IMG/VR virus record: IMGVR_UViG_3300049060_000085
Span: 10,771 to 74,770 of that record
Direction: 5' to 3' (one strand)
Length of the DNA stretch: 64,000 nt
Origin: a virus
Below the pieces are notes generated by a model, which worked only from the letters and a program-made list of their open reading frames with translations, searched no databases and was not told where the DNA came from. The translations under genes and the position numbers were made by a program. This document shows, in pieces, positions 1-64,000 of this stretch. Numbering within the stretch: the stretch's first letter is position 1; the number at the start of each line of letters is the position of its first letter.

Positions 1-57
1 CACGCGCTTGACGCCAAGATGCAGCGGTGGATACGTGCCTTCTTTCGCGTGCATCAT
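1..57 (-). CDS. hypothetical protein, 5' part (runs off window start)
   Basis: ATG overlaps the TGA of the 54-401 ORF (ATGA); 19 open codons MMHAKEGTYPPLHLGVKRV. Confidence 0.4.
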   Translation of the reverse strand, partial: MMHAKEGTYPPLHLGVKRV

Positions 58-401
58 TCACCTTCCTTGGGGCCCAACCACTTGCCGGTAGCGAGGTAAT
101 CGATCAACGGCTGCTGCAAATGCTTTGGCAACAGCGAGATGTGGAACGCCATGCCATCGGCCATATCCTTGATCTTGGTTTCCATCGCCTGAGCGTAAGC
201 ACCCTTGGCACTGTCTTCATTCAACAGCCGGCAGATGCGCGCGGCCATGTCCTTGTTGAACGCAATAGCGATGTAATGCGGCCTCGCCGTGGTCCTGTGA
301 CGTAGCATCGTAAGGCGGTCGGACTCGGAGATCACGCGCCATGGACCCGGAGCATGCGGATTCAGACCGTCGTCATTTTCGATGTAAAAACGTTCAATCA
401 T
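54..401 (-). CDS. hypothetical protein
   Basis: ATGA coupling to upstream gene; start trimmed to MIERFY. Confidence 0.7.
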   Translation of the reverse strand: MIERFYIENDDGLNPHAPGPWRVISESDRLTMLRHRTTARPHYIAIAFNKDMAARICRLLNEDSAKGAYAQAMETKIKDMADGMAFHISLLPKHLQQPLIDYLATGKWLGPKEGE

Positions 402-877
402 CGGCCGCTGCAGCAGACGTTTTGGATTGCGGCACCCGCGATGAACATCGTGATGCCCCAAAAGATCGGGCTCTTGTACCAGCGCGGGTAAGACGCGAGC
501 TCGGCGCGCGCTTCACGCGCATCCTTGTTCGCGAGCGTGAGCTGCGCCTGAAGGTTGTGCATGGCGTCGTCGCGCAGCGTGACCGCATTGCGAAGCTCTT
601 TGTTTTCTTTCTTCCACAGGGTGATCAGCCTCGAATACTCGTCGACCTGAAGTGTGAGCTGCTCGTTGAGCAGTTTTGCGCGGATGATGCGGTCCGAGTT
701 CTCCATGTCGAACCACGTACCGCGCTGACCGAGCACCATCACGTCGCGTACACAAGTTGCGTCTGTGACGCCGGACGCAGTCAACGATGTGATCGTTGGG
801 CACTCGGCCAGCGCGTAGCGCGGTGCCGCCAGCTCAACGGCGAGCAGCACGCAGAGCAAGCTCAGCATTCTCGTCAT
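398..877 (-). CDS. exported coiled-coil protein with C-terminal TM helix (spanin-like candidate)
   Basis: signal peptide MTRMLSLLCVLLAVELAAPRYALA, heptad region, C-terminal PIFWGITMFIAGAAI. Confidence 0.7.
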   Translation of the reverse strand: MTRMLSLLCVLLAVELAAPRYALAECPTITSLTASGVTDATCVRDVMVLGQRGTWFDMENSDRIIRAKLLNEQLTLQVDEYSRLITLWKKENKELRNAVTLRDDAMHNLQAQLTLANKDAREARAELASYPRWYKSPIFWGITMFIAGAAIQNVCCSGR

Positions 878-1055
878 CGTTGTCTTCTTGCTCTGCCAGT
901 TCCGCGTTGCCGAAGTACATGCAGGCCCAGAAGACGTCGCTTTCGCGTTGCCACAGCGGCCCGTGGTACTCTTGCATCCGGTGGTCCGGCCAAAATTCGT
1001 CGAGTTGGTCATCGGTCGTAAACTCCAGAAACGAGAAGTGAGCCTTATTGAACAC
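834..1055 (-). CDS. small acidic hypothetical protein
   Basis: fills gap between two membrane genes; 3' end overlaps the next gene by about 40 nt. Confidence 0.55.
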   Translation of the reverse strand: MFNKAHFSFLEFTTDDQLDEFWPDHRMQEYHGPLWQRESDVFWACMYFGNAELAEQEDNDDENAELALRAARR

Positions 1056-1058
1056 CGG

Positions 1059-1376
1059 TCAGAAGCCAGCATCACGAAAAGCAGCAACGGCTTCGCTCTC
1101 GGTCATCTCCGAAAGGGGTTTTCCGGCCAGGATGCCCGCGACGCGCGCTTTGGACTCGGTGATGATGGCTTCGAGCGGCTCGCGTTGATGCACCGCGATC
1201 TCAGCTTTCACGAGCATATCCGCGACGGTCGCCTCGTCTTTGGCGATTTGCTGCTTGAGGCGTTGCGCTTCGAGCGCGTCTTCGATCGACTCGACCTTGT
1301 TCTTCTTCGACCAGAGAATATAGAGCGCACCGACGAACGTGCCGATGCCGAGAAGCCAACCAAAGACCTTACTCAT
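1059..1376 (-). CDS. N-terminal TM + coiled-coil protein (i-spanin/Rz-like candidate)
   Basis: MSKVFGWLLGIGTFVGALYILWSKK followed by helical heptads. Confidence 0.7.
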   Translation of the reverse strand: MSKVFGWLLGIGTFVGALYILWSKKNKVESIEDALEAQRLKQQIAKDEATVADMLVKAEIAVHQREPLEAIITESKARVAGILAGKPLSEMTESEAVAAFRDAGF

Positions 1377-1614
1377 GACCGTCGCCTCCGCGACATGCCC
1401 AAGACCAAAGCCTTTGCTTTTCGAGCTCGGTAACGTCTTGGTGCGGATAGCGCGCGTGGTCGTAGCGATCGCTCGGGAAGCGGTTGCGCTTACTTTCCAT
1501 GAACTCGATCTTGGAGAGCTTGCTGGCGAGTGCAGCTCGTAGCTGCCGACCATGGCTCTCGGGGCTGAAGGGGTTGAGCTTGTTGGTGATGATCGCGTGG
1601 GCTGTCGTTTTCAT
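1369..1614 (-). CDS. hypothetical protein
   Basis: coupled ORF in - strand run. Confidence 0.6.
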   Translation of the reverse strand: MKTTAHAIITNKLNPFSPESHGRQLRAALASKLSKIEFMESKRNRFPSDRYDHARYPHQDVTELEKQRLWSWACRGGDGHE

Positions 1615-1799
1615 CTACACCTGCATAGGGCCTGGAGAACAACGCTGGCGCCGATGACCATCAGCACGAAGGCCAGCCCCGCGCCGAGCACGCCGAGCGT
1701 TTCGGCAAACGCTTTACTGAAGTCGGAAGGCTTCGCGTTCTTCTTGTCATCCGGTTTGGGCGCGTAGTGGATGTGCTGAACGTCATGCCGGTTGGCCAT
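1611..1799 (-). CDS. small membrane protein
   Basis: C-terminal TM LGVLGAGLAFVLMVIGASVVL. Confidence 0.6.
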   Translation of the reverse strand: MANRHDVQHIHYAPKPDDKKNAKPSDFSKAFAETLGVLGAGLAFVLMVIGASVVLQALCRCR

Positions 1800-1863
1800 C
1801 GTGGCTAATTTTGCCGGAGCCAGAGCTGGTCGTCTAGCTACACGCAGTCCCCTTCCCCATCTT

Positions 1864-2082
1864 TCAGGGGTCGCCGGTAGCGGCGTGTGATGAGCCGGCG
1901 GCAGGCGAGGCAAAACCACCAGTGGAGCCCGCATCGAACAATCTCTGGAGCTCCACAGGTTTTGCAGGTGATGTCGTCGGTCTTGGGGGAGGTAAGCAAA
2001 ACACTGCTCCGCAGATGGCAAACAGGAAAACCGTGAGCCAGAACGTTGTCCGGCCGTTAGAGCGTCTGACCCGTCTAGCCAC
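1864..2082 (-). CDS. small membrane protein
   Basis: basic N-terminus + TM FWLTVFLFAICGAVFCL. Confidence 0.55.
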   Translation of the reverse strand: MARRVRRSNGRTTFWLTVFLFAICGAVFCLPPPRPTTSPAKPVELQRLFDAGSTGGFASPAAGSSHAATGDP

Positions 2083-2452
2083 CGGACGGCTCGTTCTCTT
2101 CGAGCCACTGGGCGTACCCGGCTTCGGCGCTGAGCCGTTCGGGCAGTTTGATCTTAGGCGCTGCGTTCCACTCGTTGAACTCGCAGATTTGCGAGCTGCT
2201 GCCCTTGGACGGGCGTTTTGCGAACGCGCCGGGGTTCAGGCAGATGGCGCGGATGCGATCCATGTTCACTGCGAACGCGCCGAGCTCGCTCTTCGCGCTT
2301 ACGTACACCGCGAGTCGAATCGGGTCGACGTAGTCCCACTGGCGTATCTCAGCGATCTTCTCCTCATCGCTCAGGTGCGGCAGGTTTGCTTTTGCCTGAC
2401 ACTGCATTTCGATGAAGCGTTTACCCGCTTCGCGTAGCTCGTCGTCGGTCAT
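2075..2452 (-). CDS. hypothetical protein
   Basis: start trimmed to MTDDELREA; ATGA coupling. Confidence 0.7.
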   Translation of the reverse strand: MTDDELREAGKRFIEMQCQAKANLPHLSDEEKIAEIRQWDYVDPIRLAVYVSAKSELGAFAVNMDRIRAICLNPGAFAKRPSKGSSSQICEFNEWNAAPKIKLPERLSAEAGYAQWLEENEPSGG

Positions 2453-2640
2453 GGCGCTACGGCTTTCGGGACGCCCTGCTGGATGAAGTTGGTGAGCTGC
2501 GCGTGAAGCTCTCGCAGCTCCACGGATGACATGTCGATGTACTGACGCGTTTGCGGAAACAGCACAAGAGCTCGCGCGCCGCCCTCGAACCAACAGAATT
2601 GAGCAGTGAGGGTTACTGACTGTGGGGTTAGGCCAGCCAT
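2449..2640 (-). CDS. hypothetical protein
   Basis: MAGLTPQ..., first gene of - strand run. Confidence 0.6.
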   Translation of the reverse strand: MAGLTPQSVTLTAQFCWFEGGARALVLFPQTRQYIDMSSVELRELHAQLTNFIQQGVPKAVAP

Positions 2641-2683
2641 GCGCCCGGAATAGCACGTCAATTGTGGAAGTCCAGGAGAAGCG

Positions 2684-2692
2684 TGCTAATCT
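2684..2692 (+). promoter_or_regulatory. extended -10 promoter (TGC-TAATCT), predicted leaderless transcript
   Basis: TGnTAnnnT 6 nt before ATG 2699; AGCACG/CGTGCT inverted repeat at 2652-2687. Confidence 0.5.
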
Positions 2693-2698
2693 TGCTGC

Positions 2699-2929
2699 AT
2701 GCCCAGGCCCGACTTCCGAAAAGATCAGTACACGAGCACCGAGGTCGCCGCGTTTCTCCAGGTGGACCCGAAGTCGGTTCACAACTGGGTGGAAAAGGGT
2801 CATCTGGACGGTTTTCGCACGCCAGGAAACCACCTTCGCTTCAGACGCGATCAAATCGTCGCGTTCATGAGGCGAAACAAGTACCCGATTCCCAAAGAAC
2901 TGGAGCAGCCGTCAGCTGCGGTGCCGTGA
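2699..2929 (+). CDS. HTH_17 / excisionase-MerR-like DNA-binding protein
   Basis: YTSTEVAAFLQVDPKSVHNWVEKGHL..FRTPGNHLRFRRDQIVAFM. Confidence 0.85.
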   Translation: MPRPDFRKDQYTSTEVAAFLQVDPKSVHNWVEKGHLDGFRTPGNHLRFRRDQIVAFMRRNKYPIPKELEQPSAAVP

Positions 2930-3108
2930 GCCGGTCGAAGAATAGCCGCCGTGGGCGGCACTACTACCAGTGGACGCGAGCACTTACCGCGAGCGATCGG
3001 CGCATCGAGCACAAGAGGCGACGCGCGAAGCTCAAGCGTCAGGTTCTTGGGGAAGAGACGAAGACGGAGCGGGTTCACGAGCGCTGGGACAAGTGGAACT
3101 GGGACTAG
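2926..3108 (+). CDS. small basic hypothetical protein
   Basis: GTGA overlap with HTH_17 stop. Confidence 0.4.
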   Translation: MSRSKNSRRGRHYYQWTRALTASDRRIEHKRRRAKLKRQVLGEETKTERVHERWDKWNWD

Positions 3109-3422
3109 CCGCTATCGCGCATTCGTCGGGCCACTTAGAGCACGCATACACACGCGCGACCCATCGACCTCGACCGCTTTCGTTGATCACCTTCTTGGGC
3201 AAACCGCAGATTGGGCAGGTGGGCGATGTGGGCTGGCCGGGTTCGCTTGGTGTGCTTCTCATAAACCAAGGCCCCGAAGGGGTTTTGTCAGTTCCTCCGG
3301 GGCCGGGTGCGACGATTGGCAGCGTCGTATGCCGAGCGTAGCACGGTTGCGTGGAGCCTAGCAGCTGTGCACGGCTGCTAGGCTCGGACCGTCCAACGCA
3401 CGGCCCGGCATCCATAGCACAG

Positions 3423-3674
3423 TCACCCGGTGCCGCTGCCGTACTTCGGAGGCACGGTGGTCTGCCAGTCGGGGTGCACCTGCGCCGTTAGCTGCCCGAG
3501 CACGGCGCGGGCGTTGTCCTGCTTCCGTTCGAAGTCCTTGCGGTAGAGCTCGACCAGCGCGCGCAGCACGCGTCCGCGGTCTTCAGGCGGCAGAACCTCG
3601 AGCTCGACGGCGCAGCACGAGAACGCATCAACGATTGGATACTTCGGAGGTTGGGGAGCGGGGTTGTCTGACAT
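3423..3674 (-). CDS. hypothetical protein
   Basis: 83-aa ORF divergent from PadR-like gene. Confidence 0.6.
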   Translation of the reverse strand: MSDNPAPQPPKYPIVDAFSCCAVELEVLPPEDRGRVLRALVELYRKDFERKQDNARAVLGQLTAQVHPDWQTTVPPKYGSGTG

Positions 3675-3718
3675 ACACTGCTAGGTGTTAGGTACCACAA
3701 GTCGCAAAACCCCACGAC

Positions 3719-4021
3719 ATGTCCACCAAGAATCCACTGTCCATCAGCCCCATGGAGCACAGGATCCTCACCGAGCTTCAGCGTCTCGGCGAGGCCTACC
3801 CGATCGAGCTCCTCCGCAAGAGCAAGCAACCCCTCAACCGGCGCGGCCTCTACACGCAGCTCGAACGTCTGGAACGCAAAGGCTTCGTAACGCCTATCCG
3901 CAGGCGAAACGCCGATGCCGTCCACTACCCCTGGAGCCGAACCTTCTACCGCGTGTCCGAGCAAGGCAAGCGCATGCTCGAGGCCTGGAACACCGCGGCC
4001 GCGCTCGTCCAAAGCGCGTAG
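3719..4021 (+). CDS. PadR-like winged-helix regulator
   Basis: EHRILTELQ..GEAYPIEL..RGLYTQLERLERKGFV..SRTFYRVSEQGKRML. Confidence 0.8.
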   Translation: MSTKNPLSISPMEHRILTELQRLGEAYPIELLRKSKQPLNRRGLYTQLERLERKGFVTPIRRRNADAVHYPWSRTFYRVSEQGKRMLEAWNTAAALVQSA

Positions 4022-4037
4022 CGTGACAAAACTCCTC

Positions 4038-4259
4038 ATGCCCGAGCACATGCGCGAGAAGTTCCTGGAAGACTACGAGTTCGATCTGTGGGGAGAGCAA
4101 CACGGGCAGTGCCTGCCTCTGTGCACAGGATGCCTCCGCACAACCCCGTGGCGAATCGGATATCTACCGATGACCTGCCACGACCTGCGGCACTACGGGC
4201 GGCTGCGCCACGGATACAAACGCAACTGGGGCCTAGAAGAGGCGAATTGGGTGTGTTAA
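4038..4259 (+). CDS. hypothetical Cys-containing protein
   Basis: follows PadR-like gene; CLPLCTGC. Confidence 0.5.
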   Translation: MPEHMREKFLEDYEFDLWGEQHGQCLPLCTGCLRTTPWRIGYLPMTCHDLRHYGRLRHGYKRNWGLEEANWVC

Positions 4260-4759
4260 ATTCGGGGGGACACTGACCCCGTTATGCCGTCCCTCGCTTC
4301 GCTGTTTGCGAGCTCGACAGAGTGACAAGGCCGGCAAGCTCAGGTGGACCTACAGCGACCACCGCCGCGGATACCAACCTCCACGCGGCGTGATTACCCG
4401 GCGCAGATGGACGCCCCACAAAAGGGCCAGGGCTGCGACCTCAGGAAGGACCCACGGACGGTGACCCCTAGGCACCAACCACCGGGCTCCTGATACCGGC
4501 AGGCGTGAGCGAGACGGTGTACCCAACTGGGAACCTAAGCCCGAGAGGCGCTATAGGGTTAAGTCGTCGCGTCCTACGCTCCGCTGGGACGCTCCGCCTT
4601 TGCACCGAAGAGGCTTTGGAAGGAGAAGGCGCGTCAGCGCCTCTCTTCTCTCTCGCTCCGCAGCTCCGGGCTATCGCCGTCGCACCTCAGTGACTTGTTG
4701 CACGTGAAACATTGCTCACGTTTCAACCTGTGAGGTGAGTTGTAAGGTTTTTGGGGCCC

Positions 4760-4891
4760 CTACTCGCTGTCGATCCCGGCGTCTTCGTCCATGGGGTACA
4801 CCACCACCTGCCCCGCCCTCGGCAGGTAGCAGTACTCGGTGTACGGGTTGCAGCTGCCGATCAACAGCACGAGTAGGACTACGGCTCGCAT
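4760..4891 (-). CDS. 43-aa putative lipoprotein (below ORF-track cutoff)
   Basis: MRAVVLLVLLIGS-C lipobox-like, then NPYTEYCYLPRAGQVVVYPMDEDAGIDSE. Confidence 0.55.
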   Translation of the reverse strand: MRAVVLLVLLIGSCNPYTEYCYLPRAGQVVVYPMDEDAGIDSE

Positions 4892-5045
4892 GACGGGAGC
4901 CTAGCAGAGGCGGGGATACGGAGAGGTACAAACAACTAGTGTACCTTCATGGCCCCACGCCCTGCGCTGATGGGACCCGCGGGAAACCAAGGGGTGGCGT
5001 ACGGGTAGGCGGTAGTGCGTTCAGCCGCTGTTGGCTGCAGCGTCG

Positions 5046-5112
5046 CGACTCGCTTCACGCGTGCGCGCGAGTCGTCTCTATACTGTAAGCGTAGCGTAAG
5101 CGCAAGCAGTAT
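5046..5112. repeat. two adjacent inverted repeats with internal TAAGCG-type direct repeats
   Basis: CGACTCGC(5046-53)/GCGAGTCG(5067-74); ATACTG(5080-85)/CAGTAT(5107-12) enclosing taagcg-tagcg-taagcg-caag. Confidence 0.6.
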
Positions 5113-5115
5113 CGA

Positions 5116-5607
5116 CTACTCGTTACCGTCGCCATCAGCTGCATCGCTGTGCGTCGTGTCGTTCTGTGCGGGTATCGCCTGCTCTACGATGCGCGGCCTA
5201 CCCTGCTTCGCCGCGAGTCGCTGTGCGAGCGTGGCCCCTAAGCTCTGCGCTTGGATGCGTTGCACGATGTCGCGTGCTGCCTTGCCCTGCGCATTCGGCG
5301 CGATGCCCATTGCAGTCTCTATCACCCACTGCGCGAGCTGTGCCTGTGTCTTGGCGTGTGCCGCAGCCGCGTTCATCGCTCCTGCGGTCTCTCCGGCTAT
5401 CTCAGTCGTAAGTATCTGCTTGATACAAGCTGCCGCACTCTCCAGCGAATCAACCACAATCGCCTCCGCCTTGCCTTTGGGCGTGAGCAACTCTTCCTTT
5501 GTTTTCAGCAACTTGGCGCCATCCGCATGACGCTCCAAAGCTAACGCGAGCACACGCTCACTTGCATCCACCGCATCTTTTTTTTCACCGCTGTTCTCGC
5601 TTGACAT
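5116..5607 (-). CDS. helical hypothetical protein; weak terminase small subunit candidate
   Basis: 163 aa, all-helical, AQWVIETAMG resembles TerS helix motifs; the ORF is well supported, the function is weak. Confidence 0.6.
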   Translation of the reverse strand: MSSENSGEKKDAVDASERVLALALERHADGAKLLKTKEELLTPKGKAEAIVVDSLESAAACIKQILTTEIAGETAGAMNAAAAHAKTQAQLAQWVIETAMGIAPNAQGKAARDIVQRIQAQSLGATLAQRLAAKQGRPRIVEQAIPAQNDTTHSDAADGDGNE

Positions 5608-5613
5608 TTCGAT

Positions 5614-5642
5614 AACTTAGCACCGCTTTGCCACCGTGTGAA
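5614..5642 (-). promoter_or_regulatory. sigma70-type promoter TTCACA-N17-TAAGTT (with TG extension), leaderless
   Basis: -10 ends 6 nt before ATG 5607. Confidence 0.6.
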
Positions 5643-5648
5643 CACAAC

Positions 5649-5682
5649 AAACCAAACAATGACCCCTTGCGTTTGTTTGGTT
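5649..5682. promoter_or_regulatory. 10-bp perfect inverted repeat, putative operator
   Basis: AACCAAACAA-N14-TTGTTTGGTT between divergent promoters. Confidence 0.6.
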
Positions 5683-5695
5683 CTGCTTTCATAGT
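5667..5695 (+). promoter_or_regulatory. sigma70-type early promoter TTGCGT-N17-CATAGT
   Basis: consensus-like hexamers with 17-nt spacer at the head of the 10-kb + strand ORF train. Confidence 0.6.
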
Positions 5696-5793
5696 TCTCT
5701 CAGTGGTTGGGCAGCGCAGCGGGACAGAGCAGCGATAACCCCCTCGCTGCGCCGCTCAATCACTCACTCCCAACCTGCGACTTGGAGGCATAC

Positions 5794-6072
5794 ATGACCA
5801 TTCTCCTCACTGAGGGGCGCACGTTTCGCGGCGCCATCAAGCAACGTTTCCGGTTCTGCGACAACGGTCAACAGTACTACTTCACGCAGACCAAACGCGG
5901 CAAGACATCGGTCTATATCCGTATGCCGCCCAAGCTCAAGGCGGGCTACCAAGTCGAGCAGTGGCGCAAGCTCACAGACGCCACTGAGCAAGCGCAAGCC
6001 ATCTCCGACGTCGCGCGCATGTACAGCACGCAGCCGTGTTTTACGCAGTTCTTTCCCAAGCGGGAGGGTTGA
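5794..6072 (+). CDS. early hypothetical protein
   Basis: SD GGAGG before ATG 5794. Confidence 0.75.
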   Translation: MTILLTEGRTFRGAIKQRFRFCDNGQQYYFTQTKRGKTSVYIRMPPKLKAGYQVEQWRKLTDATEQAQAISDVARMYSTQPCFTQFFPKREG

Positions 6073-6075
6073 GCC

Positions 6076-6309
6076 ATGGCATCGATCATCGGGTACGAGT
6101 GGCCACAACCACATCAGTGTCTAGGTTCCGAATGCTTTTGCCAGCGCCAATGGCCAAACAACCCGAGACCTTTCTACGTCATGCGCTATGCGGACGACTT
6201 GCTGGAGTTTGACGCAACCACGCTCGCAAACGCGCGCTCATACATCGCGTCGTTCGGCTGCGAAAACCGCGTCTACATCTGGGACACGATTTCAGACAGA
6301 GTCATGTAG
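6076..6309 (+). CDS. early hypothetical protein
   Basis: GGAGG SD, 3-nt gap from upstream stop. Confidence 0.7.
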   Translation: MASIIGYEWPQPHQCLGSECFCQRQWPNNPRPFYVMRYADDLLEFDATTLANARSYIASFGCENRVYIWDTISDRVM

Positions 6310-6388
6310 CTGAGCTTTGGTGTGTGGCAGCTCTCGCGAGCTATCGCCACACACGAGCGCTCACGCTCGAAGCAAGGGGACTACCACT

Positions 6389-6637
6389 GTGCCGATCGTA
6401 ACGAACCCGAACACCGGGCTACCTGCGGATGCGCCCGAAGAGTCACGCGTCTATGTCTGCGTGCCAGCTCCTGGACACTACGGCGACAGAACGCGTGTTC
6501 TGGCCGTGTTCCAGCGACTGGAGCAAGCCCAAGCTTTTGCACGCCGCGGCGCAACCGCTGTCTACGAAGGCTTCGGCATTCGCAAGGGTGACGTGTTTTA
6601 CCGCGTCGACGCCCAGAGTAGGAAAAACCTCGCCTAA
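6389..6637 (+). CDS. early hypothetical protein
   Basis: GTG start after AAGGGG. Confidence 0.6.
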   Translation: MPIVTNPNTGLPADAPEESRVYVCVPAPGHYGDRTRVLAVFQRLEQAQAFARRGATAVYEGFGIRKGDVFYRVDAQSRKNLA

Positions 6638-6687
6638 CGAACCATTCAACGCTCTGCAGGGACGCAGAGCGGAAAGGACACTGCGAC

Positions 6688-7053
6688 ATGCCCATGGAAA
6701 AGCTACGCGTTACGTACGTGCATAAGGTCAGCAATCCGCGAGACCAAAACAACCGCATCCCACATGCTGTGATGCAGCTCGATCTCAAGGCGATTACAGA
6801 CGCCACGCGTTCGCAGGACCCGAAGCTGACAGCCAAGGTGTTACGCGACCTCGGTGTGCTTTGCAGCGGCGTACGCGTCCGAGAGCAACGCTACGATCGC
6901 GAGACGCACACGCTGCATGTGTTTCCGGTTTACCCCAAGCTCTCGACGTACTGGCACTGCGTCTCGATCGAACTGCGCCCTACGTGCGAACCGCTCACGG
7001 CTGACAAAGCCGCATCCATGGGTATCCGCCCATTCGCCAAGGAACAGGGCTGA
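6688..7053 (+). CDS. early hypothetical protein
   Basis: AAGGA SD; 121 aa. Confidence 0.7.
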   Translation: MPMEKLRVTYVHKVSNPRDQNNRIPHAVMQLDLKAITDATRSQDPKLTAKVLRDLGVLCSGVRVREQRYDRETHTLHVFPVYPKLSTYWHCVSIELRPTCEPLTADKAASMGIRPFAKEQG

Positions 7054-7056
7054 ACC

Positions 7057-7269
7057 ATGACCGAAACCGAACTGTGGAATCTGTGCCGCGCGAAGTGCCG
7101 CCAAGTGCGGCACATGTCCTCTAAACGCACAAGCGTAGTCGTGCTCTCGGATCGAGGCGTCGAGTACGCGAGCAAGACGACGCTCTACAAGCGAAACAAG
7201 ATCGAGGAAGAACTTTTTGTGTTCACCGAAGCGGGCGAAGCACTCGCAACGGACCGCTGCAATGGATGA
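7057..7269 (+). CDS. early hypothetical protein
   Basis: tight packing. Confidence 0.65.
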   Translation: MTETELWNLCRAKCRQVRHMSSKRTSVVVLSDRGVEYASKTTLYKRNKIEEELFVFTEAGEALATDRCNG

Positions 7270-7885
7270 CTGCACAACAAACCCGTGCAACCTGTGTAAG
7301 GAGCGGGCGAAGTACGCAAACATCTTTGTTGCCGTGGACAAGCGCGGTGGGTCGCGCGGTAAGAGCCGACCTAACTTCGTGTGCGGGCACTGCATCCCAA
7401 CACATCGCCCACGTATCGACGTGTCGCGCGACTGCGCCCAAGTCTGGGAAGCTGGCAGCACCGGCTGGACTGGACCAATCAGCTGCATGGATTGCGGCGA
7501 TGGAATCAGCGTAGAGATAATCAACCAACCGAAAGAACCTAGAGCCATGCCCAAAACCGCAATCGTTGACCAACACGCAGCAGACGAACTTGAGCTGTTC
7601 CTAGAGAACGATGAGCCCCTCTACAGGCAGACGCAGGAGTGTTACCGCAACCTGCTCCGCAAACAAAAGCGCGGCACCTACGATCGCGAGCGCGCTGTGA
7701 AGCTGTTTCAAACCGTAGCCGACGAGGCCGCTAGGAGGTACCAGCGCGAGTTTGGCTCCGGAGTTCGTGGCTATGGGCCGTTCGACAAGCCCACACGCAC
7801 CGCCGTAGCGGTCTCACTGCGCGACAGCTTCGAAGCGCAGGTAAAGAATGGCGAGCTGTCACACCTCACCGAGGCTAAGTCATGA
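7262..7885 (+). CDS. Cys-rich (three CxxC) N-terminal part in frame with a conserved phage helical domain (second start 7547)
   Basis: CNLC, CGHC, CMDC; then ADELELFLENDEPLY..YDRERAVKLF..AARRYQREFG. Confidence 0.7.
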   Translation: MDDCTTNPCNLCKERAKYANIFVAVDKRGGSRGKSRPNFVCGHCIPTHRPRIDVSRDCAQVWEAGSTGWTGPISCMDCGDGISVEIINQPKEPRAMPKTAIVDQHAADELELFLENDEPLYRQTQECYRNLLRKQKRGTYDRERAVKLFQTVADEAARRYQREFGSGVRGYGPFDKPTRTAVAVSLRDSFEAQVKNGELSHLTEAKS

Positions 7886-8070
7886 AACGACGAAGCGACG
7901 CGGATACCGCCGACATATTCCTCGCGTGGTTTACGAGTCCGATCGATGACAAGGGTACACCGTACCACCCCATACCAGAACGCTGTTGCTACCAAGGTTG
8001 CGCTGCGACGTGCGCCAAACCGCGGGACACCTACTGCACCAAACACGTTCCGACTAAAGGTCAGCCATGA
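7882..8070 (+). CDS. small Cys-rich hypothetical protein
   Basis: ATGA coupling; CCYQGCAATC..YCTKH. Confidence 0.6.
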   Translation: MKRRSDADTADIFLAWFTSPIDDKGTPYHPIPERCCYQGCAATCAKPRDTYCTKHVPTKGQP

Positions 8071-8276
8071 GCAAGCGTTACATCGAGTGCCGCGAGTCTG
8101 ACATTCCTGCAGGCGTTCGCTTCGACGTGCCCCGCAGACATCAGGGGCAGATCGTAGAGGTTGCCTTCGGTGGTTTCGATCGTGCCGAACACGACCACGG
8201 CGACCCCTACAAGCGCATAACCGACCGTTCCGACCGTTCCGTAAACTACTACAAGCTCACCGAGGCCAAGCCATGA
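8067..8276 (+). CDS. early hypothetical protein
   Basis: ATGA coupling at both ends. Confidence 0.7.
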   Translation: MSKRYIECRESDIPAGVRFDVPRRHQGQIVEVAFGGFDRAEHDHGDPYKRITDRSDRSVNYYKLTEAKP

Positions 8277-8470
8277 ACAGAGCACACAACGAGATGCATG
8301 GATCTCGCGTTATCATGATTCTGGTCAACGAAATCGGCGACGCCCTGAAGCGGAGCGCGGTCCGAGTCTCAGCTGACCCAGACATGTCTCGCGTTTCGAC
8401 GCCTACGCGCGTGCTGCTAGAAGCGGCATTCTCAATCATCCTGAAGAGGGAAGCGCGAGGCTACGTATGA
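8273..8470 (+). CDS. early hypothetical protein
   Basis: ATGA coupling. Confidence 0.6.
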   Translation: MNRAHNEMHGSRVIMILVNEIGDALKRSAVRVSADPDMSRVSTPTRVLLEAAFSIILKREARGYV

Positions 8471-8712
8471 CCGACAAGCTCCACACGTTTACGCTAAAGC
8501 TCGCGCCCGCTCGCGGCCTCGGGTTCACGGATGACGAACTTCTCGCAATCGCGGAAAGCATCGACGTCACCACGGGGGACGCTTGTTACACCCTGGTCGA
8601 GTGTCACCGCTTCGTGCGTGGAGTCTCCGACCTCTACGGCGATGCGCGCGCCCGGGAACTGTGCGAGCTACTCGACACCAACTTCCCCGATTACATTGCT
8701 TTCAGCGGGTGA
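8467..8712 (+). CDS. early hypothetical protein
   Basis: ATGA coupling. Confidence 0.65.
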   Translation: MTDKLHTFTLKLAPARGLGFTDDELLAIAESIDVTTGDACYTLVECHRFVRGVSDLYGDARARELCELLDTNFPDYIAFSG

Positions 8713-8715
8713 ATC

Positions 8716-9051
8716 GTGGGCTCCCAACGCTTGCAGATAGAAGTAGAGGAGACCCAGCCGCCGCACAACGGCCCGACCGTTCGCACGTTGTGGTTCCACA
8801 CATTCGTATCCGAGGCGCGGCGAGCCTCTCGCTTTGACTGCGACTCTTGCCCAAGCCAAGCGCAGATGTTCAAGGACTTCGAGCTTTTTGCCAAACGCAT
8901 CGGAATCGTCCGCATGTCAGACGAAGCCGTGCGACGTGAAGCGCAGCGACTCTACAGGGATCGCTCTATTCGCCTAACCTCGGACCAACGCGCTACATGC
9001 ATTCTGCTCTGCCTGTGCGCGACGATGTTCGCTGTCTTCTTTTTCCTCTAG
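8716..9051 (+). CDS. hypothetical protein with C-terminal TM segment
   Basis: ends CILLCLCATMFAVFFFL. Confidence 0.6.
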   Translation: MGSQRLQIEVEETQPPHNGPTVRTLWFHTFVSEARRASRFDCDSCPSQAQMFKDFELFAKRIGIVRMSDEAVRREAQRLYRDRSIRLTSDQRATCILLCLCATMFAVFFFL

Positions 9052-9064
9052 CCCAAGGATTGCC

Positions 9065-9394
9065 ATGAAAAACCGTATCAATCGACAAGCCGCCATCGCA
9101 CTCGGCACGCAAGATGGCATCGAAGCCGCAGCACTACAACGCAGCCGCGAACAACCGCGCGCGCGAGCTGCTCAAGGAGCACGGGTCGTGACCTACGTCG
9201 AACTGACTGACATCACACCAAACCGTGCCACGATATGCAAAGTCGTCGAGTCGGAAGAGTGGCCCACCCACCGCGACCGCTCCACACGCGTCGCACTGTG
9301 GACTGGCGACAAGCCGCCCACAAAGCGCGAACGGTGCTGGCATCGCGGCGCTGACTTTCGCACGGACACCTCACCTACCGCATGGAGCTTATGA
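9065..9394 (+). CDS. early hypothetical protein
   Basis: AAGGA SD. Confidence 0.65.
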   Translation: MKNRINRQAAIALGTQDGIEAAALQRSREQPRARAAQGARVVTYVELTDITPNRATICKVVESEEWPTHRDRSTRVALWTGDKPPTKRERCWHRGADFRTDTSPTAWSL

Positions 9395-9561
9395 CCCACG
9401 CATGCCAAACAGGCGCCTGCGACTGTGCCGAGACATGCCCAGATGTTGCTGAGCTTGGCAAGCCTCACACTGAGCAAACCGTGCTCCGCATCCTAGGCTT
9501 CACCGATTGCCTGAAGTGCGAAGCCTGCGACCACTGCGAACCCATGGAGTGCGACCCGTGA
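9391..9561 (+). CDS. 56-aa Cys-rich protein
   Basis: ATGA coupling; 9 Cys (CQTGACDCAETC..CLKCEACDHC..C). Confidence 0.5.
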   Translation: MTHACQTGACDCAETCPDVAELGKPHTEQTVLRILGFTDCLKCEACDHCEPMECDP

Positions 9562-9755
9562 CCGTAGCCAAAAAGCCTATCCCGCTTACCGAATGGTTTC
9601 TTTACGATGACGACTTCGGCGTCTACGTAGGAAACCGAGACGACACGCTCTCTGCGCACGTTGTTCGCGATTCGCTCGTTGTCGACTATGACGAGTCCCA
9701 CCCGCCCAACTGCATCCGCATCCCGCTGCAAGCGCTTCGCGCGCTCGGAATCTAA
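9558..9755 (+). CDS. early hypothetical protein
   Basis: GTGA coupling. Confidence 0.6.
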   Translation: MTVAKKPIPLTEWFLYDDDFGVYVGNRDDTLSAHVVRDSLVVDYDESHPPNCIRIPLQALRALGI

Positions 9756-9788
9756 CCACCCACCCATTACCCAAAGGCATCCTGCGAC

Positions 9789-10076
9789 ATGTCTAACCCC
9801 TTCTCTGAACTCCGAACCATCCTCATCAACCAAAACAAACCCGCTGCCATCGCAACACGCCTCGCGTATTGCGTGCTCGCTGCGAAGGACCACAGGCAAG
9901 CACAGAGCCTGCTCGAGGTGCTCGATTGGTCTGGCGGCTTCATGTGCACCGCCTACCAAGACGCATTCAAGAGTGGCCCGTTCCGGAGCAACAAAGCCTG
10001 GCACCACACCTACGATCGCCTGCGCGAGCATGCCATCAGTTATCTGGACACGCGCCATCACCGCGCCTACGCCTGA
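9789..10076 (+). CDS. early hypothetical protein
   Basis: 95-aa ORF after A/C-rich leader. Confidence 0.7.
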   Translation: MSNPFSELRTILINQNKPAAIATRLAYCVLAAKDHRQAQSLLEVLDWSGGFMCTAYQDAFKSGPFRSNKAWHHTYDRLREHAISYLDTRHHRAYA

Positions 10077-10094
10077 CACGAGAGGGCCAAAGCC

Positions 10095-10274
10095 ATGACC
10101 CAAGACGACGCCAAAAAGCTCCTGCGGCTGGCTCGCACCTACGCCGCAAACGAGGCGCAAGCTGCCGAGCACTACGCGGCCAACCAAGATAAACAAGCAG
10201 ACCGCTATGGCAAGAAAGCCGAAGCTTTGTGGAAAGAGCTGGAGGCCTTTGTTGCCACCCTCACAAAAAGTTGA
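10095..10274 (+). CDS. 59-aa helical protein
   Basis: MTQDDAKKLLRLART..; GAGGG SD. Confidence 0.6.
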   Translation: MTQDDAKKLLRLARTYAANEAQAAEHYAANQDKQADRYGKKAEALWKELEAFVATLTKS

Positions 10275-10313
10275 ACTACCCAACAACCGCTAGAGATTAG
10301 AGAACCGCACCGA

Positions 10314-10682
10314 ATGACCACCAAGACCGCAAACAAGAACCTCACCAGCTTTATCAAGTCGCTCGACCCCAAACTCACCGCGGCCCAGATGTGCGCCAGG
10401 GCCAAAGCCGCGGGCTACAAGCCCGAGCGCGGCAGCAAGAAGCCACTGGCCGAGTGGCTGAGTTCCCGCGTCAGCTCAATCCGCTACACGCTCGGCATCA
10501 AGAGCGGCCAGCCCGCTGCGCCAGCGCCCGCTAGCGCAGCGCTTACACCTGAGCGGGTGCGAGCGGTCAAGTCGTTCGCCTTGAGCCCGGCAGGCGGCGA
10601 GGAGGCGTTCAGGCAGACTGTCCGCCGCATCGGCACGGACCGGGCACGCGTGCTGCTCGACCAGATAGAAGGCGAGCCGTGA
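10314..10682 (+). CDS. basic, possibly DNA-binding protein
   Basis: Lys/Ala-rich N-domain, Pro/Ala linker, C-terminal EAFRQTVRRIGTDRARVLLDQIE. Confidence 0.7.
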   Translation: MTTKTANKNLTSFIKSLDPKLTAAQMCARAKAAGYKPERGSKKPLAEWLSSRVSSIRYTLGIKSGQPAAPAPASAALTPERVRAVKSFALSPAGGEEAFRQTVRRIGTDRARVLLDQIEGEP

Positions 10683-10840
10683 ACCCCGTAGACGCGGGCG
10701 CCGTGGTCCTGGCTGCCGTGGTCGTCTTCCTGGTCGGCCGTGACGGCATGCGCTACGGCTTCCGAAACCTCCCCATGGCGCAGCTTGTGTACTTTTGGTT
10801 CAGCGTGTTCCTGATCGCCCTGACCGCTGGAGGATTTTGA
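10679..10840 (+). CDS. 53-aa two-TM membrane protein
   Basis: GTGA coupling; two hydrophobic stretches. Confidence 0.5.
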   Translation: MNPVDAGAVVLAAVVVFLVGRDGMRYGFRNLPMAQLVYFWFSVFLIALTAGGF

Positions 10841-10841
10841 C

Positions 10842-11030
10842 ATGAGCTACGCCAAGGTGCTGCTGATCAACAAGCTCGAGGACTTCGCGCGCAACCACCG
10901 CTTCGAGACCAAAGCCGGTCTCGTGCTGATGAGCTTTCTCAACGGCGACTGCGAACACGAGAGCAACCCGTGCGAGCTGTGCGGTTACGACGAGGACGAC
11001 GAAGATTTCGACGAAAGCGAAGAGCCATGA
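10842..11030 (+). CDS. small protein with acidic tail
   Basis: GGAGG SD; CELC then DEDDEDFDESEEP. Confidence 0.6.
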   Translation: MSYAKVLLINKLEDFARNHRFETKAGLVLMSFLNGDCEHESNPCELCGYDEDDEDFDESEEP

Positions 11031-11212
11031 ACGAACACCCGTTCGGAGACTTCGAAGACGACGCGATAACCGAGGTGATCCCGTACGTCGACGACCTCAT
11101 GCGCGCGAAGCACGCGGCCCAAGTGGCTGGCCACTGGCCGCTTAGCCTGTGCCAACGCTGCGGCGGAACCGAAGCCGAACACAGCGTCAACCGTCACCAC
11201 TGTTTCGAATGA
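11027..11212 (+). CDS. small zinc-finger-like protein
   Basis: CQRCG..H..HHC; ATGA coupling. Confidence 0.6.
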   Translation: MNEHPFGDFEDDAITEVIPYVDDLMRAKHAAQVAGHWPLSLCQRCGGTEAEHSVNRHHCFE

Positions 11213-11643
11213 CACCCAACCAAGTCACCGAAAACCCTGGCAAGTCACGAGCCGCGTTCATTCGCGCGCTCGTGGCTGCTGGTGTCAGCAACAACAAGCT
11301 GATTCGTCAGTATTGCCTCGAAGCCAACTTCAAGGAACCTGGCTCGGAAGCCATCAAACGCGCGCGAGAGTACGTGCCCAAAGGGCAGTCTCCACGCCGA
11401 CCAACCTATCGCGGCTGCTGCGAGGAGATTCTCAGCGCTTACGAACGCGCGCTCGCCAAGGGTCAGCCGATCGTCATCACCGAAGGCATGAAGCAAGCGC
11501 TGGTCGTGATGCAGCACTGTCTTTCGATCGACACGCGGGTCGAAAAGCGCAAGGTCTACCGCCGAAAACAGAAGCGCAGGAAGCTGCGTGAACGCAAGCT
11601 GCTGAAGCAACAACCCAAACCCCAACCCACCGAGACCCCATGA
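11209..11643 (+). CDS. basic hypothetical protein
   Basis: ATGA coupling; Lys/Arg-rich C-terminus. Confidence 0.7.
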   Translation: MTPNQVTENPGKSRAAFIRALVAAGVSNNKLIRQYCLEANFKEPGSEAIKRAREYVPKGQSPRRPTYRGCCEEILSAYERALAKGQPIVITEGMKQALVVMQHCLSIDTRVEKRKVYRRKQKRRKLRERKLLKQQPKPQPTETP

Positions 11644-11816
11644 TCAAAGAACTGGTCGAACGCGTGCAGTCGGCCTTTGCCGCCGGCCAAGAAGACGAGC
11701 GCATGCACGTCGTGCAGCACCTCCGCCGCATGTCCGCCGAAACCAGCGTGCCGGCAGTAGCGCTCGAGTGGCGCATTGCAGCTGACACCATCGAGAAAGG
11801 TGAACACCGGAAATGA
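11640..11816 (+). CDS. 58-aa hypothetical protein
   Basis: ATGA coupling at both ends. Confidence 0.55.
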   Translation: MIKELVERVQSAFAAGQEDERMHVVQHLRRMSAETSVPAVALEWRIAADTIEKGEHRK

Positions 11817-12190
11817 ACATCCTAGCCATCGTATTCGCGCTCTTGTTCCTTCTTTGCTGTGGAGGCGGCTGCAGCACGGCGCACGCGCAAGCCTGCTACG
11901 ACAACGCGCCGAACATCCGCCAACATTACACCGAAGCCTACGGCTGCGAGTGGATCTCTGACTACTGGGCCGACTGCGGCTACATCACCGCGGGCACCAA
12001 CGAACCGTGGCGCACCTACCTCTATCTGCTGAACCCAACCACCAGCCCGGACGGGACAGTCAGCCGCTGGATCGTGCAATGGCAAAACTGCCTTGAACCC
12101 GAGCTGCAGAACTGCGGAGCGCGCATCCCGCGCGTGGTCGCATGCGCCTGTGACGAGTGCAACGTCTGCTACTACGAAGGCGAGCCGTGA
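11813..12190 (+). CDS. exported Cys-rich protein (signal peptide or lipoprotein)
   Basis: MNILAIVFALLFLLCCGGGC.., 8 further Cys. Confidence 0.7.
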   Translation: MNILAIVFALLFLLCCGGGCSTAHAQACYDNAPNIRQHYTEAYGCEWISDYWADCGYITAGTNEPWRTYLYLLNPTTSPDGTVSRWIVQWQNCLEPELQNCGARIPRVVACACDECNVCYYEGEP

Positions 12191-12441
12191 CCGACGATTG
12201 CAAGGCCTGCAACGCCATCTACGACGTGCGCGAAGGGGGCGAGCCCACCGGCTACTGCGACCCTTGCGCGCAAGATCGCGTCGACGAACTGGAATCGCGC
12301 GAGCCGCTCGTGCAGGAGGTCATCGCGGCCGTTCAGGCGATCACGGGCGATGAAGGCACCTGGAAGACGCAGGAAGCCTGGTATCAGCAACTACTGAAAC
12401 TCAAAGACGCGGCCCGCAAGCTCGCGGAGTGGAAACCGTGA
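12187..12441 (+). CDS. Zn-finger + REPL..W(E)..KP module protein (paralog family)
   Basis: CKAC..CDPC; ESREPLVQ..KLAEWKP. Confidence 0.75.
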   Translation: MTDDCKACNAIYDVREGGEPTGYCDPCAQDRVDELESREPLVQEVIAAVQAITGDEGTWKTQEAWYQQLLKLKDAARKLAEWKP

Positions 12442-12644
12442 ACAAAGGCTATCCATGGCGCGGCGTCGTCCTCATCAACCGATTTGACTACGTGGTCAAA
12501 CGGAAGATTCCCGCGCGAAGCAGTCGCATGGGCTACGAGTGCCAGTTCTGCGGAAGCGTCTTCACTCGAAAGCACGTGCGCTGGGTGGGCGACGGCTGGT
12601 CGTGCCGTGACAGCTGTGAACGCAAACGAAAGGGACTACCGTGA
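12438..12644 (+). CDS. small Cys-containing protein
   Basis: CQFC..CRDSC. Confidence 0.6.
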   Translation: MNKGYPWRGVVLINRFDYVVKRKIPARSSRMGYECQFCGSVFTRKHVRWVGDGWSCRDSCERKRKGLP

Positions 12645-12811
12645 ACCTAACGCTCTTTGTGATCGCAATAGGCCAAACACTGTTCTTTGCTTGGGCCGTC
12701 ATGGATCGACCCAATCACTGGTGGTTGATCATCGGCTTTGTGGTTCTGAACATCCTCCGCTCGACTCTGGAAGAGGAGAAGATCAAAGCGATAGTTCGGA
12801 GGGTCCGGTGA
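12641..12811 (+). CDS. 56-aa two-TM membrane protein
   Basis: GTGA coupling; hydrophobic. Confidence 0.5.
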   Translation: MNLTLFVIAIGQTLFFAWAVMDRPNHWWLIIGFVVLNILRSTLEEEKIKAIVRRVR

Positions 12812-12963
12812 CCAAGACCAAAAAACCACCTGTGATGGTGATTTGCTTCGACTGCAAGGCATCCATCACAAAGAAGGACGCGTGTCAGTGGACTGACCCG
12901 AGCGTAGGCCGCGTCCTTTTGTGCCAAGAGTGCAGCCGTAAGCTGCTGCGGTGGGCTCGGTGA
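12808..12963 (+). CDS. zinc-finger protein
   Basis: CFDC..CQEC. Confidence 0.55.
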   Translation: MTKTKKPPVMVICFDCKASITKKDACQWTDPSVGRVLLCQECSRKLLRWAR

Positions 12964-13160
12964 ACCGCCTTCAATCGATTGCGTTTTTCCACTGGAAGCA
13001 CAGCCGCGACCCAGAACAATGCCCAGACGCAGAATGCTCGCTCTGCTCGGTCATCCTCTGCCCAGTTGGTGAGCCGCTTCACCTTCACCACGACGGCTGC
13101 CCAGAACCAACGTGCAAAGGCTCCCTTGCCTGGAAGCAACTCGGAAAGATTGGCGACTGA
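12960..13160 (+). CDS. Cys/His-rich protein
   Basis: HWKH..C..C..C..LCP..HLHHDGCP. Confidence 0.6.
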   Translation: MNRLQSIAFFHWKHSRDPEQCPDAECSLCSVILCPVGEPLHLHHDGCPEPTCKGSLAWKQLGKIGD

Positions 13161-13162
13161 AT

Positions 13163-13516
13163 ATGGACACCAATGACATCACCGCATGCTGGCCCGCCAA
13201 GTGGCGTGACGACTTCGAATACGAGAACAGCCTACTCGCCGACGAGGGGGAAGAGCTGCTCACGCCCGACGAGTTTCTGCAGTGCCGCTACGACGATTGG
13301 CTCGAAGCAACCGACACGTTGCTCATCGCGCGAGCGCAGCGACACCACGAGGTCTTCGAGGACATGATGCGCCGTGCGTTCCAGCAAGGTCTGTGGACCA
13401 TGGAGAACGGCGACGAAGCAATCGGCACGGACCTCGAAGGCTGGCGAAAGCAATGTGTGGACGCAGCGCGCTCGATCGCCGACCTCGCCTACCCCAAACC
13501 GGACGTGAAGCCATGA
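13163..13516 (+). CDS. acidic hypothetical protein
   Basis: 117 aa. Confidence 0.7.
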   Translation: MDTNDITACWPAKWRDDFEYENSLLADEGEELLTPDEFLQCRYDDWLEATDTLLIARAQRHHEVFEDMMRRAFQQGLWTMENGDEAIGTDLEGWRKQCVDAARSIADLAYPKPDVKP

Positions 13517-13710
13517 CAACCCCGCACGAACGCAAGGAGTACCTCGGAGACGGCGCCTACGTGCGCTGGGACGCAGGCACCCAGCACATTGTGCTGACCG
13601 CTGAAAACGGCGTCGTCGCGACCGACATCATCTACCTCGAACCCGAGGTGATCGCCGCGCTCGTGCAATACCTCAAAGCGCAGTTTCCCGACGCCACCTT
13701 TTGGAGATGA
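13513..13710 (+). CDS. conserved phage hypothetical protein
   Basis: KEYLGDGAY..IVLTAENG..IYLEPEV pattern that I recall from many phage early genes. Confidence 0.75.
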   Translation: MTTPHERKEYLGDGAYVRWDAGTQHIVLTAENGVVATDIIYLEPEVIAALVQYLKAQFPDATFWR

Positions 13711-13747
13711 CCACCATGCATGACCTAACCAAGGCGAAAGAAACACC

Positions 13748-14155
13748 ATGAGCGATTCAGGGTTCATTGGAATCGTCAAGGTGTTCGAGCAGTACTGTGT
13801 GAACATCTCGCTGTGCGTGCAGCGCATCGAGAAAACCCTCACAGACGTCCTCGAAGCAGTGCGCGCGCTGAAGCCTGCGCCGAGCGGCTATGCGGAAGGC
13901 TACTGGGAAAAGGTGGCGACGCATCAGCAGGACGTGGCAAACGCTGCGACGGCCGATGTCGAGCGGCTGCTCGCTGAGTTGCGAGGTGCCGGCGACGAGA
14001 TCAAGCGCATGGGTGCCGAGAACGAGAGCCTGCGGGTGAAGGTCGTCGACGCGATGCAGCCGGAAGTGTTCGAGCGGGGATGCGCCGCGTGTGGCAAAAC
14101 CTGGCTCATGGGAGGCACGGCGCACTTCTGCCCGCTGTGTGGAGCCAAGCGATGA
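13748..14155 (+). CDS. coiled-coil + C-terminal zinc ribbon protein (Ead/Ea22-like architecture)
   Basis: VERLLAELR heptads; CAAC..CPLCGAK. Confidence 0.7.
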   Translation: MSDSGFIGIVKVFEQYCVNISLCVQRIEKTLTDVLEAVRALKPAPSGYAEGYWEKVATHQQDVANAATADVERLLAELRGAGDEIKRMGAENESLRVKVVDAMQPEVFERGCAACGKTWLMGGTAHFCPLCGAKR

Positions 14156-14418
14156 CGTTGAAAGCCTTTATGACCGTCGACGAGGCCATGGCCGGACGCT
14201 GGGCCGGCCTCGCAGCCGAGAAGGCAGCGCTCGCGCTACAGGGCGAGGTGAGACGCCTGCGCGCTGAGATCGAGTGGCGCAAGATGCGCGATGATCTCGT
14301 CGAAACGCTGCTCACCACCTACCGTTGCCTGTACGACCCCACCGAAGAAGACCAGAAGAAGATCGCCGAGGCCACGGCCGCCATCTTCGATTTCGAAGTC
14401 ACCCACCCCAAACCGTAG
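14152..14418 (+). CDS. coiled-coil + ..HPKP module protein (paralog family)
   Basis: EWRKMRDDLV..FDFEVTHPKP. Confidence 0.7.
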   Translation: MTLKAFMTVDEAMAGRWAGLAAEKAALALQGEVRRLRAEIEWRKMRDDLVETLLTTYRCLYDPTEEDQKKIAEATAAIFDFEVTHPKP

Positions 14419-14427
14419 CCGGGACCC

Positions 14428-14694
14428 ATGACAACCAAACTTCAAAAACTTTGGAAGACGTATTCTTCGCAAGAACTGTTCGGCGAATCTCTGCGCGAAG
14501 AAGACCCCGAACTGTTCGATGAGCTCGACGCGGCAATCACCGAGGCCGCCGAGCGCGAGCCGCTTGTGCAGGGTCTCATCGACTTCCATAGAGAGATCAT
14601 GCGTTCCGCGCGCTCGTGGACCACCGAAGAGAAAGCGCAAGGCGGACAGCGCATGGCAGAACTCGTAACCAAGCTCGCGGAGTGGAAGCCGTGA
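14428..14694 (+). CDS. REPL..KLAEWKP module protein (paralog family)
   Basis: AEREPLVQ..KLAEWKP. Confidence 0.75.
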   Translation: MTTKLQKLWKTYSSQELFGESLREEDPELFDELDAAITEAAEREPLVQGLIDFHREIMRSARSWTTEEKAQGGQRMAELVTKLAEWKP

Positions 14695-15197
14695 ACAGCC
14701 TCCGTGGCTTCTTCGGAGTTGGACTGTGCATGCCGCGCGACCCGGCCAATGTCGGGTGCGCGCTCAGGGCGTGCGGCTGCTTCGGCGCATCGTTCTGCGT
14801 CTACAGCGGCATGCGCTACAAGAAGCACGCGGCGGACACACAGCGCGCCGACCGGCACATGCCGCTGTTCCATGCGGGCGACGCGCCCGAGGACATCCTG
14901 CTGCATCTGCCGTACAACTGCGTGCCCGTCGCGGTCGAGCTGCTCGACGACGCAATCCCGCTGAGCGGCTACACGCACCCGGAGCGCGCGTTCTACGTCT
15001 TCGGCCCGGAGGATGGCGACATTCCGCCCGCGGTCGTCGCGAAGTGCGACCACAAGATCGTCATCCCTTCGATGTTCTGCTTGAACCTCGCTGCAGCCGT
15101 GAACATCGTGCTGTACGATCGCGCCGCGAAGCGAACGCCCAACCGCACGCTATTCCGAGGCGGACTCGAAGTCGTCAACAACAAGCAAACCGGATAA
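14691..15197 (+). CDS. SpoU/TrmH-family (SPOUT) RNA 2'-O-methyltransferase
   Basis: motif1 PRDPANVGCALRACGCFG, motif2 YVFGPEDGDI, motif3 IPSMFCLNLAAAVNIVLYDR. Confidence 0.9.
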   Translation: MNSLRGFFGVGLCMPRDPANVGCALRACGCFGASFCVYSGMRYKKHAADTQRADRHMPLFHAGDAPEDILLHLPYNCVPVAVELLDDAIPLSGYTHPERAFYVFGPEDGDIPPAVVAKCDHKIVIPSMFCLNLAAAVNIVLYDRAAKRTPNRTLFRGGLEVVNNKQTG

Positions 15198-15202
15198 ACC
15201 CC

Positions 15203-15415
15203 ATGACCGAACTAACCAATGTGAATTCACCATTCAACGTTGCCCTGCGTATACAGATGGAAGCCGAGGCGGAGGCGCTCCGCGTGCAGCGCTGGTGGGA
15301 CACCTTCAACGCGGCGTTGCCTCGCGCGCATAGTGGATACCCTCCGCACGAGGCTTGCAACTATGCCGCGCAGCATGCGGACATCATGCACGGCGAGATC
15401 GAGAAAGGAGCGTAG
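15203..15415 (+). CDS. hypothetical protein
   Basis: RWWDTFNAAL..AAQHAD. Confidence 0.6.
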   Translation: MTELTNVNSPFNVALRIQMEAEAEALRVQRWWDTFNAALPRAHSGYPPHEACNYAAQHADIMHGEIEKGA

Positions 15416-15417
15416 CC

Positions 15418-15819
15418 ATGGACGAAGATATGCAACGCAGGTTGAGCTCGTTCACGCGCTGGTGGAAGCTCACGCGCCATCGCATCGGCGTAGCGCTCGA
15501 AGACACGTGCACCGAGCTGAAGACGACACCGCGCACAACAGCATCAACGCGCAGCCGCAAGGCGTTCGACGAGGCGGACGTCATTCGCAAGGGTGTCGAG
15601 TCGCCAGCCTACGAAGGCGTCAGCGCGGAAGCGCTTTGGAAAGCGTGGGCGAGCGGCGAAAAGAACGTGTCGATCTACTCGGGCAAAGGCAGTAAGCCCA
15701 CGGCCAAGGAGCTCGTGGCCCACCTACGCGACCCGAACGTGGTGCCTGGGCCGCACTCCGCCGAGGACATCGCTGGCATGGCCGTGGTCATCCACGAGAA
15801 CGATGTGTACAAGCCATGA
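15418..15819 (+). CDS. hypothetical protein
   Basis: AAGGAG SD. Confidence 0.7.
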   Translation: MDEDMQRRLSSFTRWWKLTRHRIGVALEDTCTELKTTPRTTASTRSRKAFDEADVIRKGVESPAYEGVSAEALWKAWASGEKNVSIYSGKGSKPTAKELVAHLRDPNVVPGPHSAEDIAGMAVVIHENDVYKP

Positions 15820-16022
15820 TCGACGACTCAGACGCAGACTTCTTCGGAATCGCCGGCATCGCTACTTCGGGCTGGGTCAGCGTAGTCCTGTGCCTCATCG
15901 CGCTCGGGCTCTACTTCGTCGCCTGTCAGAACAAGGACGAATGCGCCCAAGCGCACTGCGACGTCGGCAAGCCCGTGCTTGCCCATCACCAATGCATCTG
16001 CGAAACGCCAGCGAGGAAATGA
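15816..16022 (+). CDS. small membrane-anchored Cys-rich protein
   Basis: TM then C..ECAQAHC..CIC. Confidence 0.65.
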   Translation: MIDDSDADFFGIAGIATSGWVSVVLCLIALGLYFVACQNKDECAQAHCDVGKPVLAHHQCICETPARK

Positions 16023-16023
16023 C

Positions 16024-16260
16024 ATGGACAAACCAAAGGTAACGATCGTCGTGGAGACAGACCCGGACGACGAATCGGGATTCGCCTGCGTGACCGTTTT
16101 GGTAAACGGAAAGAGAATCGCCTCGGGCCGCGCTGGTGGCGGCGAGCCCGAGGACAACACCTACCACCGAGACTATTCGTGGATCGACGACGGCTTCGCC
16201 TCGCTCGCGCGAGCTCTAGGTGCCGAGGTCAGCATCGAGCACAGCAAGGAAGAGCGTTAG
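16024..16260 (+). CDS. conserved phage hypothetical protein
   Basis: GGEPEDN..RDYSWI motif. Confidence 0.7.
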   Translation: MDKPKVTIVVETDPDDESGFACVTVLVNGKRIASGRAGGGEPEDNTYHRDYSWIDDGFASLARALGAEVSIEHSKEER

Positions 16261-17594
16261 GAATGCAGTGCGATAAGCCGATCGGCTTCGCGTTTGCCAG
16301 ACTCGTACGCTCCGGGAACCTGCGCGAAGCCTGTATCCAGGGTGGCCTCTCCCGCGAATAGCACCTTGTTATTTGCGACAGGCTCGCGCAACAGCGCGCG
16401 GTCCCCGAGCTGCGTGGTCGTGGTGAATGTGGAGTACGAGCCGCGCGCATACGGGTCCTGACCCCAGCGCGTGACCTTCACGCTCACCGGGTCGGGCGCG
16501 GTCGCGCACACGGTCGCGCGCAGCCGCGTCATCGCTTCGGCCTGTAGCTGCGCGTCGGTCCAGCCCTCGCGCTCGAGCGCCGCATCGCCGCTCAACCAGC
16601 CCATCAGCATCGGCTTGCCGGTGATGTGCTGCATGTTGATGAACACGCTGAACGCGCCGCGCGTGGTCGAGCTTGTGAGCAACACCGCGCGGTCCGCCGG
16701 CCAAAACTGCGTGCCCGTGGGGAACTCGAGGAAGACCTTGTTCAGCAAACCGCTGCCCAAGCGCGCGATCGCGCCCGTCTTCGCCGTGGGCAGCGCAGGC
16801 GTGAACGCGATGGCGTTCGCCTTGAGCACGCCAATCGGCACTGTGACGATCACGTGGTCAGCCTGGTGTGTGCCCGTGTGCTCGCCGAAGTCCGTAGTCA
16901 CGCTGACCATGCTGCCCGAGTAGTTGATCTCAAAGACCGGCTCACCGAACCGGATGTCGAGCCCGACTGCGAGTTGCTGAGCTACCTGATCGAAGCCGCC
17001 GGGGAAGGCGCTGTTGTCGCCCTCGCTTGAGCTAAAGAACACGTCCCATGCGGTCTTGTCGGACAGGTTGGGCACCAGCTCGAGTGCGGACTCGGCGGGG
17101 ATCTTCGACGCGCTGTTTGCGTATTCCGTGTCGATCGCGGCGGTTGTGAACGTCTCCACAAACCCCCTCGAATAAGGCCCAAATCCACCCGTGTAGTAAT
17201 GCACGTCGACCACGGTTTGCATCGACCAGCGAGGATGTAGCCACGCGTTCCAGCCCACACAGTCGACGATCCGCGCTCTCATGTCGCTAAAGATCGCCGG
17301 CGTAACCGTGGTAGGCGCCATCGGCAGCACGCGGTGGTACTTCATCGTGGTGAAGTCGGTGTTCACAATGTCGAGCTCCATGGCCGCAACCATCGACTCG
17401 AACTCGGCCCAATTGCCGTGAATCCACGCCGCGCCGAGATCGACAGTCGTGCCGCTCGGGTTGGTCCCCGAGCTCACGCGCCCGCCCACCCGATCGCGCG
17501 CTTCGAGCACGACGACCTCAAAACCGGCAGTCTTCAACCGCTGCGCAGCCGCAAGGCCCGCGAACCCTGCGCCCACCACAATGACTTTTGGCAT
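16257..17594 (-). CDS. flavin-containing amine oxidase (MAO/polyamine oxidase/LSD1 family)
   Basis: GAGFAGLAAA..VVLEARDRVGGR, DLGAAWIHG, VIVTVPIGVLK, LGSGLLNKVFLEF, TRWGQDPYARGSYS, LFAGEAT, VPGAYESGKREA. Confidence 0.95.
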   Translation of the reverse strand: MPKVIVVGAGFAGLAAAQRLKTAGFEVVVLEARDRVGGRVSSGTNPSGTTVDLGAAWIHGNWAEFESMVAAMELDIVNTDFTTMKYHRVLPMAPTTVTPAIFSDMRARIVDCVGWNAWLHPRWSMQTVVDVHYYTGGFGPYSRGFVETFTTAAIDTEYANSASKIPAESALELVPNLSDKTAWDVFFSSSEGDNSAFPGGFDQVAQQLAVGLDIRFGEPVFEINYSGSMVSVTTDFGEHTGTHQADHVIVTVPIGVLKANAIAFTPALPTAKTGAIARLGSGLLNKVFLEFPTGTQFWPADRAVLLTSSTTRGAFSVFINMQHITGKPMLMGWLSGDAALEREGWTDAQLQAEAMTRLRATVCATAPDPVSVKVTRWGQDPYARGSYSTFTTTTQLGDRALLREPVANNKVLFAGEATLDTGFAQVPGAYESGKREADRLIALHS

Positions 17595-17597
17595 AAG

Positions 17598-18179
17598 CTA
17601 TCTCCACTCCCCGATTTCAAAATGCATGGCGTCGATCAGCTCGCCGCCGAAGTCGATCCCGCACACGATTCCAGCCATCCATCTTCGCCCGCTCGGGTCG
17701 GTCACGAGCACGCGCACGCCGCGCGCCTTGTCGATGATCGGCCACAGGCTACCAGGTTTGCCGCGCGCCACACCCGGCTGACCCTGCTTGTTGAGCGCGG
17801 CGGAGTGGTTGAAGTCGAGCGCGATGCCGCGGCTGTGGCGGCTCAGGTAGGGTGCCCAGTCGCGCGTGGGGCTGTCGGTCTTGGCCAGGTTCTTCGCCCC
17901 TCTCATGAGCCGCGGGACGAAGCTGCCGCCGAACTCCTTGAGCGCTTCGCACGCCTCTTTGTCCCAGCTGCGAAACCAAGCCTCGAACACCGGCGCCGCG
18001 CGCTCATGCACGCGGATCGCCGTGGTGATGCCGGTCGGAACCGGCAGCTTGAGCCGCACAAGGTTTTCGGCCTCCCACTTGATCGGCACCGTGACCTTGC
18101 CCTCTTGCGAGATGACAAAGTCCAGGTCGAAGTTTTGGAGCATCCGCCCGCGCGTCAGTTGCCTGCAAACCAAGGGCAT
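17598..18179 (-). CDS. M15-family peptidoglycan peptidase (endolysin)
   Basis: FGGSFVPRLMRG..LSRHSRGIALD..DAMHFE Zn-peptidase motifs. Confidence 0.85.
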   Translation of the reverse strand: MPLVCRQLTRGRMLQNFDLDFVISQEGKVTVPIKWEAENLVRLKLPVPTGITTAIRVHERAAPVFEAWFRSWDKEACEALKEFGGSFVPRLMRGAKNLAKTDSPTRDWAPYLSRHSRGIALDFNHSAALNKQGQPGVARGKPGSLWPIIDKARGVRVLVTDPSGRRWMAGIVCGIDFGGELIDAMHFEIGEWR

Positions 18180-18430
18180 GCCGCCTCCGCATTGCGATCG
18201 TTGAGCTCGGCCAAACAGAGCGCGCACACGGGAACCGCGAGCTTGCGCCTCACCTGCTCACCTGGACGCCACTGTGCGTAGAAGTTCCACGCGTGGCGTA
18301 TGTTGCGTGGGCATGTAGGCGTTTTTCTGGCCGCGCTGTCCCGGTCACGCAGGTGTTGGAATACCGCAACCAACACCTTACACGCGACCGGGACTACTGC
18401 TCGCAGCGCTCGGACCAACTGCTTCCTCAC
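18155..18430 (-). CDS. hypothetical protein
   Basis: fills gap; CALC; start uncertain. Confidence 0.4.
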   Translation of the reverse strand: MRKQLVRALRAVVPVACKVLVAVFQHLRDRDSAARKTPTCPRNIRHAWNFYAQWRPGEQVRRKLAVPVCALCLAELNDRNAEAACPWFAGN

Positions 18431-18455
18431 GCTTCAAATGTAACACAGGACACAA

Positions 18456-18875
18456 CTAAACCGCGAGCTTGTACGCCATTCGCTTGCGTCTCTCGCCGCA
18501 CGGAAGCTGGCATGTCACCGTACGACCTACAGCGACCACCAGTTTTAGGTGCATCAGCCTACGTACTGCGCACCCCTGTTCCGACGAATGTGGAACAAAC
18601 CCCGGCCAACCTTCGGTGGCCGAGCCTTTGCGAATCTCCTCGAGCACGAGCTTTTGCGACTCGGTGAGTGTGCTGAGCGGGTCGAGTGTGGGCTCTGAAA
18701 TGTCCACCACGCGCAGCGCGGCGACGACCGCCGCGCACTTCTGACACGTGGCGCCTGTGACAGGGTCGGTTTCATCCTGAAGCTTTACCCCGCTCGCGGC
18801 CTTGCCGCAGAACGTCTTATGCCCGCGCGCGATATGCAGCACGAGCTCGGTACTCTTTCGGCGTGGGGTTTTCAT
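18456..18875 (-). CDS. Zn-finger + winged-helix-like protein
   Basis: H..H.TFCG..TCQKC; LTESQKLVLEEIR..VRRLMHLKLV. Confidence 0.65.
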   Translation of the reverse strand: MKTPRRKSTELVLHIARGHKTFCGKAASGVKLQDETDPVTGATCQKCAAVVAALRVVDISEPTLDPLSTLTESQKLVLEEIRKGSATEGWPGFVPHSSEQGCAVRRLMHLKLVVAVGRTVTCQLPCGERRKRMAYKLAV

Positions 18876-19087
18876 GATGGTCGCAGCGCCTTTCGAACAT
18901 CTTCGAGACGGGCGCCGATGTCGGAAAGATCGACCGTCTGATCGTCGGCACAGTAGCGGTCATACACCGCGACGGCTTCGCGCGCGGTGCGTTTCAGCGG
19001 CAACAGCTCTGCGAGTAGACTGTCCGCGAAGGTTCGGTCTTTACAGTGAGCGGGCGATCCGCACTTGGGCACGTGTGAACATTCCAT
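18872..19087 (-). CDS. hypothetical protein
   Basis: start trimmed to MECSHV. Confidence 0.6.
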   Translation of the reverse strand: MECSHVPKCGSPAHCKDRTFADSLLAELLPLKRTAREAVAVYDRYCADDQTVDLSDIGARLEDVRKALRPS

Positions 19088-19089
19088 GG

Positions 19090-19812
19090 TCACCCCGCTA
19101 GCAATCTGGTTTCGACGAACTCTTTTTTGAAGCGGAACACGAAGGCGACGCCGTGCCCGTCTGCATGGATTTGGTTGTACTGGAAGGGCACAAACCCTTG
19201 CCGGTTGTTGTCGTCCGCGTCTTGCCCGAGCCAGATAGGCTGGTTTCTCTTGTTGCGCTTCATGCCCGCGAAGACGTCGTACTGCCCGTCGCGCATGTGG
19301 TGACCCCAGTGAATCATGGAGTCCTCTTCGAAGAATTTCCCGCTCTTGGGAACGATGCGCACGATCGCGAGGCTCTCCAGCCGCGGCTTCAGCTCTGGAA
19401 GCCACGGCGTCGTCTGGCGGTCGAACCCGAAGTCTTCGCCGGGCGAGATGCTACGAAGGGCAAGCGTCGAAAGCGCGCGCGCGCCCTGCCGCATGTCTCG
19501 AACCCACATGTCCATATGCCGCGCGTTGGCCGGCCAGTCGCGCCACCCTTGAATGTACCAAGGCACGGTGACTACGAAGTCCTGGCCTATCCACTGCGTC
19601 GCGATGAACGGCGCGGCGAGCTGGCCCTGGAAGTACGGTGTGCCGAGCACCGCTCCGTGGTTGGACGGGTCAAGCAGCCGTGACTTCGCCTTGCGCTTCG
19701 CGATGGTCCGACGCGACACTGCATGACTCGCAGCCGCTTTGCGCTTGTCCGCTGGCGTCATCGTGATCGTGCTGAGCAGTTGCTTGAGATTCATACGCTG
19801 ATAGTTCGGCAT
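19090..19812 (-). CDS. diverged RusA-like Holliday-junction resolvase candidate
   Basis: position after DnaB; IVRIVPK..FEEDSM..MRDG..DADD echoes the RusA R..DxDN..K..DG..DD pattern. Confidence 0.5.
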   Translation of the reverse strand: MPNYQRMNLKQLLSTITMTPADKRKAAASHAVSRRTIAKRKAKSRLLDPSNHGAVLGTPYFQGQLAAPFIATQWIGQDFVVTVPWYIQGWRDWPANARHMDMWVRDMRQGARALSTLALRSISPGEDFGFDRQTTPWLPELKPRLESLAIVRIVPKSGKFFEEDSMIHWGHHMRDGQYDVFAGMKRNKRNQPIWLGQDADDNNRQGFVPFQYNQIHADGHGVAFVFRFKKEFVETRLLAG

Positions 19813-20062
19813 GCCGCTGTTCCTCGTTGAACCGCTGAATAGCGTGGTCGATCGTGAGCTGCACCCACTTCGTTTTCTTCGGACGTTTGGCGCGCGCGGT
19901 GTGCGGCAGCGTGGCTTGCACGGCGCGTTTGCCCTTGCGCTTTTCTTCGCGCGCTTTCTTATCTTCGCTCTTCTGGTAATCGAGCGCAGCTTTGATATGC
20001 GTCTTCGGTTTGCGTGGCATCGGTTGGCTCCTGGGGTTCGGAGGCTTCGTGTCTTTCGACAA
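19670..20062 (-). CDS. basic hypothetical protein
   Basis: directly after DnaB; 3' end overlaps the next ORF by 143 nt. Confidence 0.5.
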   Translation of the reverse strand: MSKDTKPPNPRSQPMPRKPKTHIKAALDYQKSEDKKAREEKRKGKRAVQATLPHTARAKRPKKTKWVQLTIDHAIQRFNEEQRHAELSAYESQATAQHDHDDASGQAQSGCESCSVASDHREAQGEVTAA

Positions 20063-20106
20063 TGTCTGTGAGAACTCTTCTGATTACGTCGAACAGGGGG
20101 ACGGGA

Positions 20107-21468
20107 TCACCACCGCGGGTTGGTTGCATGTGAATCCTCTTGTTCGTGCCGGGCCCTGTCGCTGAACCTGGCGTACTTGCCGTCGAAGCGGCAGGCGAAC
20201 TCACCGAGCTCACCGCCGCGCTGTTTCCGCAGATGTATTTTCGCTGCCGTCCGGTCGTTCTGGTCAACGGTTACGAACAACACGACATCCGCATCTTGTT
20301 CTATGGAACCACTCTCGCGCAAGTCGCTAAGTTGCGGAGGTCGATTGTCCCTCTTCTCTACCTCGCGATTCATCTGCGCCAGCAGAACTACGGGTACGTT
20401 CAGTTCTTTCGCGAGTAGCTTGCACTCACGACTTATCTCCGACACCTCTTGTTCGCGGGAATACCCTGACGACTTCCCGCGGTGTTGTTCGCTTTTGATG
20501 AGTTGCAAGTAGTCGATGACGATGATCCCCAACGGGTCGCGCATGTGCTCTCTGCGCGCGTGTCTTGATACTTGCTCGATGGTCCAGCGCGCGGCGTCCA
20601 CGACGGTCATCTTCTTTCCAATGAGACCGTTCATGGCTGCGATCATCGGCCTGAACTGCTGCATGCCAAACGCCCGGCGGTTGATGGTCTTGCTGTCGAC
20701 TTGAGCGCGGCCAGCGAGAAGCCGTTCTGCGAGCTCCTCTTTCGACATCTCGAAGCTGTAGATCATCGCGCGCGCGCCAAAGTCCATGGCGGACTCAGCG
20801 CACTGCACGCCCAGGCATGTTTTCCCTGAGCCTGGGCGTCCTGCGATGACGATGCTCTGCCCTGGCTTGAGCCCATCAAGCATACCTTCTAGCGTTTTCA
20901 ACGGGGCCGGGATGAATTGCCGAGGCGGCAGCGTCATCCCATCGCGCATGCTCATGGCAGCCTGCACGATAGGCTCCATCAGCTTGTCGATGTTCTCGGC
21001 GCGAACGCCGTGCTCGCGCTCGGCCAGCGCAGCCGAGAACTCTGTGCCGGCCCGATCAAGAACGCGCTCGGGGTCTGCCGTTGACTCGGGGTCGTTGCAC
21101 ATCCCGAGCACTGTGAGACACGCGCGCGAGACCCTGCGCAACACGGCCAGGTTCTTCAGCAACGCAACGGCCGAATCGAGAGATTGGCCCACCAGGTGCG
21201 AGTAGCCACGCAGCATCATCTCGTCGAGAAACCGAACAACGCCCGGCTTGCCCGCGCACGCAGCGCGCAGGCTGACCATGTCGAGCACCTGTGCGTTTTT
21301 GTTGAGCACGTCGAGCGCTCGCTCGAACGTTTCGGCATGCTCGGGAATGTGAAAGTCGTCAGGCGTGAGCGCGGCCGCAACGATCGGCGCGTTCGTCTCG
21401 AGCAAAAGCATCGAGGAGATTACAGCTTCTTCGAGACGAGGATTGTGCGGAAGGCTAGGTGCAAGCAT
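20107..21468 (-). CDS. dnaB: replicative DNA helicase
   Basis: N-domain LPHNPRLEEAVI; GRPGSGKT, SFEMSKEEL, VIDYLQLI, SDLRESGSIEQDADVVLF. Confidence 0.97.
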   Translation of the reverse strand: MLAPSLPHNPRLEEAVISSMLLLETNAPIVAAALTPDDFHIPEHAETFERALDVLNKNAQVLDMVSLRAACAGKPGVVRFLDEMMLRGYSHLVGQSLDSAVALLKNLAVLRRVSRACLTVLGMCNDPESTADPERVLDRAGTEFSAALAEREHGVRAENIDKLMEPIVQAAMSMRDGMTLPPRQFIPAPLKTLEGMLDGLKPGQSIVIAGRPGSGKTCLGVQCAESAMDFGARAMIYSFEMSKEELAERLLAGRAQVDSKTINRRAFGMQQFRPMIAAMNGLIGKKMTVVDAARWTIEQVSRHARREHMRDPLGIIVIDYLQLIKSEQHRGKSSGYSREQEVSEISRECKLLAKELNVPVVLLAQMNREVEKRDNRPPQLSDLRESGSIEQDADVVLFVTVDQNDRTAAKIHLRKQRGGELGEFACRFDGKYARFSDRARHEQEDSHATNPRW

Positions 21469-22462
21469 TGGCCTCCCTGAGACGCGCGGCGATGCTCTCC
21501 AGCAGCTTGCCCGCCTCTTCTACTTCGGCGCGGCACTCGGGCGTCTTGCTGTACTCGTGACCGATCCGATACTCCTCCAGGTCACGGCGACGACATATGC
21601 CGCCGAGGTACGGGTTTTTCACCAAGTCGTCGGGGCTCTCGGGCTTCGAGGTTTCCTCCTGTTCCCGTGGCACAGGTCGGATGGCCGCGAGGTAGGGGAT
21701 CGGGTTCGCCGCGGCAAAGGCGAACGAATAGCCCTCTCTGCGGCCACGTTCCCCGCCGAGCACCCCGTTGGCCACCGCCTTGAGCAGCTCAAACGGCTCT
21801 CGACCCCACTCGGCTCGGGAGGTGGGCAGAAGCGCCCAGCGCGCCAGTTCGAGCGTGTGCCGACGCAGGTACTTTGGTGTCACCCCCGCCTGTTTGGGAC
21901 CCTGCTCACGGATGTACTGCTCGAGCGCTTCGGCCAGCCGGTAGCGCTCTGCGAACTCTCCCGGAGCTTCGACCTGAGGAAGCGCGCTCGCGCGCGTATT
22001 CTCCTCTTTAATCTCTTCTATCTTATCTATCTGTGATTTTGGTGTTGAATGATTTTCAACACTTAGGTCTTTTTGGACTACACGAGCGACGTCAGTGCGA
22101 TGTTCATGCGACGTCAATGCGACGTCAGTGGACCGTCGATCGAGCGTCAGAGCCACGTCGAAGTCAGGTGTGAACCCGACCGTCACCGTCGACGTTTCAA
22201 CGCGAATGAGCCCCAGCTCGTAGTAGCGCTGGAGCGCTGCTCTGACGTTGCGGCGCTCGGGGCCGTGGATCGACATCTGCCGGCACATCCACCCCATCCA
22301 GTCCTTGCCGTGGACCGCATACGCCAACCCCTTCGTGAGCAAGAACAAGCGCAGACACAGACCCATGTCATGGGTGCTAACTCCGACCCACAAGGGGTGA
22401 AGTTCGACGGGGAACGGGACGAATGGGTAGCCGACCTTGCCGCTCATGAAGCACCCCCGCAA
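21455..22462 (-). CDS. phage replication initiator (lambda O/replisome-organizer-like)
   Basis: N-terminal winged-helix-like region, repeat-encoded linker, upstream of dnaB. Confidence 0.75.
   Translation of the reverse strand: MRGCFMSGKVGYPFVPFPVELHPLWVGVSTHDMGLCLRLFLLTKGLAYAVHGKDWMGWMCRQMSIHGPERRNVRAALQRYYELGLIRVETSTVTVGFTPDFDVALTLDRRSTDVALTSHEHRTDVARVVQKDLSVENHSTPKSQIDKIEEIKEENTRASALPQVEAPGEFAERYRLAEALEQYIREQGPKQAGVTPKYLRRHTLELARWALLPTSRAEWGREPFELLKAVANGVLGGERGRREGYSFAFAAANPIPYLAAIRPVPREQEETSKPESPDDLVKNPYLGGICRRRDLEEYRIGHEYSKTPECRAEVEEAGKLLESIAARLREANACT
22007..22130. repeat. putative replication origin: three GCGACGTCA iterons + AT-rich tract + palindrome
   Basis: iterons 22086-94, 22108-16, 22119-27; GTGTTGAA-N5-TTCAACAC 22042-62; AT-rich 22007-22080. 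Confidence 0.7.
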
Positions 22463-22674
22463 AAGGTGCTTGCGTCCAACACGGCCAAGTGCGATGGTCG
22501 GGTGTAGGACACGAAATCACGTTTGGTTTCATCCGTGTGACGGCTTGGGCTAGGCTCGTCGGCGGGGGTGGCCAAAGCTATCGCCCGATGCGATAGTGCA
22601 CCTTGTTCGGTGGTGGTTACGGTGGTGAGCCCGCTGGGGTCGTGTCCAGCGGGCTCTTGTTCTTTAAAGCGCAT
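22444..22674 (-). CDS. hypothetical protein
   Basis: GGAGG SD before ATG. Confidence 0.4.
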   Translation of the reverse strand: MRFKEQEPAGHDPSGLTTVTTTEQGALSHRAIALATPADEPSPSRHTDETKRDFVSYTRPSHLAVLDASTFCGGAS

Positions 22675-22906
22675 GTGATCCTCCTACTGGTAATGGGTGG
22701 GGTCTCGTTGCACCGCAAAAAAGACACCGCCGCCGTCAGCTGCGGAAAGCAGTAAGGGGTTACTGCGCAGCAGACGGCGGCGTTGTCACCGCGGGCATAC
22801 AGCGCGCTCTGGACTGGAGCGCGGGGCTGTGACGCTCACCGGTGCGCGAAGCTGGGGTGATTCCCGCACCGTTCAACGTCATAGCGTAGTCCAACATCCT
22901 CAGGCC

Positions 22907-23203
22907 TCATCCGTGGTCCCAACGTGCCGGGGGGATCCAGCATACGGTCTCGAACGCGCGCCGTAACCTGGAATCTGGCAGAACTTCCCCATTCAGCACG
23001 AGTGACACAGTCTTCTGCGTTGTTCCCAGCTGCTTGGCCAGCTCGACCTGTGTCAGTCCATAGATGCGCATGTAGGCCAGCGCCGTGATCACCGGGTGAG
23101 CGCGGGGCGCTGCGACCTTGACCGCATCCCTTCCGCCCATTGCCACCCGGGCAACCTCGTTCGCCCACCGGTCCTTCGCCCGCTCTTTCTGAACAGCTCC
23201 CAT
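22907..23203 (-). CDS. Cro-like XRE HTH protein
   Basis: YMRIYGLTQVELAKQLGTTQKTVSLVLNGEVLP. Confidence 0.85.
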   Translation of the reverse strand: MGAVQKERAKDRWANEVARVAMGGRDAVKVAAPRAHPVITALAYMRIYGLTQVELAKQLGTTQKTVSLVLNGEVLPDSRLRRAFETVCWIPPARWDHG

Positions 23204-23318
23204 AAGCCCTACTGGTATAGGCTCATTCGCCGGGACGCAAGGGGTTTTCCAGGAATTCGTCATATGGCCAGTTTTGGTCATCCGATGAAGAGGCTCATCG
23301 CGCGCGTCTGTGTCTGCG

Positions 23319-23411
23319 ACGTGTTTATCTTCGGTCCGAGAAACACGTGCGATGTTTATTTTCAAAAAACAAACAAGATGACTTGACGGATCGATCGCGC
23401 GGATACATATA
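23319..23411. promoter_or_regulatory. divergent control region: ACGTGTTT-N14-AAACACGT inverted repeat and TTGACG-N17-CATATA
   Basis: AT-rich gap between divergent blocks. Confidence 0.45.
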
Positions 23412-23418
23412 GACGTGC

Positions 23419-23871
23419 ATGAGCGTCATCGATATCGACCTGATGCGCCGATGGTTGGCGACAAGAAACGCGGTCAATGCTTTGGTTATCGACCAAAGCA
23501 CGTGCGTGACATTTTTTCTTCGCGCCACCGATGGTGTGCGAAGCATCATCGCCAAAAGCCGAGGCGTCCCGCTTCAGTTTCCTACTGAGCTGGACAAGCT
23601 GCGGTGCGAGCTCGCGCTGAAGGTCGGCGACCTGAGCGATTGCCTCGACATACTGCACTCGCTGGCCGAGTCCATCTCTACCGATCTTGCGTTGATCAAC
23701 GAACAGGAGAAAGCGCTTGCTCAAGCACAGTCTGACCAGCATCGACCCGCAGTCGGACCTGGACGCAGATCCCCGCGCTCTCAACGCACCGGACCTCGAA
23801 AGTCCGGAGGTCGAAGAGGCGGAGCGGGAGGCGGAGGAGTACCAGAGCCAGAGCCTCCAAAATCTGCTTGA
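23419..23871 (+). CDS. hypothetical protein
   Basis: first ORF of + strand middle block; helical N-part, low-complexity tail. Confidence 0.55.
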   Translation: MSVIDIDLMRRWLATRNAVNALVIDQSTCVTFFLRATDGVRSIIAKSRGVPLQFPTELDKLRCELALKVGDLSDCLDILHSLAESISTDLALINEQEKALAQAQSDQHRPAVGPGRRSPRSQRTGPRKSGGRRGGAGGGGVPEPEPPKSA

Positions 23872-23890
23872 AAGTGAACCAGAGGAGCTT

Positions 23891-24124
23891 ATGAACGACG
23901 ACACCTTCGAGCGCGAGCTCCAGGCGTGGCTCGATCGCACGATGGATCCGGAAGAGCTTGCCGAGGTCCGCAAAGTGATTGACGAGGCCATCATTCGGCG
24001 CACCCGAGAGGCAGCGGGCGCATATCACGCGGGCGTCAAGCTACAAAGAGAGCTTCGTATCGTGCCACGACAGAAGCGCAGCGACGCAGGCAAACCGAAC
24101 CCGAAGCGAGGAAGAAAGTCATGA
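23891..24124 (+). CDS. hypothetical protein with basic C-terminal tail
   Basis: start moved to ATG 23891 after GAGGAG; ends KRSDAGKPNPKRGRKS. Confidence 0.6.
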   Translation: MNDDTFERELQAWLDRTMDPEELAEVRKVIDEAIIRRTREAAGAYHAGVKLQRELRIVPRQKRSDAGKPNPKRGRKS

Positions 24125-25488
24125 CCGCAGGGACAGCGTTCACTTTCAAGAAAGCCACGAAGACGACAGCCAAGGCACGCATAGTCCTGATGGGCCCGAG
24201 CGGCGGCGGAAAAACAAAGACCGCGCTGCTGATTGCGGCCGGCCTCGTGGGACCGAACGGCAAGATCGCCGTGATCGACACGGAGAACGCAAGCGCCTCG
24301 AAGTACGCGGGGGATGACGGTGTCGAATTCGACGTGCTTGTTCTGGAAAGCTTTGCGCCGACCGCGTACGTGCAAGCTATCAAAGCAGCCGAGGAGGCTG
24401 GGTACGATGCTGTGATCGTCGATTCGCTGACGCATGCGTGGGCCGGCAAAGGCGGCGCGCTCGAGCAGGTTGACAACGCCGCCAAACGCTCGCAGAGCGG
24501 CAACGCATACATGGCGTGGCGAGACGTTACGCCGCAGCACAACGCGCTCGTGGATGCGCTCGTGCGCTGCAAGTGCCACCTGATCGCAACACTGCGCACT
24601 AAGACTGATTACGTACTCGAAGAGGTTACGAAAAACGGCAAGACCACCAAACAGCCGAGGCGCATCGGCCTTGCGCCGGTGCAGCGCGAAGGTATGGAAT
24701 ACGAGTTTGACGTCGCTGCGGACATCACGCTCGACCATGACCTGATCGTCACAAAGTCACGTTGCAGCGCGCTCGACGAAGCCGTCATCCGGAAGGCTGG
24801 CAAGGAGCTTGGGCGAACGCTCGCCGCATGGCTGAGCGACGGCGCCCCGGCGCCTGAGCCAGCGCCCGAGCCGGAACAGAAGACGCCTACGCTCGTGGAT
24901 GCGCTCAAAGAGCGCAAATCAGCTGTTGACGCGCGGGCCGCTGCCGCTGACCGTCCAGACACGCGCCCCGCGCGCAGGATCGGTGTGGACGTGCCGGCCA
25001 AGCCGGAGCCCGGGGTGCCGGTAATCGGCGGCAAAAAGCACCCGAAAGCTGGGCAGCCCATCAGCGCGCTCAGCGACGACGAGGTCATTGCGTACATCCG
25101 GCAGATGATGCACGTGGCCGAGTCTCCGAGGTGGAGCGCGGAAATGGCTCCCAAGATCGCCGAAGCCAAGGCGTGGGCCACGGCTGCGCGCGGCATCAAC
25201 GACTTCTCCAAGCGCCAACAAGACCGCTCAGAGCAGCTGAAGGCTGCGGTCACGGGCGAGGAGTACAATCCCGAGCTCTACCTGTGCGTGCACCCGAAGT
25301 GGGAAGGTGAAAACATTCTCAGTTGGAACAGCGTGGAACAGTGCGCTGACTACTCGGCATGGCTGAGCGCTTGGGTGAATCCCACGCAGACCGCGCGCAA
25401 GCTGCTCGTGGAAAAACGCATTGCGTGGCTCGCGGAACAAGAGGCTGCGCGCGTCGAAGCGGCGATGGCGGCGACGGCGGCACCGTAA
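24121..25488 (+). CDS. AAA_24-family ATPase (Sak4-like recombinase) with long C-terminal extension
   Basis: GPSGGGKT, IAVIDTEN, VIVDSLTHAW, IGLAPVQREGMEYEFD. Confidence 0.9.
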   Translation: MTAGTAFTFKKATKTTAKARIVLMGPSGGGKTKTALLIAAGLVGPNGKIAVIDTENASASKYAGDDGVEFDVLVLESFAPTAYVQAIKAAEEAGYDAVIVDSLTHAWAGKGGALEQVDNAAKRSQSGNAYMAWRDVTPQHNALVDALVRCKCHLIATLRTKTDYVLEEVTKNGKTTKQPRRIGLAPVQREGMEYEFDVAADITLDHDLIVTKSRCSALDEAVIRKAGKELGRTLAAWLSDGAPAPEPAPEPEQKTPTLVDALKERKSAVDARAAAADRPDTRPARRIGVDVPAKPEPGVPVIGGKKHPKAGQPISALSDDEVIAYIRQMMHVAESPRWSAEMAPKIAEAKAWATAARGINDFSKRQQDRSEQLKAAVTGEEYNPELYLCVHPKWEGENILSWNSVEQCADYSAWLSAWVNPTQTARKLLVEKRIAWLAEQEAARVEAAMAATAAP

Positions 25489-25526
25489 CGCTCAGACGTC
25501 TAACGTAACCCCTAGACAAAAGGCTT

Positions 25527-26150
25527 GTGAACATGGACTCGCAACAGCAGTGGGAACCCGGCATAACCATCGGCGAAGACCTACCCGTCAAGCCGCCTAC
25601 CCTCGCCGAGCTCGTGGCGAAGTACGTGGAGCAGGAGGAGGTAGACTGTGGGGAAATCACAGCGGAGCTCGACGCGCTCTCGGAGGCGATCGACGAGAAG
25701 GCGCTCAACTACAAGCGCTTTGATGAAGCGCAGGGCAGCAAAGAAGCTGCCGCGCTCGCACAGTACGACTACTACATGAAGCTGGCATCACCGTTCAAGC
25801 AGCGCGCGGAGTCCATTGCCAAGCGCCGCAAGTCACTGCGCGAGCATCTTTTGTCCGGCATGAAGATGACCGGCAAGACGACGATCGAGACCGTGGCCGG
25901 CAAGATCTACGTGAAGTACTCCGAGGGCGTAAAGGTCGGCGAGATCTGGGTCGAGACGGCGGACGAGAAGTACGTGCAGGTGACCAAGTCGCCGAAGCTC
26001 GCTGTGCTCTTGGCGATGTACCGCGACGAAGTGCGGAAGCTGACGCCGAAGAAGGCCACTGAGGCGCAGAAGCAAGCCGCGAAGCAGGAGGCGCGCAAGG
26101 TGCTGCCCGAGGGCGTGTCCATCGAAGTCAGCGAGAACCTGCAGCTGTGA
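25527..26150 (+). CDS. Siphovirus Gp157-like protein
   Basis: ELDAL..IDEKALNY..RAESIAKRRKSLREHLLSGMKMTGK..IET..GKI. Confidence 0.75.
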   Translation: MNMDSQQQWEPGITIGEDLPVKPPTLAELVAKYVEQEEVDCGEITAELDALSEAIDEKALNYKRFDEAQGSKEAAALAQYDYYMKLASPFKQRAESIAKRRKSLREHLLSGMKMTGKTTIETVAGKIYVKYSEGVKVGEIWVETADEKYVQVTKSPKLAVLLAMYRDEVRKLTPKKATEAQKQAAKQEARKVLPEGVSIEVSENLQL

Positions 26151-26347
26151 TCTGCGCGAGTTGCCCAGGCGTGGCCCACCCGGCAACGGGCTGCGCCTGG
26201 TCGGCCCGCACACTCATCTGCCACGCATGCGCCGAGCGCTACTGGCGCTGGCAAATCCAGCACACGGCGACGCGCAAACGCAAAAAGAAAACCGGCAAAC
26301 CGATACCGGACTTCTACGAAGCGGCGTTGAAGAAAGAAGGCGACTGA
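26147..26347 (+). CDS. small zinc-finger protein
   Basis: CASC..CHAC. Confidence 0.65.
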   Translation: MICASCPGVAHPATGCAWSARTLICHACAERYWRWQIQHTATRKRKKKTGKPIPDFYEAALKKEGD

Positions 26348-26532
26348 TGCTCGTGCGGATCGAGGCGCCGCACTTCGTATGCGGAATCGTGCTCGAGAAC
26401 GAGGTTGTTGTAGAAGCCGCGCCCATCGTCAACTACATGCTGGAACAGAAGTGGAGCGCAGATAAAGTGCGCAGATACATCAAGGTGAAACGTTGGCGCG
26501 CTCGCGTCATCAAGGAACGAAAACATGGCTGA
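26347..26532 (+). CDS. conserved phage hypothetical protein
   Basis: LVRIEAPHFVCG..AAPIVNYM. Confidence 0.7.
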   Translation: MLVRIEAPHFVCGIVLENEVVVEAAPIVNYMLEQKWSADKVRRYIKVKRWRARVIKERKHG

Positions 26533-26977
26533 AGGACTCAATCGTGTCATTTTGATCGGCAACCTCGGACAAGACCCAGAGCTTCGGTTCACCCAAAGCA
26601 ACCAGGGCGTGCTCAGTTTGCGTATGGCGACGACCGAGAGCTACTTCGATAAAGAGAAGAACGAGCGCAAAGAGCTCACGGAATGGCACTCCGTGATCGT
26701 TTGGGGCAAGCGCGGTGAAGCCCTCAACAAGATCTTGTCCAAGGGCGCACGCATCGCGGTCGAGGGCAAGCTCAAGACGCGCAGTTGGGATGACAAGAAC
26801 GGGGGCGGCAAGCGCTACGCCACCGAGATTGTGGCGAACAATATCATTCTGCTCGGGAGCAAAGGCGAGCACCAGGGAGCGGCCGCTGGCGGCGGCGAGC
26901 ATCGCGACGACTTCGTAGCAGCCGGCGGATTCTCCGGCGGCACGTCAGCACCAGACGATGATGACATTCCGTTCTGA
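26525..26977 (+). CDS. ssb: single-stranded DNA-binding protein
   Basis: NRVILIGNLGQDPELR..EWHSVIVWGK..VEGKLKTRSW; C-terminal DDDIPF. Confidence 0.97.
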   Translation: MAEGLNRVILIGNLGQDPELRFTQSNQGVLSLRMATTESYFDKEKNERKELTEWHSVIVWGKRGEALNKILSKGARIAVEGKLKTRSWDDKNGGGKRYATEIVANNIILLGSKGEHQGAAAGGGEHRDDFVAAGGFSGGTSAPDDDDIPF

Positions 26978-27014
26978 CCTGACGCAGGAAACACTACAAA
27001 ACAAGTGGTTTTCT

Positions 27015-27087
27015 TCCGGTGTAGCTCAGCGGCTAGAGCGTCTGGCTTTGGACCAGAATGTCGCACGTTCGAATCGTGCCACCGGGA
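27015..27087 (+). tRNA. tRNA-Gln(UUG), no encoded CCA
   Basis: acceptor TCCGGTG/CACCGGG, anticodon arm TCTGG-CT-TTG-GA-CCAGA, T-arm GCACG-TTCGAAT-CGTGC. Confidence 0.9.
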
Positions 27088-27177
27088 CTGCTCAACCAAA
27101 CAGCTTCTCGCTAATACAACCGAGTAATGAAATCGGAGCGGCGTATGTCGCACAGGCGTTTTGCTGGTTGGTTGGGT

Positions 27178-27205
27178 TTGACAATGCTGTTTCGACTCCT
27201 ACAGT
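27178..27205 (+). promoter_or_regulatory. sigma70 promoter TTGACA-N16-TACAGT
   Basis: perfect -35, 44 nt upstream of the vWA gene. Confidence 0.7.
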
Positions 27206-27249
27206 AGCCACGCTTTACAACGCAACCATTCACCGGGATAGACACTCAC

Positions 27250-27864
27250 ATGGGAAGCAACTACGAACTCAATCAGGGCGATCAGTTCATTTTTGGCGTC
27301 GACGTTTCGCTGTCGATGAAGACCAAAGACGTGAAGGGGATGAGCCGTATCGACGCGCTCAAAGAGCAGGTCATCACGTTCATCGGCGAAGCCAGCAAGT
27401 ACGATCCAGACGGCGTGGACGTCATCACGTTCGGCCAAAACGTGACTCACCTCGGTGCGCTGACAGCATCGCAAGCCAAGGATGCCATTGCGCCGCTTCA
27501 GGCGAGCGAGCCCGGGACCGACACCGCAGGCCTCATCCGCAAGGCGTGGGAGCTGCACACGGCCAAGGCCAGCGACGACCAGACCGTGCTCTTCGTTGCG
27601 ACGGACGGCGAGCCGAACGATCGCGCTGCGGTCAAGAGCGAGATTCGTAAGATCGCGGCGCAGCAAGAGGCCGACAACGAGACCTTCTCGATCAGCTTCT
27701 TGACGGTGGGCACCATCGACTCCGGTCTGCAGTCATTTCTGACCGAGCTCGACGACACGCTCAACGCCAAGGACAAGAACGGCGCGGACATCGACATTGT
27801 CGATGTGAAGGCGCTCAACGACATCGACTTCATGACGGCGTTCGTCGGCGCTGTCCACGACTGA
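27250..27864 (+). CDS. stand-alone vWA-domain protein (TerY/Ter-cluster type)
   Basis: MIDAS DVSLS, PGTDT, VATDGEPND. Confidence 0.9.
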   Translation: MGSNYELNQGDQFIFGVDVSLSMKTKDVKGMSRIDALKEQVITFIGEASKYDPDGVDVITFGQNVTHLGALTASQAKDAIAPLQASEPGTDTAGLIRKAWELHTAKASDDQTVLFVATDGEPNDRAAVKSEIRKIAAQQEADNETFSISFLTVGTIDSGLQSFLTELDDTLNAKDKNGADIDIVDVKALNDIDFMTAFVGAVHD

Positions 27865-27925
27865 CTCACCAGCCGCCCCTCAACTGAGAACCCATACCTC
27901 ATTCACCTCGTTTAGCGGCGGCGTG

Positions 27926-27959
27926 GCCCCGGCGTAATGGTACGCCGGGGCTTTTGTTT
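27926..27959 (+). terminator. intrinsic terminator
   Basis: GCCCCGGCGTA-ATGG-TACGCCGGGGC + TTTTGTTT. Confidence 0.85.
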
Positions 27960-27990
27960 ATGGCCTGTCCCCTAACCCCAGGACAAACCC

Positions 27991-28593
27991 ATGTTCGAAC
28001 TGTTTCAGCTTCTATGGATCGTGCTCGTGGATGCGGCTCTGAGTTTCGACAACGCTATCTTGATCTCTGCCCGCGCGAACGCGCTGCCCGAAGCAGAGCG
28101 CGAGAGGGCCAAGGTGTTCGGTATCTTGGGCGCCGTCGTGGCGCGCGTCGTGTTCGCCTTCTTTGGCACCTGGCTGCTTCGCTACGCTGCGTTTACGGTG
28201 GTCGGCGGCCTCTACTTGCTCTGGGTCTCGTGGGACATGTTGCGCAAGCATGGCGAGCCCAAAGCGGAAGCGCCGAAGTGGTGGGAGAAGATGTTTGGCC
28301 CAGTTCCGCAAATCATCCTCGCCGACGTGATGATGAGCGGCGACAACGTGCTTGCGATCGCGCACACCGCGCGCGGCAACCTCTGGCTCATGGTATTCGG
28401 CATCGCCCTGTCGATCGGTTTGATGTTCTACGCGGTGCGCTGGGTAAGCCGCATCATCGCGTGGGAGCCGGTCGTGCTCGGTTGGAAGCCCGAGCTCTTC
28501 GGCTGGCGCCCGCAGATGTTCCATGTCGCCGTGCTGGTCGTCGCGCTCACCGGCGCGAACATGACGTGGATCGGCTTCTGGACGAAGGTCTAG
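27991..28593 (+). CDS. TerC-family (YjbE-like) membrane protein
   Basis: IVLVDAALSFDNAILI..GILGAVVARVVF; IILADVMMSGDNVLAIA. Confidence 0.9.
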   Translation: MFELFQLLWIVLVDAALSFDNAILISARANALPEAERERAKVFGILGAVVARVVFAFFGTWLLRYAAFTVVGGLYLLWVSWDMLRKHGEPKAEAPKWWEKMFGPVPQIILADVMMSGDNVLAIAHTARGNLWLMVFGIALSIGLMFYAVRWVSRIIAWEPVVLGWKPELFGWRPQMFHVAVLVVALTGANMTWIGFWTKV

Positions 28594-28594
28594 C

Positions 28595-28858
28595 TCAGCG
28601 CAGAAGCTCGTCGATCGAGATGCCGGACGCGCGAATCGCACCGCACAACGCGCGTCCGCTTATCTCCTGGTCGCCGGTAAGCGTTGGCCACAGCGCCTTG
28701 AGCTCAGGGGTCCAGGGGTGCCCGCTGCCAAGCAGGAGCAGCGCCGCGCGCAGCAAATTCCTGTGCTTGATCGCGCGCGGCCCATACTCGTCGATCTGCG
28801 TGACCGCATCGTCCCCAAGCCAGCCTACCTCTTCTGCATGTCCCACAATTACTGACAT
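28595..28858 (-). CDS. hypothetical protein
   Basis: 87 aa, convergent with TerC. Confidence 0.6.
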   Translation of the reverse strand: MSVIVGHAEEVGWLGDDAVTQIDEYGPRAIKHRNLLRAALLLLGSGHPWTPELKALWPTLTGDQEISGRALCGAIRASGISIDELLR

Positions 28859-28879
28859 GCACGTGGTCTAGCATACAAT

Positions 28880-29293
28880 CTATATGCCGTCAGGCAGCTT
28901 TGGGATGCGGTCGATGCCTCTGTTATGCGTCGTAATGGCCGTCATCCGCCTCAGGGTTGGCGGTCCCTTGGGCACGGGCAACAGCTCTGCGTAGGTCTTG
29001 GTGGCGGAGCGTGCGCCCTCGAGCGCGGCGCCGCGCACCGCCTTTTCTGCGATGAGTCGGAGCTCGTCCATCAGCAGCGGTGTCAGCCGCTCGCGCGTGT
29101 AGTGCGTGAGCAGCTGGGCCGCGCGCGTGGTCAGCGCGTCTGCGATCCCCTGCAGTCGCTCCGAGAGGGGGGCAACCGGCTGCAGCCGGTTGGGTATGGG
29201 AGCCCGCCCAGCTCCGGGGGACTCTGGTGAGTTTCCCCCGGAGCTTGACTGGTCGGTCACACGCTCGGGCCAAGGCTTGTCGCTACTACTCAT
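28880..29293 (-). CDS. hypothetical protein
   Basis: start trimmed to MSSSDKP. Confidence 0.55.
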   Translation of the reverse strand: MSSSDKPWPERVTDQSSSGGNSPESPGAGRAPIPNRLQPVAPLSERLQGIADALTTRAAQLLTHYTRERLTPLLMDELRLIAEKAVRGAALEGARSATKTYAELLPVPKGPPTLRRMTAITTHNRGIDRIPKLPDGI

Positions 29294-29321
29294 TTGCAAC
29301 TCCCAACTCCACGGCCATACT
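29294..29321 (+). promoter_or_regulatory. sigma70-type promoter TTGCAA-N16-CATACT
   Basis: 10 nt before HNH ATG 29332. Confidence 0.55.
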
Positions 29322-29331
29322 TCTTGTTGCC

Positions 29332-30033
29332 ATGGACGAAAACCGAATCTGCGCGCTATGCCTGGCAAGCCTCCCCATTGAATCGTTTGCTCGAAACGGG
29401 CCCAGTCTCGGCGGCCGACTTCGCGCGTGTAAACCTTGCGTAAACGCCAAGCGAAGAGCTTGGGCCGCAGCAAACGGGAAGCCGCGGAAACCAAGGACGC
29501 TGGAGATACTGGCTAGAAGACTCGCGTGGTCAGCCAGTAACAACACTCTGGAGTGCCGGACGTGCCGGGTCGTGAAGCCTCTTTCTGACTTCAAGAAAAA
29601 CCCAACCTATTTCACGGGCCGCGACAGTCGTTGCAAACCGTGCGGCAACGTCGCTCGACAAGAGTATCGATCGGCCAATCGTGCAAAGTGCAGAGCGGCC
29701 AACAGGCGATACGAGGAGTCTCTCGGCGAGGAGAGGAAGGCGCTCCGTGCCGCTCGGAAGAACGAGATGCGAAGAGCGTCAGAGTTGTCTAGGGAACGGG
29801 AGAAGCGGCGTCGGTCGCTGGAGGCGAATCGCTTGAAGGTGGCCGCTAGAAACGCCGTCAACAACGCCGTGAACAGAGGTCTAATAGCCAAAGGCCCGTG
29901 CGAGGTTTGCGGAAGCAAACGCACGCACGGTCACCACGACGACTACACCAAGCCGCTGGCGGTCCGCTGGCTATGCCAGACGCATCACCGCGCCTGGCAC
30001 GCCAATCATCAACCGCTTCCAGCGCAGCTCTAA
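29332..30033 (+). CDS. HNH endonuclease with two N-terminal Cys4 zinc fingers
   Basis: CALC..CKPC, CRTC..CKPC; CEVCG..HGHHDDYTKPLAVRWLCQTHH. Confidence 0.85.
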   Translation: MDENRICALCLASLPIESFARNGPSLGGRLRACKPCVNAKRRAWAAANGKPRKPRTLEILARRLAWSASNNTLECRTCRVVKPLSDFKKNPTYFTGRDSRCKPCGNVARQEYRSANRAKCRAANRRYEESLGEERKALRAARKNEMRRASELSREREKRRRSLEANRLKVAARNAVNNAVNRGLIAKGPCEVCGSKRTHGHHDDYTKPLAVRWLCQTHHRAWHANHQPLPAQL

Positions 30034-30040
30034 ACCGGGC

Positions 30041-30310
30041 TCAGGTCTTCGGCTCAGCGGGTTTTGCGGGCGCGACTGTATCGCGCAGCGCGGCGCTCAC
30101 GTCCTTGAGCGCAAAGTCGCCTACCAGGCGACCGGTCTTGGCGTAACCGATGGCCAGCATACCGAGCCCCAAAATGGCCTTGGAGATCGCTGGACTCAGT
30201 AGACCAAGCGCGGGGATGCCCGCAGCCACAAGCGTGTCATCGAACCCGCCTACGAGCACCATGGTCGAGCCGATCGCGTAAAACATCGCACGCAACGCCT
30301 CGGGAGACAT
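30041..30310 (-). CDS. putative holin
   Basis: 89 aa, two TM segments, charged C-terminus, last gene of the late block. Confidence 0.55.
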   Translation of the reverse strand: MSPEALRAMFYAIGSTMVLVGGFDDTLVAAGIPALGLLSPAISKAILGLGMLAIGYAKTGRLVGDFALKDVSAALRDTVAPAKPAEPKT

Positions 30311-30320
30311 ATGAACTACC

Positions 30321-30361
30321 TACTTCTTGAAGAGTGAAGAACTTCCACCCTTCAAGAAGTA
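30321..30361. repeat. 12-bp perfect hairpin upstream of the holin candidate
   Basis: TACTTCTTGAAG-N17-CTTCAAGAAGTA. Confidence 0.75.
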
Positions 30362-30416
30362 TGCAGCTAACGGCTGCAGAATGCTAGAGTGACGCGTTTG
30401 TCGCTGTGGTGCTGTA

Positions 30417-30767
30417 CTACAAGAGCGTAATCGTGAGCTCGCCCGGCGGAAATACCACCGCGTCTCCAACGACAAGTGTGGAAAGTCCGAGCAAAGGGCT
30501 CGAGCCGTAGTGAACCTTTGGCTCTCCGATCCCTATGTAGAGTCGGACGTGGTTCACCACGCTGAGCAGATCGAGCAACCCCGGCTTGGGAAAGACCACG
30601 TTGCCGTCGTTCACAAAGCCGGAAGCCAGGGGCTCGCCGTTTTCGTCGAGCTCCCCGGATGGCACGATCGTCCAGCTGATCGACGTGAAGTCAAATCGCG
30701 TGGCAGAGGTTGTGATCTCCGTGTTCACCAGCGACCGGTACAACCGCAGGTCTGCATATAGGTGCAT
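30417..30767 (-). CDS. small virion protein, paralog-like to 33715-34146
   Basis: GNVVFP..YIG..YGS..VVGDAVVFPPGELTITL. Confidence 0.7.
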   Translation of the reverse strand: MHLYADLRLYRSLVNTEITTSATRFDFTSISWTIVPSGELDENGEPLASGFVNDGNVVFPKPGLLDLLSVVNHVRLYIGIGEPKVHYGSSPLLGLSTLVVGDAVVFPPGELTITLL

Positions 30768-30861
30768 GTGAGGTGGTCTCCTTACCCCGAGTGGAGTTGC
30801 CACCCTGCCACGCTGTGGCGCGAGCGATGCGTCGCCATGCGGCGAATTTGTGTTCGTTGGG

Positions 30862-33351
30862 TTACCGGATGTGGCGACGCATGCCGAGTGCGGCGAGCAT
30901 GCGGCGGCTGCCGGTGTTGTTGCCGCCACCGCCGCCGGCCACGGGTGTGCCGCCGGAGAGCGTGCCGGTGAAGTAGCTCGCGCTGTCGGCGGTCGCAGCG
31001 AGCGCCTGCGTTTGCACCATGGCGCCTGACAGCGTGCTGGCGCTGGTCGCCGCGCCGTCGATCAGCTTGGTGGTGTTCAGCGCTGCGGTCAGCGAGCTCG
31101 AGCTTGTTGCTGTGCCTGCTACGACCACGGCGACTAAGAGGTCGCCGTTGAGCGTGCTCGCGCTGGTGGCGGTGGCCGTGAGTCCACTGAAGTCGCCGGC
31201 CAGCGAGCTGGCGCTTGTGGCTGTGCCCACGAGCTCTGCGGTGAGCGCGCCTGACAGCGTGCTGGCGCTGGTCGCCGCGGCGGCGAGGCCCACCGACTGG
31301 GTCAGATCACCGGTCAGCGTAGAAGCGCTCGTGGAGACGCCTACGAAGGCGCCGGGGACAGTCAGCAGGCCCGACAGTGTGCTCGCGCTGTCGGCGGTCG
31401 CGACAAGCGCCTGCGTTTGCACCATGGCGCCTGTGAGCGTGCTGGCGCTGTCAGCCTGAGCGGCCAGGGGTTTGCCAGCGTTGAGCGCGCCTGACAGCGT
31501 GCTCGCGCTGGTCGCGGTGCTGGCGATGGCGAAGGTTTGGACGAGGTCCGCGGTCAGCGTGCTGGCGCTGGTTGTGGTGCCCGCGAGCGCTTGTTGTTGC
31601 GTCAGGTCTGCGCTCAGCGTGCTCGCGCTGGTCGCGGTGCTGGCGATGGGTTTGACCGTGTTGAGCGCGCCGGCGAGTGTGCTCGCGCTGGTGGCTGTAG
31701 CGGCAAGCGCTTGCGACTGAATGGCTGCGCCGGTGAGCGTGGAAGCGCTGGTGGCTGTAGCGGCAAGCGCTTGCTGCTGAACCAGCGCGCCCGTGAGCGT
31801 GCTGGCGCTTGTGGCGGTGCTGGCGAGGTTTGTGAGCTCGGCGCCTGGGGATTCGCTCTGCGCTTCGTCGTCGCCCGTGCCTACCGTGAGCGGCCCGGTG
31901 ACGCCTGACGCGTCTGCACCGGGGCTTTGCCATGCGAGAGGCCACCACGCGAACAGTTGCGAAGTGGCGGAGTGCGGCGTGTAGAAGTTGGCTTCGGACA
32001 AGACCTCGGCCGCCGGGAGCGCTGTCGTCCAAATTTTGACGTGGGCGAACTCGCCGATGCCCGAACCCGCAGAGTTGTCGATCTGGATGTTGTTGAACAC
32101 CGAACCGGCAAGCGTGCACGCGGCCGAGGCGACCTGCGAGCCATCAAGGTACGCGCGCGCGGTGACGCCGTCGTACGTAACCGCAAGGTGATGCCATGTG
32201 CCGCCGCTGGCTGAAGAGTTGTTGATGACGTTGCTTGCGCCATCGTTCACGCGCAGCACGATGTTCGTACCGCTTACGAGCAGTTCGACGGTGCTGGCGT
32301 TGGTGATGTAGGCGCGCGCGAGTCCCGTTCCGACGTTGACGTGTTTGATCCACGTCATGAAGGTGAACGCGCTCGTGGACAGGTTCAGGCTGGCTCGCGT
32401 AAGACCGGGGCTGCTGTTGATCCGCCGACCCCAGCGCGGACGGATCCAGGCCGCCAGCGAGCTCGCGCTGGTCGCGCTCCCCACCATCGCGTGGGTTTGG
32501 CGCAGCGCGCCGGTCAGCGTGTCTGCGGACGTGGCCGTTGCCGCGATTGGCTTGGTGGTGTTCAACGCGCCGGTCAGGGTGGACGCGCTGGTCGCGGTGC
32601 TGGCCACCGGCTTGGTGGTGTTCAGCGCAGCCGACAGCGTGCTCGCGCTGGTGGCGGTGCCCACAACGTCGACGACGGGGCTCTCCGGCTGCGGCGGGTT
32701 GTCCGCGGTCGAGTAGGAGACCGCGGTGCCACTGCCCTGTGCCGTGAAATTCTGCCCGTTGCCCGAGCTGTCATTGCCGTTGCTGTCGAGTCGCCAAAAA
32801 CCGAGCAGGCCGCTGGTGACCTGGCATTCGCGGTAGGCCGCTTGGTCGGCGACTTCGGAATCGCTCAGCGCGCGATCCCAGATCCCGGCGTCAGCATATT
32901 TGCCTGGCGACCAACCGATATAAAACAGGTTCGTCGTACTGCTCGACGGTCGCGTCGTGACCGAGCTGTGTTGCCCGATAAACACGCCGTCGTAGTAGAC
33001 GCGGATAAACTGCGTGGTCGCGTTGTAGACAAACGTGACGTGGTACCACGTTGTCGTGTTGCCGTACGCCGTGCTGTAGTTCGCCGCATCGGCTGTGCCG
33101 ATCGTGCTGATTCGATACGCGCGCAGCCCTGTGGACGTGACGCCGCTGTTGCGACCAATGCCGCTGCCGGTCGTGCCTGCGTTGTTGACGTACGCGGCGC
33201 AGAGCGAGTCGATTGTTGTCGACGTGGTGGTGTGTTTGACGCGAACGCAAAACGTGTGCGACGCGCGGAGGTTAGGCCCGCCAGTCAGCGACGACTTGCC
33301 GAGATACTGTCCGTTGCCGCCTGTAAAATCACCAGTGCAAATCGCCGCCAT
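30862..33351 (-). CDS. tail fibre/adhesin with two LamG (ConA-like) domains and 20-aa TATSASTL repeats
   Basis: HTFCVRVK..WYHVTFVYN..YYDG..GIWDRALSDSEV; TFMTWIK..WHHLAVTYDG..AYLDG..KIWTTAL. Confidence 0.85.
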   Translation of the reverse strand: MAAICTGDFTGGNGQYLGKSSLTGGPNLRASHTFCVRVKHTTTSTTIDSLCAAYVNNAGTTGSGIGRNSGVTSTGLRAYRISTIGTADAANYSTAYGNTTTWYHVTFVYNATTQFIRVYYDGVFIGQHSSVTTRPSSSTTNLFYIGWSPGKYADAGIWDRALSDSEVADQAAYRECQVTSGLLGFWRLDSNGNDSSGNGQNFTAQGSGTAVSYSTADNPPQPESPVVDVVGTATSASTLSAALNTTKPVASTATSASTLTGALNTTKPIAATATSADTLTGALRQTHAMVGSATSASSLAAWIRPRWGRRINSSPGLTRASLNLSTSAFTFMTWIKHVNVGTGLARAYITNASTVELLVSGTNIVLRVNDGASNVINNSSASGGTWHHLAVTYDGVTARAYLDGSQVASAACTLAGSVFNNIQIDNSAGSGIGEFAHVKIWTTALPAAEVLSEANFYTPHSATSQLFAWWPLAWQSPGADASGVTGPLTVGTGDDEAQSESPGAELTNLASTATSASTLTGALVQQQALAATATSASTLTGAAIQSQALAATATSASTLAGALNTVKPIASTATSASTLSADLTQQQALAGTTTSASTLTADLVQTFAIASTATSASTLSGALNAGKPLAAQADSASTLTGAMVQTQALVATADSASTLSGLLTVPGAFVGVSTSASTLTGDLTQSVGLAAAATSASTLSGALTAELVGTATSASSLAGDFSGLTATATSASTLNGDLLVAVVVAGTATSSSSLTAALNTTKLIDGAATSASTLSGAMVQTQALAATADSASYFTGTLSGGTPVAGGGGGNNTGSRRMLAALGMRRHIR
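30975..31830 (-). repeat. about 15 copies of a mostly 60-nt coding repeat (four more at about 32450-32665)
   Basis: 60-nt periodicity visible at 31501, 31561, 31621, 31681, 31741, 31801. Confidence 0.9.
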
Positions 33352-33379
33352 GGGTCACCCGTTCTCCAGGCACCTCAGG

Positions 33380-33640
33380 CTATGCAGGTTCCCCGGCAGC
33401 GTCGGCCAGGGCGTTGTTGTCGGCCTGTTGTGTCGTATGACTCTCGCCCATCTGACAGTAGTGCAGAGCCTTATCGTAGAGCGCGATCGCAGCCAGCCGC
33501 TGCGGCTCGGTGGAGTTGGAGTCAAGCGTTTGCTTGGCCGCGTTTCCCTCCTGGCGCTTGAGCTTCGCGAGCCCGTCAAAGATGCTCGACTGGTCCTCGT
33601 GGATCTTGGCTTTTTGTCGATACGTAAGCGGATTGGCCAT
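33380..33640 (-). CDS. hypothetical protein (tail region)
   Basis: GAGGT SD; 86 aa. Confidence 0.65.
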   Translation of the reverse strand: MANPLTYRQKAKIHEDQSSIFDGLAKLKRQEGNAAKQTLDSNSTEPQRLAAIALYDKALHYCQMGESHTTQQADNNALADAAGEPA

Positions 33641-33670
33641 CGCGTCACCTCAGAGATGTGTGAGACGAAA

Positions 33671-33701
33671 CGTGGAAAGCGCGCGCACCGCGCTTTCCAC
33701 G
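33671..33701 (-). terminator. intrinsic terminator after 33715-34146
   Basis: CGTGGAAAGCGC/GCGCTTTCCACG 12-bp stem followed by TTTCGT on - strand. Confidence 0.7.
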
Positions 33702-33714
33702 CGCGTTGTTGACG

Positions 33715-34146
33715 TCACACGCTGTCGAACGAGTGCACGAGCGCGCCGGTCGCGAAGCTCGCGGTGTTGCCGTTGTTCACGACCTGCGAAGCGGTCAGCG
33801 CGGCCGAACCGATGAAGTCCGCAGCCGTTGTTCCGGAAATCGTCTTCCAGAGCCCAAAGTGCGTGATCGTGCCCCAGTTGGCGCTCGCCGTGGTGAACGT
33901 GAACGCCTGGTTGTTCGCGATCGTCGACGGGTCAGCCGTGGTGGCCGCTGCCCAAAACGTCGTGTTGCACGTCGCGGTGTAGCGGGCGTACGAGCCGCCG
34001 CTGACTTCGTTTGCCGTTTGACCGTCGGCACCGGGGTCGCCGGTGTGAAGCGACACGAAGACAGCCGTCGCCGGCGCCGGCGCTGTGCCGCCTCGAAAAA
34101 TGTACTCGTTGATTGCTTTTCTGTAGGTGTTGCCGAAACCAGACAT
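33715..34146 (-). CDS. small virion/tail protein (Gp80-like family)
   Basis: VFVSLHTGDPG..NEVSGGSYAR..FTTASANWGTITHFGLW..GNTASFATGAL. Confidence 0.8.
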   Translation of the reverse strand: MSGFGNTYRKAINEYIFRGGTAPAPATAVFVSLHTGDPGADGQTANEVSGGSYARYTATCNTTFWAAATTADPSTIANNQAFTFTTASANWGTITHFGLWKTISGTTAADFIGSAALTASQVVNNGNTASFATGALVHSFDSV

Positions 34147-34160
34147 CTCCTCGAACCGTT

Positions 34161-34172
34161 CTCATCCCGGAG
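34161..34172 (-). promoter_or_regulatory. late motif CTCCGGGATGAG, copy 1
   Basis: 14 nt upstream of ATG 34146. Confidence 0.7.
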
Positions 34173-34191
34173 AAAGGTTGCTCACAATCGA

Positions 34192-34572
34192 TCACAGGTT
34201 GCTGCGGTAGCGCTTGAGCACGCCATCAGCGCTTTTTCGGATGACGCGGAACGTCGCCTCTTTGTCGGTGATCCAAAAATGCTCGGCCACGCCCGCGAAC
34301 AGAGGCCAGCTGACGCTGGCGGATGCCGAGGGGTTGCCGCCCGTGCTTGGCAGTCCCGAGGCGAAATGGATGTAGCAATCCACATCGCAAACGAACGTCA
34401 CCCAGCACCCGCCGATAGGAATGCCGCTGGGGAGCGTGGTTGTCGCTCCCGTGGAGACCGATGTGACGCTGGTTGCATCGACTACCGCGAGAGGATCCGT
34501 CGCCCCGTCTTCGTACGTGGCAGTGGACGCATGCGGCGCCCTGCGCGCGATGGCTCCTGATTGTCCAAGCAT
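34192..34572 (-). CDS. putative virion protein
   Basis: GGAGGT SD; beta-rich. Confidence 0.7.
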   Translation of the reverse strand: MLGQSGAIARRAPHASTATYEDGATDPLAVVDATSVTSVSTGATTTLPSGIPIGGCWVTFVCDVDCYIHFASGLPSTGGNPSASASVSWPLFAGVAEHFWITDKEATFRVIRKSADGVLKRYRSNL

Positions 34573-34586
34573 AGCGCGACCTCCGT

Positions 34587-35009
34587 TCAGCTAGACCACG
34601 CGCAGATGGTTGCGGCCACTGACACGGTTCCGCCGCCGCTCGTGAACGTCCACAAGGGCCGCGCGTAGCGAGGGAAACTTGTGAAAGTCAGCACGGCCTC
34701 GGTTGTGCCGATGCCAAGGTTGTTGAATGTCAGCAGGCCTGTGGTGCTGCTGAATGTGATGCCGGATGCGAGCACGCTCGCGGTGCCGGAGTTCACGATG
34801 GGAAGCGCGATGGCTTGATCGGCCGCGCGGTTCTCGTCGTTGGTTCCACCCATTCCGAACGTGGCTTGCAGCGTCGCCGCGGTCACGGTGACGACCAGGC
34901 CCACCGACACGTGGCTGCAGTTGGCGATCTTGATCGTGCGGCCGATCTGCGTCCCGCTCGAACCGAGCAGCGCCACCTCTTGTACTAGGAAGTCTTTTCT
35001 GTCTGCCAT
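34587..35009 (-). CDS. beta-sandwich virion protein, tandem paralog 3
   Basis: shares NC..V, SGITF, F..F.R...FTSGGGT, W with 35023-35856. Confidence 0.8.
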   Translation of the reverse strand: MADRKDFLVQEVALLGSSGTQIGRTIKIANCSHVSVGLVVTVTAATLQATFGMGGTNDENRAADQAIALPIVNSGTASVLASGITFSSTTGLLTFNNLGIGTTEAVLTFTSFPRYARPLWTFTSGGGTVSVAATICAWSS

Positions 35010-35022
35010 GACACAACCTCTT

Positions 35023-35433
35023 TCAGGTGGACCAGCCAGAGATCGTGACCTTGTTGGAGATCGTGCCGCCGCCGCTTGTGAAGGTGAACACGGGGCGCAC
35101 GAAGCGCGTGAACGCGCTGTAGGCGACGGTGATTTCCGCGGTGGCCGCGGCGCCCGTCGCGAACGTCACAGCGTTCGAAGCGAACGTGATGCCCGAAGGC
35201 AACGCGGTGATCGCCGTGCCGCCGGTGAGCACGGGGAGCGCCACGGAAGTGTCGAGCGCGCGGTCGGCGTCGTTGGTGCCGGTGAGCGTGAGCGTTCCGA
35301 CCAAGTTGATCGCGGACGTGGTGATGACGATGGTCATCAACACCTTGTCGCAGTTGGTCACCTTGACCGCGCGACCGGTCTGCGTTGCGCCGACGCCCTC
35401 GAGGGCCACTTCAGATACCGAAAAATCAGCCAT
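35023..35433 (-). CDS. beta-sandwich virion protein, tandem paralog 2
   Basis: NCDK..LPVLTGG..PSGITFASNA..FTSGGGT..GWST. Confidence 0.8.
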   Translation of the reverse strand: MADFSVSEVALEGVGATQTGRAVKVTNCDKVLMTIVITTSAINLVGTLTLTGTNDADRALDTSVALPVLTGGTAITALPSGITFASNAVTFATGAAATAEITVAYSAFTRFVRPVFTFTSGGGTISNKVTISGWST

Positions 35434-35445
35434 AAATCCTCACTT

Positions 35446-35856
35446 TCAAACGGACCAAGCGCCGAGCGTGGCGCGAACATCGACAGTGCCACCGCCGCTC
35501 GTGTAGTCGTACACAGCGCGGACCCATGCGGGAAAACTCGAATAGGCGATCGTGACTTCGTACGTACCGATCGCCGGGTTGTTCAGCGTGATCGCGTTGC
35601 TTGCGAAGGTGATGCCGCTCGGGGCGGCGGTGATAAGCGCGCCGGTTGTGAGTACGGGCAGCGTGCTGGTCGGCTCGAGCGCTGTAACTGGGTCGCTCGT
35701 GCCGGTGAGCGCGATCGTAGCCTGAAGCGTGGCCGCTGTCACCGACAGCGTGATGGTCAGCGTGAGCTTGTCGCAGTTGCTGACCTGCACGGTGAGTCCG
35801 GACACGTCGGCGTCGGAGCCGGCGAGCACGGGTTGGCTCTTGAAAATGTCGGTCAT
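35446..35856 (-). CDS. beta-sandwich virion protein, tandem paralog 1
   Basis: NCDK..LPVLTTG..PSGITFASNA..YTSGGGT..GAWSV. Confidence 0.8.
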   Translation of the reverse strand: MTDIFKSQPVLAGSDADVSGLTVQVSNCDKLTLTITLSVTAATLQATIALTGTSDPVTALEPTSTLPVLTTGALITAAPSGITFASNAITLNNPAIGTYEVTIAYSSFPAWVRAVYDYTSGGGTVDVRATLGAWSV

Positions 35857-38279
35857 GCGTTACTCCGCTGAATCTGAGGTGCGTAGATCTGCTCTACGAA
35901 GATGGGATCTGTGCGCACGAGCCGCTCTGTCACAGCCGCGCGCGCGTCGTCGGTCCGAGCCTTGTTGTAGTCGTCCGCCCAAGGCATGAACGCGCTCGGG
36001 TTGGCCTTCATGGAAGCGGTCGTGTCGCGACCAAGTGTCATGCCGGCGGGCATGCCTTGCAGCGAAGACGTGGGCCCGTTCGGGTCTTTTTCGTCTGCAG
36101 CCGCTGGCGGCGGCGACGGCGGGCGGAACCCATCCCGGATGGCAGCGGCTTCGGCGCCGACGGGCATCCGCGCCTTTTCGCTGACGCGCTCCATCATGTC
36201 TGCGGTGTCGCCGCTCAGCCACTGAGCGTGGATGGAGTGCTTGCGCGGCTGGTACCAATGGTTGACCGCCATGCCGGCGCCCGCGCCCAGCGCGCCCAAC
36301 CCGCTTGCCCCAAGTGCGCCCGCGCCGAGGCTGTATGCGAGCCCGCCGCCGACGCTTCCGAGCGCAGAGCCCAGGGCACTGTTGCGCACGTCGAAGAATG
36401 GAGGGGCGTCGTGACGCGCGGAGCTCGCTTGGTCGCGCAGGAGGTTGAGCGTGCCCAAGTGCGCTTTCGAGTCCGCCCACTGCGTGGCCAGCTCCGGATC
36501 GGCGCGCTCCGCGCCAAGGTCCATCGCGTGATCGATGGCCGCGTAGCGCTCGCGCGCAAACGCGTCTTCAGGCTTCGCGAGCTCAGGCCTGATCGGCTGA
36601 CCTGCCTTGTTGAGCTCGTCGAGGTACGCGTTGAACGGCACGGGCGCAGGCCCGAGGTCTGCCATGGGCGCAGGCGCAGGCGCTTGGGCGCCGAGTCCGC
36701 GCATCCACGCGTCGGGATCGACAGGCGTTGCCGGTGACTGATTCGCAACCGGCAACGGCGGAGGCGGCAGAGCTTGTGCAGCCATTGGCGGTGGCGAAGC
36801 CTGTGCGGCGAGCGCGCCGATGGGATCGCCCACCACGGGCGCAGGAGATGCGCCCAGTGCTCCGAACGCGCTGGACTCGGGCGAAGCGCCAAGCAGCGAT
36901 CCAAACGCCGATGCCGGCGCCGGGGTGGGCGGCAGATTGGGTGCTGGGGCAGCGCTGGGCGGCGGCGTCATCGTTGGCAACGGAGGAGGCGCTGGCGGCA
37001 CCTGCTGCGGGCCGCCGGCGGCCGCCAGGGCCCCAACGGGATCGGGAGCCGGGGGTGCGGCTTGCACCGGTGACACGCGCTCGACTGGCTCCATGATGCG
37101 ACCGCCTGGGATGCCCATGCCGGAGTCCGCGTAGCGCTGCGCGATCGCGTCTGCGCCCGCCACATAGTCGGACGACAGTGGAGCGCCGTAAGCGGCCGCG
37201 GGGCTGCGCTCGCGAACATCCGCGCGAAACTTGTCGTGGATGTCCATCGGGTCGACGGTGGCGCCGCCCTGCGTCAGCGCTTCGACGGCCGCGTCCTTCG
37301 CGAGTCGCGCCTCGTCTCGAGCGCCTTGCACCGACGACGCCATTTCCGGCACCGTGTACGAGCCGCCGCGCTCGCCAGCGATGCGTCTGATTTCACTAAG
37401 GACGTTGCCGTATTTTTCCGGCTGCGCCGCGAGCTCGTCGATCGCCTTGTCGTCGTAGCCCGCGCTGCGCAAGAATTCATGATCGGCGTCTTGCGCGCGC
37501 AGCGCTCGGGCTTCAGGCGTGGCCTGACGCGCGGCGCTTCTTGCCGCCGCATTGCTTACCAGCGCGCCCGGCAACGCAAACGCGGCCGTGGCAGCAGCTC
37601 CGAGTTTGCCCGGCGCTTCTACCTGTCCTGTGTCGCCGTACTGACGCACAGCGTCCTCGCCGGCGCCGATCGCCATCTGTTCGCCGACTTCACCCAACAC
37701 GCGCCCCACCCCGGGCTTGATGAAGCGCGCAGCTGCAGCGATCTTGTTGACGGGACTCGCAAATGAGCCCACGAAATCGCCTGCGGCAAAGAGCGCCGGA
37801 TTGTCGCGCTCAGCGTCCATGCTCCACTGACGCACGGGTGCCGCGGCGTCGATCATCTGTCCAGCCGCGCGGTCGAGCCCAGCCGTGTACCCATGCACAC
37901 CGCCCGCGACCATGCTGCCGAGCGCGCGCGGTGCGCCGCCGTAGTCCGTGGGCTGCATGGTGGAGGCTTGCGCCGAAAACCCTGTGGGGTCCTCGCTGCC
38001 GCCGAGTAGACCGCGCAACCAGTCGCCGCCGCTCGGAGCTTCGGGCGTGGCTTCGCGCACCTCAGTCATGTTGAGCGAGCGACCAAGCGGCTTTTCGCTG
38101 CGAATCACCTCGGGCGTGCCCACGGTCATCTCAGCTTGCGGAGCTTCGCCCGCGTCGACCTCTTCGTCGTCGACACTCGTCGGAGACAAACCCTTCTTGT
38201 CCATGTCGTCCATGAACGCATCGAGCTTGTCTTCGGGGATGTTGAAGGTGCGCCCTTGTACTTTCCAGCGGGTACCCAT
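35853..38279 (-). CDS. internal virion/ejection protein (Pro-rich centre)
   Basis: 808 aa, Ala/Gly-rich helical, third large gene after nozzle. Confidence 0.7.
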   Translation of the reverse strand: MGTRWKVQGRTFNIPEDKLDAFMDDMDKKGLSPTSVDDEEVDAGEAPQAEMTVGTPEVIRSEKPLGRSLNMTEVREATPEAPSGGDWLRGLLGGSEDPTGFSAQASTMQPTDYGGAPRALGSMVAGGVHGYTAGLDRAAGQMIDAAAPVRQWSMDAERDNPALFAAGDFVGSFASPVNKIAAAARFIKPGVGRVLGEVGEQMAIGAGEDAVRQYGDTGQVEAPGKLGAAATAAFALPGALVSNAAARSAARQATPEARALRAQDADHEFLRSAGYDDKAIDELAAQPEKYGNVLSEIRRIAGERGGSYTVPEMASSVQGARDEARLAKDAAVEALTQGGATVDPMDIHDKFRADVRERSPAAAYGAPLSSDYVAGADAIAQRYADSGMGIPGGRIMEPVERVSPVQAAPPAPDPVGALAAAGGPQQVPPAPPPLPTMTPPPSAAPAPNLPPTPAPASAFGSLLGASPESSAFGALGASPAPVVGDPIGALAAQASPPPMAAQALPPPPLPVANQSPATPVDPDAWMRGLGAQAPAPAPMADLGPAPVPFNAYLDELNKAGQPIRPELAKPEDAFARERYAAIDHAMDLGAERADPELATQWADSKAHLGTLNLLRDQASSARHDAPPFFDVRNSALGSALGSVGGGLAYSLGAGALGASGLGALGAGAGMAVNHWYQPRKHSIHAQWLSGDTADMMERVSEKARMPVGAEAAAIRDGFRPPSPPPAAADEKDPNGPTSSLQGMPAGMTLGRDTTASMKANPSAFMPWADDYNKARTDDARAAVTERLVRTDPIFVEQIYAPQIQRSNA

Positions 38280-40178
38280 TCAGCGCTCCTCGTAGTCTTC
38301 CCAGTCGGTGAGGTCGACGGCTTCGATCGGCACGCTCGGCACCGGCTGAACACCGAGATTGTCGCCAGCGTCACCGCCCGAGCTCGTGCTGGGCGGTCTA
38401 TTGGACTGCTTCTTTGCGGCCTGCGGGTGAACATCGTCTAGGCTGCCCTCGGCTCCAACCGCTGCGGGCGCAGCGCTCGGCTGCAGATGTCCGAGCCAAC
38501 GTTTGGGATCTCGAATGTTGCCACCGGCCAACGACTGCGCGGCCAAGTCTGGCGCTGCCGCAGCGGCGTTGCCGAGCTGTGAAGTCAGCCGCGAACGAAG
38601 GATCTTCACCGAGTCTTTGATGTCTTGGAGCGTGGCCATCGGGCTCTGGGCGCTGGCGATGGCGGCGCGCATCTCTTCGCGCTCGTTGCCGCTCGCGCCC
38701 GTGTCGATGCGGTACACGCTTTCGGCAAGTCGGTTCAGGAGCTTGCGGTTGTAGTCGGCTTCGGCTTGGAACTTGTTGTACTCGTCATCACCGACGAGTC
38801 CCGCGATGCCGCGCAGCGCCTGCCCCAACGGGTACTTGTCTGCACCTTCTTTGAGCTGCTCGATACCGAGCCCCGGAGGCAGTTTTTTGGCTCGCTCCGC
38901 AGCCGCGATCACATCGTCGAGCTCGTCTACGAGCGACGCTGTGTCGATCTGCTTGGTGTGCTTGTTCCCGTACTCGGTGATCCAAGCTCGGTTTTTGTCT
39001 TCTTTGCGCGCTGTAGCAGCATCTGTACGGGCGCCTTCAGCGGCGGCGGTGCGACGCCTGGCCTCTTCCAAAGCCTCTCGCTGCAGCTTGTCGGCTGCGA
39101 TTTGATCGGGCGTCTGCGGCTTCGTTCCAAGCTGCTCGGCCTCGGCTTTGCGCCGCGCCGTTTCCGTGGTGTAGACGGTGTCGGCCTTGGTGTCTTTGGC
39201 CGCGTTTTCGGCTTCGATCGTGCCCGTCGCGCGACCCGCGGCCTTGACCTCTTCGGCGTGCCCGGCCTTTTGGACCATCGGCTCCGAGAGGTTGTAGTCG
39301 CGTCGGAACGACGGCATGGCTTGCGCCCAACCCTTGTCGTCGAGTCCCGCCGCGGCTTCGATCTTGGCGGGGTCCGCGCCGTTGAGCTTCATGAGCTCGA
39401 GCATCGCCGCGCGACTGCCTTTGCTGGCCTCCGCCGCAAGCGCATCCTTGGTGGCCTTGCTCGCAGCGGTTTGAGTCAGTCGCCCTTCACGGCCCTGCGC
39501 GGTCTGAATGCGCTGCATCGCCAGCATCTGGTTGACCGGATCGCTGTGCGCGCCGCCGGTCATCAGCTTGCGCCGGCCCTCCTCGAAACTGCGCTTGTCC
39601 GAATCGGCCTGTTGCAGGATGCCAGGGATCGAGCGGCCTTTGTTGAGGGCCACATCCACGAGGATCGCCCAGCCGTTGACGCCCGGAGCGCCGCGCTTGT
39701 CGTACTCTTCGAGCTGCCTGCGCTGCATCTCCTGGCCGCGCAGCATGAGCGCCTCGAACGGATCTTGTGCAGGCGGCGGTTCGGTCTTCGCCGTGCCCTG
39801 CCCAGGGTTTGTGAGCTCTTTCATCTCAGGGCTCGCACCTGCGCTGTCCACGCCCTTGGTGGGTGCCGCTCCGAGCGGCGGAGTCTCGGGCGCCGCGGGT
39901 GCCTCAGGCGACTCGGGCGCGAGCTCCATGGGCTCAGGCTCGGGCATCGGCTCGGGCAGGCTCATCGAAGCAAGCGCGGAGACGGCGCGATCGGCCGGCG
40001 GCTCGGGAACGGGCTCCATCTGGAACTCGGGATCGAGCGCGAGCCCGCCGGGCGACATGGCAGAGTCTTCGGGCGTGCTTTGCGCCGCGAGCGCCGCGAG
40101 CGCGGCGGTGCGCCGGCGCTCCTCTTCGTCGGGGTCGTAGCCGAGCAGATTGCTTTGAAGCTGGAAGTCCATGATCAC
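38280..40178 (-). CDS. internal virion/ejection protein
   Basis: 632 aa, charged coiled-coil. Confidence 0.7.
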   Translation of the reverse strand: MIMDFQLQSNLLGYDPDEEERRRTAALAALAAQSTPEDSAMSPGGLALDPEFQMEPVPEPPADRAVSALASMSLPEPMPEPEPMELAPESPEAPAAPETPPLGAAPTKGVDSAGASPEMKELTNPGQGTAKTEPPPAQDPFEALMLRGQEMQRRQLEEYDKRGAPGVNGWAILVDVALNKGRSIPGILQQADSDKRSFEEGRRKLMTGGAHSDPVNQMLAMQRIQTAQGREGRLTQTAASKATKDALAAEASKGSRAAMLELMKLNGADPAKIEAAAGLDDKGWAQAMPSFRRDYNLSEPMVQKAGHAEEVKAAGRATGTIEAENAAKDTKADTVYTTETARRKAEAEQLGTKPQTPDQIAADKLQREALEEARRRTAAAEGARTDAATARKEDKNRAWITEYGNKHTKQIDTASLVDELDDVIAAAERAKKLPPGLGIEQLKEGADKYPLGQALRGIAGLVGDDEYNKFQAEADYNRKLLNRLAESVYRIDTGASGNEREEMRAAIASAQSPMATLQDIKDSVKILRSRLTSQLGNAAAAAPDLAAQSLAGGNIRDPKRWLGHLQPSAAPAAVGAEGSLDDVHPQAAKKQSNRPPSTSSGGDAGDNLGVQPVPSVPIEAVDLTDWEDYEER

Positions 40179-42208
40179 CCGCCGTAACGCTTGCGAATGG
40201 CCGCCGCGTCTTCTTCTTCGCTGTTTTGGCCGATGCCGAATCCACCCAGCAGGCCGTTGCGCGAGCCGATGATCGGCAGACCGAAGATGCCCGTGCTATC
40301 GGCACGGTGTTGCGCGCTGTTGGCTGCGAGCGCTGAATCAAGCGCCGCTTTCTGTGCCGCGACACCAGCGATTTCGACTTGGTTATTCCCAAGCAGCTGG
40401 TTGGTGGTCCAGCGCGAGTTGTCTGTGCCCATGCCCGCCAGTAGGTTCTGCTGCGCTTGGTTCGTGTTGTTCGTGTTGATTTGCGCGCCCTGCACACCGA
40501 GTCGTCGGTTGAGCTGATCGTTCTCCAAACCGTTGCCCACGCCGCCAACAGCCATGTTCGTGCGCACGCCTTCCGCGTCGCGCAGGTAGTTCTGGTTCAG
40601 CACGCTGGTGGTGCCGTTGAAGATGTTGCTGGCGTTGTTGCTGTTTTGCGCGCTGGCATTGAGCTCGAGGCCAGACAGGTCCGTGGTGCGTCCCCACAGC
40701 GCATCGCGCTCGCGCTGTCTGAAGAGCTCGTTGAAGCTGTCCACGTTGTAAGCGTCGTCCTGCATCGCATTGGCCTGGTTGCCAGACGCGATCTGACCGC
40801 TGAGCCGTGTTTGCTGGTTGTTCGCGCTGGCCGTGTCGGCCGCAACGCCGCGCTTGTAGGCCTGGTCGAAGCTCGACTGCTGTGCGGTCTCAGCACCTTG
40901 CTCGTACATGCCAAGCGCTTGCAGCTGACGATTCGCGTTGCCCGTGGCAAGCGCGTTCGCTTCGCTGTTCAGTTGCGTCCCGAGCTGACCTTGCAGGCGC
41001 AACATGTCTTGCGATCGCGCCACGGCTTGTGCGCTCGCGGCGAGGTCCGAAAGTACGCGCTGCTGTGCGATCTGCTGGCTGCCCAGCGCGCCGAGTGTGA
41101 GCTCTGCGCCGCCGCCCGCCATACCGCGACGACGAAGGTTGCTCATCTTGGCGCCGTCGAGCGCGCGCTGGTCCATCTCCCAGCCCTGGCGAGCCTTCTC
41201 GTAGAGGAAGTTCTCCGCGTCCGTGACCGCGGGGTTGGTCAGCGCAGAAGCCTTGTCCAAGGCCTCCATCGCCGCCGCGTAGGCCTTGGGGTCCTCCTGG
41301 CCTACGTGGACATCCTTCGAGCCCTTGCTGACGTCGTAGAGGTCGGCAAGGCCTTGGTCGCGCATGGCGACGTAGCGCGGGTCCGCGTAGGCGCCAGCGG
41401 CCTGGGATTGGTAGTCGAGCGCGCCGTTGGCGGTGCCTTGGAGCTGGCTGAGCGCTTGCTGTTGCGCTGCCCAGGCCTCGGGGTTGAGGGCGAGCTGGCT
41501 CTCCAGCGGCGTGGCCAGCTGATCGTACATACCTTGCGCGCGACCGATGGTGGCGTCGTTGCGCGCGCTTAGGTCGTTGAGCGTGTTGGTGTAGCTGCCA
41601 AGCGCGTCGAGCGAGCCTTGGTTGGCCGTGCCGCGCGCGGCGTCCAGCTTGCCGGCTTCGCCGCGCAGCATGTCGATGTAGGCTGCGTTTCGCGGATCCT
41701 GCGCGTTGATCAGATTGTTCATCTGGTCGAGCGCGGCCTGGTTGTTCTGGTTCGTTCCCTTTGAAAGCTCTTCGAGGCGCTGAAGCGCCTCGTCGTTTTG
41801 CTGCGAGGTGTTGTTGATGAGGTCGCGGTTTTGTTTGAGTATCCGCTGCTCGGGCGTGAGGTACGCGGTGTCGCCGCCGCTCTGCTCGTACGCGCGTTGC
41901 GGCGCTTGTTGCGCGATGGGATTCGCTTTTTGTTCAGCAAGGCCCTTCGCGATGTACGCCTGCTGCTGCTCGGGCGTCATCGAGTTGAAGAGGTAGGTGC
42001 CGAAGTCCGACGCCATCAAATCGCCGGTGTAGCCAGCGGCTTGATCCGAGGGGCCTTGTGCAAAAGTCTCGGTGGTTGCCGAACGCGGCGGCGGCAGCAC
42101 CGCGCGCGACTGCGCGCCGGCATTGGTCGGCGGAGGCGCGCTCGACCTAACAGCAGCCGCGGGGACCCACCGCTGGGAAGCTTGATCCCATACAAGATTT
42201 TCAGGCAT
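40175..42208 (-). CDS. internal virion/ejection protein (Q/N/A/G-rich)
   Basis: 677 aa, composition typical of podovirus pilot proteins. Confidence 0.7.
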   Translation of the reverse strand: MPENLVWDQASQRWVPAAAVRSSAPPPTNAGAQSRAVLPPPRSATTETFAQGPSDQAAGYTGDLMASDFGTYLFNSMTPEQQQAYIAKGLAEQKANPIAQQAPQRAYEQSGGDTAYLTPEQRILKQNRDLINNTSQQNDEALQRLEELSKGTNQNNQAALDQMNNLINAQDPRNAAYIDMLRGEAGKLDAARGTANQGSLDALGSYTNTLNDLSARNDATIGRAQGMYDQLATPLESQLALNPEAWAAQQQALSQLQGTANGALDYQSQAAGAYADPRYVAMRDQGLADLYDVSKGSKDVHVGQEDPKAYAAAMEALDKASALTNPAVTDAENFLYEKARQGWEMDQRALDGAKMSNLRRRGMAGGGAELTLGALGSQQIAQQRVLSDLAASAQAVARSQDMLRLQGQLGTQLNSEANALATGNANRQLQALGMYEQGAETAQQSSFDQAYKRGVAADTASANNQQTRLSGQIASGNQANAMQDDAYNVDSFNELFRQRERDALWGRTTDLSGLELNASAQNSNNASNIFNGTTSVLNQNYLRDAEGVRTNMAVGGVGNGLENDQLNRRLGVQGAQINTNNTNQAQQNLLAGMGTDNSRWTTNQLLGNNQVEIAGVAAQKAALDSALAANSAQHRADSTGIFGLPIIGSRNGLLGGFGIGQNSEEEDAAAIRKRYGG

Positions 42209-42559
42209 TTATCCCACCACCAAAAGCCGGATGGTTGCGTAGCGCTCGCCCGCGGTGAGCCCGCCGATCTTCACGTTCACGGAGGCGCCGTCGAAGCCGA
42301 GTTGCGGAACCGCGTCCACCGACTGCCAGGAGCCGTCCGCTTTTTCGACGTAGGTCACCACGGCGCCGTGCGGTCTGCGCGACGACGCAAACACGAAGCC
42401 TTCGGTCTGATAGACCTGATCGGAAAACTCCACTTCGCGCAGCGCCGGCGCGGTTGAAATCACAGAGTCGAGGTTGCGGAGATTTTCGCCGACCTCACGC
42501 CCGTGGACTTCGTCCTCGGACCAAACGCGCTTGCGAATAGGCCGTTTGATGCTGCTCAT
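42209..42559 (-). CDS. small virion protein
   Basis: coupled to nozzle gene. Confidence 0.7.
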   Translation of the reverse strand: MSSIKRPIRKRVWSEDEVHGREVGENLRNLDSVISTAPALREVEFSDQVYQTEGFVFASSRRPHGAVVTYVEKADGSWQSVDAVPQLGFDGASVNVKIGGLTAGERYATIRLLVVG

Positions 42560-45219
42560 CGCCGGGCCCTGTCCGTGGTGAAGTTGATGTAGTTGACGCT
42601 GAAGGCTTCGAGCGTCACGGGCGAGTCAGAGCTGTGCGCGCCAATGAACAGCGAGAACGCGAACACGTTGCTCATCGCGGGGAAGTTGCGGCTGACCACA
42701 AACGAGAGCCGCGCGCTCTCCCCGTTGGGGCTGCCTGTCACCTGCGGAAGAACGCGTGCCGTCTGCACGCCCGAAGCGCCCGTGCCGCGCAGCGTGATGG
42801 TGCACGTGCTCGAAGGTTGCGGCGTCTTGAACGAGAACTGGATATCTTGCCAGTGCTTGACCGTGTGCGGCGCCGTCGCGCCGCTGCCGAAGATCGGCTG
42901 AAATACGATGGCCGCCTCTTCGAGCTCGTTACTGACGTTGCTCGGGACGTGGATGTTCTGGCGCCCCGAAAACACCGTCCACATCTCTTGAAGCTTTGGG
43001 TGATAGACGCCCGCCGTGGGGATTTCGCGCGGGCTGTAGAGCGTGGGAATGCGTATGCAAAACGTGTCGGTCTTCGTGTTGTAGACCCAGATTTGCTTGG
43101 CGTTGGTCTCCCACGCGCCCGTGCGGATCCAAACGTCGTCGTTGGATTGATCCGCTTCGAGCCACACGGTGGCATCGTTGGTGCCGTTGCTCGCGATCTG
43201 CGTCCACGTGCGGTTGGGCAGTTTTCCGGTGGTGCTCGCCGAAGAAGGGTTGATGCGGCCGTCCGAAAGCTCGCGCACCTGACCTTCGCTGCTGATCGAT
43301 ACGAACCCGCGGTTGGTGTACGCGTAGACGTATTCTCGATGCACGCACGCGGCTTGCGGATTCATGATCACAAGCGTCGGGTCCACCGGATCGAGCACCC
43401 AGTCGTAACCCTCGCCCACGGAGCCGCCCGCGCCGCTCAAGCGAAAGAGCCCGTCGCTGCAGAAAAACCAGAGACAATCGCGCGTGGCGATGACGCGGTG
43501 AATGTCGCCCTGTCCCGCGAACTCGTAGTTGGACGGTGGACAGTTTTCGGGCTCGTTGTTCTCGCTCCACGCATAGCCATTCGGCTGTGGCGTGGGCTTG
43601 ATCGTGAGCACTGTGCTCGCGATGTCCGGCAGGATGGGCGAGAAGTTCCCGCCGTTGGTCGCGCGCAGCGTGATGTTCGCGTTCGTGCGCATGCGAATGC
43701 GAAGCCCGCCCGTGGGCGTGAACGAGGGATAGGCGCTCGTCACCGCGATGGAAGCTTGCGGCTCCAGCGCGATGGTCGTGATGTCGCCGTCCGTGTTGAA
43801 GCCGGCGGTGATAACGTTGTCCGCAAACTCTTGCGCGGACGTGCCGACGCCATAACGCACGCCATTGAGCTCGATCACGTCTTCGGCGACCACCGTCACT
43901 GAGCCGGTGTAAGTGCTCTGCACTGTGGAAGTGACCGTGCTGGCGGTCTTGGAGACCACCTGACCAGCCATCACCTGCGCGCCGGTGTCGGTGCGGAAAA
44001 AATAGAGGTTTTGACCGACCGAGATGCCGTCTGTGGAGGGAAACGGAGCGCCGCCCGTGAGCCCCGAAGCCGTGACGCTTCCGTTGCTGGCAGACGCGCC
44101 CGTCCACGTGCGGTACCCGATGCCGTAGGCTTTGATCGACTGCTGCGCGGTGGAGGGAATCGGGCCCCAGAAATACGGGTTGAGCAGCGTCACGGTCGCG
44201 GGGTCTAAGCGGTTGGCGTAAAACGCGTGCCCGCGAAACACCGCACATGTCTTCGAGGGAACAGGCGGAAGCGGCAGCGCCGTCGCGCCGTCCTTGGCCA
44301 CGTTCGTCAAGAGCGCTTCACCAAGCGCTTTGCCCATCACCGCATCGCTGATGGTGGTGGTGGCGCTGTTGACGTCTCCGGTTTGGCTTCGGTAGAAACT
44401 CGAACCGCAAGCGATGGGCAGATACTTGTTGTTGATCGAGTCGTAGCCCACGCTCTGCGAGCGCGTGTGGTAGATGTCGACCTTGTACTCGTGCTCGGAC
44501 GATAGGATCGGCCGCGTTGTGCGCACGCTCCATGAGTTAGAGCTGATCGCTTGCGTTGTGCTGAGGTTGGCGAAGTCGCCCAGCATGGCGGGCGGAGAGA
44601 GCAACTCGTACCCATCCGTGTGGATCTGACGCAAGACGGCGGTCGCTGTCATGTGCGTGTTCGCGGGCAGCGGACCGCTGACGTCGTCGTCGGCCAGCGA
44701 GAAATTGCGGTCTGTGATGACCGGTTGGTACACGCCGCAGTTGCGCGGCCCGCGCACCGCGGAGAGCGCGCCCGAGCTGTCTTCGATGAAGTCGATGGCG
44801 AACGATCGAACCGAGCCCGCGATGATCAACCGGTTGCGCATGAGCAACACGGCCGTGCGCATGTCGTTGGTGACATACGAAGTCCACGGCGAGCCCAGTG
44901 CGATTTCACTCGCGGTGATCGTGCCGGTTGATTCGTTGTACCAGTAGTAGCAAACCCGCCAGGCTCCTGCGGAGTTGAACTCCCCGAGCACCACAGTCAG
45001 GTTGCCTTCAGACAGCATGTACACGCCGCCGGCGACGGTGACGCCGACGCCCAATCCGTTGAGCGTGTAGCTCGTGGACCACTTTGGAAGCTGCTCGACC
45101 GCGCCGAACGAACGGATGGCGCAGTTGCTCGCGAACGCGAACGCGCCCGGCGGATACTGCCCGACCTTATTAGGTTCGCTGATGATGCCTTGGGGCTTGG
45201 CTACGAGCTGTTGGCTCAT
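42556..45219 (-). CDS. tail nozzle / tail tubular protein B (P22 gp10, T7 gp12 analog)
   Basis: 887 aa, beta-rich, N-terminal GIISEPN..PPGAFAFASN; position after adaptor. Confidence 0.7.
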   Translation of the reverse strand: MSQQLVAKPQGIISEPNKVGQYPPGAFAFASNCAIRSFGAVEQLPKWSTSYTLNGLGVGVTVAGGVYMLSEGNLTVVLGEFNSAGAWRVCYYWYNESTGTITASEIALGSPWTSYVTNDMRTAVLLMRNRLIIAGSVRSFAIDFIEDSSGALSAVRGPRNCGVYQPVITDRNFSLADDDVSGPLPANTHMTATAVLRQIHTDGYELLSPPAMLGDFANLSTTQAISSNSWSVRTTRPILSSEHEYKVDIYHTRSQSVGYDSINNKYLPIACGSSFYRSQTGDVNSATTTISDAVMGKALGEALLTNVAKDGATALPLPPVPSKTCAVFRGHAFYANRLDPATVTLLNPYFWGPIPSTAQQSIKAYGIGYRTWTGASASNGSVTASGLTGGAPFPSTDGISVGQNLYFFRTDTGAQVMAGQVVSKTASTVTSTVQSTYTGSVTVVAEDVIELNGVRYGVGTSAQEFADNVITAGFNTDGDITTIALEPQASIAVTSAYPSFTPTGGLRIRMRTNANITLRATNGGNFSPILPDIASTVLTIKPTPQPNGYAWSENNEPENCPPSNYEFAGQGDIHRVIATRDCLWFFCSDGLFRLSGAGGSVGEGYDWVLDPVDPTLVIMNPQAACVHREYVYAYTNRGFVSISSEGQVRELSDGRINPSSASTTGKLPNRTWTQIASNGTNDATVWLEADQSNDDVWIRTGAWETNAKQIWVYNTKTDTFCIRIPTLYSPREIPTAGVYHPKLQEMWTVFSGRQNIHVPSNVSNELEEAAIVFQPIFGSGATAPHTVKHWQDIQFSFKTPQPSSTCTITLRGTGASGVQTARVLPQVTGSPNGESARLSFVVSRNFPAMSNVFAFSLFIGAHSSDSPVTLEAFSVNYINFTTDRARR

Positions 45220-46181
45220 CGCAGCCTCCAGCGGCGGAGCTGCGTCAGCTGTGCACGCACCACGCGCGGCTCTTCGCGCGTGCGATTGCTGTAGAGCGTG
45301 TCGAAGCGCTGCATGTCAGCAGACACATCGCCCGCGAAGTTCGACGCCTTCTGCTGGTAGCCGCGCTGCACGAGGATTTTGGTGCTCGCGACATCCACCA
45401 CGCAGCGATGGAAGTCTTCAGGCAACATCGGCCAGTCCGTTTGACCGTAGACCCGCACGTAGTCTCCGACCTGCACGTCGCGCACGGGGCTCGTGGCCGC
45501 GACGGTGAGGTTGTTCACAGACACGGTCGCAGACACGTTGCTCAACACCTGGTCAAACCAACCGTTGGGCTTGACGACGTCGATCATCAGCGTGCCGCTG
45601 ATGGCGGCAGGGACTGCCAGTGATTGATCGAACGGCTGGGTGTTGACCGTGATCGTGTTGGTTGACGTGTTGATCGCGGTGACGCGGCCGCGGTCGGTAC
45701 CCGACACGCTGTTTTGGCTCGCGTAGAACCTCGCGGGCCGGCGATAGTAGGTGATGCGCAGCACGTAGCCGCTGTTGTCGGGCGTCGGAAGGATCGTCAG
45801 ATCGTTGCCGCGCAGCACGTAGGCGCGCGGTTGACCGAGGCCGGAGTACGAGGTCTCAAAAAGGTCGGAGTGGCCCTCGTCGACCTTGGGCAAGCGAACA
45901 AACGTGATGATGTCGTAGTTGGCAGAGCTGCCCATACCGACTTCGACTTTGCCAAGCACGGTGACCTGGTTGCCGAGTCGATAGGTGGGCACGCCCGAGG
46001 TGACGGGCTGGAAGTAGCGCTGCTGCCACGTGCCGTTGCGAAAGCCGATGATCGTGTCTTCAAACTTGGTGGTCAAAGCATCGGAGAGCTCGCGCAAGAG
46101 CACCGCGTCGGTGTAATCCGGCGCGCCGTCTTCGATGAGGCAGTTGAGCCTCAGCTGCGCAAGCATTTCCGTGGTGTTCAT
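45216..46181 (-). CDS. head-tail adaptor / tail tubular protein A
   Basis: helical N-terminus, QPRAYVLRGNDLTILPTPD..LRITYYRRP, LPEDFHRCVV. Confidence 0.75.
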   Translation of the reverse strand: MNTTEMLAQLRLNCLIEDGAPDYTDAVLLRELSDALTTKFEDTIIGFRNGTWQQRYFQPVTSGVPTYRLGNQVTVLGKVEVGMGSSANYDIITFVRLPKVDEGHSDLFETSYSGLGQPRAYVLRGNDLTILPTPDNSGYVLRITYYRRPARFYASQNSVSGTDRGRVTAINTSTNTITVNTQPFDQSLAVPAAISGTLMIDVVKPNGWFDQVLSNVSATVSVNNLTVAATSPVRDVQVGDYVRVYGQTDWPMLPEDFHRCVVDVASTKILVQRGYQQKASNFAGDVSADMQRFDTLYSNRTREEPRVVRAQLTQLRRWRLR

Positions 46182-46594
46182 TAGAACCCCGCGTCTCCCC
46201 ACGGGTCTCGATCCCAAGGGTCCAACTGGGCTTTGCCCATCACGTTGCCCGCGCCGAATCCACCTTCACCGGGGTTTTGCCCGAGTTGTTTGGCGTAGTC
46301 GCCGCCGTACTTCTCGTTGCCGCTGTTGCCGATGCTGCTTGTTAGGTACGCCTGCAGGAGCGCGCCGATGTTGTTGTTGCGCGACTGATCAGCTTGGCGG
46401 TCCATCATGCCGAGCTGATTTTGGAAGTCCTGCGCCATCATGCCGTAGGGCTGACCACCGAGCTGTTGCACGCGGGTTCGGTTGATGCGGTCTTGCTGCG
46501 CGCGCGCGGCTTCCGCGATGTTGTCGCCGTGTTGCGCCCGCTGTTGCATGTCGCTCGCAGCGGCAGCGATGAGAGCGACGATGGGAAAAGCCAT
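46181..46594 (-). CDS. small internal virion protein candidate
   Basis: TAATG coupling at both ends; hydrophobic N-terminus, Q/G-rich. Confidence 0.65.
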   Translation of the reverse strand: MAFPIVALIAAAASDMQQRAQHGDNIAEAARAQQDRINRTRVQQLGGQPYGMMAQDFQNQLGMMDRQADQSRNNNIGALLQAYLTSSIGNSGNEKYGGDYAKQLGQNPGEGGFGAGNVMGKAQLDPWDRDPWGDAGF

Positions 46595-48012
46595 TAGTAG
46601 CCCCGTGCTTTCTTGCCGATCTCAGCGGCCTTGCGTTTGACTTCTGCGGCTGCCGCGGCGTCCTTGGGCACATAAACTCCGCTCGATTGAGAAGAGCTGC
46701 CGCTGGAGCTCATCGGCTTCGCGTTCTGCATTTGCCATTGCGGCGAACCGCGCGGCGCGGAGCTCGCGCTTGTGCTGGTCTTGGGTGCGGAGGCTGTGGT
46801 CGTCTTGGGCGCGGCTATCTTGGGCGCGGTGATCGTGCTCGTTTTGGGCGTATTGCCGCTGCCGGACGAGGGAACGCTCCAGCTGCCGAGTGCGCCCGAG
46901 CTGAAGCCTTTCGGCATGGAGAAGCCACCACCGCTCGACCCGCCGCCGAGCATGCTGCTTAGACCACCGAAAGAGCCGAGACCGCTGCTGCCGCCTCCGC
47001 CCATGCCGCTGAACAAGCTTCCGAGCGAGCCGAGGCCACCGAGCATTGAGCCCAGGTCGAAGCCTCCGAATCCGCCGCCGCTTGAGCCACCGCCGCTTCC
47101 CGAGCTCGCGCTGGGTTTGCCTTTGCCAGCGGCCTCCTTGGCCTTTTTGTCGGACTCTTCCTTGGCAATTTTCTCGATGTCGGCGAGCGAGTAGATGTTG
47201 CCATCCGTGTCGTACTGACCGCCGACCTCTTGTGCGCCGCGCGCGGCGGACTGCGTCACCCTCTTCTTGGAGTCCTCTTCGGAGGGATGCGCTTGCGCGT
47301 ACGCGAGTTTCTTGGCGTCTTGGAGCGCCTTCACGTGTTCGCCGGCCGAGGTGTCGCCGGCGTTCATTTGGTCTTCGAGTTCTTGGGTCGTGTAGCCGCC
47401 GGCCCAGTGGCGCTGCGGCTTGGGCTTTTCAGGCTCTGGAGGAGGAGGCGTCGAACCCTGCGATCCGCCGCCTCCCATCGAACCCATTCCGCCGCCGCCG
47501 AGCATGCTGCCAAGCATCGAACCGATGCCCGACATGCCACCCATGCCGCCGAGCCCGCCGCCCATCGACCCCATGCCGCCGCCGAGCATGCTGCCCATGC
47601 TGCTGCCGCCGCTGGCGGCTGCGCGCGGTGTGTTTTGGCTGACGTACGAGCCTCCGCCCCAGAGCGGGATGGAGGAGGTGTCGACGCCCATGTTTTCGTA
47701 GTTGGAGCGGACCCAGTCCGGCATGCCCGAGGCCCACGGCGTGCCGAGGCCGGCGCCGGTGGTCTGCGCGGTCGAGTTGACCGAGGGCATGTAGCTGGCC
47801 CCGAACTGCAGCATGTTGGCTTTGGCTTTATCGCCAGCGCCGATCAGCGAGCTTCCGGGGAAGATGGCTTGGTAGTTGCCGCTGCGGAGGTCTTGGAGCT
47901 CGGAGGGTGTGTAGGTGGTTTGGGCAACAGGCTTCGTCGCGGCGACGTTTTTCTTCGCCATCGCGTTGATCGCCGCCACCGCGGCTGGATCCGTCATCCC
48001 GTAGCCAGCCAC
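46594..48012 (-). CDS. Gly/Ser/Met low-complexity protein B with shared C-terminal tag
   Basis: GGMGSM repeats; ends PRGSPQWQMQNAKPM..YVPKDAAAAAEVKRKAAEIGKKARGY. Confidence 0.8.
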   Translation of the reverse strand: MAGYGMTDPAAVAAINAMAKKNVAATKPVAQTTYTPSELQDLRSGNYQAIFPGSSLIGAGDKAKANMLQFGASYMPSVNSTAQTTGAGLGTPWASGMPDWVRSNYENMGVDTSSIPLWGGGSYVSQNTPRAAASGGSSMGSMLGGGMGSMGGGLGGMGGMSGIGSMLGSMLGGGGMGSMGGGGSQGSTPPPPEPEKPKPQRHWAGGYTTQELEDQMNAGDTSAGEHVKALQDAKKLAYAQAHPSEEDSKKRVTQSAARGAQEVGGQYDTDGNIYSLADIEKIAKEESDKKAKEAAGKGKPSASSGSGGGSSGGGFGGFDLGSMLGGLGSLGSLFSGMGGGGSSGLGSFGGLSSMLGGGSSGGGFSMPKGFSSGALGSWSVPSSGSGNTPKTSTITAPKIAAPKTTTASAPKTSTSASSAPRGSPQWQMQNAKPMSSSGSSSQSSGVYVPKDAAAAAEVKRKAAEIGKKARGY

Positions 48013-48014
48013 CT

Positions 48015-48620
48015 CTAGTAGCCCTTCGCCTTCTTGCCGATCTCTTCAGCCTTGCGCTTGGTCTCCGCCGCTGCCGCGGGGTCTTTGGGCACGTAGTTGC
48101 CGCGCGACTGAGACGAGCCCTGTGAAGCGTCTCCGCCGCCACCGCTCATCGGACGCGCGTTGTGCATTTGCCACATCGGCGAGCCGCGCGGCGCCGCGCC
48201 TTGGCCGTTCGGTTCGCCCTCGGCGATGCCGTTCGGCGCGCCTGCACCCATGGCACCAGGGCCGCCGCCAGCGGCTGCACCTTGGCCCCAAGGCATGCGC
48301 GACGCGAATCCAGGAGGCATCTGGAAGTGCCCTTGAGGGAACTGCCAACCACCACCCGCGGTGCCGCCCGGACGCGGCTGCATGCCCATCATGCTGGGCA
48401 TCTGACCGAGGCGGCTTACGAGGTTGTCTCGAAAGTCCATGCGCGCGTTGCGCATGCCGTCACGGACCTGGCCACCTGCGCCTTGGACGCGTGACCAGAA
48501 GTCTTGCAAGCTCGGCATGCCGCCGCCAGCTGCAGGGCCGCCTTGGCCGGGCCCACCCATGATGCCGCCGGGCTGAAACCCGCCGCCACCATTCAGAAAC
48601 GCTCTCGGATCCCACGTCAT
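48015..48620 (-). CDS. Gly/Met/Gln low-complexity protein A with shared C-terminal tag
   Basis: GGAGGT SD; ends PRGSPMWQMHNARPM..YVPKDPAAAAETKRKAEEIGKKAKGY. Confidence 0.8.
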   Translation of the reverse strand: MTWDPRAFLNGGGGFQPGGIMGGPGQGGPAAGGGMPSLQDFWSRVQGAGGQVRDGMRNARMDFRDNLVSRLGQMPSMMGMQPRPGGTAGGGWQFPQGHFQMPPGFASRMPWGQGAAAGGGPGAMGAGAPNGIAEGEPNGQGAAPRGSPMWQMHNARPMSGGGGDASQGSSQSRGNYVPKDPAAAAETKRKAEEIGKKAKGY

Positions 48621-48692
48621 AAAGACCTCCGAAAATCCACTGGGGCCGCGCGAACGGAGCAGTCGTTCGCGCAACCCCAGAAGAGCGTTTGA

Positions 48693-50003
48693 TTAGCTCG
48701 CGAGTGCCACGCCGCCGTTGGCGGTGTTGTTCGCGATGCCGGTGATCAAGAAGTTCCGGTACGGCATCTCGAACACAGGCGCTTGATTGCTGAAGATCTT
48801 CATCTGCGCACCCGCGTTGCCGGTGAGGTGCGTGAAGAAGGCCTCGGCGCCTCCGCCGATCGGACGCATGGTCAAGTCGGTGCTACCCACACGACGGAAG
48901 TTGTCGTTCGAGATGAAAAACGCTTGGCCTTGCTTCGCGTACTGATACACGACGACTTCGACCTGACCGGCCGCCGTCTCGTAGATCAGCTGCGATGCAC
49001 CTTGGCGCTTCACCTTGTCGGTGTTCGCCGTGTAGCGCTGCAGCGCGTTCGCCTCTTCGGCGAGGTCTGCGAAGGTCGGCGCGCAAACGAAAAGCTTGCC
49101 TCCGTTCTTCACGCCGTTGATGGAGACGGCCGCGGCCATCGCCATGATCTTCGCGCGGGACATGGCGCCACCGGCACCGAACGTCATGCAGCGCCACGGA
49201 GCCACGTTGGCGGCATTGATGCCGAAGATCGAGCCCGTGTTGTTGTAGATGGCTTCGAGCCCGAAGCACGACTTGGTGCGCCAGCCGAGCGGCACGATCT
49301 TGTCGTTGGCGGCGACGGTCGCAGCCGAAGCCGCCTTCGTCAGCTGCAAACGCGTTTGCGTGGTGCTCGGACGCGCGTCCACGTTGACGTTGGTCTCGCG
49401 CAGCGTGGTGCCATCGGTCTGGTAGATGTCTACCTTCATGCCGTTGGTGCCAGTCGCGATGATCCACAAGCCGGGGATCCAGCTCGCTTCGGTGAGGTAC
49501 ACGACCTGGGTCGCGCCCAAGTTCGCGCCGCTCACGCTTCCGCCGACCACACCGATGTTCGATGCGACCGCGGTCGAGGTGCCCGGACCGTAGGCCAGTG
49601 CGAGCTCGCGGTAGAGCGCCGCACCTTGCAGCATCGCTTGCACCGTCTGGTCGAGCGCGGTCTTGTAGGCAGGCCCCTGATTGCCATTGCCCGTGCCGTT
49701 GAGCGACTTGTAGATGGTGTCGTAGCTGACGACCGACTGCAGCAAGATCGTTGCGCCGTCGAGGTTTGCGTTCAGCACCGTCGAGTCCACCGCAGGGTTC
49801 AGTGCGAACGCGGAGCCGTCGACGTTGGCTGTTTGACCAAGCTCCAAGCCGGTCAAGACGGGGAAGTTGTAGCCGAGACCAGGACGGTTCTCGGAAGGGA
49901 TGAAATCGCCGAAATCTGCGAGGGTGTGCTCATCCGGCAGCGGGTCGATCCATCGACCGTAGCGCTGCTTAAACATGCCGTTGACTGAAGGCACAGATGC
50001 CAT
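48693..50003 (-). CDS. major capsid protein (HK97 fold, podovirus type)
   Basis: 436 aa, after scaffold, long leader and GGAG SD; GLGYNFPVLTG, FGLEAIYN. Confidence 0.8.
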   Translation of the reverse strand: MASVPSVNGMFKQRYGRWIDPLPDEHTLADFGDFIPSENRPGLGYNFPVLTGLELGQTANVDGSAFALNPAVDSTVLNANLDGATILLQSVVSYDTIYKSLNGTGNGNQGPAYKTALDQTVQAMLQGAALYRELALAYGPGTSTAVASNIGVVGGSVSGANLGATQVVYLTEASWIPGLWIIATGTNGMKVDIYQTDGTTLRETNVNVDARPSTTQTRLQLTKAASAATVAANDKIVPLGWRTKSCFGLEAIYNNTGSIFGINAANVAPWRCMTFGAGGAMSRAKIMAMAAAVSINGVKNGGKLFVCAPTFADLAEEANALQRYTANTDKVKRQGASQLIYETAAGQVEVVVYQYAKQGQAFFISNDNFRRVGSTDLTMRPIGGGAEAFFTHLTGNAGAQMKIFSNQAPVFEMPYRNFLITGIANNTANGGVALAS

Positions 50004-50446
50004 AACACGAACTCCAAAACGTTAGGGTTGAGAGCCCTTTCGTTCGGGGTGCCGTGCGTCGTGCGTCTTGCCTGCGTGCCGCTTATGGCTGCGAGGTCCT
50101 ACTGGGGTTCGGCCGGTGGTTTTCCGTAGCCGAAGCACTTCGGTTGCCGCGCTGATATGTCCACAGAGGTGCAGTGACTACAGAGCAGGGTTCCTACACG
50201 AAGGTTGATTGTCAGGTCCGGATGATTGGCCGAGCGGCGTGCCTTGGGCGAGTTGAATAACCCTAAGGCACGACCGCTGGACGCCTACGCTCCGGGATGT
50301 GTTCGTAGGCCGCGCGCGGGTCCGGGGAAGTTGCTAGGTCCGAACTCAGGCGCACGTACGATATTCTCTGCGTGAGGAATTTGTCGCCGTCAAGCAAAAG
50401 TGACGCGACTTACCAACTCGCTTCAGAATAGCTGAAAGAGCTGGAT
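50004..50446 (-). ncRNA. 443-nt structured leader or ncRNA upstream of the capsid gene
   Basis: stems at 50283-50310, 50233-50278 (about 16 bp), 50108-50143 (alternative pairings), 50024-50038. Confidence 0.55.
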
Positions 50447-51802
50447 TTATAGTCTTCCGCGCACGCCGCGATCGAATTCTCCGATGCGTGCGCGTTGGGG
50501 TCGGTTGGCGTTGGTGATGGGTTGTGTGGGGCCCGTGCCAGTGGACACGGGTGGCAGCTCTTGGCGGCGCTGCGCGGCGAGTTGACGTTGCTGCGCGGCC
50601 CACTGTCCACCTTGAGGGACACCGGCGGGAACGCGCGGTTGGGTTGCCGCTGCGGGCGGCTGGACGTCTTGTGAGCGCACGTAGCCGGACTGCTGCAGGA
50701 CAGCTTCGACCGATTCCATGGCGGCGACCATGCAGTCTTCAACGAACTCGCTTGTGAGGTCACGGCCCGCGATCGTGGGCAAGCGGGCGTTGAAGTGCAG
50801 CTCGAACTCACGCTGCGTGGCAGGCGTGTTGACGAAGCCGACTTTGGCTGCGGCCTTTGGGCCGATGTACTTGAGCTGCTGGAGGTAGATCTCCTGCACC
50901 TGTTCGTGCGAGGGACCTTGCTGCTGGTTTTGTTGCGGCTGCTGTTGCTGCATCTGCTGCGCGCGCAGGGCGCGCAGCTCCAGCTCGAGCTGCTGGTTGC
51001 GGGCGCGCTCGGCGCGCATCTGCTGGTGGACCGCGCGCTGCTCGGGCGTCATGCGGCGCTCGGCGTCGAGCTGGGTCCCCCAGATGATCGCGGCCTTGGA
51101 AAAGCCGTCGAACTTCTTCAGGAACACCATCGCGTCCAGAAACTTCTGGCCGTCGTCCATGTCCGTGAGCAGCTTCTGCAGGCCCGCCTCGCGCTGCATC
51201 AGCTGCTGCTCGTAGGCGTACATCTCGCGCAGCTTGTTGCTGTAATCCTCGTTGCGCTGGTAGCCCTTGATCGCTTCGGCGACGGGGATGCGCCGGCGCT
51301 GACCGTTGATGACCGGCGCCACGAACTTGCCCATGAAGTCGTCGGGCAAGTCGTCGCTCTCGATCCACTGTTGGCGCTGGTTTAGCCACGCGCGGATTTC
51401 CTCCGCGTTGATGGTCTGTGCTTGCAGCGGCTGCTCTTCCTCGGGCGCGATCGGCGCGAGCGGGTCAGGCCCATCGCTTAGAGCGAGCGCTTGGGATTGC
51501 GCGTCTAGGCCGTTGTCGAGCGGCGAAAACGGGTCGTTCGGGTCTTGCGGCCGATCGATCACCTGCGCGTTTTGCAGCGAAATCGACTGCCCGGGCAGAC
51601 CGTCAGCGCCCGGTGTTTGGGAGAGCTGCGGCGCGGACTGCGGCATGCCCTGCGCGGAAAACGCGCTGAACTCGCCGACCCGTGCGCGCTGTGAAGCGGG
51701 CGCGGGCTGCGCGTAGCCTTGATTACTCTGGCCAGAGAACCCGCCTTGACCGGTTCCTCCGCCGCCTTGATTGAGCGCAACTGCGCCCCCTTGGTCACTC
51801 AT
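50447..51802 (-). CDS. capsid scaffolding protein
   Basis: disordered Q/P-rich ends; VINGQRRRIPVAEAIKGYQRNEDYSNK pattern typical of podovirus scaffolds. Confidence 0.75.
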   Translation of the reverse strand: MSDQGGAVALNQGGGGTGQGGFSGQSNQGYAQPAPASQRARVGEFSAFSAQGMPQSAPQLSQTPGADGLPGQSISLQNAQVIDRPQDPNDPFSPLDNGLDAQSQALALSDGPDPLAPIAPEEEQPLQAQTINAEEIRAWLNQRQQWIESDDLPDDFMGKFVAPVINGQRRRIPVAEAIKGYQRNEDYSNKLREMYAYEQQLMQREAGLQKLLTDMDDGQKFLDAMVFLKKFDGFSKAAIIWGTQLDAERRMTPEQRAVHQQMRAERARNQQLELELRALRAQQMQQQQPQQNQQQGPSHEQVQEIYLQQLKYIGPKAAAKVGFVNTPATQREFELHFNARLPTIAGRDLTSEFVEDCMVAAMESVEAVLQQSGYVRSQDVQPPAAATQPRVPAGVPQGGQWAAQQRQLAAQRRQELPPVSTGTGPTQPITNANRPQRARIGEFDRGVRGRL

Positions 51803-51916
51803 ACGATCCTGCTCTAGACTTTCAGCCCCCCGCTCCAGGGAGCGGTTGTGCTAAAAACTAAGACCTCGCGACGCTTGCAGGCGTCCGAGGTCACGACCCA
51901 CAGGAGAGCTATTCCC

Positions 51917-52441
51917 ATGGATGAACGTGTTATCGCCCGCTTTTGGGCGAAGGTCGACATCAGAGGACCCAACGAATGCTGGCCCTGGACAGGCAGCAAA
52001 GATCGCTACGGCTACGGTCAGTACGGTTCGAAGAAGTGCAAGTCTGGGCGATGGATTGCGAGTCGCTTCGCCTGGACGGTCACCAACGGTCCGATCCCAG
52101 ACGGAGTCGAAGTCCTGCATTCGTGCGACGATCCGCCGTGCTGCAACCCCGCGTGTCTGTTCCTCGGCACTCAGGCGGACAACATGCTCGACATGCATGC
52201 CAAGAGGCGCCATCGAGCAGGCCCCAGAAAACCGTACAAGCCACGCCGGGCCGCGGCGAGCCACGGATATCGTCGGGGCACCCAGCAGCCCTCCGCAAAA
52301 CTCGACGAGCGAGGCGTTGTCGAACTGAGACGCCTCCGAGCGGAAGGCTGGACCTGGAAGGCGCTTTCCGAGCGATTTGGAATCGCGCCGCGCACCGCTG
52401 AGATGGTTGGCAAAAGACTTCGTTGGAAGCATGTCGATTAA
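51917..52441 (+). CDS. HNH (HNH_3-type) homing endonuclease with C-terminal HTH
   Basis: RFWAKVD..CWPWTG..GYG..VLHSCDDPPCCNP..GTQADNMLD; opposite strand between portal and scaffold. Confidence 0.9.
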   Translation: MDERVIARFWAKVDIRGPNECWPWTGSKDRYGYGQYGSKKCKSGRWIASRFAWTVTNGPIPDGVEVLHSCDDPPCCNPACLFLGTQADNMLDMHAKRRHRAGPRKPYKPRRAAASHGYRRGTQQPSAKLDERGVVELRRLRAEGWTWKALSERFGIAPRTAEMVGKRLRWKHVD

Positions 52442-52448
52442 ATCAAAC

Positions 52449-54734
52449 TCACTGCATGGCGCCCGCCGGTGGCGAGCTTGGCTGAGGAAGCGGTGTGCCG
52501 TTGCCAGACGCGCCGGTAGGGCCTGCCACTTGCCCCGAGACGTCTCCGCTGTTCTGCATGGTGGCCTGGTCGCTCGGCGCCGCCTGCGCGCTTAGACCGC
52601 CGTCTGGCGGCTGCGCGCCGGGCATGCCGCCACCGCCCTGCGCTGGGTTGGCAGCGCCTGAGTTGGCGCCCTGCTGCTGCGGCTGCCCGAGACCTTGCAG
52701 CTGGCCCGTGGCCAGCATGAACTCGAAGGTCATGTTGCCGCGCGGCGCCATCGGATTCGGCACGATCGGCGGAGGCGGGGGGATTTGCTGGAACTGCGCG
52801 ACCAGCGGGTTGAGCTGCAAATACGCTTCCGTGTGCGCCTGCAGGTGCAACCGCACGCGCATGATCGCCTCCAGGTCGGGGACGTCCGCCGCCATCAACT
52901 GCTCCAGCATGGCGTTGTGGAGCGGCCAGTGCTTGAAGGGGTTGTCGCCGGGCATGACGGGCACGAGGCCTTCGCCGGTGACCAGGCGCTCGTTTTCCTT
53001 GCGGATGAGCATCTCGGCGCTGTTTTCGGTCTTGAGCCAGCGCGTGGTGTTGCCGGTGGTGACCATCTCGTAGGTCGCCGCGCGATCTTCATCGGGCATG
53101 TTGCGCAGCGCGGTGGCGATTTGCAGACGGCCTGCGGTCGACTGCATGAGCGGGCTGATTTGCTCGATGTCGACGCGCTGCACGCCGGACAAGTCTTCCT
53201 TGGTGAACTCGGCGACGTACGAGCGCTGCTCGATGCCGGCGATGTCCACCAAGAACGGCGTTTCGCCGTAGCGCGTGATGAGGTCTAGGATGATTTGCGC
53301 GCCGTCGATGCGGAACTTGCGCGCGGCGTCTTGGCGGAACGATTGGTAGCGAATCGCGATGCTGTCGAGCAGCGCGTTCATTTCTCCAGAGCGGACGTTG
53401 GGGTCCGGGTCGCCGCGGCTGGCCGCGTTCTGACCGGAAACCGTGTCCAGCATCTTGTGCAAATAGCTTTTGAGATCCGGAAGCGTCGCCGGTACAGCAG
53501 CAAGCTGCACTGCTTTCGGCATCTGGGCGTTGGGAGGGACGTAAAACGCAGTACCTTGAGCGAGCGCATCGAGGGTGACCTCAGTGCCCTTCTCTATCGC
53601 GATGCTTTGACGACCAAAGGTCGCGTAGTTTTGCATTTCATCGCTGTTGACCTGGTTCAACGCTTGCTGAATCGCGATGAGGTCCCACGCATCCGCATAC
53701 CCAAACGTCGACTCGATGAAGCGTCCCGACTGCATCACCGCGATGGGCAAGCCACGTTTGCGCGGACACGGGCCGTCCCAGAGAATCACGTCACCCGCCA
53801 TCATCACGTAGCGGCCCTCGGGCACCGCGGCGCAGCGACGGTGATAGAAGTGCTTGACGGTGAGCTGGTCCTTCGAGCTGTAGTAGAGCTCCTCGAGGCG
53901 AAAGAGCGTGCCGAAGTCGTACCGGTCGTAGTCGGTTTTGACCGCCAAAAGCTCGTCACGCTTCGCCGGGAAGTTGGCGATCAAGTTCCAGCGGTTATCC
54001 AGCTCGCGGACCATGCGCCACTGGTGCTCGCCGGCGACCCGCGGCTCTTGAACAAGCGCCCACGGGTACACCACGGTGACGATGGGCTCGCCCGACTTCT
54101 CGATCGAGAAATGCTGCGCCGTGGTGCCGTCCTCCAGCTGGATGTCACGCGGCACCTTCATGTCGTCGCCGCCGAGGAAGTCCCAGCGGTAGTGCGTTGC
54201 GCCGAGGCCAAAGACGCCGTCGCCCTCCGCGGCGTCCATGTCGAGCGGCGCGCTGTAGCGCTTGTATAGCGAGTTGATGATCTTGTCGGTGAGCACGCTC
54301 TTCGCAAACGAGCGGTGGTCGCTGTTGCTCACAAGCGCCTTGAACGCTGCAGGCTCACCCAGCGCCAAAGACGTCTGATGTCGGATGTACGGGCGAATCA
54401 GGTTCAGGTGAAAGCGCAGAAGCTCCAGCTCGTTGCCACTGAATCCGATCGTCTGCGTCGCGAAGTCGCGCAGGTCGTCCGGCGTCAGGCCGTGGTGGGC
54501 GGCGTAGGCCACGACCCACATCGCAAGCAGGCCGCGGTTACGCGCGCTCTCGAAGAAGGCCTCTTCTTTGGCTTTGATCTCCGAGATGAAGTCCGGTCCC
54601 GACTTGCGCGCCCAGTAAATCTGGGACGGGTCGATGACCGGCTCTTCTTCCGGGTCGATAGGCCGAAGCGGGTCGCTGAGATCGGAGGCAGCGCCGAGCT
54701 GATCGAATGGAACTACGTTTTCTTGACCCAACAC
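52449..54734 (-). CDS. portal protein
   Basis: 761 aa between TerL and scaffold; LNLIRPYIRHQ..GEPAAFK, QQALNQVNSDEM, Q/P/G-rich C-terminal barrel. Confidence 0.85.
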   Translation of the reverse strand: MLGQENVVPFDQLGAASDLSDPLRPIDPEEEPVIDPSQIYWARKSGPDFISEIKAKEEAFFESARNRGLLAMWVVAYAAHHGLTPDDLRDFATQTIGFSGNELELLRFHLNLIRPYIRHQTSLALGEPAAFKALVSNSDHRSFAKSVLTDKIINSLYKRYSAPLDMDAAEGDGVFGLGATHYRWDFLGGDDMKVPRDIQLEDGTTAQHFSIEKSGEPIVTVVYPWALVQEPRVAGEHQWRMVRELDNRWNLIANFPAKRDELLAVKTDYDRYDFGTLFRLEELYYSSKDQLTVKHFYHRRCAAVPEGRYVMMAGDVILWDGPCPRKRGLPIAVMQSGRFIESTFGYADAWDLIAIQQALNQVNSDEMQNYATFGRQSIAIEKGTEVTLDALAQGTAFYVPPNAQMPKAVQLAAVPATLPDLKSYLHKMLDTVSGQNAASRGDPDPNVRSGEMNALLDSIAIRYQSFRQDAARKFRIDGAQIILDLITRYGETPFLVDIAGIEQRSYVAEFTKEDLSGVQRVDIEQISPLMQSTAGRLQIATALRNMPDEDRAATYEMVTTGNTTRWLKTENSAEMLIRKENERLVTGEGLVPVMPGDNPFKHWPLHNAMLEQLMAADVPDLEAIMRVRLHLQAHTEAYLQLNPLVAQFQQIPPPPPIVPNPMAPRGNMTFEFMLATGQLQGLGQPQQQGANSGAANPAQGGGGMPGAQPPDGGLSAQAAPSDQATMQNSGDVSGQVAGPTGASGNGTPLPQPSSPPAGAMQ

Positions 54735-54745
54735 ACGAAACTGCC

Positions 54746-54757
54746 CTCATCCCGGAG
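54746..54757 (-). promoter_or_regulatory. late motif CTCCGGGATGAG, copy 2
   Basis: 11 nt upstream of portal GTG. Confidence 0.7.
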
Positions 54758-54767
54758 CGCAGTGACT

Positions 54768-55079
54768 TCAAACAAATGCTTCGAGCTCGTCCAAACACCA
54801 GACCGAGTCTTTGGTCTTCATGTGCGCGAGCACGCGTTCCGCGTCGAGCTTCGCGGCCCACGGGTACTTGACGGTGTCGCGGCACGGATAGCAACGCAGG
54901 ACGTACGAAGCCTGGTGAGGTTCCTGCTCCCAGCCGACCGCGAGCATTCTCTGCTGACTTTCGGCAGTTCGCAGTTTGTGCCAGTCGTAGCTTTCCTGCG
55001 CGCAAAACGCGCAAGTCGGCCGGATGGTCTTCATGCGCTCGATCAGCGCCGCGGCGTCTTTGAGCGTGGGCTCTTCCAT
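54768..55079 (-). CDS. zinc-ribbon protein
   Basis: CAFC..CYPC; TGATG coupling. Confidence 0.65.
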   Translation of the reverse strand: MEEPTLKDAAALIERMKTIRPTCAFCAQESYDWHKLRTAESQQRMLAVGWEQEPHQASYVLRCYPCRDTVKYPWAAKLDAERVLAHMKTKDSVWCLDELEAFV

Positions 55080-55678
55080 CAGCAGCTCTGCAGCATGATG
55101 TACTTGGGGAGCTCGCCCTGCTTCTTGCTCGGCGCATCCGGTTGGATGACGGCCCAAGGCGTCGCGAGCGCGCCGATGGCGTTCAGAAAGCTCGAGCGGT
55201 TGATCTCACTGGACCAGCCGTTTTGGCCTTCGTTCCAGTGGTCACGCGCGCGCACGGGGCCGAGGATGTGTACGTCTTGGGCGAGCTCTTCGACCGGCGT
55301 GTGCACGGTGATGCGGGCGCCGTCGCGGTCCTCGCGGAAGGTTTGCGCTTCCTTTAGGCGTTTGCGGCCGTAGCTCTTGCGCACGGCGACGTAGACCACG
55401 GTGCTCTTGTTGAGCGCGTCCACGTTGAGCCGATCGCACAGGCAGTCGGTGAGGATCTCTTCGGAGAGCTCGGGATAGAGCTTGCGAAGCAAGACCGCTG
55501 CGGCCTCGATCTCTTCATGCGCGGGCGCGAGAAACCGCGTCAAATACGGCGATTCCATGTGCGGCACGCGATGCGTGACGAAGCCGGCGTCCTTGAGGTC
55601 TTGCCGGAGCGCGGGGTCTGCGGGCGGTTGTTGGGTGGCTTGGTGTTTGTCTTTGGGGTTTGTCTGAACTTCGGGCAC
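55079..55678 (-). CDS. hypothetical protein
   Basis: 199 aa. Confidence 0.75.
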   Translation of the reverse strand: MPEVQTNPKDKHQATQQPPADPALRQDLKDAGFVTHRVPHMESPYLTRFLAPAHEEIEAAAVLLRKLYPELSEEILTDCLCDRLNVDALNKSTVVYVAVRKSYGRKRLKEAQTFREDRDGARITVHTPVEELAQDVHILGPVRARDHWNEGQNGWSSEINRSSFLNAIGALATPWAVIQPDAPSKKQGELPKYIMLQSC

Positions 55679-55689
55679 GGACTCGTCTG

Positions 55690-55702
55690 CTCTATCCCGG
55701 AG
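55690..55702 (-). promoter_or_regulatory. late motif variant CTCCGGGATAGAG, copy 3
   Basis: 11 nt upstream of GTG 55678, 10 nt after the tRNA-Asn CCA. Confidence 0.6.
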
Positions 55703-55712
55703 AAGACGTTTT

Positions 55713-55788
55713 TGGCTCCAAGGGCAGGGTTCGAACCTGCATAGTCCCGGTTAACAGCCGGGCGCACGACCATTTGTACTACCTTGGA
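55713..55788 (-). tRNA. tRNA-Asn(GUU) with encoded CCA
   Basis: acceptor TCCAAGG/CCTTGGA-G-CCA; anticodon arm CCCGG-CT-GTT-AA-CCGGG; T-arm GCAGG-TTCGAAC-CCTGC. Confidence 0.93.
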
Positions 55789-55797
55789 ACATGGCGC

Positions 55798-56049
55798 TCA
55801 GTCGCCGATCTCGGCCGCGATTTGCGCTGAGGTCAGCTCATCCTCGCAAGCGATGCCCTGATTCGCCGTCATGACCGCTTGGCGCACCAAGCGGATCGCG
55901 TACGTCTGATCAGCGCTCGCGGTGGTATTGCTCACGATGGTTTCGGCAAGCTTTTTGGCCGCCTCCCGGATGGCCACATAGCGCTTTTGCTGACCGGGGC
56001 GCGGCGAGTGATAGACGAACCAGTTGTCGAGGTCTGCTTGGGTGATCAT
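55798..56049 (-). CDS. Acb2/Tad1-like helical-hairpin nucleotide-sponge candidate
   Basis: DLDNWFVYHSP..QQKRYVAIREAAKKLAETI..SADQTYAIRLVRQAVMTANQGIA. Confidence 0.65.
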   Translation of the reverse strand: MITQADLDNWFVYHSPRPGQQKRYVAIREAAKKLAETIVSNTTASADQTYAIRLVRQAVMTANQGIACEDELTSAQIAAEIGD

Positions 56050-56402
56050 GTCTGCTCTTTCAAAATGTCGTCGATGTTCGGCTCGGCGAAACGTTCGGCG
56101 AGCGCGGGGGGTTTGGCTTTGGACTTGGCCTTCGCTTCGGGCACGACGCGCACGAAGTACGTGCCGAGCTCCTCGGGAGGCATAGCGTCGTAGACGGCCG
56201 GAGTGCCCGGGTAAGTGATGACGGCGTCGCCGTAGCGCACGTACTTGTGCTGCTTGTTCGTGCCAGCGAGGATGGAGCCCACAACCGTTTCGTCTTCGTA
56301 GAAGCTGTCCGGAGCCACCGCGACATGCCCGTGCGCGGGGTCGTAGAAGTCGACCAGCACGTGCAGCGGCGGCGCTTGTTTTTCTTCGTACACAAACGGC
56401 AT
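56046..56402 (-). CDS. hypothetical protein
   Basis: coupled on both sides. Confidence 0.7.
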   Translation of the reverse strand: MPFVYEEKQAPPLHVLVDFYDPAHGHVAVAPDSFYEDETVVGSILAGTNKQHKYVRYGDAVITYPGTPAVYDAMPPEELGTYFVRVVPEAKAKSKAKPPALAERFAEPNIDDILKEQT

Positions 56403-56755
56403 CAGAATTTCTTCTGGGACATGTTGCCCATGTGCATGGTGATCTTGGTGGCTTCGCTCATGCAGCGTTCCACCGCGTCTTTGACGTCGGTGCCCATGCG
56501 CTGAAGGATGCGGCCTTGCTTGGTGAGCTCGTCGCGAATCTCGTCGCGGTCGCGCAGCGTTTCACCGCGCAGCACCGATAGCTCCTCCCGTAAGCGCGCG
56601 ATCGCCGCGAGTGCGGTCTCCGCGGTCTCGCGCGCGTCGTGGTCGGCTGCGCGCTCGGCGCTGGGCTTGTCCCGGAAGAGGTTGAGCACGAGAGCGATAA
56701 CGAAGCCGCTCACGGCGGCCTTCCAAAGATGGATGAACAGGTCGACAATCGTCAT
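56402..56755 (-). CDS. N-terminal TM + coiled-coil protein
   Basis: LFIHLWKAAVSGFVIALVLNLF then heptads. Confidence 0.7.
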   Translation of the reverse strand: MTIVDLFIHLWKAAVSGFVIALVLNLFRDKPSAERAADHDARETAETALAAIARLREELSVLRGETLRDRDEIRDELTKQGRILQRMGTDVKDAVERCMSEATKITMHMGNMSQKKF

Positions 56756-56758
56756 GGG

Positions 56759-58597
56759 CTATCTGCGTCCTCGGCCACCGTCGTAGAGCTTGAGTCGGCC
56801 GCGCTGGTGGATGCCGTGCGCCGCGTTCTGGGCGTGCTCGAGGGCGAGCTCGTGCGGAGCCTTGGGCATCCAAGGCAGGCGTTCGATCACGGTGACACCG
56901 GCGGGGAACTCACGGAGAATGTGCTCGGGGGGGTGGGGCCGAGAATTCGTATACTGCTCGACCTTACGCACCATGTAAACGAGCGCCGAGGCCAAGTCGA
57001 AGTGTCCGTAGACCTCGTGTTCAGCTAGTTTTCCGCGTTTGTCGCGCTTTGCCGAATGCACGTGGTCGATGACCGCACCCGCGTGGGGGGAGAACCACAT
57101 CCGGCCCTCGCCGAGCCAGTTACGGACGTTGCGAATCATGGTGGTGAGCTCTTCCTTGGTGGTCGCCAAGAACTCGAGCCCGTAGTGCTCGTCGATGTCG
57201 CGGATGAGCTGCTTGTCGACGTCGCTCACGCGCGCGGCGGGGTTCAGGTGAAAGCCTTGTCGGTCGTAGTACGGGGTGATCGCACCGGGGATGGGTTTGA
57301 TGATCCAATCGCCTGGGCGTCGCTCGCTTGTGGGGCGATCGACGAGCGGGGTCGTCGCCATGCGATGGAGCTCGGGTGCTAGCTTTTCGTACTTGTCGCC
57401 GTGAAGAAGGTCGCGCCATCCAGCGTGGACGCCGTCGTGCTGCGCAGGGATTCGGCGCATACGAACGTCCGGCCACCGACCCCAAAGCACGAACTCGCGT
57501 GCTGCGCAGACAGCGCTGACTTCCATGGACCCTGCATTCGATTTGGCCCATGAATCCAGGATAAGTAGTCGGTCAGCGTCAAAGTCATACTCGCCCCAGA
57601 TAAGCCCGAATAAGTGCACTTGGCCAGGGTCTGCGGCGACAAACCCATACGCGTGCTTCGGCCTTTCGAAGTGGCGTACGTGGAGCTCGCGGGTGAACTC
57701 GGGGAAGGCTTTGAGGGCTGGGTCGCCGGCAATGATATTGAAGTATTCGCGCTCGCAGTTCGGGTTGCCGCGCCCGCCTGCCATGCCGATCCAGTAGTCT
57801 TTTTCGCGCCGGGTGAGCTTCGAGTTGTCCTCGATCGTCACCTCTGCGAATGCGCCGCGCCGTTTGGCGTCGGGCATCACGATGCGCTCCCAGTCCGTGT
57901 CTTGGTCCTCGGGCGCCGAGCTCTCCACCATCATGCGCGCCCAGGGGCGCTGCTGGTATTGGTGGATGAGGACGTTTCGGACCGCGTAGTCCAGATTGCT
58001 GATGAACGCTGCTTCGGAGACGAAGTCGAAGTCGTTCTCCTGGCCGCGCAGGGCGTCTTTGTTGACGTCGATGCCCGCGAGCGCGAGCCGTGCGCCGCCG
58101 GTCGGACCATCTTCGGGCCAGTACAAGCCGGCGGGGAGGATACCGCGCTTGCCGTGGTAGGTCGGCACCGCGTAGTCGGGCGCGGTGCTAAAGGCCTGCG
58201 TGACGACCGAGCCTGCGATCTCGTCGATGTTGCGCTGGAAGGCGCTCGTGAGGCGCATCTTGGCGGGTCGGCCGTATTTGCGGAAATACCAGACCGCAAT
58301 CTCGTACGCGACCCACAGGTACAGCGTGGTTTTGCCGAAGCGCTTGCCGCCCGCGATGACGAAAATCAGCGGGATGGAGCCGGTCTCGTGGACCTCCTCG
58401 AGCTGGTCGATCTCACGCCAGGCGTGGATCTGATTTCTCAGCGCGAGCTGCCCCGAATGCATGAGGCCGGAGAGGTCTCCGGTCTCCCATGAGAGGGCGA
58501 TGAGCTCCTCGTCTGTAAGCGCGTCGAGGTCAGCCTCGGTGAGCTGCTTTTCGAAGACGAGGGCGTCGGGGTCGTTTTCTAGGTCGTCAGGGTACAA
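56759..58597 (-). CDS. terL: terminase large subunit
   Basis: AGGKRFGKT Walker A, LRGQEND.DFVSEAAF Walker B region, ESSAP coupling motif, VAADPG nuclease Asp, GHFDLASALVY. Confidence 0.9.
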   Translation of the reverse strand: MYPDDLENDPDALVFEKQLTEADLDALTDEELIALSWETGDLSGLMHSGQLALRNQIHAWREIDQLEEVHETGSIPLIFVIAGGKRFGKTTLYLWVAYEIAVWYFRKYGRPAKMRLTSAFQRNIDEIAGSVVTQAFSTAPDYAVPTYHGKRGILPAGLYWPEDGPTGGARLALAGIDVNKDALRGQENDFDFVSEAAFISNLDYAVRNVLIHQYQQRPWARMMVESSAPEDQDTDWERIVMPDAKRRGAFAEVTIEDNSKLTRREKDYWIGMAGGRGNPNCEREYFNIIAGDPALKAFPEFTRELHVRHFERPKHAYGFVAADPGQVHLFGLIWGEYDFDADRLLILDSWAKSNAGSMEVSAVCAAREFVLWGRWPDVRMRRIPAQHDGVHAGWRDLLHGDKYEKLAPELHRMATTPLVDRPTSERRPGDWIIKPIPGAITPYYDRQGFHLNPAARVSDVDKQLIRDIDEHYGLEFLATTKEELTTMIRNVRNWLGEGRMWFSPHAGAVIDHVHSAKRDKRGKLAEHEVYGHFDLASALVYMVRKVEQYTNSRPHPPEHILREFPAGVTVIERLPWMPKAPHELALEHAQNAAHGIHQRGRLKLYDGGRGRR

Positions 58598-58609
58598 CGC
58601 ATGGCTTGA

Positions 58610-58621
58610 CTCATCCCGGAG
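58610..58621 (-). promoter_or_regulatory. late motif CTCCGGGATGAG, copy 4
   Basis: 12 nt upstream of TerL TTG. Confidence 0.7.
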
Positions 58622-58631
58622 CTAGCCACGT

Positions 58632-58817
58632 TCACAAACTTACCACAGTCCTACACCGCCCGCTGCGTATGCACCACGCAGTGAACCCAGCCAGTTCGTT
58701 ATCGGGGTGAAAGAAGCCGCTCAGCTCCAGCGAGTCTTCGAACAGGTAAAACACCAGCCAGTCCACCCAGTGGAGCGGCAGCATGTTCGATGTGTATGGC
58801 TCGATGTAGCCGCTCAT
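58632..58817 (-). CDS. hypothetical protein
   Basis: ATGA coupling. Confidence 0.55.
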   Translation of the reverse strand: MSGYIEPYTSNMLPLHWVDWLVFYLFEDSLELSGFFHPDNELAGFTAWCIRSGRCRTVVSL

Positions 58818-59110
58818 AACGTGTTGCCGGGCCCATCATCGGACATCGGTGGACGCGAATCCGACCCCGGGCGTGGGTGCTCGCGCTCCCAGTCGTACAA
58901 CTCTTGGTAGGCGCGCACGAGGTCCAAAGAGAAGGTTGAGCGTGGTGCGTAGATATCCGCGGCGATGTTTCGCAACGCCGCCATCAACGGCTCCCGCTCC
59001 GCCCACCACAGCGCGATGCTAAGCGCCTCGTTGGTTGGCGCCGCATCGCGCGGGTTGAGGTAGTCATCTCGGACGATCTCAAGCCACTGCTTCGCCTCGT
59101 CGTTGGTCAC
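58814..59110 (-). CDS. REPL..WEREHP module protein (paralog family)
   Basis: WWAEREPLM..YDWEREHPRP. Confidence 0.75.
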   Translation of the reverse strand: MTNDEAKQWLEIVRDDYLNPRDAAPTNEALSIALWWAEREPLMAALRNIAADIYAPRSTFSLDLVRAYQELYDWEREHPRPGSDSRPPMSDDGPGNTL

Positions 59111-59217
59111 GTTCCCTCCTTGTCATCCGGCTCGGACAGGCTGGATAGCTCGTGCTTCTCTATCCACACATCGAGCCAGCGCCGGCACCACGCGCGCAGC
59201 GCGCTGCAAAGCGTCAC
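59107..59217 (-). CDS. 36-aa hypothetical protein
   Basis: GGAGG SD, GTGA coupling at both ends. Confidence 0.45.
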   Translation of the reverse strand: MTLCSALRAWCRRWLDVWIEKHELSSLSEPDDKEGT

Positions 59218-59708
59218 GTTCCCTCCGGGGGCTTGGGGTGCTCGCGCTCCCATGTGATGAGCTGGTCGATCGCTTCGAGCACGTCGGTCTCGTCGATGTT
59301 CGCGCCGTAGTATGCCTTGACCTGATCGAGACGTAGAAGGTCCCGCTCCTCGAACCACGCCAGCCTGGCCTTGAGCGCTGCGTTCTTGTTCCGCAGCACA
59401 TCCAAGCGCGTATCGGTTTCTTGCGCGTGCGCGGACCTGCTCAACCACTCATTGCGCGCGCGCAGCTCCGCGTTCTCCGCTTCGACCCTGCCGATCTTCG
59501 CGCATAGGTATCTGTCGCGAGCGCTGCCGTCGCCACGAGTAAGTAGGGCCACGTTCTCCGCTTCGAGCTCGGCCACCTTGTCTTTGAGTGCTGCGTTCTC
59601 GTCGATCAACGCGTGGTTCACCGCACGAAAACGTTCGAGCTCCGCGCGCAGGCGCTCCACCTCGGCATTGAGGTTCGCGATGCGGTCTTCCATGAACTCG
59701 TCCCCCAT
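59214..59708 (-). CDS. coiled-coil + WEREHPKP module protein (paralog family)
   Basis: repeated EAEN(A/V)(A/E)L heptads; WFEERDLL..ITWEREHPKP. Confidence 0.8.
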   Translation of the reverse strand: MGDEFMEDRIANLNAEVERLRAELERFRAVNHALIDENAALKDKVAELEAENVALLTRGDGSARDRYLCAKIGRVEAENAELRARNEWLSRSAHAQETDTRLDVLRNKNAALKARLAWFEERDLLRLDQVKAYYGANIDETDVLEAIDQLITWEREHPKPPEGT

Positions 59709-59992
59709 CAGCTTGCCAGCTTTTCGATTTGGCGCTTGAGCAGCGCTTTGGTCTTCAGGTCTTTGACGAGCTCGGCAAACTTCTCCGAACAGCGCTTGCG
59801 AAACTCCATCACAGCGCAGTCGTGATCGATGTAATCCGAGATGTCGAGGTCGCTCTCCGGATCGATCACGCGAAGCTTGAGCTTGTCGACAACATGGCTC
59901 GGAACAGCCGTGAAGCTGAGCGGAGAACGAACGATGACATCACCTACGTTGACGGCGAGGGCAACAGCAGACTTCTGGGTCAGAACGGACAT
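59708..59992 (-). CDS. hypothetical protein
   Basis: AAGGA SD. Confidence 0.7.
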   Translation of the reverse strand: MSVLTQKSAVALAVNVGDVIVRSPLSFTAVPSHVVDKLKLRVIDPESDLDISDYIDHDCAVMEFRKRCSEKFAELVKDLKTKALLKRQIEKLAS

Positions 59993-60037
59993 GGGGTTTG
60001 TGTCCTTTCGTAGCGGGTAATGGGTTTGGGGATTTCA

Positions 60038-60439
60038 CTAGCGTCGCATGAGCCCGATGCGGGGGTCCATCATGGGCGGGCGACGAACATCGATAAACGT
60101 TTCGGTTTCTGGATCCAAACGCATCGCCGTGACCGGCATGGCGCGCTCGGCGCGCGCGAGTGCGCGCAGGTAGTCCTCTTCGCGCGCTTCGTTGACCATC
60201 CCGCAAATCTCGCGGTTGGTTTGCGTCGCGATGACGGCCGCGCAGACAGCCCACATCCCGTGCATCAAGAACAGCTCGCCAATGCTGGGTTCAGGCATGC
60301 CGACAAAACCTTTCACGGTCACGGCCACGAGCGTGAAGTACACGATCAGGAACGTGAAACGCCAAAGCCCGTTAGACACGCCCATCAGCGTGATCCTTTC
60401 GGCGGGCTCGGGCGGGAACGGTGCGTACGGACGGGACAT
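60038..60439 (-). CDS. two-TM membrane protein
   Basis: LWRFTFLIVYFTLVAVTV; LFLMHGMWAVCAAVIA. Confidence 0.7.
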   Translation of the reverse strand: MSRPYAPFPPEPAERITLMGVSNGLWRFTFLIVYFTLVAVTVKGFVGMPEPSIGELFLMHGMWAVCAAVIATQTNREICGMVNEAREEDYLRALARAERAMPVTAMRLDPETETFIDVRRPPMMDPRIGLMRR

Positions 60440-60620
60440 CGGAGCGGCTCTGGGTCGGCTGTGAGCACATGCAGTGGGGTGCCCGACATTCCCCCGACTG
60501 GTCATGCATAGCACAGAAGTGACCGCAGCCCGAGCAGCGCTCGGTGAGCCGGTTCTTCGACCAGCGTTCAACCCGCTGGCGATCGCCCAGGTTGTTGCGG
60601 CGGGTGTAGCGCTTGGTCAT
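60372..60620 (-). CDS. small Cys/His zinc-finger protein
   Basis: CSGCGHFCAMH..C..C.C; AAGG SD. Confidence 0.55.
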   Translation of the reverse strand: MTKRYTRRNNLGDRQRVERWSKNRLTERCSGCGHFCAMHDQSGECRAPHCMCSQPTQSRSDVPSVRTVPARARRKDHADGRV

Positions 60621-60638
60621 GCAGATGGCTCCGTTGCC

Positions 60639-61571
60639 TTATTCGCGCGGCGTGTGGACAATCGGAAGTCCGCGACCCACGCTCGGCCGTGCGAGATGCG
60701 GATTGCGGCTCATCCAATCCTGGACGAACCACAGCTGTCCGCATCCACCCCCGATGTCGTCTTGGCCTGCGGGGTCGAAGCAGCGGGTGCTGTAGCCGCG
60801 CGCGGTGAGTTTGGCCATGAAGCTTTGCGCGAGCTCACGCTGACGCGCGTTCGCCGCCGCGACATGCTCATCGCGCTCGCACACCACGCTGATGGTGGCC
60901 TGCCAGACCTCTGGGCTGAAGTACGTCTCCAGCATGTCCGCGTCGCCATCGGCGCTGTTTTTGTCGTGCGCGCAGTAGTTGAAGAACGGTTGCCGGCCCG
61001 TGGCTTCAGCCCAGCGCTCGCCCTCGTCTGCGATCTGACGAAGCGTCATCTTGTTCTTGAACGGGATGAGCACGTCGCGCTTGTCGTTGGTGGTTTCGTG
61101 CACCGAAAACTGCAGCCCGATCGTCGGGATGTCTTGTGACAAACCACGCAACTCTTCGAACGCTTTGGGTACGAGTGGTCCGGTCGTGCTGATGAGCAAC
61201 GCCGCGCGCGGGAAGATGTCGCCAAGGCGCAACAACGTTTCCTTGAGTGAGGCCCAGTTCAACATCGGCTCGCCCATCGACATGAACATGATTTGCCAGC
61301 GCTTGATGGTCTCAGGGTCGATGAATCGATCGGCGAGCATGTACACGACCTGCTCACAGATTTCGTCGGCGCCGAGGCTGCGCACGAAGTTGTCGCCCGC
61401 GCCGCAGAACCGACAGCCCACCGGGCAGCCGCTTTGCGTGCTCACGCACATCACCGTGCGCTCTTCGTAGGTGGGGTATTTGTAGAGCACGCTCTCCGCT
61501 ACGGCGTTGCCGAAGTCGTAGACGTACTTGCTCACGTTGGTGTCTGAAGAATCAATACGCTGCACATGCAT
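60639..61571 (-). CDS. RlmN/Cfr-family radical SAM methyltransferase (N-terminally short form)
   Basis: MCVSTQSGCPVGCRFC (CxxxCxxC plus C118 equivalent), FMSMGEP, QFSVH, DIGGGCGQL (C355 equivalent). Confidence 0.92.
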   Translation of the reverse strand: MHVQRIDSSDTNVSKYVYDFGNAVAESVLYKYPTYEERTVMCVSTQSGCPVGCRFCGAGDNFVRSLGADEICEQVVYMLADRFIDPETIKRWQIMFMSMGEPMLNWASLKETLLRLGDIFPRAALLISTTGPLVPKAFEELRGLSQDIPTIGLQFSVHETTNDKRDVLIPFKNKMTLRQIADEGERWAEATGRQPFFNYCAHDKNSADGDADMLETYFSPEVWQATISVVCERDEHVAAANARQRELAQSFMAKLTARGYSTRCFDPAGQDDIGGGCGQLWFVQDWMSRNPHLARPSVGRGLPIVHTPRE

Positions 61572-61607
61572 GAAGTCGGTTCTTTCGTTGGTTTGGGCGT
61601 GACGGTC

Positions 61608-62228
61608 TCAGTCCATCGAATCGGTGACACCCATCGTCTGGATGCACTGCAAAGCCGTTTGGCGCACGTTGTTCCAGTCGAGCTTGCCCATGAGCCCGTG
61701 GTGGATAAACACGGGGTCGGTCGCGAGCTTGCAGATGTCGTTGAAGTCGAACTCGTCGCGCTGCATGCTCGTCAACATCGAGCCCAAACACATGCCGACC
61801 GCGCACGCGACCGCCGGCGAATCCCACGCCTTCATCACCACGTAGGCGCGAAACTCTTCGTCGGTCAGCGGTTCAACAGCCGCCCTGCTCTCTTCGTCGG
61901 GTTGCGCACTGCGCACGATGTTCCGCGCTGTGGCGATATCGTCCTGGAACAACGCTGCCAGAACAACTTTGGCAGCGGAGCTGCCACGTAATCTCACGCG
62001 GTCTTCCACACAAACGCGCAGGTTGGTATGCCAGCTTGCTTTCCACGCCTCCAATTGAGTGCGTATGCTTTCCAGGGTGGGGTGCGGGCTTGCTCGTTTC
62101 TTGGCCTCTTCGATCATCGCATCGACATCGAGCTCGCCTGCTAGCGCACGTACAAGCTCATCCTGTGTGAGTTCGAACTGCTCGACTTGAGTGGAGGCTG
62201 CCGCTTCTTGTTCTTTGGGGTTTGTCAT
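61608..62228 (-). CDS. hypothetical protein
   Basis: 206 aa, ATGA coupling. Confidence 0.75.
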   Translation of the reverse strand: MTNPKEQEAAASTQVEQFELTQDELVRALAGELDVDAMIEEAKKRASPHPTLESIRTQLEAWKASWHTNLRVCVEDRVRLRGSSAAKVVLAALFQDDIATARNIVRSAQPDEESRAAVEPLTDEEFRAYVVMKAWDSPAVACAVGMCLGSMLTSMQRDEFDFNDICKLATDPVFIHHGLMGKLDWNNVRQTALQCIQTMGVTDSMD

Positions 62229-62455
62229 ATCGAGAACACCAACTTTCCATCGACCTCGATGTCGTACCCGAGGTCCCAGTCGCGCACGAGCTCGTCGGCG
62301 CGGCGTGCGCACGACTTCATCACGGCGATCACGTCTTCAACGGTCGGATTTTCGGGCGCATCGCCATCCGGCCAGACTTCATCCACAGTCAAAACATGGT
62401 CACCGGTGACGGTAACGCATAAGGTCTTCGGCGGCTTGAGTTTGGGGTCGGTCAT
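62225..62455 (-). CDS. hypothetical protein
   Basis: ATGA coupling. Confidence 0.7.
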   Translation of the reverse strand: MTDPKLKPPKTLCVTVTGDHVLTVDEVWPDGDAPENPTVEDVIAVMKSCARRADELVRDWDLGYDIEVDGKLVFSI

Positions 62456-62595
62456 GGGGCTTTCTCGGAGCAGTGGCATTGACGGTCGCGGCTTGTGCCG
62501 AGCTTGTCGATCGCGCGCTCGGCAAGACCAAACACGCAGAGCACGAAGATGAAGACGATGAACGGATTCTCGTCGACGAATCGCCAGAAGTTCAC
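62452..62595 (-). CDS. 47-aa membrane protein
   Basis: GTGA coupling; FWRFVDENPFIVFIFVLCVFGL. Confidence 0.5.
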   Translation of the reverse strand: MNFWRFVDENPFIVFIFVLCVFGLAERAIDKLGTSRDRQCHCSEKAP

Positions 62596-62930
62596 AGATC
62601 TTTCCTCGGGGCGTCTGGGTCGATAAGGTGCTCACGGCACAGTCTTTTGACACGCTCGATTTCAGCGCGTGCGTCTTTGAGCTCCTGCTCTTTCTCGAAG
62701 TAACGGCGCAGCTCCATCAGCTCCTCGAACCACTTGGCTGTGAGCTTCGTGGTCTCTTCGGTGCCGTACACGGTGCCGAAGCTGGTCGCGAATCCGTACT
62801 TCAACCGTTCTCCGCCTTCGACGCTGGCGCGCGCGTAGCGCAACGCGGACAGCATTTGCGGTTCCACGCGGCTCAGGTCGCAGCTGATGATGAACGCGTC
62901 GAGGTGCTGCAGGATTTCTTCGTGGGTCAT
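62592..62930 (-). CDS. hypothetical protein
   Basis: ATGA coupling. Confidence 0.7.
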   Translation of the reverse strand: MTHEEILQHLDAFIISCDLSRVEPQMLSALRYARASVEGGERLKYGFATSFGTVYGTEETTKLTAKWFEELMELRRYFEKEQELKDARAEIERVKRLCREHLIDPDAPRKDL

Positions 62931-63151
62931 GGTGCCGGCTCCCAATCTTCGTCGCGTGCTTCACGTGCGCCAATGAGCAAGATTTTCTGCTCGCCGAGCT
63001 CAGGTGAAACGCGTGCGCCGATCTCCGATTTTAGCGTGGCCCAAGGCCCATAGCCGCCGTTCACGAGGTAGAGCTCGAGCACGTCGCCCGTAGCCCAATG
63101 CGGCTTGCGCAGTCGCGAGACGCCGGTCTTAGCTGCTTCCGAGATGTTCAT
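62927..63151 (-). CDS. hypothetical protein, weak Tad2/DUF2829-like outline
   Basis: MNISEAAK.G..RLRKPHW..LELYL..GPW..DEDWEP. Confidence 0.65.
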   Translation of the reverse strand: MNISEAAKTGVSRLRKPHWATGDVLELYLVNGGYGPWATLKSEIGARVSPELGEQKILLIGAREARDEDWEPAP

Positions 63152-63564
63152 TATATCTGTCCTTCGATACGGAAATCTGGGGTGGGATCGCCGTCGACGC
63201 AGTGCCACAGATGCAGGCAGTATTTGGCGATGTTGACGTGTTCGGACGCGCGCGGGAAGACCTGCACGGCCATGCGCTCGTCACCGATGAATGACCGCTT
63301 CACCCAGCACATGTCTTCGTAGCTGGGCACACGCGCAGGCCGCGAAAACGAGACGTGGACCCAGCGCTTGCCATCGGCATAAGCGCCGCCCGTGACGATG
63401 ACCATGAGCCGGTCGCTGATGTCGTGCGCGAGCTCCAGAAAGCGGTAGGGGACATACGGTTGCGCGCGTTTGATCCAGCCGATCGGCGTGACGTCCCAGC
63501 CGCCGAGCAGGAACCAGTCGGGCACTTCCGCGAGGTGGTCGCTCAGCTTCGCTTCTTGGGTCAT
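63151..63564 (-). CDS. conserved phage protein (WxHVS..PSY..YCLHLW family)
   Basis: RWVHVSFSR..RVPSYEDMCWVKRSFIGD..QVFP..HVNIAKYCLHLW. Confidence 0.8.
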   Translation of the reverse strand: MTQEAKLSDHLAEVPDWFLLGGWDVTPIGWIKRAQPYVPYRFLELAHDISDRLMVIVTGGAYADGKRWVHVSFSRPARVPSYEDMCWVKRSFIGDERMAVQVFPRASEHVNIAKYCLHLWHCVDGDPTPDFRIEGQI

Positions 63565-63827
63565 CGGCTCAACCCCAGCGCTTCAAGCTCTTCGTCGGTA
63601 AGCTTCGAAATGGCCTTTTTCTTGAGGCGTTCTTTGCGTTTGGCATCGGACTCTTTGTGCTGGTTCCACCACGCGTACAGCCCGGGAACGGTGCGCACTA
63701 CGCCCGATTTCATGTCGTCGCACAGTCCGCAAAGCTCGCAGAGCATGCGCGTCAGCTCGTTGCGCTCGGCGATGAGCTTCTTGAGCGTCCGCCGGTCTTC
63801 TTCGGTCGTATCTACGGTGCAGGGCAT
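63561..63827 (-). CDS. conserved phage hypothetical protein
   Basis: MPC..LCELC..AWWNQHKESD..ISKLTDEELEALGL. Confidence 0.8.
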   Translation of the reverse strand: MPCTVDTTEEDRRTLKKLIAERNELTRMLCELCGLCDDMKSGVVRTVPGLYAWWNQHKESDAKRKERLKKKAISKLTDEELEALGLSR

Positions 63828-64000
63828 TACCAAGTTCTCCTCTTTGATCGTCGACGTGCTCTAGCGGGAATTCTCTTCGGGCGTCTCGCCCACAGCGGAG
63901 GCAGCTCATCGTCATGAGGGACCGCCGGAAACACCGTGAGCACGTGCCCGAAAGGGCCGATCACCACGATAAACTCGCGCCCAAGCAGCTTCACGAGAAC
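63827..64000 (-). CDS. hypothetical protein, 3' part (enters from window end)
   Basis: open frame VLVKLLGREFIVVIG.. ending TAA overlapping the next ATG (TAATG). Confidence 0.55.
   Translation of the reverse strand, partial: VLVKLLGREFIVVIGPFGHVLTVFPAVPHDDELPPLWARRPKRIPARARRRSKRRTW

Follow-up and report, generated by a model that had tools for sequence, protein, structure and literature searches.

Why should a phage carry a complete flavin amine oxidase immediately behind the gene for a cell wall peptidase, and on which side of the envelope would such an enzyme do its work? The question is raised by a window of 64,000 nucleotides (positions 10,771 to 74,770 of IMG/VR record IMGVR_UViG_3300049060_000085), the whole stretch analysed here, in which two minus-strand genes and their junction are of first concern:

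16257..17594, minus strand: flavin amine oxidase of 445 amino acids, PAO/SMOX/LSD clade (ORF list, Pfam PF01593)
17595..17610, minus strand: gene junction (sequence read directly)
17598..18179, minus strand: M15/LAS zinc peptidase of 193 amino acids (Pfam orthologues, zinc motif, fold)

The oxidase frame begins with ATG and is complete, as a preliminary description of this DNA had held in calling it a full-length enzyme of the PAO/LSD type. Its match to the Amino_oxidase family (PF01593; 2e-74), which scores 251.9 bits where 19.8 is the cut-off, is accompanied by one to NAD_binding_8 (Pfam, 7.8e-17), and residues 3-39 form a beta-alpha-beta FAD-binding motif, GxGxxG with a LEARDRxGGR segment, in which G8, G10, G13, E31, R35, G37, G38, and R39 are invariant. 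The structural model (AF2 pLDDT 92, pTM 0.90) contains both the FAD-binding and the substrate-binding domain and matches LSD2, PAO, and PAOX at TM 0.82-0.84 (Foldseek, E 1e-37), the range over the polyamine oxidases as a set being 0.8-0.84. By sequence the nearest solved relatives in the PDB are LSD2 (1e-46) and SMOX (2.5e-40), with LSD1, maize PAO, and PAOX; by fold the top Swiss-Prot matches are plant PAO2-5 and LSD-like proteins, PAO4 and PAO2 first. The PAO and LSD matches are thus tied, with LSD2 ahead on the one measure and plant PAO4/PAO2 ahead on the other, and identity to any characterised enzyme is about 26-30%. NCBIfam holds no equivalog model for the protein, and PHROGs returned Rossmann-motif noise alone. 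Judged by sequence and model together, this is a flavin amine oxidase of the polyamine-oxidase/LSD branch with a putatively intact catalytic site.

The residues of that site were paired through HMMER alignments to human spermine oxidase (SMOX) and to LSD2, the latter alignment spanning LSD2 residues 338-395 and 512-775 alone. K286 (LLNKV) pairs with the catalytic-site lysine of LSD2 (IEK) and of SMOX (TDK), and we take it to be the equivalent of LSD1 K661 and MAO-B K296; the lysine of this family bridges to flavin N5 through a water. Y387 (RGSYS) pairs with the tyrosine of SMOX RGSYSY and presumably corresponds to the cage tyrosine Y761 of LSD1. Conservation across 78 homologues from phages and bacteria extends to eight positions (W57, I58, H59, G60, N285, K286, Y387, and S388), of which W57, I58, H59, and G60 are kept in all three clades. 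The earlier reading of the FAD motifs, lysine, and tyrosine as intact is borne out.

Two sets of relatives offer themselves as guides to the substrate. Polyamine oxidases (plant PAO2-5, maize PAO 1B37, SMOX 7OXL, PAOX 5LFO, and yeast Fms1) have the same two-domain fold, a similar size, and no extra domains, and their catalytic-site lysine (K286), tyrosine (Y387), and WIHG histidine recur in the phage oxidase, whose GAAWIHG aligns with GATWIHG of SMOX. The phage oxidase differs from them in its bacterial/phage origin and in having Gln at the second aromatic-cage position; in eukaryotes the enzymes reside in the peroxisome, cytosol, or apoplast, whereas its own cellular sisters are Sec-exported. 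LSD2/KDM1B and LSD1/KDM1A likewise have the same fold, lysine, and tyrosine, and LSD2 gives the best PDB sequence score, but their SWIRM, zinc-finger, and tower domains are missing here, LSD2 has IVNG (within QIVNG) in place of WIHG, and the phage oxidase has no chromatin context.

Two candidate identities were dropped: histone demethylase, since the protein consists of the oxidase domain alone, from residue 3 on, with neither a SWIRM domain (Pfam) nor a tower, and L-amino-acid oxidase, none of which occurs among the best 60 PDB sequence matches.

It is conceivable, although we think it unlikely, that the substrate is some other amine (N-methylated, an amino sugar, a lipid head group, a myxobacterial metabolite or signal, or a modified lysine) and that the purpose of the enzyme is unrelated to polyamines. 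Such a substrate would suit the top single PDB score going to LSD2, a methyl-lysine demethylase, as well as the low identity to every characterised enzyme, the lack of an NCBIfam equivalog, and the cage Gln; it sits less easily with a compact chain of polyamine-oxidase length without SWIRM or tower, with a WIHG histidine common to SMOX and not found in LSD2, and with the same 60 PDB matches free of L-amino-acid oxidases. A different substrate had also been read from Q425-V426-P427, set against a presumed counterpart T810-V-H in LSD1. This contrast carries little weight, as the site already differs among LSD2 (T-V-T), SMOX (T-T-H), and the query. Should the substrate prove not to be a polyamine, the gene would point to an as yet unknown amine of importance in phage-host conflict.

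Given a polyamine-oxidase-like enzyme in a virus, its source comes into question. Among 50,697 GenBank phage records tblastn found no match to the oxidase, in keeping with the earlier statement that no characterised phage amine oxidase was known, and a 20-kb portion of the window, compared with GenBank phages by megablast, was equally without a match. The oxidase is rare in virus collections, and scans of genome and metagenome contigs gave, among the matches listed, mostly distant relatives (at most 40% identity). About 40 homologues without signal peptides (cluster representatives) form a single clade (SH-aLRT 99). Although its members have diverged to identities as low as 44%, no catalytic residue has been lost, and in every contig examined they lie among phage genes. 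The signal-less amine oxidase is a type of phage gene new to description.

Its sister group (support 99) consists of 21 bacterial proteins with type I signal peptides, hence Sec-exported, and the outgroups of the tree carry lipoprotein or Tat-type signals. The sister-clade amine oxidases are 50-61% identical to the phage enzymes with the same conserved active-site residues; one of them, the MAG protein P0027, is labelled Polyangiales. Their genes are stand-alone and chromosomal. Ahead of the first strand of the FAD fold they have a region of 32-44 residues that holds the signal peptide, whose predicted end, AFA|LP, precedes the strand by about seven residues, and the phage N-termini, MTLPTPAPRV, line up with the bacterial ..AFA|LPxPPPRV at the predicted cleavage site. 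Only two fixed differences separate the phage clade from its sister, and the active site is unchanged. Tree and alignment together establish, at the level of sequence, a single capture by the ancestor of this soil phage family from a Sec-exported enzyme, with loss of exactly the predicted signal peptide and retention of the active site. The source was probably an enzyme of the phage family's host, by indirect assignment a myxobacterium of Polyangiales-like kind.

Absence of an export signal, already remarked upon, is evident from the oxidase N-terminus, which enters the VIVVGAGFAG dinucleotide-binding motif at once and therefore has no signal peptide. A second change appears to have followed. 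The mature bacterial enzymes are nearly cysteine-free (0.19 and 0.06 per protein), in contrast to 2.35, 1.33, and 3.73 in three phage subclades; the phage copies have gained 1-4 cysteines. Signal loss and cysteine gain, read as sequence signatures, indicate that the phage oxidase has long been a cytoplasmic protein, a history no less compatible with work inside the cell than with work confined to the time after lysis.

One could see in the gene a neutral passenger, acquired from the host as a fragment by chance and without benefit, but this reading is disfavored and seems extremely improbable. It is accessory (missing in one complete relative) and rare, as a passenger might be. Against this, some 40 diverged representatives keep every catalytic residue, pairwise dN/dS among homologues (0.13-0.55, with dS saturated) is well under 1, the gene remains intact despite having moved between at least two genome locations, and its GC3 of 0.82 is that of the remainder of the phage.

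The junction with the neighboring gene was the feature that had first suggested a connection with lysis. Read on the minus strand, the M15 stop TAG occupies 17600-17598, a CTT spacer follows, and the oxidase ATG lies at 17594-17592, leaving a gap of 3 nt; a GGAG Shine-Dalgarno sequence at 17605-17602 stands 7 nt ahead of the ATG. Both the close packing and the GGAG thus agree with what had been reported. As the M15 stop is in frame, the oxidase ORF cannot extend upstream, and in this phage the oxidase is probably co-translated with the M15 gene.

The partner itself is most likely encoded by 17598-18179, with GGAGG 4 nt ahead of its ATG, and has neither signal peptide nor membrane anchor. Its family assignment draws on several lines. 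The window copy scores 19.5 bits against Peptidase_M15_4, under the 25-bit Pfam cut-off, and of four orthologues scored three pass (26.8, 28.4, and 35.4 bits) while L006, at 19.5 bits, falls below. All 8 orthologues compared carry the motifs SxHxxGxAxD and DxMHxE without change (S113, H115, G118, A120, D122, D183, H186, and E188), with H115/D122/H186 as the zinc triad, and 92 of the 100 nearest Atlas clusters are M15_4, mostly viral. The predicted fold matches VanXYc, LdcB, Ply500, and LysB4 at Z 5.5-6.5 in VIA-align, where the top 16 rows are all LAS enzymes (VanXYc/g, LdcB, VanY, VanX, Ply500, LysB4, and the T5 and RB49 peptidases) at moderate Z scores of 3.4-6.5; the Foldseek signal is weak, so that the consistent LAS signal comes from VIA-align alone. 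Neither the PDB, searched by sequence or profile, nor PHROGs gave a match. Within the 75-kb genome this protein is the sole match among seven wall-hydrolase Pfam families searched, and motif and model make it the probable endolysin of the phage.

As in canonical lysis cassettes of holin, endolysin, and spanin, the M15 protein is of the signal-less, holin-dependent lysin type; no holin or spanin is adjacent, however, and the described cassettes are without any known counterpart of the oxidase. A hydropathy scan of the M15/oxidase block found neither holin nor spanin; small membrane proteins lie elsewhere, of which these are examples:

10679-10840: small membrane protein away from the M15/oxidase block (hydropathy scan)
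12641-12811: small membrane protein away from the block (hydropathy scan)
15816-16022: small membrane protein away from the block (hydropathy scan)
56402-56755: small membrane protein away from the block (hydropathy scan)

T7 offers a parallel: its gp3.5 is a lysin encoded among DNA-metabolism genes, and the M15 gene here is likewise situated within a replication gene cluster. The genes of that cluster nearest to the pair are as follows:

18456..18875, minus strand: p139, a small conserved protein with, by eye, a Cys-pair N-terminus and a helix-turn-helix-like C-terminus (tblastn synteny)
19090..19812, minus strand: p240, a conserved protein between DnaB and the oxidase/M15 block (synteny)
20107..21468, minus strand: DnaB-type replicative helicase (Pfam DnaB_C 6e-72, phrog_19 6e-80)

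On one strand the order runs p152-p335-DnaB-p240-p139-M15-oxidase, and the helicase marks the operon as a replication module. In related phages p139 accompanies the oxidase and M15 genes (tblastn synteny), while p240 immediately precedes the oxidase in several; neither protein matches a family in Pfam, PHROG, or NCBIfam, nor does p240 match in the Atlas. Between DnaB and the oxidase there is no late motif, promoter-like site, or terminator. The late-gene motif of this genome, searched with up to 2 mismatches, has no copy near M15 or the oxidase, nor is there a convincing promoter or terminator at that place. The oxidase accordingly stands at the far end of a replication operon, as an accessory member.

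Does the tie to the lysis gene extend to other phages? Lysis-gene synteny of homologues had been proposed as a check, and comparison of 12 phage contexts of the oxidase answers that a position next to lysis genes is not conserved across phage lineages. In four the oxidase is directly behind a wall hydrolase, which is M15 in three of them and CHAP in the fourth. In six it precedes M15 by 0.8-3.5 kb, in one it lies 3 kb downstream of M15, and in the last (L100) it is among tail genes; in one phage seven genes separate oxidase from M15. The gene is accessory, since one relative with a complete genome has the same M15 gene and no oxidase. The claim of an oxidase coupled to an endolysin is therefore sound for the tight packing seen here but does not stand as a rule: adjacency in 4 of 12 contexts makes the lysis link a feature of this phage family.

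These data bear directly on the possibility that the oxidase stays idle until holin and endolysin open the cell and only then works outside, destroying an alarm amine so that neighboring cells receive no warning or removing an antiviral amine, an account that we regard as doubtful. It would make sense of the close coupling to the endolysin in 4 contexts, including the one in which CHAP replaces M15, and of a signal-less state like that of a canonical endolysin in an enzyme whose bacterial relatives work outside the cytoplasm; in two species, moreover, polyamines set free by lysis have been proven to serve as danger signals (PMC9992862, PMC10914755). The tail-gene copy and the seven-gene separation speak against any such obligatory partnership. 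A polyamine substrate would be plentiful in the cytoplasm, where the enzyme could then not remain idle. Gain of free cysteine would be atypical for an enzyme of an oxidizing exterior that it loads with H2O2, and a single burst diluted in soil pore water would have to outpace diffusion of the signal.

Flavin amine oxidases release H2O2, and it could instead be the products that matter, with H2O2 and aminoaldehydes killing or shutting off the host, weakening the envelope for lysis, or harming competitor cells and phages. The adjoining lysin gene in this phage and that release of H2O2 lend themselves to this explanation. Secretion of the bacterial relatives, one of them labelled Polyangiales, a group whose bacteria are often predatory, makes a role as a weapon conceivable. 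Even so, we judge an action through products to be quite improbable: the scan of the M15/oxidase block revealed no holin or spanin to which the oxidase might be linked, endolysin lysis does not need oxidants, the complete relative copes with the same M15 and no oxidase, and oxidants made in the cytoplasm would also strike replicating phage DNA. The preliminary description had also raised, as a possible role, the cutting of amine-based links in the envelope.

What we favor, tentatively and with slightly less than even confidence, is a polyamine-type oxidase, captured once and signal-less, that would act within the infected cell, be spilled at lysis, and blunt polyamine responses. From the replication phase on, the enzyme would be synthesized and receive its FAD in the cytoplasm, where it may convert a polyamine-type amine (spermidine, putrescine, or a relative) to an aldehyde, with H2O2 if O2 is the acceptor, thereby lowering or converting the free amine pool of the host. 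Spilled with the cell contents at lysis, it could go on acting outside. The benefit, the least certain step, might lie in blunting the polyamine accumulation or alarm signaling that restrains phage replication and spread. Precedents for such restraint exist: in P. aeruginosa, replication of phage genomes is inhibited when polyamines build up within the cell (PMC9992862), and norspermidine released on lysis protects V. cholerae from phage (PMC10914755). These precedents are gamma-proteobacterial, not myxobacterial.

Several observations pull away from the favored reading. LSD2 matches the phage protein no less well than the polyamine oxidases do, and identity to characterised oxidases is low. 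Since its bacterial relatives work outside the cytoplasm, the enzyme might in fact be meant for an amine of the periplasm or the exterior, one that the cytoplasm does not contain. H2O2 and aminoaldehydes arising in the cell while replication is under way could damage the phage itself. Some exported members of the superfamily, NicA2 for example, pass their electrons to cytochrome c instead of O2, so that oxidase chemistry is not certain. The phage is also without another polyamine gene, no GNAT acetyltransferase or spermidine synthase having been found in it, and the oxidase gene was not found in any RNA run searched.

Phages are nevertheless known to intervene in polyamine metabolism. A survey of virus-encoded polyamine enzymes names ODC, ADC, AdoMetDC, spermidine and homospermidine synthases, spermidine N-acetyltransferase, and acetylspermidine amidohydrolase, thus covering synthesis, acetylation, and deacetylation, with no oxidase mentioned (Li et al. 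2023, PMC9992855). The oxidase would likewise be an auxiliary gene acting on the host polyamine pool, if its substrate is a polyamine as we suppose. Spermidine N-acetyltransferases encoded by phages inactivate spermidine (PMC9992855), whereas the chemistry of the oxidase would be oxidative and irreversible, with reactive products.

A stronger proposition holds that the oxidase is a counter-measure to polyamine-based bacterial threat responses, burning the polyamine of infected or neighboring cells; this is speculative, and we give it a small chance. If true, no enzyme known from a virus would have preceded it in erasing a bacterial danger or defense metabolite by oxidation, and loss of the signal peptide would be the step from a secreted host enzyme to an intracellular, lysis-released anti-defense tool.

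Polyamines are needed by phages and are also bacterial lysis alarms and brakes on phage replication (PMC9992862, PMC10914755). Polyamine-oxidase-like enzymes conserved in a phage clade would extend viral control of host amines by an arm that is oxidative and irreversible, and would provide a direct handle on whether polyamine-based defense exists in soil myxobacteria. Apart from any role in immunity, one capture, precise removal of a signal, and later build-up of cysteine present a clean natural case of an exported enzyme made cytoplasmic.

Two further IMG/VR frames of 471-475 aa (L014 and L015), in records classed as provirus, were left out of the phage gene count; they are probably host-type genes at provirus edges.

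The window phage carries an intact oxidase under purifying selection that lacks an export signal, resides in the cytoplasm, sits in the replication operon and is tightly coupled to M15, the gene just upstream. The source IMG/VR virus record (75,003 bp) is rated complete by CheckV, and its landmark genes are as follows.

56759-58597, minus strand: large terminase (virion)
52449-54734, minus strand: portal (virion)
48693-50003, minus strand: major head protein (virion)
20107-21468, minus strand: DnaB helicase (replication/recombination)
plus strand: Sak4-like/phrog_1366 protein (replication/recombination)
plus strand: Gam-like protein (replication/recombination)
16257-17594, minus strand: oxidase, 445 aa

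The reading frame, 445 aa without a signal peptide, is as solid as the preliminary description had it. Along the minus strand the M15 stop (TAG, 17600-17598) is followed by CTT and then by the oxidase ATG at 17594, with GGAG 7 nt upstream of that ATG. That M15 stop is in frame with the oxidase and makes a longer oxidase impossible, and the protein opens directly on its FAD-binding strand and therefore has no signal peptide. Between DnaB and the oxidase we found neither a late-gene motif of this genome nor any promoter or terminator that convinces. At the other end, the oxidase stop codon (16257-16259, minus) overlaps the stop of a convergent 93-aa ORF (15979-16260, plus) across 16257-16260, and the converging gene blocks have no intergenic terminator between them.

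The most probable M15 start codon is the ATG at 18179, which has GGAGG 4 nt upstream and yields a 193-aa product. Its window copy falls below the Pfam Peptidase_M15_4 cut-off; of four orthologues in related phages, three exceed it (26.8-35.4 bits) and one scores 19.5. Across eight orthologues neither the SxHxxGxAxD zinc motif nor DxMHxE varies. An exhaustive structural search with its model (pLDDT 91.5) put LAS peptidases in the top 16 rows, among them the endolysins Ply500 and LysB4 with moderate Z scores (5.5-6.5), and its neighbours in language-model space are clusters of M15_4 proteins, 81-91% of them viral. Since it is also the only match in a six-frame search of the whole phage genome for seven wall-hydrolase families, the product is, from its motifs and modelled fold, a probable endolysin. 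No holin or spanin was found adjoining it.

Every computable defining feature places the oxidase in the flavin amine oxidase superfamily, beginning with a Pfam Amino_oxidase match at 2e-74. By sequence, the closest solved proteins are the LSD2 oxidase domain (1e-46), human spermine oxidase, LSD1, maize polyamine oxidase and mouse acetylpolyamine oxidase; an AlphaFold model built from 32 homologues (pLDDT 92) superposes on these same proteins at TM 0.80-0.84. Among reviewed proteins, the closest folds belong to plant polyamine oxidases 2-5 and to LSD-like proteins of plants, which are 27-30% identical to it. In HMMER alignments K286 falls on the active-site Lys and Y387 on the cage Tyr, and GAAWIHG aligns with GATWIHG of spermine oxidase, where LSD2 has GAQIVNG. 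The 60 best PDB matches include no L-amino-acid oxidase. An LSD-type demethylase was rejected because the protein is a bare oxidase domain that lacks SWIRM and tower. Overall it is best classed as a polyamine-oxidase-like flavin amine oxidase. This class does not fix the substrate; the protein resembles polyamine oxidases and may be one, and a substrate other than a polyamine is a less likely alternative.

In a search of 5.8 billion proteins, homologues sharing 58-78% identity lay on 30-83 kb contigs, and those sharing 46-61% on larger bacterial contigs. All close bacterial homologues bear N-terminal export signals. In the nearest clade (21 proteins) a basic N-terminus and a hydrophobic stretch precede cleavage at AFA|LP; 16 of 17 proteins in the next clade have a lipoprotein box, and the N-termini of remoter homologues resemble Tat signals. 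A maximum-likelihood tree built from 112 proteins groups the 40 that lack a signal in a single clade (SH-aLRT 99), whose sister (99) is the Sec-type group of 21; a MAG labelled Polyangiales bacterium is the source of one of these 21. Four members of the phage clade seem at first to be exceptions, but their genes were called too long and they have no hydrophobic segment. Many phage proteins start MTLPTPAPRV, which matches bacterial ..AFA|LPxPPPRV residue for residue and places the start of the phage gene two residues ahead of the predicted cut. Consistent differences between phage and sister clades are confined to two positions, and 81, including all catalytic ones, are conserved across the phage, Sec-type and lipoprotein-type clades. 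The mature bacterial enzymes are almost Cys-free (0.19 and 0.06 Cys per protein), a typical trait of exported proteins. Averages in the three phage subclades are 2.35, 1.33 and 3.73, some Cys being fixed within a subclade. The simplest history for these sequences is that an exported host enzyme was captured once, lost precisely its signal peptide, and then evolved for a long time as a cytoplasmic protein. That the gene is a neutral passenger is disfavoured by its conservation: pairwise dN/dS among eleven phage oxidase genes is 0.13-0.55, with dS saturated, and indicates purifying selection.

The bacterial sister-clade enzymes (P0023-P0052; loci L007, L008, L115 and L116) are FAD enzymes with Sec-type, not Tat-type, signal peptides and an almost Cys-free mature part. 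A flavoprotein exported unfolded would need to pick up FAD outside the cytoplasm, which is uncommon.

As a phage gene the oxidase has no described counterpart: none occurs among 50,697 deposited phage genomes, and a pattern-limited scan of 2.9 million IMG/VR contigs yielded four true phage loci. Many studies of soil and rhizosphere include runs with near-identical DNA, and a single metagenome sample contained the oxidase-bearing phage contig L106 together with two bacterial contigs encoding the exported enzyme (L007, L008).

Within this phage family, marked by shared p152, p335, DnaB and p240 genes (the p-names denoting operon proteins by length), the constant home of the oxidase is the far end of the replication operon. 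Arrangements in the window and on homologous phage contigs (L-numbers) are listed here.

Window, L002, L106: p240-(p139)-M15-oxidase
L004: p240-CHAP-oxidase, CHAP above the Pfam cut-off
L003/L101, L005, L006, L105, L118: oxidase 0.8-3.5 kb upstream of M15
L099 (more distant subclade): M15 3 kb upstream of oxidase, seven genes between
L100 (more distant subclade): oxidase between Gp80-like genes and an 847-aa laminin-G protein, in tail-gene territory

The oxidase adjoins a lysin in 4 of 12 contexts. It is accessory, since a relative with a complete genome and terminal repeats (L109; DnaB 60% and M15 63% identical) keeps p240 and M15 and lacks the oxidase throughout. Both observations weaken the lysis-specific role first proposed for it, and action only after lysis is unlikely.

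We propose instead that the oxidase would bind FAD in the cytoplasm, act there on a polyamine-type amine from mid-infection, and be freed when the cell lyses. What the phage gains may be an escape from restriction or alarm based on polyamines. In P. aeruginosa, polyamine build-up inside the cell blocks phage genome replication (PMC9992862); in V. cholerae, norspermidine released by lysis protects against phage (PMC10914755). Phages carry spermidine-inactivating acetyltransferases, and the survey of viral polyamine enzymes does not name an oxidase (PMC9992855). Work on envelope-stress operons mentions polyamine oxidase genes of bacteria within polyamine-linked operons (PMC11237479). That reactive products, rather than removal of the amine, play the role is improbable. 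Precise signal-peptide loss and Cys gain supply a clear evolutionary story and a hypothesis that can be tested.

Several local features deserve mention. At L004:7499-7990 a CHAP-domain protein (27.8 bits, above cut-off) fills the slot directly upstream of the oxidase that M15 holds in the window phage; the lysin type is exchanged at the same position. An RNA ligase gene (PF09414) is inserted between oxidase and M15 at L105:7539-8735, marking this operon end as an accessory-gene hotspot. At L003:9230-9373 and L101:11223-11366 the last 48 M15 residues occur a second time, 85% identical to those of the window's M15 and about 300 bp downstream of the complete gene; the L101 repeat falls within an ORF called HNH_3 endonuclease. 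The arrangement resembles the trace that a homing endonuclease would leave on inserting at the 3' end of the lysin gene. The L005 oxidase call is 508 aa, with a Cys/His-rich stretch of about 69 residues (8001-8207) running in frame into the oxidase without a stop, either an over-long call or a small zinc-finger-like N-terminal fusion. Finally, the plus-strand small-gene block converging on the oxidase includes a 68-aa Cys-rich protein with one membrane helix (15816-16022) and a 125-aa Cys-rich protein with a signal-peptide-like start and a CCGGGC lipobox-like segment (11813-12190), both possible holin, spanin or superinfection-exclusion candidates.

Follow-up and report, generated by a model that had tools for sequence, protein, structure and literature searches.

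An uncultivated soil phage carries a short motif just upstream of four late genes. The motif forms a hairpin, CUC[CGGGAU]GAG, and a single inverted copy of it lies in the leader of the major capsid gene. The recognition of the forward motif as a hairpin, the layout shared by 16 of 16 related phages, and the covariation of motif and anti-motif are new. The best explanation, and in our judgement a probable one, is that a loop in the capsid leader pairs with the target hairpins. If this is true, the capsid message pairs with the messages of other head genes, balancing protein output. Positions refer to the window, the 64,000-nucleotide stretch of viral DNA that was analysed (Table 1); the sequencing runs containing the phage are all of soil or rhizosphere DNA.

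Table 1. Genes, signals, motif copies and hairpins of the window.
Feature	Position	Strand	Evidence or detail
Motif CTCCGGGATGAG, exact copies	58610-58621, 54746-54757, 34161-34172	minus	sequence
13-nt motif variant CTCCGGGATAGAG, 3' of tRNA-Asn	55690-55702	minus	sequence
Inverted motif copy CTCCGGGATG(TG)	50290-50301	plus	sequence; within capsid leader
Target hairpin 1, before TerL	58600..58630	minus	core CUC[CGGGAU]GAG 58610-58621, loop 58613-58618
Target hairpin 2, 7-nt-loop variant CUC[CGGGAUA]GAG	55684..55708	minus	motif 55690-55702
Target hairpin 3, before portal	54737..54769	minus	motif 54746-54757; extended stem CUGC/GCAG
Target hairpin 4, before Gp80-like gene	34154..34179	minus	motif 34161-34172; stem AACCuUU/AAcGGUU
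Hairpin CCGCUCC/GGAGCGG without loop motif, before scaffold-like gene (ATG 51802)	51821..51854	minus	
Terminase large subunit (TerL) gene, target	56759..58597	minus	phrog_2, E=4e-5
tRNA-Asn(GTT)	55713..55788	minus	immediately 5' of target hairpin 2
ORF of 199 aa, target	55079-55678	minus	GTG start
Portal gene, target	52449..54734	minus	phrog_156, E=3e-15
Gp80-like fiber or head-associated protein gene, target	33715..34146	minus	PF23140 Gp80, E=6e-28; phrog_240
Promoter-like site, capsid transcript	50361..50393	minus	TTGACG 50388-50393; GAATAT 50361-50366
Non-coding capsid leader, 443 nt	50004..50446	minus	alignments; consensus fold; single fold
Anti-motif hairpin, capsid leader	50283..50310	minus	stem GCCUACG/CGUAGGC; 14-nt loop AACACAUCCCGGAG
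Major capsid protein gene, 436 aa	48693..50003	minus	phrog_14242 major head protein
Terminator-like 17-bp hairpin, directly 3' of capsid stop	48640..48680	minus	

Motif copies and forward hairpins

The initial annotation had located the four forward copies correctly, and the spacing of 11-14 nt that it gave agrees with the measured distances from motif end to start codon: 12 nt for TerL (TTG at 58597), 11 nt for the 199-aa ORF (GTG), 11 nt for portal (GTG at 54734) and 14 nt for the Gp80-like gene (ATG at 34146). The excess that it had estimated, four copies against some 0.25 expected, is real. Under a first-order Markov model of the 75-kb genome, the 10-mer is observed four times against 0.158 expected on both strands (P=2e-5), and the 12-mer three times against 0.01 (P=1.6e-7). 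The unnoticed further copies that it had allowed for are absent, as the whole genome holds no other exact copy. Its remark that most of these genes lack a well-spaced Shine-Dalgarno sequence does not set them apart; such a sequence precedes just 36 of 126 crude gene calls.

The flanks of the motif lengthen the stem, with compensatory changes. The TerL hairpin, extended by GUGGCUAG/UCAAGCCAU, folds at -13.5 kcal/mol with a hexaloop (flank-shuffle z=-2.9), scores 28.3 bits (E=2e-6) against a covariance model of the forward hairpin, and has orthologous copies in the related genomes G001-G004; the TerL orthologue in G001 is 90% identical. The portal hairpin (30.7 bits) undergoes a compensatory change in its extended stem, from CUGC/GCAG here to CCGC/GCGG in the G001 orthologue, and the Gp80-like hairpin scores 34.8 bits. 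The 7-nt-loop variant, located 10 nt 3' of tRNA-Asn and ahead of an ORF with no family match, scores 22 bits (E=2e-4) although this copy was absent from the training set, and its G001 orthologue is the exact 12-mer. The model finds exactly four sites in the window, each ahead of a late gene. The hairpin before the scaffold-like gene is a weak match (8.7 bits), and is probably a degenerate remnant of a fifth target: orthologous sites carry the motif or its allele in G002, G003, L171, L049, L173-L176 and L050, and a copy with one mismatch in G001.

In five genomes, 20 of 21 forward copies adopt the hexaloop fold, and the mean flank-shuffle z of forward copies is -2.2. Folding energy is -9.2 kcal/mol with real flanks versus -4.9 with swapped flanks (P=3e-10). 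Among 25 copies, 72.4% of cells are paired, compared with 58.3% in shuffles (0 of 500 shuffles reach the true value) and 36-48% when the partners are slid; the stem covariation score is 0.35 versus 0.14. All three closing pairs are intact in every one of the 25, the middle pair being UA in 20, UG in three, AU in one and CG in one, and unpaired in none. The targets in L175, L050 and L176 are not clearly hairpins.

The capsid leader and its inverted copy

As had been noticed earlier, the inverted copy fills the 14-nt loop of the GCCUACG/CGUAGGC stem; the capsid-leader RNA would therefore expose CAUCCCGGAG (50290-50299). This hairpin is retained in the MFE and centroid folds of the complete leader, which matches no Rfam family. 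It lies in the variable 5' half; the 3' ~200 nt are highly conserved, and a helix there encloses the capsid ribosome-binding site. Homologues of the capsid protein carry PF17236 SU10_MCP. That the capsid gene may be its own transcription unit is suggested by the terminator-like hairpin after it and by a TTGAC-type site upstream; TTGAC occurs 50-95 nt before the anti-motif in 13 of the 16 relatives. We propose only with low confidence that the promoter-like site drives a separate capsid transcript. Its 21-nt spacer is unusually long and a strict consensus scan missed it; in several relatives the spacer between TTGAC and a -10-like hexamer (e.g. CATATT) is 16-18 nt.

One of two earlier proposals took the motif for a late promoter read by an alternative sigma factor or an activator, which the analysis does not support. 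More broadly, it could be a DNA site (promoter or operator) for a phage-specific transcription factor, sigma-like factor or RNA polymerase, in which case the inverted copy would be the same site reversed and sites would co-evolve with protein specificity. T7-like promoters co-evolve with their polymerases in this way, and a co-evolving double-stranded-DNA-binding protein would likewise yield sense/inverted covariation. The motif is asymmetric, orientated with the genes, intergenic and confined to the late region. From one lineage to another every copy changes with the rest, the inverted one included, and some have a TTGTGA-like sequence upstream. A point against RNA pairing is that folding energy does not favour the sense strand (mean -9.3 versus -10.5 kcal/mol antisense). 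We nevertheless consider a DNA site quite unlikely. The TGA(A/G) reported 8-9 nt upstream of the motif is, before TerL and portal, the stop codon of the upstream ORF and is not kept in relatives, and the proposed -35 element is in general mostly stop codons and unconserved. A DNA site has no need of flanks that form covarying stems. The motif occupies the centre of a hairpin with covarying arms; the 5' arm would therefore have to be transcribed, whereas with a late promoter transcription would begin downstream of the motif. Of the motif, the inverted copy retains just the 8-nt core (CCGGGAUG): its inner stem is broken in every genome of the clade (GUG, CGC, GAA or GAC variants), as is never the case in forward copies, and it scores only 8 bits against the forward model. 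The broken inner stem is to be expected in a pairing partner, but not where one protein-binding site is simply present a second time. The capsid gene is presumably expressed more strongly than any other late gene, yet has the TTGAC-type site and no forward copy. Among phages that share 65-98% capsid identity, the protein would have had to acquire a new specificity about ten times. In agreement with the earlier remark that no phage sigma factor was seen, no sigma70 region 2 domain was found in five genomes searched, nor any RNA polymerase domain among Pfam matches to 67 early-region proteins.

Covariation of motif and anti-motif in relatives

The relatives compared are 16 soil and rhizosphere phages spanning that range of capsid identity. 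In all of them, sense copies are located 10-17 nt upstream of the starts of head or packaging genes, and one antisense copy, at -182 to -322 relative to the capsid ATG, occupies the tip of a long hairpin of constant architecture. The stem of this hairpin varies in sequence from lineage to lineage. Motif and anti-motif covary across about ten alleles: CCGGGAUG/CAUCCCGG in G000-G004, L045, L171 and L172; GGGGAUG/CAUCCCC in L049; ACGGGAACG/CGUUCCCGU in L173; CCACAGGAAGG/CCUUCCUGUGG in L174; CGGGGUGACGAG/CUCGUCACCCCG in L175; CACGGGUGACGAG in L050; CACGGGGUAUCG/CGAUACCCCGUG in L176; CACUUGGCAGUG/CACUGCCAAGUG in L177; and CUCGCGGGAUAG/CUAUCCCGCGAG in L178. A difficulty for the pairing explanation is that three to seven targets and a single anti-motif would have had to change in concert. 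The second earlier proposal, base pairing of the capsid leader with these sites, had named conservation in relatives and covariation of loop and targets as its test, and the result favours it.

The longest leader-target complementarity averages 10.75 nt within a genome and 7.56 nt against the targets of other genomes. Cognate matches reach 12-13 nt in seven lineages (p<=0.01 each), at constant relative positions; in three others they are just 8-9 nt and individually non-significant (p=0.1-0.4), and L052 is a weak case. Matches of 8-9 nt do arise by chance at the given length and G+C, for which the null mean of the longest match is ~7.4 nt. That the repeats as a whole are due to chance or are non-functional, for example remnants of a duplicated regulatory cassette, is very improbable in view of the longer cognate matches, the excess of the 12-mer, and the CCGGGAUG group (G000-G004, L171), in which the motif is constant except for paired closing-stem variants as the flanks diverge.

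It may instead be that the forward hairpins are read by an RNA-binding protein, either a host CsrA/RsmE-type regulator or a phage translational repressor or endoribonuclease, or that they act as 5' stabilisers or ribosome standby sites, with the leader complement secondary or incidental. RsmE/CsrA sites have GGA in a hairpin loop with a C-G closing pair, and in the hexaloop CGGGAU, GGA takes up loop positions 3-5 and the closing pair is likewise C-G; most alleles are G-rich and resemble ribosome-binding sites; and RNA processing would leave a 5' end at the copy that directly follows a tRNA. This alternative is unlikely, however. The L177 allele UUGGCA/UGCCAA lacks GGA and resembles no ribosome-binding site, yet both the hairpin and the complementary leader loop are retained. 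The five genomes searched encode no CsrA domain, the spacing from GGGA to the start codon (14-18 nt) is too long for a Shine-Dalgarno role, and the conserved, covarying antisense copy of all 16 relatives is left unexplained.

In the pairing explanation, the 12-mer is the core of a small RNA hairpin with a variable extended stem, which would be transcribed inside late messages. It is situated 10-17 nt upstream of the start codons of TerL, the 199-aa ORF, portal and the Gp80-like gene and, in relatives, of the scaffold-like gene too. Towards its 5' end the capsid leader has a long hairpin, at the tip of which the exact complement AUCCCG, extended to CAUCCCGGAG, is exposed. Through loop-loop ("kissing") pairing with the targets, either in trans or inside a single long transcript, the presumably abundant leader would tie the expression of low-copy head proteins to the capsid message. 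It may lower target translation or stability, with activation as the alternative direction. The effect is probably translational tuning; repression is a guess, prompted by the position of the pairing site at the 5' edge of the ribosome-binding region. The analysis shows the hairpins, their conservation and the covariation of motif and anti-motif; from these we infer that both RNAs are made as drawn and pair in the cell; pairing in trans could then set packaging-to-capsid stoichiometry, as originally suggested.

Comparison with known systems

The closest known case is that of the start-associated sequences (SAS) of Cluster K mycobacteriophages (Pope et al. 2011, PMC3203893), the function of which was still termed unverified in 2024-2025 (PMC11373665, PMC12699233). 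Both motifs are short, asymmetric, located just upstream of the start codons of some genes and nearly all in one orientation, and the SAS consensus GGGATAGGAGCCC bears a partial likeness to the variant GGGAUAGAG in the window. Subcluster K1 phages also have a single SAS copy that points the other way, which in Anaya (59870) and Adephagia (58682) occupies the tip loop of a long hairpin on the gene-sense strand, GCGCGG[CCUCCUAUCC]CCGCGC. The Adephagia copy falls within the gene 92-93 gap, the reported start of late transcription (PMC11373665). However, the SAS are 3-9 nt from the start codon, include the Shine-Dalgarno core and precede early non-structural genes, whereas the present motif forms a hairpin of its own, lies 10-17 nt from the start codon and stands before late genes (head, packaging and fiber). 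The inverted copy, present in 16 of 16 relatives here, was not found in the parts of the TM4 and Pixie genomes searched, although both have SAS; an antisense partner is thus not required for start-associated motifs to work. The two groups of phages are unrelated, as are their presumed hosts and sequences.

A likeness to SigB/SigF-type promoters had been pointed out in the initial annotation. GGGAU resembles the GGG(T/A)AT -10 element of SigB/SigF promoters (GTTT-N12-17-GGGTAT), and some copies have T/G-rich sequence ~13 nt upstream. That upstream element, mostly stop codons, is unconserved here, however; the motif is inside a covarying RNA stem, and alleles such as UUGGCA or GGGGUGACGAG have no promoter resemblance.

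In Staphylococcus aureus, the C-rich (UCCC) loops of RNAIII and the Rsa small RNAs pair with G-rich stretches, often within hairpin loops too, in the translation-initiation regions of several messages; such loop-loop complexes keep ribosomes out and can bring in RNase III. Similarly, the majority of the anti-motif alleles here are C-rich (UCCC, UUCC, CCCC), although one (UGCCAA) is not. Those RNAs are host regulators with true Shine-Dalgarno targets, while the pairing site here is upstream of the normal Shine-Dalgarno position.

Phage immunity antisense RNAs, which include the Rfam c4 families, offer a further parallel: the c4 RNA of P1/P7 acts on the icd-ant message, and the CI RNA of satellite phage P4 pairs with seqA and seqC. 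As is proposed for the present system, a structured RNA from the targets' own strand or operon has short loops complementary to sites just upstream of ribosome-binding regions, and matched changes in loop and target set specificity between related phages. The present RNA has no Rfam match, however, and regulation would come from the leader of the capsid message, not from an immunity RNA released by processing. Its targets are several late structural genes, and its likely purpose would be the balance of their output rather than immunity.

The late genes and the copies of the motif

The window comprises bases 10771-74770 of an IMG/VR virus record of 75,003 bp (62% G+C). No near relative was found among deposited phage genomes, where a megablast search with 11 kb matched nothing, and tblastn with the capsid protein against phage records gave a single remote match only. 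PF17236 (SU10_MCP) is found in capsid homologues and an SU10 adaptor domain in relatives, which suggests an SU10/GP4-type podovirus. Phage DNA is present in soil and rhizosphere metagenomes only, and no RNA runs containing this phage were found. The phage also encodes a Ro60/Rsr-like RNA-binding protein of 592 aa with Ro60 vWA and TROVE domains, located outside the window (G000:C1:5680-7458, locus L042; G000 is the whole record).

Features of the late region, in window coordinates
Feature	Position	Strand	Remark
TerL	56759-58597	-	late gene
199-aa ORF	55079-55678	-	GTG start; 3' of tRNA-Asn
Other-frame ORF	54768-55157	-	runs to a TGA just before the portal hairpin
Portal	52449-54734	-	late gene
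Plain hairpin	51821-51854	-	CCGCUCC/GGAGCGG, upstream of scaffold-like gene
Scaffold-like gene	50447-51802	-	late gene; 451 aa
Anti-motif hairpin	50283-50310	-	inverted copy in 14-nt loop of GCCUACG/CGUAGGC
Conserved 3' part of capsid leader	50004-50210	-	~200 nt
Helix partner of capsid ribosome-binding site	~50030-50055
Capsid ribosome-binding site	~50014-50017		GGAG
Major capsid protein	48693-50003	-	late gene
One-mismatch copy	47993-48004		chance match
Gp80-like protein	33715-34146	-	PF23140; among tail and fiber genes 3' of capsid

All motif positions in the initial annotation were correct on re-check. The exact 12-mer CTCCGGGATGAG ends 12, 11 and 14 nt before the start codons of the TerL, portal and Gp80-like genes, and a 13-nt variant, CTCCGGGATAGAG, is separated by 10 nt from tRNA-Asn on its 5' side and by 11 nt from the GTG of the 199-aa ORF on its 3' side. 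Together with the inverted copy in the capsid leader, the whole genome holds four forward copies and one inverted copy, and the same pattern is found in relatives. Under a first-order Markov model of the genome, the 10-mer would occur 0.158 times and the 12-mer 0.01 times; the observed counts are 4 and 3. No unnoticed coding copy, which the initial annotation had named as telling against the motif, fits the covariance model described below. The one-mismatch copy is a chance match; its ATG is likely the in-frame start of the next gene, and it is missing in the related genome G001. Upstream of the scaffold-like gene this phage has a plain hairpin where most relatives have the motif hairpin, and it has apparently lost or replaced this member of the target set.

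Around the tRNA-proximal copy, the 199-aa ORF stops at 55079 and the ORF in another frame continues toward the portal gene. The DNA of 54768-55678 is kept with G001 as far as the TGA before the portal hairpin, and L171 and similar relatives have one 191-aa gene instead, ending 46 nt before portal. The split could reflect a frameshift or an assembly error, or there may be two genes that overlap.

The forward motif as an RNA hairpin

In G000 and four related genomes fetched whole (G001-G004), the flanks of an invariant CUC...GAG are mutually complementary yet site-specific, as in UUUCUC...GAGAAA, CACAAgCUC...GAGaUUGUG and GGCCcaUCUC...GAGAaGGCC. Between G000 and G001 (~78% nucleotide identity), the motif is an identity island amid diverged intergenic DNA. 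CUC/GAG closes a CGGGAU hexaloop in 20 of 21 folded copies, and flank-shuffle z-scores are negative in all 21. With the core constrained, folding gives -9.2 kcal/mol with the real flanks and -4.9 when flanks are swapped between sites (P=3e-10). In an ungapped alignment of 25 copies over a 10-pair helix, 72.4% of helix cells are paired, against 58.3% after shuffling (a value reached by 0 of 500 shuffles) and 36-48% with slid partners. Double-sided changes number 44 against 19.8 expected, and covariation scores 0.35 against 0.14. No copy breaks the middle closing pair (U-A in 20 copies, U-G in 3, A-U and C-G in one each); the forward core of L171 is CAC[CGGGAU]GUG. When a covariance model was made from these copies and run on the window, it hit four sites and no others, among them the tRNA-proximal variant, which had been absent from its training set; the inverted copy scored just 8 bits. 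Folding energies do not discriminate between the strands, the antisense strand being slightly more stable.

These pairs bear on the suggestion of the initial annotation that the motif is a DNA-level site, a late promoter reminiscent of the SigB/SigF type and read by an alternative sigma factor or activator. The covarying 5' arm of each hairpin would lie upstream of the transcription start that this predicts, 6-8 nt past the motif, and because pairing between the two sides of the motif covaries, the alignment argues indirectly that both are transcribed. The TGA(A/G) element taken as part of such a promoter (TKTGAR) is, at TerL and portal (two of the three copies), the stop codon ending the preceding ORF. 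In G001 half of the orthologous sites have no TKTGAR, nor do most sites in G002-G004, and no conserved -35-like element at a fixed spacing from GGGAT was found in G001-G004. In addition, the capsid gene has no forward copy, and loop alleles such as UUGGCA are unlike SigB/SigF -10 elements. No Sigma70_r2 domain was detected at E<=1 in the five genomes, a search that a very divergent factor could escape, and a Pfam overview of the early region found no polymerase family. The promoter is thus not supported, and a function of the motif at the level of DNA appears improbable.

Several simpler roles were also set aside. The hairpins are not intrinsic terminators, since the sequence 3' of them is A-rich or mixed, with no U tract, and a terminator scan lists none. 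The ATG within the motif is neither a start codon nor a short upstream ORF; it is out of frame in the window, and its frame differs between G000 and G001. As a Shine-Dalgarno sequence, the motif would place GGGA 14-18 nt from the start, and one allele is not G-rich. Nor are the target genes special in lacking a Shine-Dalgarno sequence, as had been thought: a GGAG, GAGG or AGGA core 4-12 nt before the start accompanies only 36 of the 126 crude gene calls in the whole genome (29%, a rough count based on longest-ORF starts), so Shine-Dalgarno use looks low for this phage. In most relatives (L046-L049, L171, L173, L175, L177 and L178), a conserved GAGGUG or AUGAG(A)GGUG ends in the portal GTG. It complements the 16S anti-Shine-Dalgarno perfectly and, having no spacer, overlaps the start codon itself; G000 (portal start 54734) and G001 lack a portal start of this type.

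The capsid leader and its covariation with the targets

Comparison was extended to 16 relatives with capsid identities of 65-98%, drawn from IMG/VR, JGI metagenomes and Logan assemblies. In every one, the sense copies are intergenic and lie 10-17 nt before TerL, portal, scaffold-like, fiber or neighbouring genes, and the capsid leader has one antisense copy, at a distance of 182-322 nt from the capsid ATG (437 nt in L176, which has an extra small ORF). The motif varies by lineage and the leader copy changes alongside, giving about ten covarying alleles.

Target and leader alleles by genome or locus
Source	Target	Leader
G000-G004, L045, L171, L172	CCGGGAUG	CAUCCCGG
L049	GGGGAUG	CAUCCCC
L173	ACGGGAACG	CGUUCCCGU
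L174	CCACAGGAAGG	CCUUCCUGUGG
L175	CGGGGUGACGAG	CUCGUCACCCCG
L050	CACGGGUGACGAG	complement of target
L176	CACGGGGUAUCG	CGAUACCCCGUG
L177	CAC[UUGGCA]GUG	CAC[UGCCAA]GUG
L178	CUCGCGGGAUAG	CUAUCCCGCGAG
L052 (weaker case)	AGAAGUGCGG	complementary CCGCACUUC at two leader positions

On average, the longest complementary stretch is 10.75 nt between a leader and its own portal or scaffold upstream regions and 7.56 nt for non-cognate pairs. Seven lineages have matches of 11-13 nt (p<=0.01), and the complementarity in this window is 10-12 nt. The 8-9-nt matches of L171, L049 and L173 are not significant singly; that the match recurs at two or three targets, in the same relative position, lends them weight. 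RNAduplex and cofold energies of the leader hairpin with its targets are equalled by those of shuffled G+C-rich controls.

The anti-motif is the tip of a long hairpin in every lineage, on a stem of lineage-specific sequence (GCCUACG/CGUAGGC, GCCGCG/CGCGGC or CAUCG/CGAUG, for example, and 10-14 bp in L173-L177); when the whole leader of the window is folded, both the MFE and the centroid structure retain this hairpin. No genome of the CCGGGAUG group keeps CTC...GAG in its inverted copy, which has GTG, CGC, GAA or GAC variants instead, so that the inner 3-bp stem, kept in 25 of 25 forward copies, cannot form and the complement is left open in a large loop. This asymmetry fits a target and its partner better than two copies of one protein-binding site. 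It could otherwise be that CsrA or another RNA-binding protein reads the loop, and CGGGAU does contain the GGA of CsrA/RsmE sites. However, the UUGGCA loop of L177 has no GGA, so that GGA is not kept wherever the element is; no CsrA gene was found in the five phage genomes searched; and the antisense copy would be left unexplained.

Thirteen of the 16 relatives have a TTGAC 50-95 nt 5' of the anti-motif, often with a -10-like hexamer (CATATT, for example) 16-18 nt farther on; the spacer in the window is atypical (21 nt), and a strict consensus scan found no sigma-70 promoter in the capsid leader. A 17-bp terminator-like hairpin lies directly 3' of the capsid stop codon. We infer that the capsid gene may be its own transcription unit, which would place the anti-motif hairpin near the 5' end of a separate, probably abundant capsid message.

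The 3' part of the leader is more conserved than neighbouring coding DNA in the five genomes. Consensus and single-sequence folds enclose the capsid ribosome-binding site in a long conserved helix, and capsid translation may itself be gated by it. No Rfam family was detected in the leader at E<=1, and across the window only tRNAs pass. A pattern made from the ribosome-site region gave 117 matches in viral contigs, none encoding a capsid relative. In L176 (L176:3666-4169), a 67-aa ORF is inserted between the leader and the capsid gene, and it is this inserted ORF that follows the usual capsid ribosome-binding site (GUUUUGGAGU).

Proposed RNA pairing and related systems

Loop-loop contact with a perfect complement is the classical recognition step of antisense RNAs. 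In the model favoured here, the 6-nt target loop would contact its complement in the leader loop, and the contact could extend to 10-12 bp. Because the hairpins lie at the 5' edge of the region covered by the 30S subunit, the simplest expected effect of pairing would be to impede initiation or to induce cleavage. Control of protein ratios could follow, as the capsid protein would be needed in much larger numbers than the target proteins. Alternatively, pairing may activate the targets, or it may have a purely intramolecular role within a long late transcript. The initial annotation had proposed that the capsid-leader RNA pairs with the target 5' UTRs to set stoichiometry; the expected conservation and loop-target covariation were both found, which supports pairing as far as sequence comparison can go, while action in trans and stoichiometric control are parts of the model that we infer.

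The ratios of co-transcribed capsid, portal, scaffold, terminase and fiber proteins in tailed phages are mostly ascribed to ribosome-site strength and terminators. A dedicated RNA-RNA circuit would add a new level to late-gene control: the most abundant late message would use one exposed loop to contact matching hairpins as a 'regulon', and the capsid message would report its own abundance to the head genes. The natural alleles would form a set of orthogonal loop-target pairs and could serve as orthogonal regulators. A start-associated motif on many genes, with one antisense loop in a late or capsid leader, may be widespread in tailed phages. The joint proposal, that the capsid leader is a trans-acting riboregulator of packaging, portal, scaffold and fiber hairpins that fixes virion-protein ratios, and that the same logic may be widespread and include the start-associated sequences (SAS) of K1 mycobacteriophages, is tentative, and is somewhat likelier to fail in some part than to hold in full.

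The element may be filed as a new variant of antisense RNA control. In mechanism, it resembles the c4 RNA of P1/P7 and the CI RNA of P4, sharing with them an exposed loop complementary to sequence just upstream of target starts and matched changes in relatives, but it does not match the Rfam c4 and c4-2 covariance models. The mostly G-rich target and C-rich leader alleles recall the UCCC loops of S. aureus RNAIII and Rsa RNAs, a likeness that L177 shows to be non-essential.

The closest described feature is the SAS of Cluster K, a 13-bp asymmetric motif located 3-9 bp before 11-19 start codons, of unknown function (PMC3203893), whose role has been open since 2011 and which is still called ill-defined or unverified (PMC11373665, PMC12699233). 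Like SAS, the phage motif is asymmetric and precedes only some genes, in a single orientation, apart from one reverse copy at most, located away from gene starts. The two differ in the class of genes they precede and in sequence: against the SAS consensus GGGATAGGAGCCC, with up to two mismatches allowed, CTCCGGGATGAG and its variant have only GGGAT(A)GAG in common, and they lack the Shine-Dalgarno core AGGAG that SAS contain. The phage motif also ends farther from the start, at 11-14 nt (10-17 in relatives) rather than 3-9 bp.

Subcluster K1 phages carry a single SAS in reverse orientation (PMC3203893). Among the parts of four Cluster K genomes covered (Anaya, Adephagia, TM4 and Pixie), no reverse SAS was found in TM4 20000-52797 or the last 9 kb of Pixie. 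In Anaya (JF704106 ~59870; L179) and Adephagia (JF704105 ~58682; L180), it occupies the apical loop of a long hairpin on the gene-sense strand, GCGCGG[CCUCCUAUCC]CCGCGC, and the two hairpins differ by a compensatory C-G to A-U change. No earlier description of this placement was found in the literature. The Adephagia copy lies between genes 92 and 93, a gap identified by RNA-seq as a late transcription start (PMC11373665). This position suggests an antisense role for the K1 reverse SAS, and the architecture would be the same as that proposed here, with many sense copies and one antisense loop in a late leader. If so, it could explain SAS, at least in K1, where an anti-SAS loop at the late start could shut off early genes. 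The parallel with Anaya and Adephagia thus offers a concrete hypothesis for SAS, testable where genetic tools exist.

Follow-up and report, generated by a model that had tools for sequence, protein, structure and literature searches.

A G-rich motif ahead of phage head genes covaries with a complementary sequence in the loop of a capsid-leader hairpin

In 12 phage genomes, whose capsid proteins are 61-100% identical to that encoded in the window (the whole stretch of 64,000 nucleotides analysed here), the start region of the portal gene contains a G-rich sequence that is an exact complement, over 8-13 nt, of the leader of that genome's own capsid gene. The G-rich sequence sits 12-16 nt ahead of the GTG start codon in those genomes, its complement is found at the top of the leader's first hairpin, and eight different motif/complement pairs occur across the clades. 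We consider it probable, from comparison of the sequences, that RNA-RNA pairing between the capsid leader and the start regions of head genes sets portal and terminase output relative to capsid, this being the best explanation of the observations. The phage is an uncultivated podophage, probably with a lytic lifestyle.

Motif copies and the hairpins that present them

The 10-mer CTCCGGGATG is present in four exact copies in the window, where dinucleotide shuffles predict 0.12 and none of 100 shuffles reached four; no further exact copy exists in the 75,003-bp genome. On the minus strand the 12-mer CTCCGGGATGAG precedes the genes for the terminase large subunit (TerL), the portal and a Gp80-like protein, and a 13-nt variant, CTCCGGGATAGAG, precedes a gene for a 199-aa protein (Table 1). 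The inverted CTCCGGGATG lies on the plus strand at 50290-50299, within the GCCTACG/CGTAGGC stem of the capsid-gene leader. An earlier note, made from the letters alone, had listed these copies, placed the inverted one in a hairpin loop of the capsid leader, and roughly estimated 0.25 chance copies against four; all of its coordinates and orientations were correct on recheck, the inverted copy is where it was placed, the excess over chance was confirmed, and the many coding copies that it feared might have gone unnoticed are absent at the level of the exact 10-mer. The motif and its inverted copy are thus real. Forward copies number three to five per genome, all on the late-gene strand and 10-17 nt before starts. 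Perfect 12-mers make up 20 of the 23 forward copies vs 0 of the 5 inverted copies in this clade.

What the earlier note overlooked is that the forward copies themselves fold. In the window each one caps a hairpin that has a covarying lower stem, a CUC/GAG closure and a CGGGAU loop (which differs in the variant of the 199-aa gene). Taken together, 77.7% of the cells of these hairpins are paired vs 64.3 +/- 2.3 in shuffles (0 of 500 equally high), with a covariation score of 0.346 vs 0.136, while slid controls give 37-56%; one CCC/GGG variant keeps its closure paired. Flank positions 1-4 of the stems hold 4 G-U vs 9 A-C combinations, so that the sense strand is not favoured. Positions 11-12 of the forward 12-mer are invariant in the window's clade though not all of them pair with the leader, which implies some other constraint on the 12-mer, at least that of the target's own hairpin. 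A role as intrinsic terminators was considered for the motif hairpins and ruled out: they are not followed by a T run, and a terminator scan lists no terminator at motif sites. These forward-copy hairpins, and the covariation of target and leader in 12 genomes, are new here.

Table 1. Positions in the window of the motif hairpins, the genes they precede and the elements of the capsid leader
Feature	Position	Strand	Details
TerL start-region hairpin	58600..58630	-	apex is the 12-mer at 58610-58621; CUC / CGGGAU loop / GAG; MFE -12.4
Terminase large subunit gene (target)	56759..58597	-	phrog_2; TTG start at 58597, 12 nt from motif
199-aa gene hairpin	55684..55708	-	variant at 55690-55702; 7-nt loop, CUC/GAG retained
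199-aa gene (target)	55079..55678	-	no family or fold match found; GTG start at 55678, 11 nt from motif
Portal start-region hairpin	54740..54763	-	12-mer at 54746-54757
Portal gene (target)	52449..54734	-	phrog_156; only target common to all 12 genomes with the system; GTG start at 54734, 11 nt from motif
Capsid-gene leader (intergenic)	50004..50446	-	hairpin 1, covarying hairpin 2 (about 50228-50272), conserved 3' domain
Sigma70-like promoter candidate, capsid transcript	50363..50393	-	TTGACG (50388-50393), 19-nt spacer, GAGAAT (50363-50368)
Leader hairpin 1	50283..50310	-	stem GCCUACG/CGUAGGC, loop AACACAUCCCGGAG; motif complement is plus-strand 50288-50299
Major capsid protein gene	48693..50003	-	SU10-like
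Terminator-like hairpin after capsid gene	48640..48680	-	strong; 17 pairs, T-rich tail
Gp80-like gene hairpin	34154..34179	-	12-mer at 34161-34172
Gp80-like gene, head or fibre protein (target)	33715..34146	-	PF23140, 6e-28; ATG start at 34146, 14 nt from motif
Weak HTH protein	22907..23365

The leader presents its copy in an open form. In hairpin 1 of the window, the complement of the motif (hereafter the anti-motif) has a mean probability of being unpaired of 0.71 vs 0.36 for the rest. Among relatives the stem of hairpin 1 changes in sequence with its pairing kept. In most leaders the core of the anti-motif occupies the apical loop of a hairpin that is strong, and in 9 of 11 leaders it is on average more likely to be unpaired than the flanks are. 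The orientation of the leader copy is reversed in 12 of 12 genomes. The capsid gene has an SD (Shine-Dalgarno) sequence, GGAG, 9 nt before its ATG. Of 11 motif-bearing genomes that were scanned, 8 have the pattern TTGACn-N16-19-nAnnAT at 24-63 nt upstream of the anti-motif.

This candidate sigma70-like promoter, which belongs to the capsid leader itself, bears on a reading put forward in the earlier note, that the motif is a late promoter for an alternative host sigma or a phage factor and that an antisense RNA is transcribed from the inverted copy. A short, conserved, one-directional sequence ahead of late genes is what such a promoter would look like, and the GGGAT core is faintly like GGGTAT. 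The proposed arrangement, TGA(A/G)-N12-13-GGGATG as a SigB/SigF-type promoter, finds no support on inspection, however: in two of three cases, TerL (58632-58634) and portal (54768-54770), the TGA serves as stop codon of the ORF upstream, a small Cys-rich one in the case of portal, and all three lack a conserved position, the variable distance in relatives leaving no fixed -35-like element. The would-be '-10', i.e. the motif, differs between close relatives, which is unexpected if it is read by a host polymerase or sigma that has not changed; with transcription starting 6-8 nt downstream, the GTG/TTG genes would be left with leaders of 3-10 nt; and no ORF lies downstream of the inverted copy. 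Searches for a phage sigma factor gave no Sigma70_r2 match and a single, stray r4 match (E 0.005). A search for a phage RNA polymerase gave no match to PF00940 (RNA_pol), a result of little weight since the control matched nothing in any genome. The SigB/SigF-type promoter (GTTT-N-GGGTAT) was rejected on its lack of fixed -35 spacing and the variation of the '-10' sequence between clades, and the late-promoter reading as a whole, not supported given this variation and the missing sigma match, strikes us as very improbable.

Covariation with the leader and loss of standard initiation signals

The covariation of loop and targets, named in the earlier note as a check, was run across the relatives, and motif and complement were found to change together. 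The targets read CUCCGGGAUGAG, CUCCGGGAUGGG, ACGGGAACG and CAC(G/A)GGAAGG in four of the eight pairs and CGGGGUGACGAG, CACGGGUGACGAG, CUCGCGGGAUAG and UUGCGGGGUAG in the others, and each finds its particular complement in the leader of the same genome. Measured against random 40-nt windows in the 11 genomes other than L069, the empirical P is <=0.007 in nine, 0.02 in L061 and 0.2 in L060, where the complementarity is only 8 contiguous bases. In the aligned duplexes of 11 genomes, several positions show three or more Watson-Crick pair types, among them +4, +5 and +6 with three types each and zero mismatch. In L069 the same leader U faces G in the portal target and A in the scaffold target, so that a G-U and an A-U pair alternate. 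A complement was not found in five relatives whose portal has an SD and an ATG, nor was one detectable in L070, despite its GTG portal start. The second reading of the earlier note, that the capsid-leader RNA pairs with these 5' regions, is thereby supported in 12 genomes.

The targets also stand out within this genome. Predicted duplexes with the leader loop have energies (kcal/mol) of -27.0 for portal, -24.7 for TerL, -20.9 for the Gp80-like gene and -17.0 for the 199-aa gene, and these four are the top partners among the 111 start regions of the genome, the next best reaching -15.8 and the median -10.1. Contiguous complementarity between leader and start regions extends over 8-13 nt when exact, and reaches 15 bp if G-U pairs are counted; at the portal, bases 54748-54762 can form 15 consecutive pairs with the leader hairpin, one of them G-U. 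Besides portal, the targets in some genomes are TerL, a 199-aa protein, the scaffold-like protein and a Gp80-like protein.

Genes with the motif are set apart from their neighbours by their initiation signals. At independent loci, 0 of 11 motif genes have an ATG start vs 69 of 86 other genes at the same loci (Fisher 2e-7), and SD-like 4-mers are found at 0 of 11 vs 65 of 86 (Fisher 1e-6). All four motif-bearing genes of the window lack a well-spaced SD, which bears out and extends the earlier note's statement that most of them do. The motif pairs with a generic 16S 3' tail no better than shuffled versions of itself do. The absence of a spaced SD, together with GTG/TTG starts, implies that translation of the targets is intrinsically weak and controllable at the motif site.

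Covariation of this kind shows a functional link, though taken alone it does not tell base pairing apart from recognition of both orientations by a co-evolving protein. The 12-mer could be the site of a phage protein, either a DNA regulator of the stoperator type or an RNA-binding translational operator protein, with the leader copy as one more site; inverted-repeat covariation is equally predicted in that case. Such a protein would account for the forward copies within each genome being identical throughout their 12-13 nt, even at positions that the leader leaves unmatched in the window's clade, and a conserved loop on a variable stem is typical of protein-recognised RNA operators; the weak HTH protein gene of the window could supply a candidate. 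An RNA-binding protein, however, would not see the leader copy, where the sense RNA shows the complement rather than the motif, and a DNA-binding one leaves without reason the apical-loop placement on changing stems, the fixed 10-17 nt distance from the start, the missing SDs and ATGs, and the way in which L069 alternates between A-U and G-U. In L062 and L063, moreover, the leader copy is a hairpin and the forward copies are not, and the perfect 12-mer is confined to forward copies in the window's clade. We judge a protein site unlikely, and favour RNA on the strength of the loop position, the fixed start-codon distance, the SD/ATG loss and the occurrence of a few G-U pairs.

A proposed mechanism and its significance

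The mechanism that we propose for the pairing starts from the capsid gene, which has a promoter-like site of its own ahead of a leader of about 380 nt, and a strong terminator behind it. Hairpin 1 of its leader would expose a C-rich loop (ACAUCCCGGAG in the window) complementary to the G-rich 12-mer 10-17 nt upstream of head-assembly gene starts. In the window's clade first contact could be a 6-bp loop-loop kiss with the target loop CGGGAU, extendable to 10-15 bp. The target genes, which in the window start with TTG or GTG (ATG in the Gp80-like gene) and lack a spaced SD, would initiate weakly and be open to control, so that pairing may determine how much portal, terminase and related protein is produced for a given amount of capsid. 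Abundant capsid mRNA may provide the leader in trans, or the leader may work in cis within late transcripts that read through. We lean slightly towards an effect that dampens ribosome loading rather than activating it; the sign is a guess. Lying at about -12 to -28 relative to the start, the duplex would border on the region that the 30S subunit usually covers, and simple occlusion need not follow.

The same observations could be arranged with the opposite emphasis. The capsid leader might be a trans matchmaker that is required for translation to start on head genes without SD or AUG, replacing SD-rRNA pairing, such that portal, terminase and scaffold would be made only with capsid mRNA present; the same layout would then also explain the start-associated sequences (SAS) of Cluster K mycobacteriophages. 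We regard this stricter version as conceivable but doubtful. Pairing might instead serve RNA processing or stability, for example RNase III cleaving the kissing or extended duplexes and so cutting late polycistronic RNA at each head-gene start. The complementarity and hairpin-hairpin geometry would suit this purpose. As the terminator scan found no terminator between TerL and the one after the capsid gene, read-through RNAs with both partners are plausible, and one target, the 199-aa gene, has its motif hairpin lying 10 nt after tRNA-Asn, where processing already happens. Duplexes of 9-15 bp are short for RNase III, however, and the tight link with missing SDs and non-ATG starts points to initiation; we find a processing role quite unlikely.

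For several hundred capsid subunits, a phage head requires about a dozen of the portal protein and a few molecules of terminase, and this ratio is mostly credited to the strength of promoters and ribosome-binding sites. The present family appears to encode the head ratio in RNA: a loop at the 5' end of the capsid mRNA, the most abundant late mRNA, matches the starts of low-copy head genes that are without normal ribosome-binding signals. If confirmed, this would make an mRNA leader a riboregulator of virion stoichiometry, and the eight orthogonal natural seed pairs might offer parts for synthetic control.

Comparison with known systems

The proposed pairing has precedents among regulatory RNAs. 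The c4 antisense RNA of the P1/P7 immI operon likewise relies on short exposed phage-RNA sequences that pair just upstream of the ribosome-binding site within the same operon mRNA, and P1 and P7 show matched changes in c4 regulator and target. It is, however, a small processed RNA controlling an antirepressor in lysogeny, whereas here the capsid mRNA itself would be the regulator, through its 5' leader, of several head-assembly genes. In Staphylococcus aureus, RNAIII and RsaE use C-rich apical loops (UCCC) to pair with G-rich start regions, hairpin to hairpin, and RNAIII is also an mRNA; those RNAs are host-encoded and address the SD of the target itself, whereas the site here lies upstream of the would-be SD, in genes that have none. 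CopA/CopT of plasmid R1 and RNA I/RNA II of ColE1 are cis-encoded, kiss through complementary loops of 6-7 nt and are fully complementary over long stretches. CGGGAU and AUCCCG could make a loop-loop first contact of the same sort, but between loci 4-16 kb apart and with complementarity of 9-15 nt. The features expected of trans-acting base-pairing RNA regulators, complementarity at the initiation region, covariation and a loop-exposed seed, are all found here, the effect on expression being proposed.

Two classes of phage repeats also resemble the motif. The stoperators of Cluster A mycobacteriophages are asymmetric 13-bp sites that occupy small gaps between genes, point in the direction of transcription and co-evolve in sequence with a phage repressor (PMC3203893). 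The orientation of the forward sites fits this description, but the leader site is reversed in 12 of 12 genomes, and the search for a repressor candidate turned up no more than a weak HTH protein; stoperators are DNA sites without a tie to start distance, SD loss or hairpin loops, all three of which are seen here. The SAS of Cluster K, whose function is unexplained and for which the authors left an RNA or protein partner open (PMC3203893, PMC12699233), resemble the motif as short, asymmetric, near-identical copies in one orientation, just upstream of starts in a subset of genes. They differ in their sequence (GGGATAGGAGCCC, with an AGGAG SD core, vs no SD core here), in their distance and starts (3-7 nt and ATG-biased, vs 10-17 nt and GTG/TTG), and in their number and place (11-19 copies in the non-structural arm, vs 3-5 copies at head genes), as well as in the partner found here in the capsid leader, which covaries across clades. 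Some Cluster K genomes nonetheless have a single reversed copy of SAS, and in phage Anaya a terminator is followed by 385 nt of non-coding DNA in which a strong hairpin (-26.7 kcal/mol) carries this copy in its apical loop, the same layout as that of the window's leader. The comparison thus gives a testable hypothesis for the mycobacteriophage SAS, unexplained since 2011.

The start-site motif and its partner in the capsid leader

The phage record, of which the window covers bases 10771-74770, comprises 75,003 bp (62% G+C) and is judged complete. The G-rich 12-mer that precedes several head-gene start codons on its minus strand is a real and conserved motif, and is part of a two-part system that the earlier note had half seen. 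All five sites reported there were confirmed, as was the excess over chance (4 exact copies of the 10-mer against 0.12 expected, a count reached in 0 of 100 shuffles); no further exact copy occurs in the whole 75,003-bp genome. Forward copies lie 12 nt before the large terminase gene (TerL, TTG start), 11 nt before the portal gene (GTG), 14 nt before the Gp80-like gene (ATG) and 11 nt before a gene for a 199-aa protein (GTG), where a tRNA-Asn gene ends 10 nt short of the motif. A GGAG or GAGG placed 5-10 nt before ATG is typical of the other late genes and is lacking in these four, most of which had been said to want a well-spaced Shine-Dalgarno (SD) sequence.

Literature searches with the 12-mer returned unrelated papers only. 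As an SD sequence in its own right the motif of this clade (the window phage and its close relatives) was rejected, its duplex with a generic 16S tail reaching -4.8, compared with -5.2 when the motif is shuffled; the variants found in relatives L062, L063 and L069 are SD-like. The ATG within the motif was likewise rejected as a start codon, since none of the four genes shares its reading frame.

The capsid gene is preceded by a 446-nt space in which a sigma70-like promoter candidate comes first, then hairpin 1 with the inverted copy, hairpin 2 with a strongly covarying stem, a 3' domain of conserved sequence, an SD (GGAG) and finally the ATG; the gene is followed by a 17-pair terminator-like hairpin. 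On the capsid mRNA, hairpin 1 displays AACACAUCCCGGAG, the complement of the target loop and of the bases on the 5' side of that loop. When 111 start regions of the genome were ranked as partners of the hairpin 1 loop, the four motif-bearing ones took the top four places, with duplex energies of -27.0, -24.7, -20.9 and -17.0 against -15.8 for the next best and a median of -10.1. Hairpin 1 was recovered in single-sequence folds but not by RNAalifold on the whole leader, because the 5' part of the leader aligns poorly; the leader matched no known Rfam family. A stem-loop just 5' of the capsid SD is kept even in relatives without the pairing system.

The 199-aa protein has no family in Pfam or PHROG and no lead in the Atlas, and its predicted structure (pLDDT 78.8, good) gave 0 Foldseek matches at E <= 0.001 and a best VIA-align Z of 4.4; a 451-aa protein gave a weak scaffold lead. 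Further weak YrlA-like matches lie near the phage Ro60-like gene. Small proteins near the head genes of relatives carry the Acb2/Tad1 hairpin domain and are candidate sponges for anti-defence signalling nucleotides.

Coordinates of features in the window, in bases 1-10770 of the same record (L047) and in related loci
Feature	Location	Strand	Remarks
Major capsid protein gene	48693-50003	minus	weak SU10-type match
Portal gene	52449-54734	minus	phrog_156
TerL gene	56759-58597	minus	phrog_2
Gp80-like head or fibre protein gene	33715-34146	minus	PF23140, 6e-28
Cys-rich small ORF	54768-55079	minus	two CxxC pairs, zinc-ribbon-like; ATG overlaps 199-aa gene stop (TGATG); own stop 10 nt before portal motif
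Leader 3' two-thirds	50004-50230	minus	sequence conserved across clades
Leader hairpin 2	50228-50272	minus	10-13-bp stem, many compensatory changes (five genomes), no U tail
Weak HTH regulator	22907-23365	minus	stray Sigma70_r4_2 match, E 0.005, below family threshold
135-aa protein, diverging from HTH gene	23717-24124	plus	faint anti-sigma zf-HC2 match, E 0.0066, below family threshold
Auxiliary genes: SpoU-family RNA 2'-O-methyltransferase, flavin amine oxidase, vWA protein, TerC-family membrane protein	14616-15197, 16257-17594, 27250-27864, 27991-28593	plus, minus, plus, plus
Ro60-like protein, outside window	L047 5680-7458	plus	TROVE + vWA; PF25045, 4.6e-19
tRNA, directly after Ro60-like gene	L047 7520-7591	plus
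YrlA-type Y RNA	L047 7630-7766	plus	Rfam RF02553, 58.4 bits, E 1.9e-11, under gathering score 69
Acb2/Tad1 hairpin domain proteins	L060 723-971, L061 1213-1584, L070 5453-5668		PF24729
SD-like sequence abutting start	L002 9935-9950, L003 5687-5702, L062 5772-5788		spacing zero
Leader anti-motif with target mimic	L063 9735-9790		pairs with upstream GGGUGA
Copies of AGAAGTGCG	L064 4408-4417, 7144-7153, 9139-9147		complementary to leader 9911-9921

Conservation and covariation among relatives

Public phage records held no match to 11 kb of the DNA or to the TerL protein, and searches of IMG/VR and metagenome contigs with a capsid alignment, the leader pattern and the capsid of the related genome G005 returned the same five relatives and chance matches only. 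Homologs of the capsid protein are numerous in public assemblies (195 at E <= 1e-20), and 13 further contigs enlarged the covariation sample. When the amine oxidase was used to look for a host among genome contigs, only matches of 29-36% identity in unrelated phyla came up.

In four relatives recovered through the portal (76-88% identity) the motif is retained as three to five exact 12-mers per genome on the late strand, together with one near-exact inverted copy each; its flanks are unconserved, and reading the pattern in reverse yields 0-1 matches. These sites precede the same genes (TerL, 199-aa, portal, scaffold-like and Gp80-like) at 10-17 nt. The forward 12-mer folds as the top of a stem-loop: CGGGAU forms the loop, CUC/GAG closes it, and the stem below varies. 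The foot of this hairpin lies 2-7 nt from the start codon. Over 23 instances, 77.7% of cells pair, compared with 64.3 +/- 2.3 after shuffling (0/500 as high) and 37-56% for slid partners; the covariation score is 0.346 versus 0.136, and mean MFE is -9.4 versus -7.0 +/- 0.47 with shuffled flanks. Variant hairpins keep the closure, CTCCGGGATAGAG with a 7-nt loop and CCCCGGGATGGG with compensatory CCC/GGG. Counts of G-U versus A-C in these stems do not tell the folding strand apart.

The proposal that the capsid leader pairs with these start regions predicted covariation of the two sides, and this was found: in each of 12 genomes, a stretch 12-16 nt before the portal GTG start is exactly complementary to the capsid leader of the same genome, and the pair takes eight different sequences.

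Target and leader sequences in the pair-bearing genomes
Genome	Target	Leader complement
This clade	CUCCGGGAUGAG	CAUCCCGGAG
L060	CUCCGGGAUGGG	GUCAUCCCGGCG
L061	ACGGGAACG	CGUUCCCGU
L069	CAC(G/A)GGAAGG	CCUUCCUGUGG
L062	CGGGGUGACGAG	exact complement
L063	CACGGGUGACGAG	exact complement
L066	CUCGCGGGAUAG	exact complement
G005	UUGCGGGGUAG	CUACCCCGCAA

With random 40-nt windows from the same locus as the control, in 11 of the 12 genomes (all except L069), the portal-leader match has P <=0.007 in nine, 0.02 in L061 and 0.2 in L060. Core-aligned duplexes from 11 genomes show three positions with three Watson-Crick pair types each and 0 mismatches, and in several clades the same seed also occurs on the scaffold-like and 199-aa genes. 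Five relatives whose portal has an ATG after a normal SD lack a leader complement; the exception is L070, with a GTG portal start, no complement, and leader-portal pairing not above shuffled controls. L064, which lacks the portal system, carries AGAAGTGCG three times in forward orientation, each copy complementary to its capsid leader and two of them far from gene starts; this may be chance or another variant.

Start signals are linked to the motif as well. Over five independent loci with tool-called genes, ATG starts number 0/11 in motif-bearing genes versus 69/86 in others (Fisher 2e-7), and SD-like 4-mers at -18 to -5 number 0/11 versus 65/86 (Fisher 1e-6). In the portal and TerL genes of many relatives, an SD-like GAGG or GGAGG directly abuts a GTG or TTG start (gagGTG, ggaggTTG).

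RNA pairing weighed against promoter and protein

The earlier note had also offered the motif as a late promoter. At TerL and portal, its upstream TGA(A/G) provides the preceding ORF with a stop codon, and it lies at a variable distance in relatives; the "-35" is unconserved as an element, and relatives differ in the motif sequence itself. Genome searches with Sigma70_r2, Sigma70_r4_2 and RNA_pol (PF00940) yielded nothing usable, the absence of a single-subunit RNA polymerase being weakly shown because the RNA_pol control matched in no genome. No ORF lies downstream of the inverted copy, which had been suggested to drive an antisense RNA. On the covariation test the base-pairing interpretation succeeds; the promoter interpretation fails to hold up.

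Covariation would also arise from a co-evolving protein that reads both orientations of the inverted repeat. Two features speak against a pure pairing model: the 12-mer is invariant beyond the paired bases, and the forward-stem wobble counts do not favour the sense strand. We nevertheless consider such a protein unlikely. A strong hairpin, with a stem that varies from genome to genome, presents the anti-motif core in its apical loop, and a promoter-like site lies just upstream of that core; the spacing between forward sites and start codons is fixed; the forward sites of L062 and L063 are single-stranded and their leader copy is structured; perfect 12-mers make up 20/23 forward copies in this clade and never the inverted ones; and in L069 two targets differ by A/G opposite the same leader U. 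These six features of the sequences favour RNA pairing.

Proposed role and related systems

We think it probable, if by no means assured, that the loop of the capsid leader base-pairs with head-assembly genes at their start regions and so sets their output relative to capsid. Abundant capsid mRNA could supply the leader in trans, or read-through late RNA could carry both partners for pairing in cis; no terminators were found between TerL and the capsid terminator. C-rich-loop regulators and phage P1 c4 are base-pairing analogues, and because of this analogy we lean to a damping of ribosome loading; the targets lack SD and ATG altogether, which makes activation only somewhat less likely. In L063, pairing of the anti-motif with the target mimic inside the leader could make the seed conditionally available. 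The system would represent a new variety of base-pairing RNA control, in which an mRNA leader serves to adjust virion stoichiometry.

Among described features, the closest is the start-associated sequence (SAS) of Cluster K mycobacteriophages, of unknown function, which differs from the motif in sequence, start distance, start-codon bias and gene set. In Mycobacterium phage Anaya (JF704106), the sole reversed SAS copy occupies the apical loop, 10 nt long, of a strong hairpin (-26.7 kcal/mol, about 59,850-59,900). Around this hairpin is a 385-nt non-coding region with a terminator at its start, and the loop sequence of the rightward strand, GCCUCCUAUC, is anti-SD-like. This layout, a lead from one genome, is the same as that of the capsid leader.
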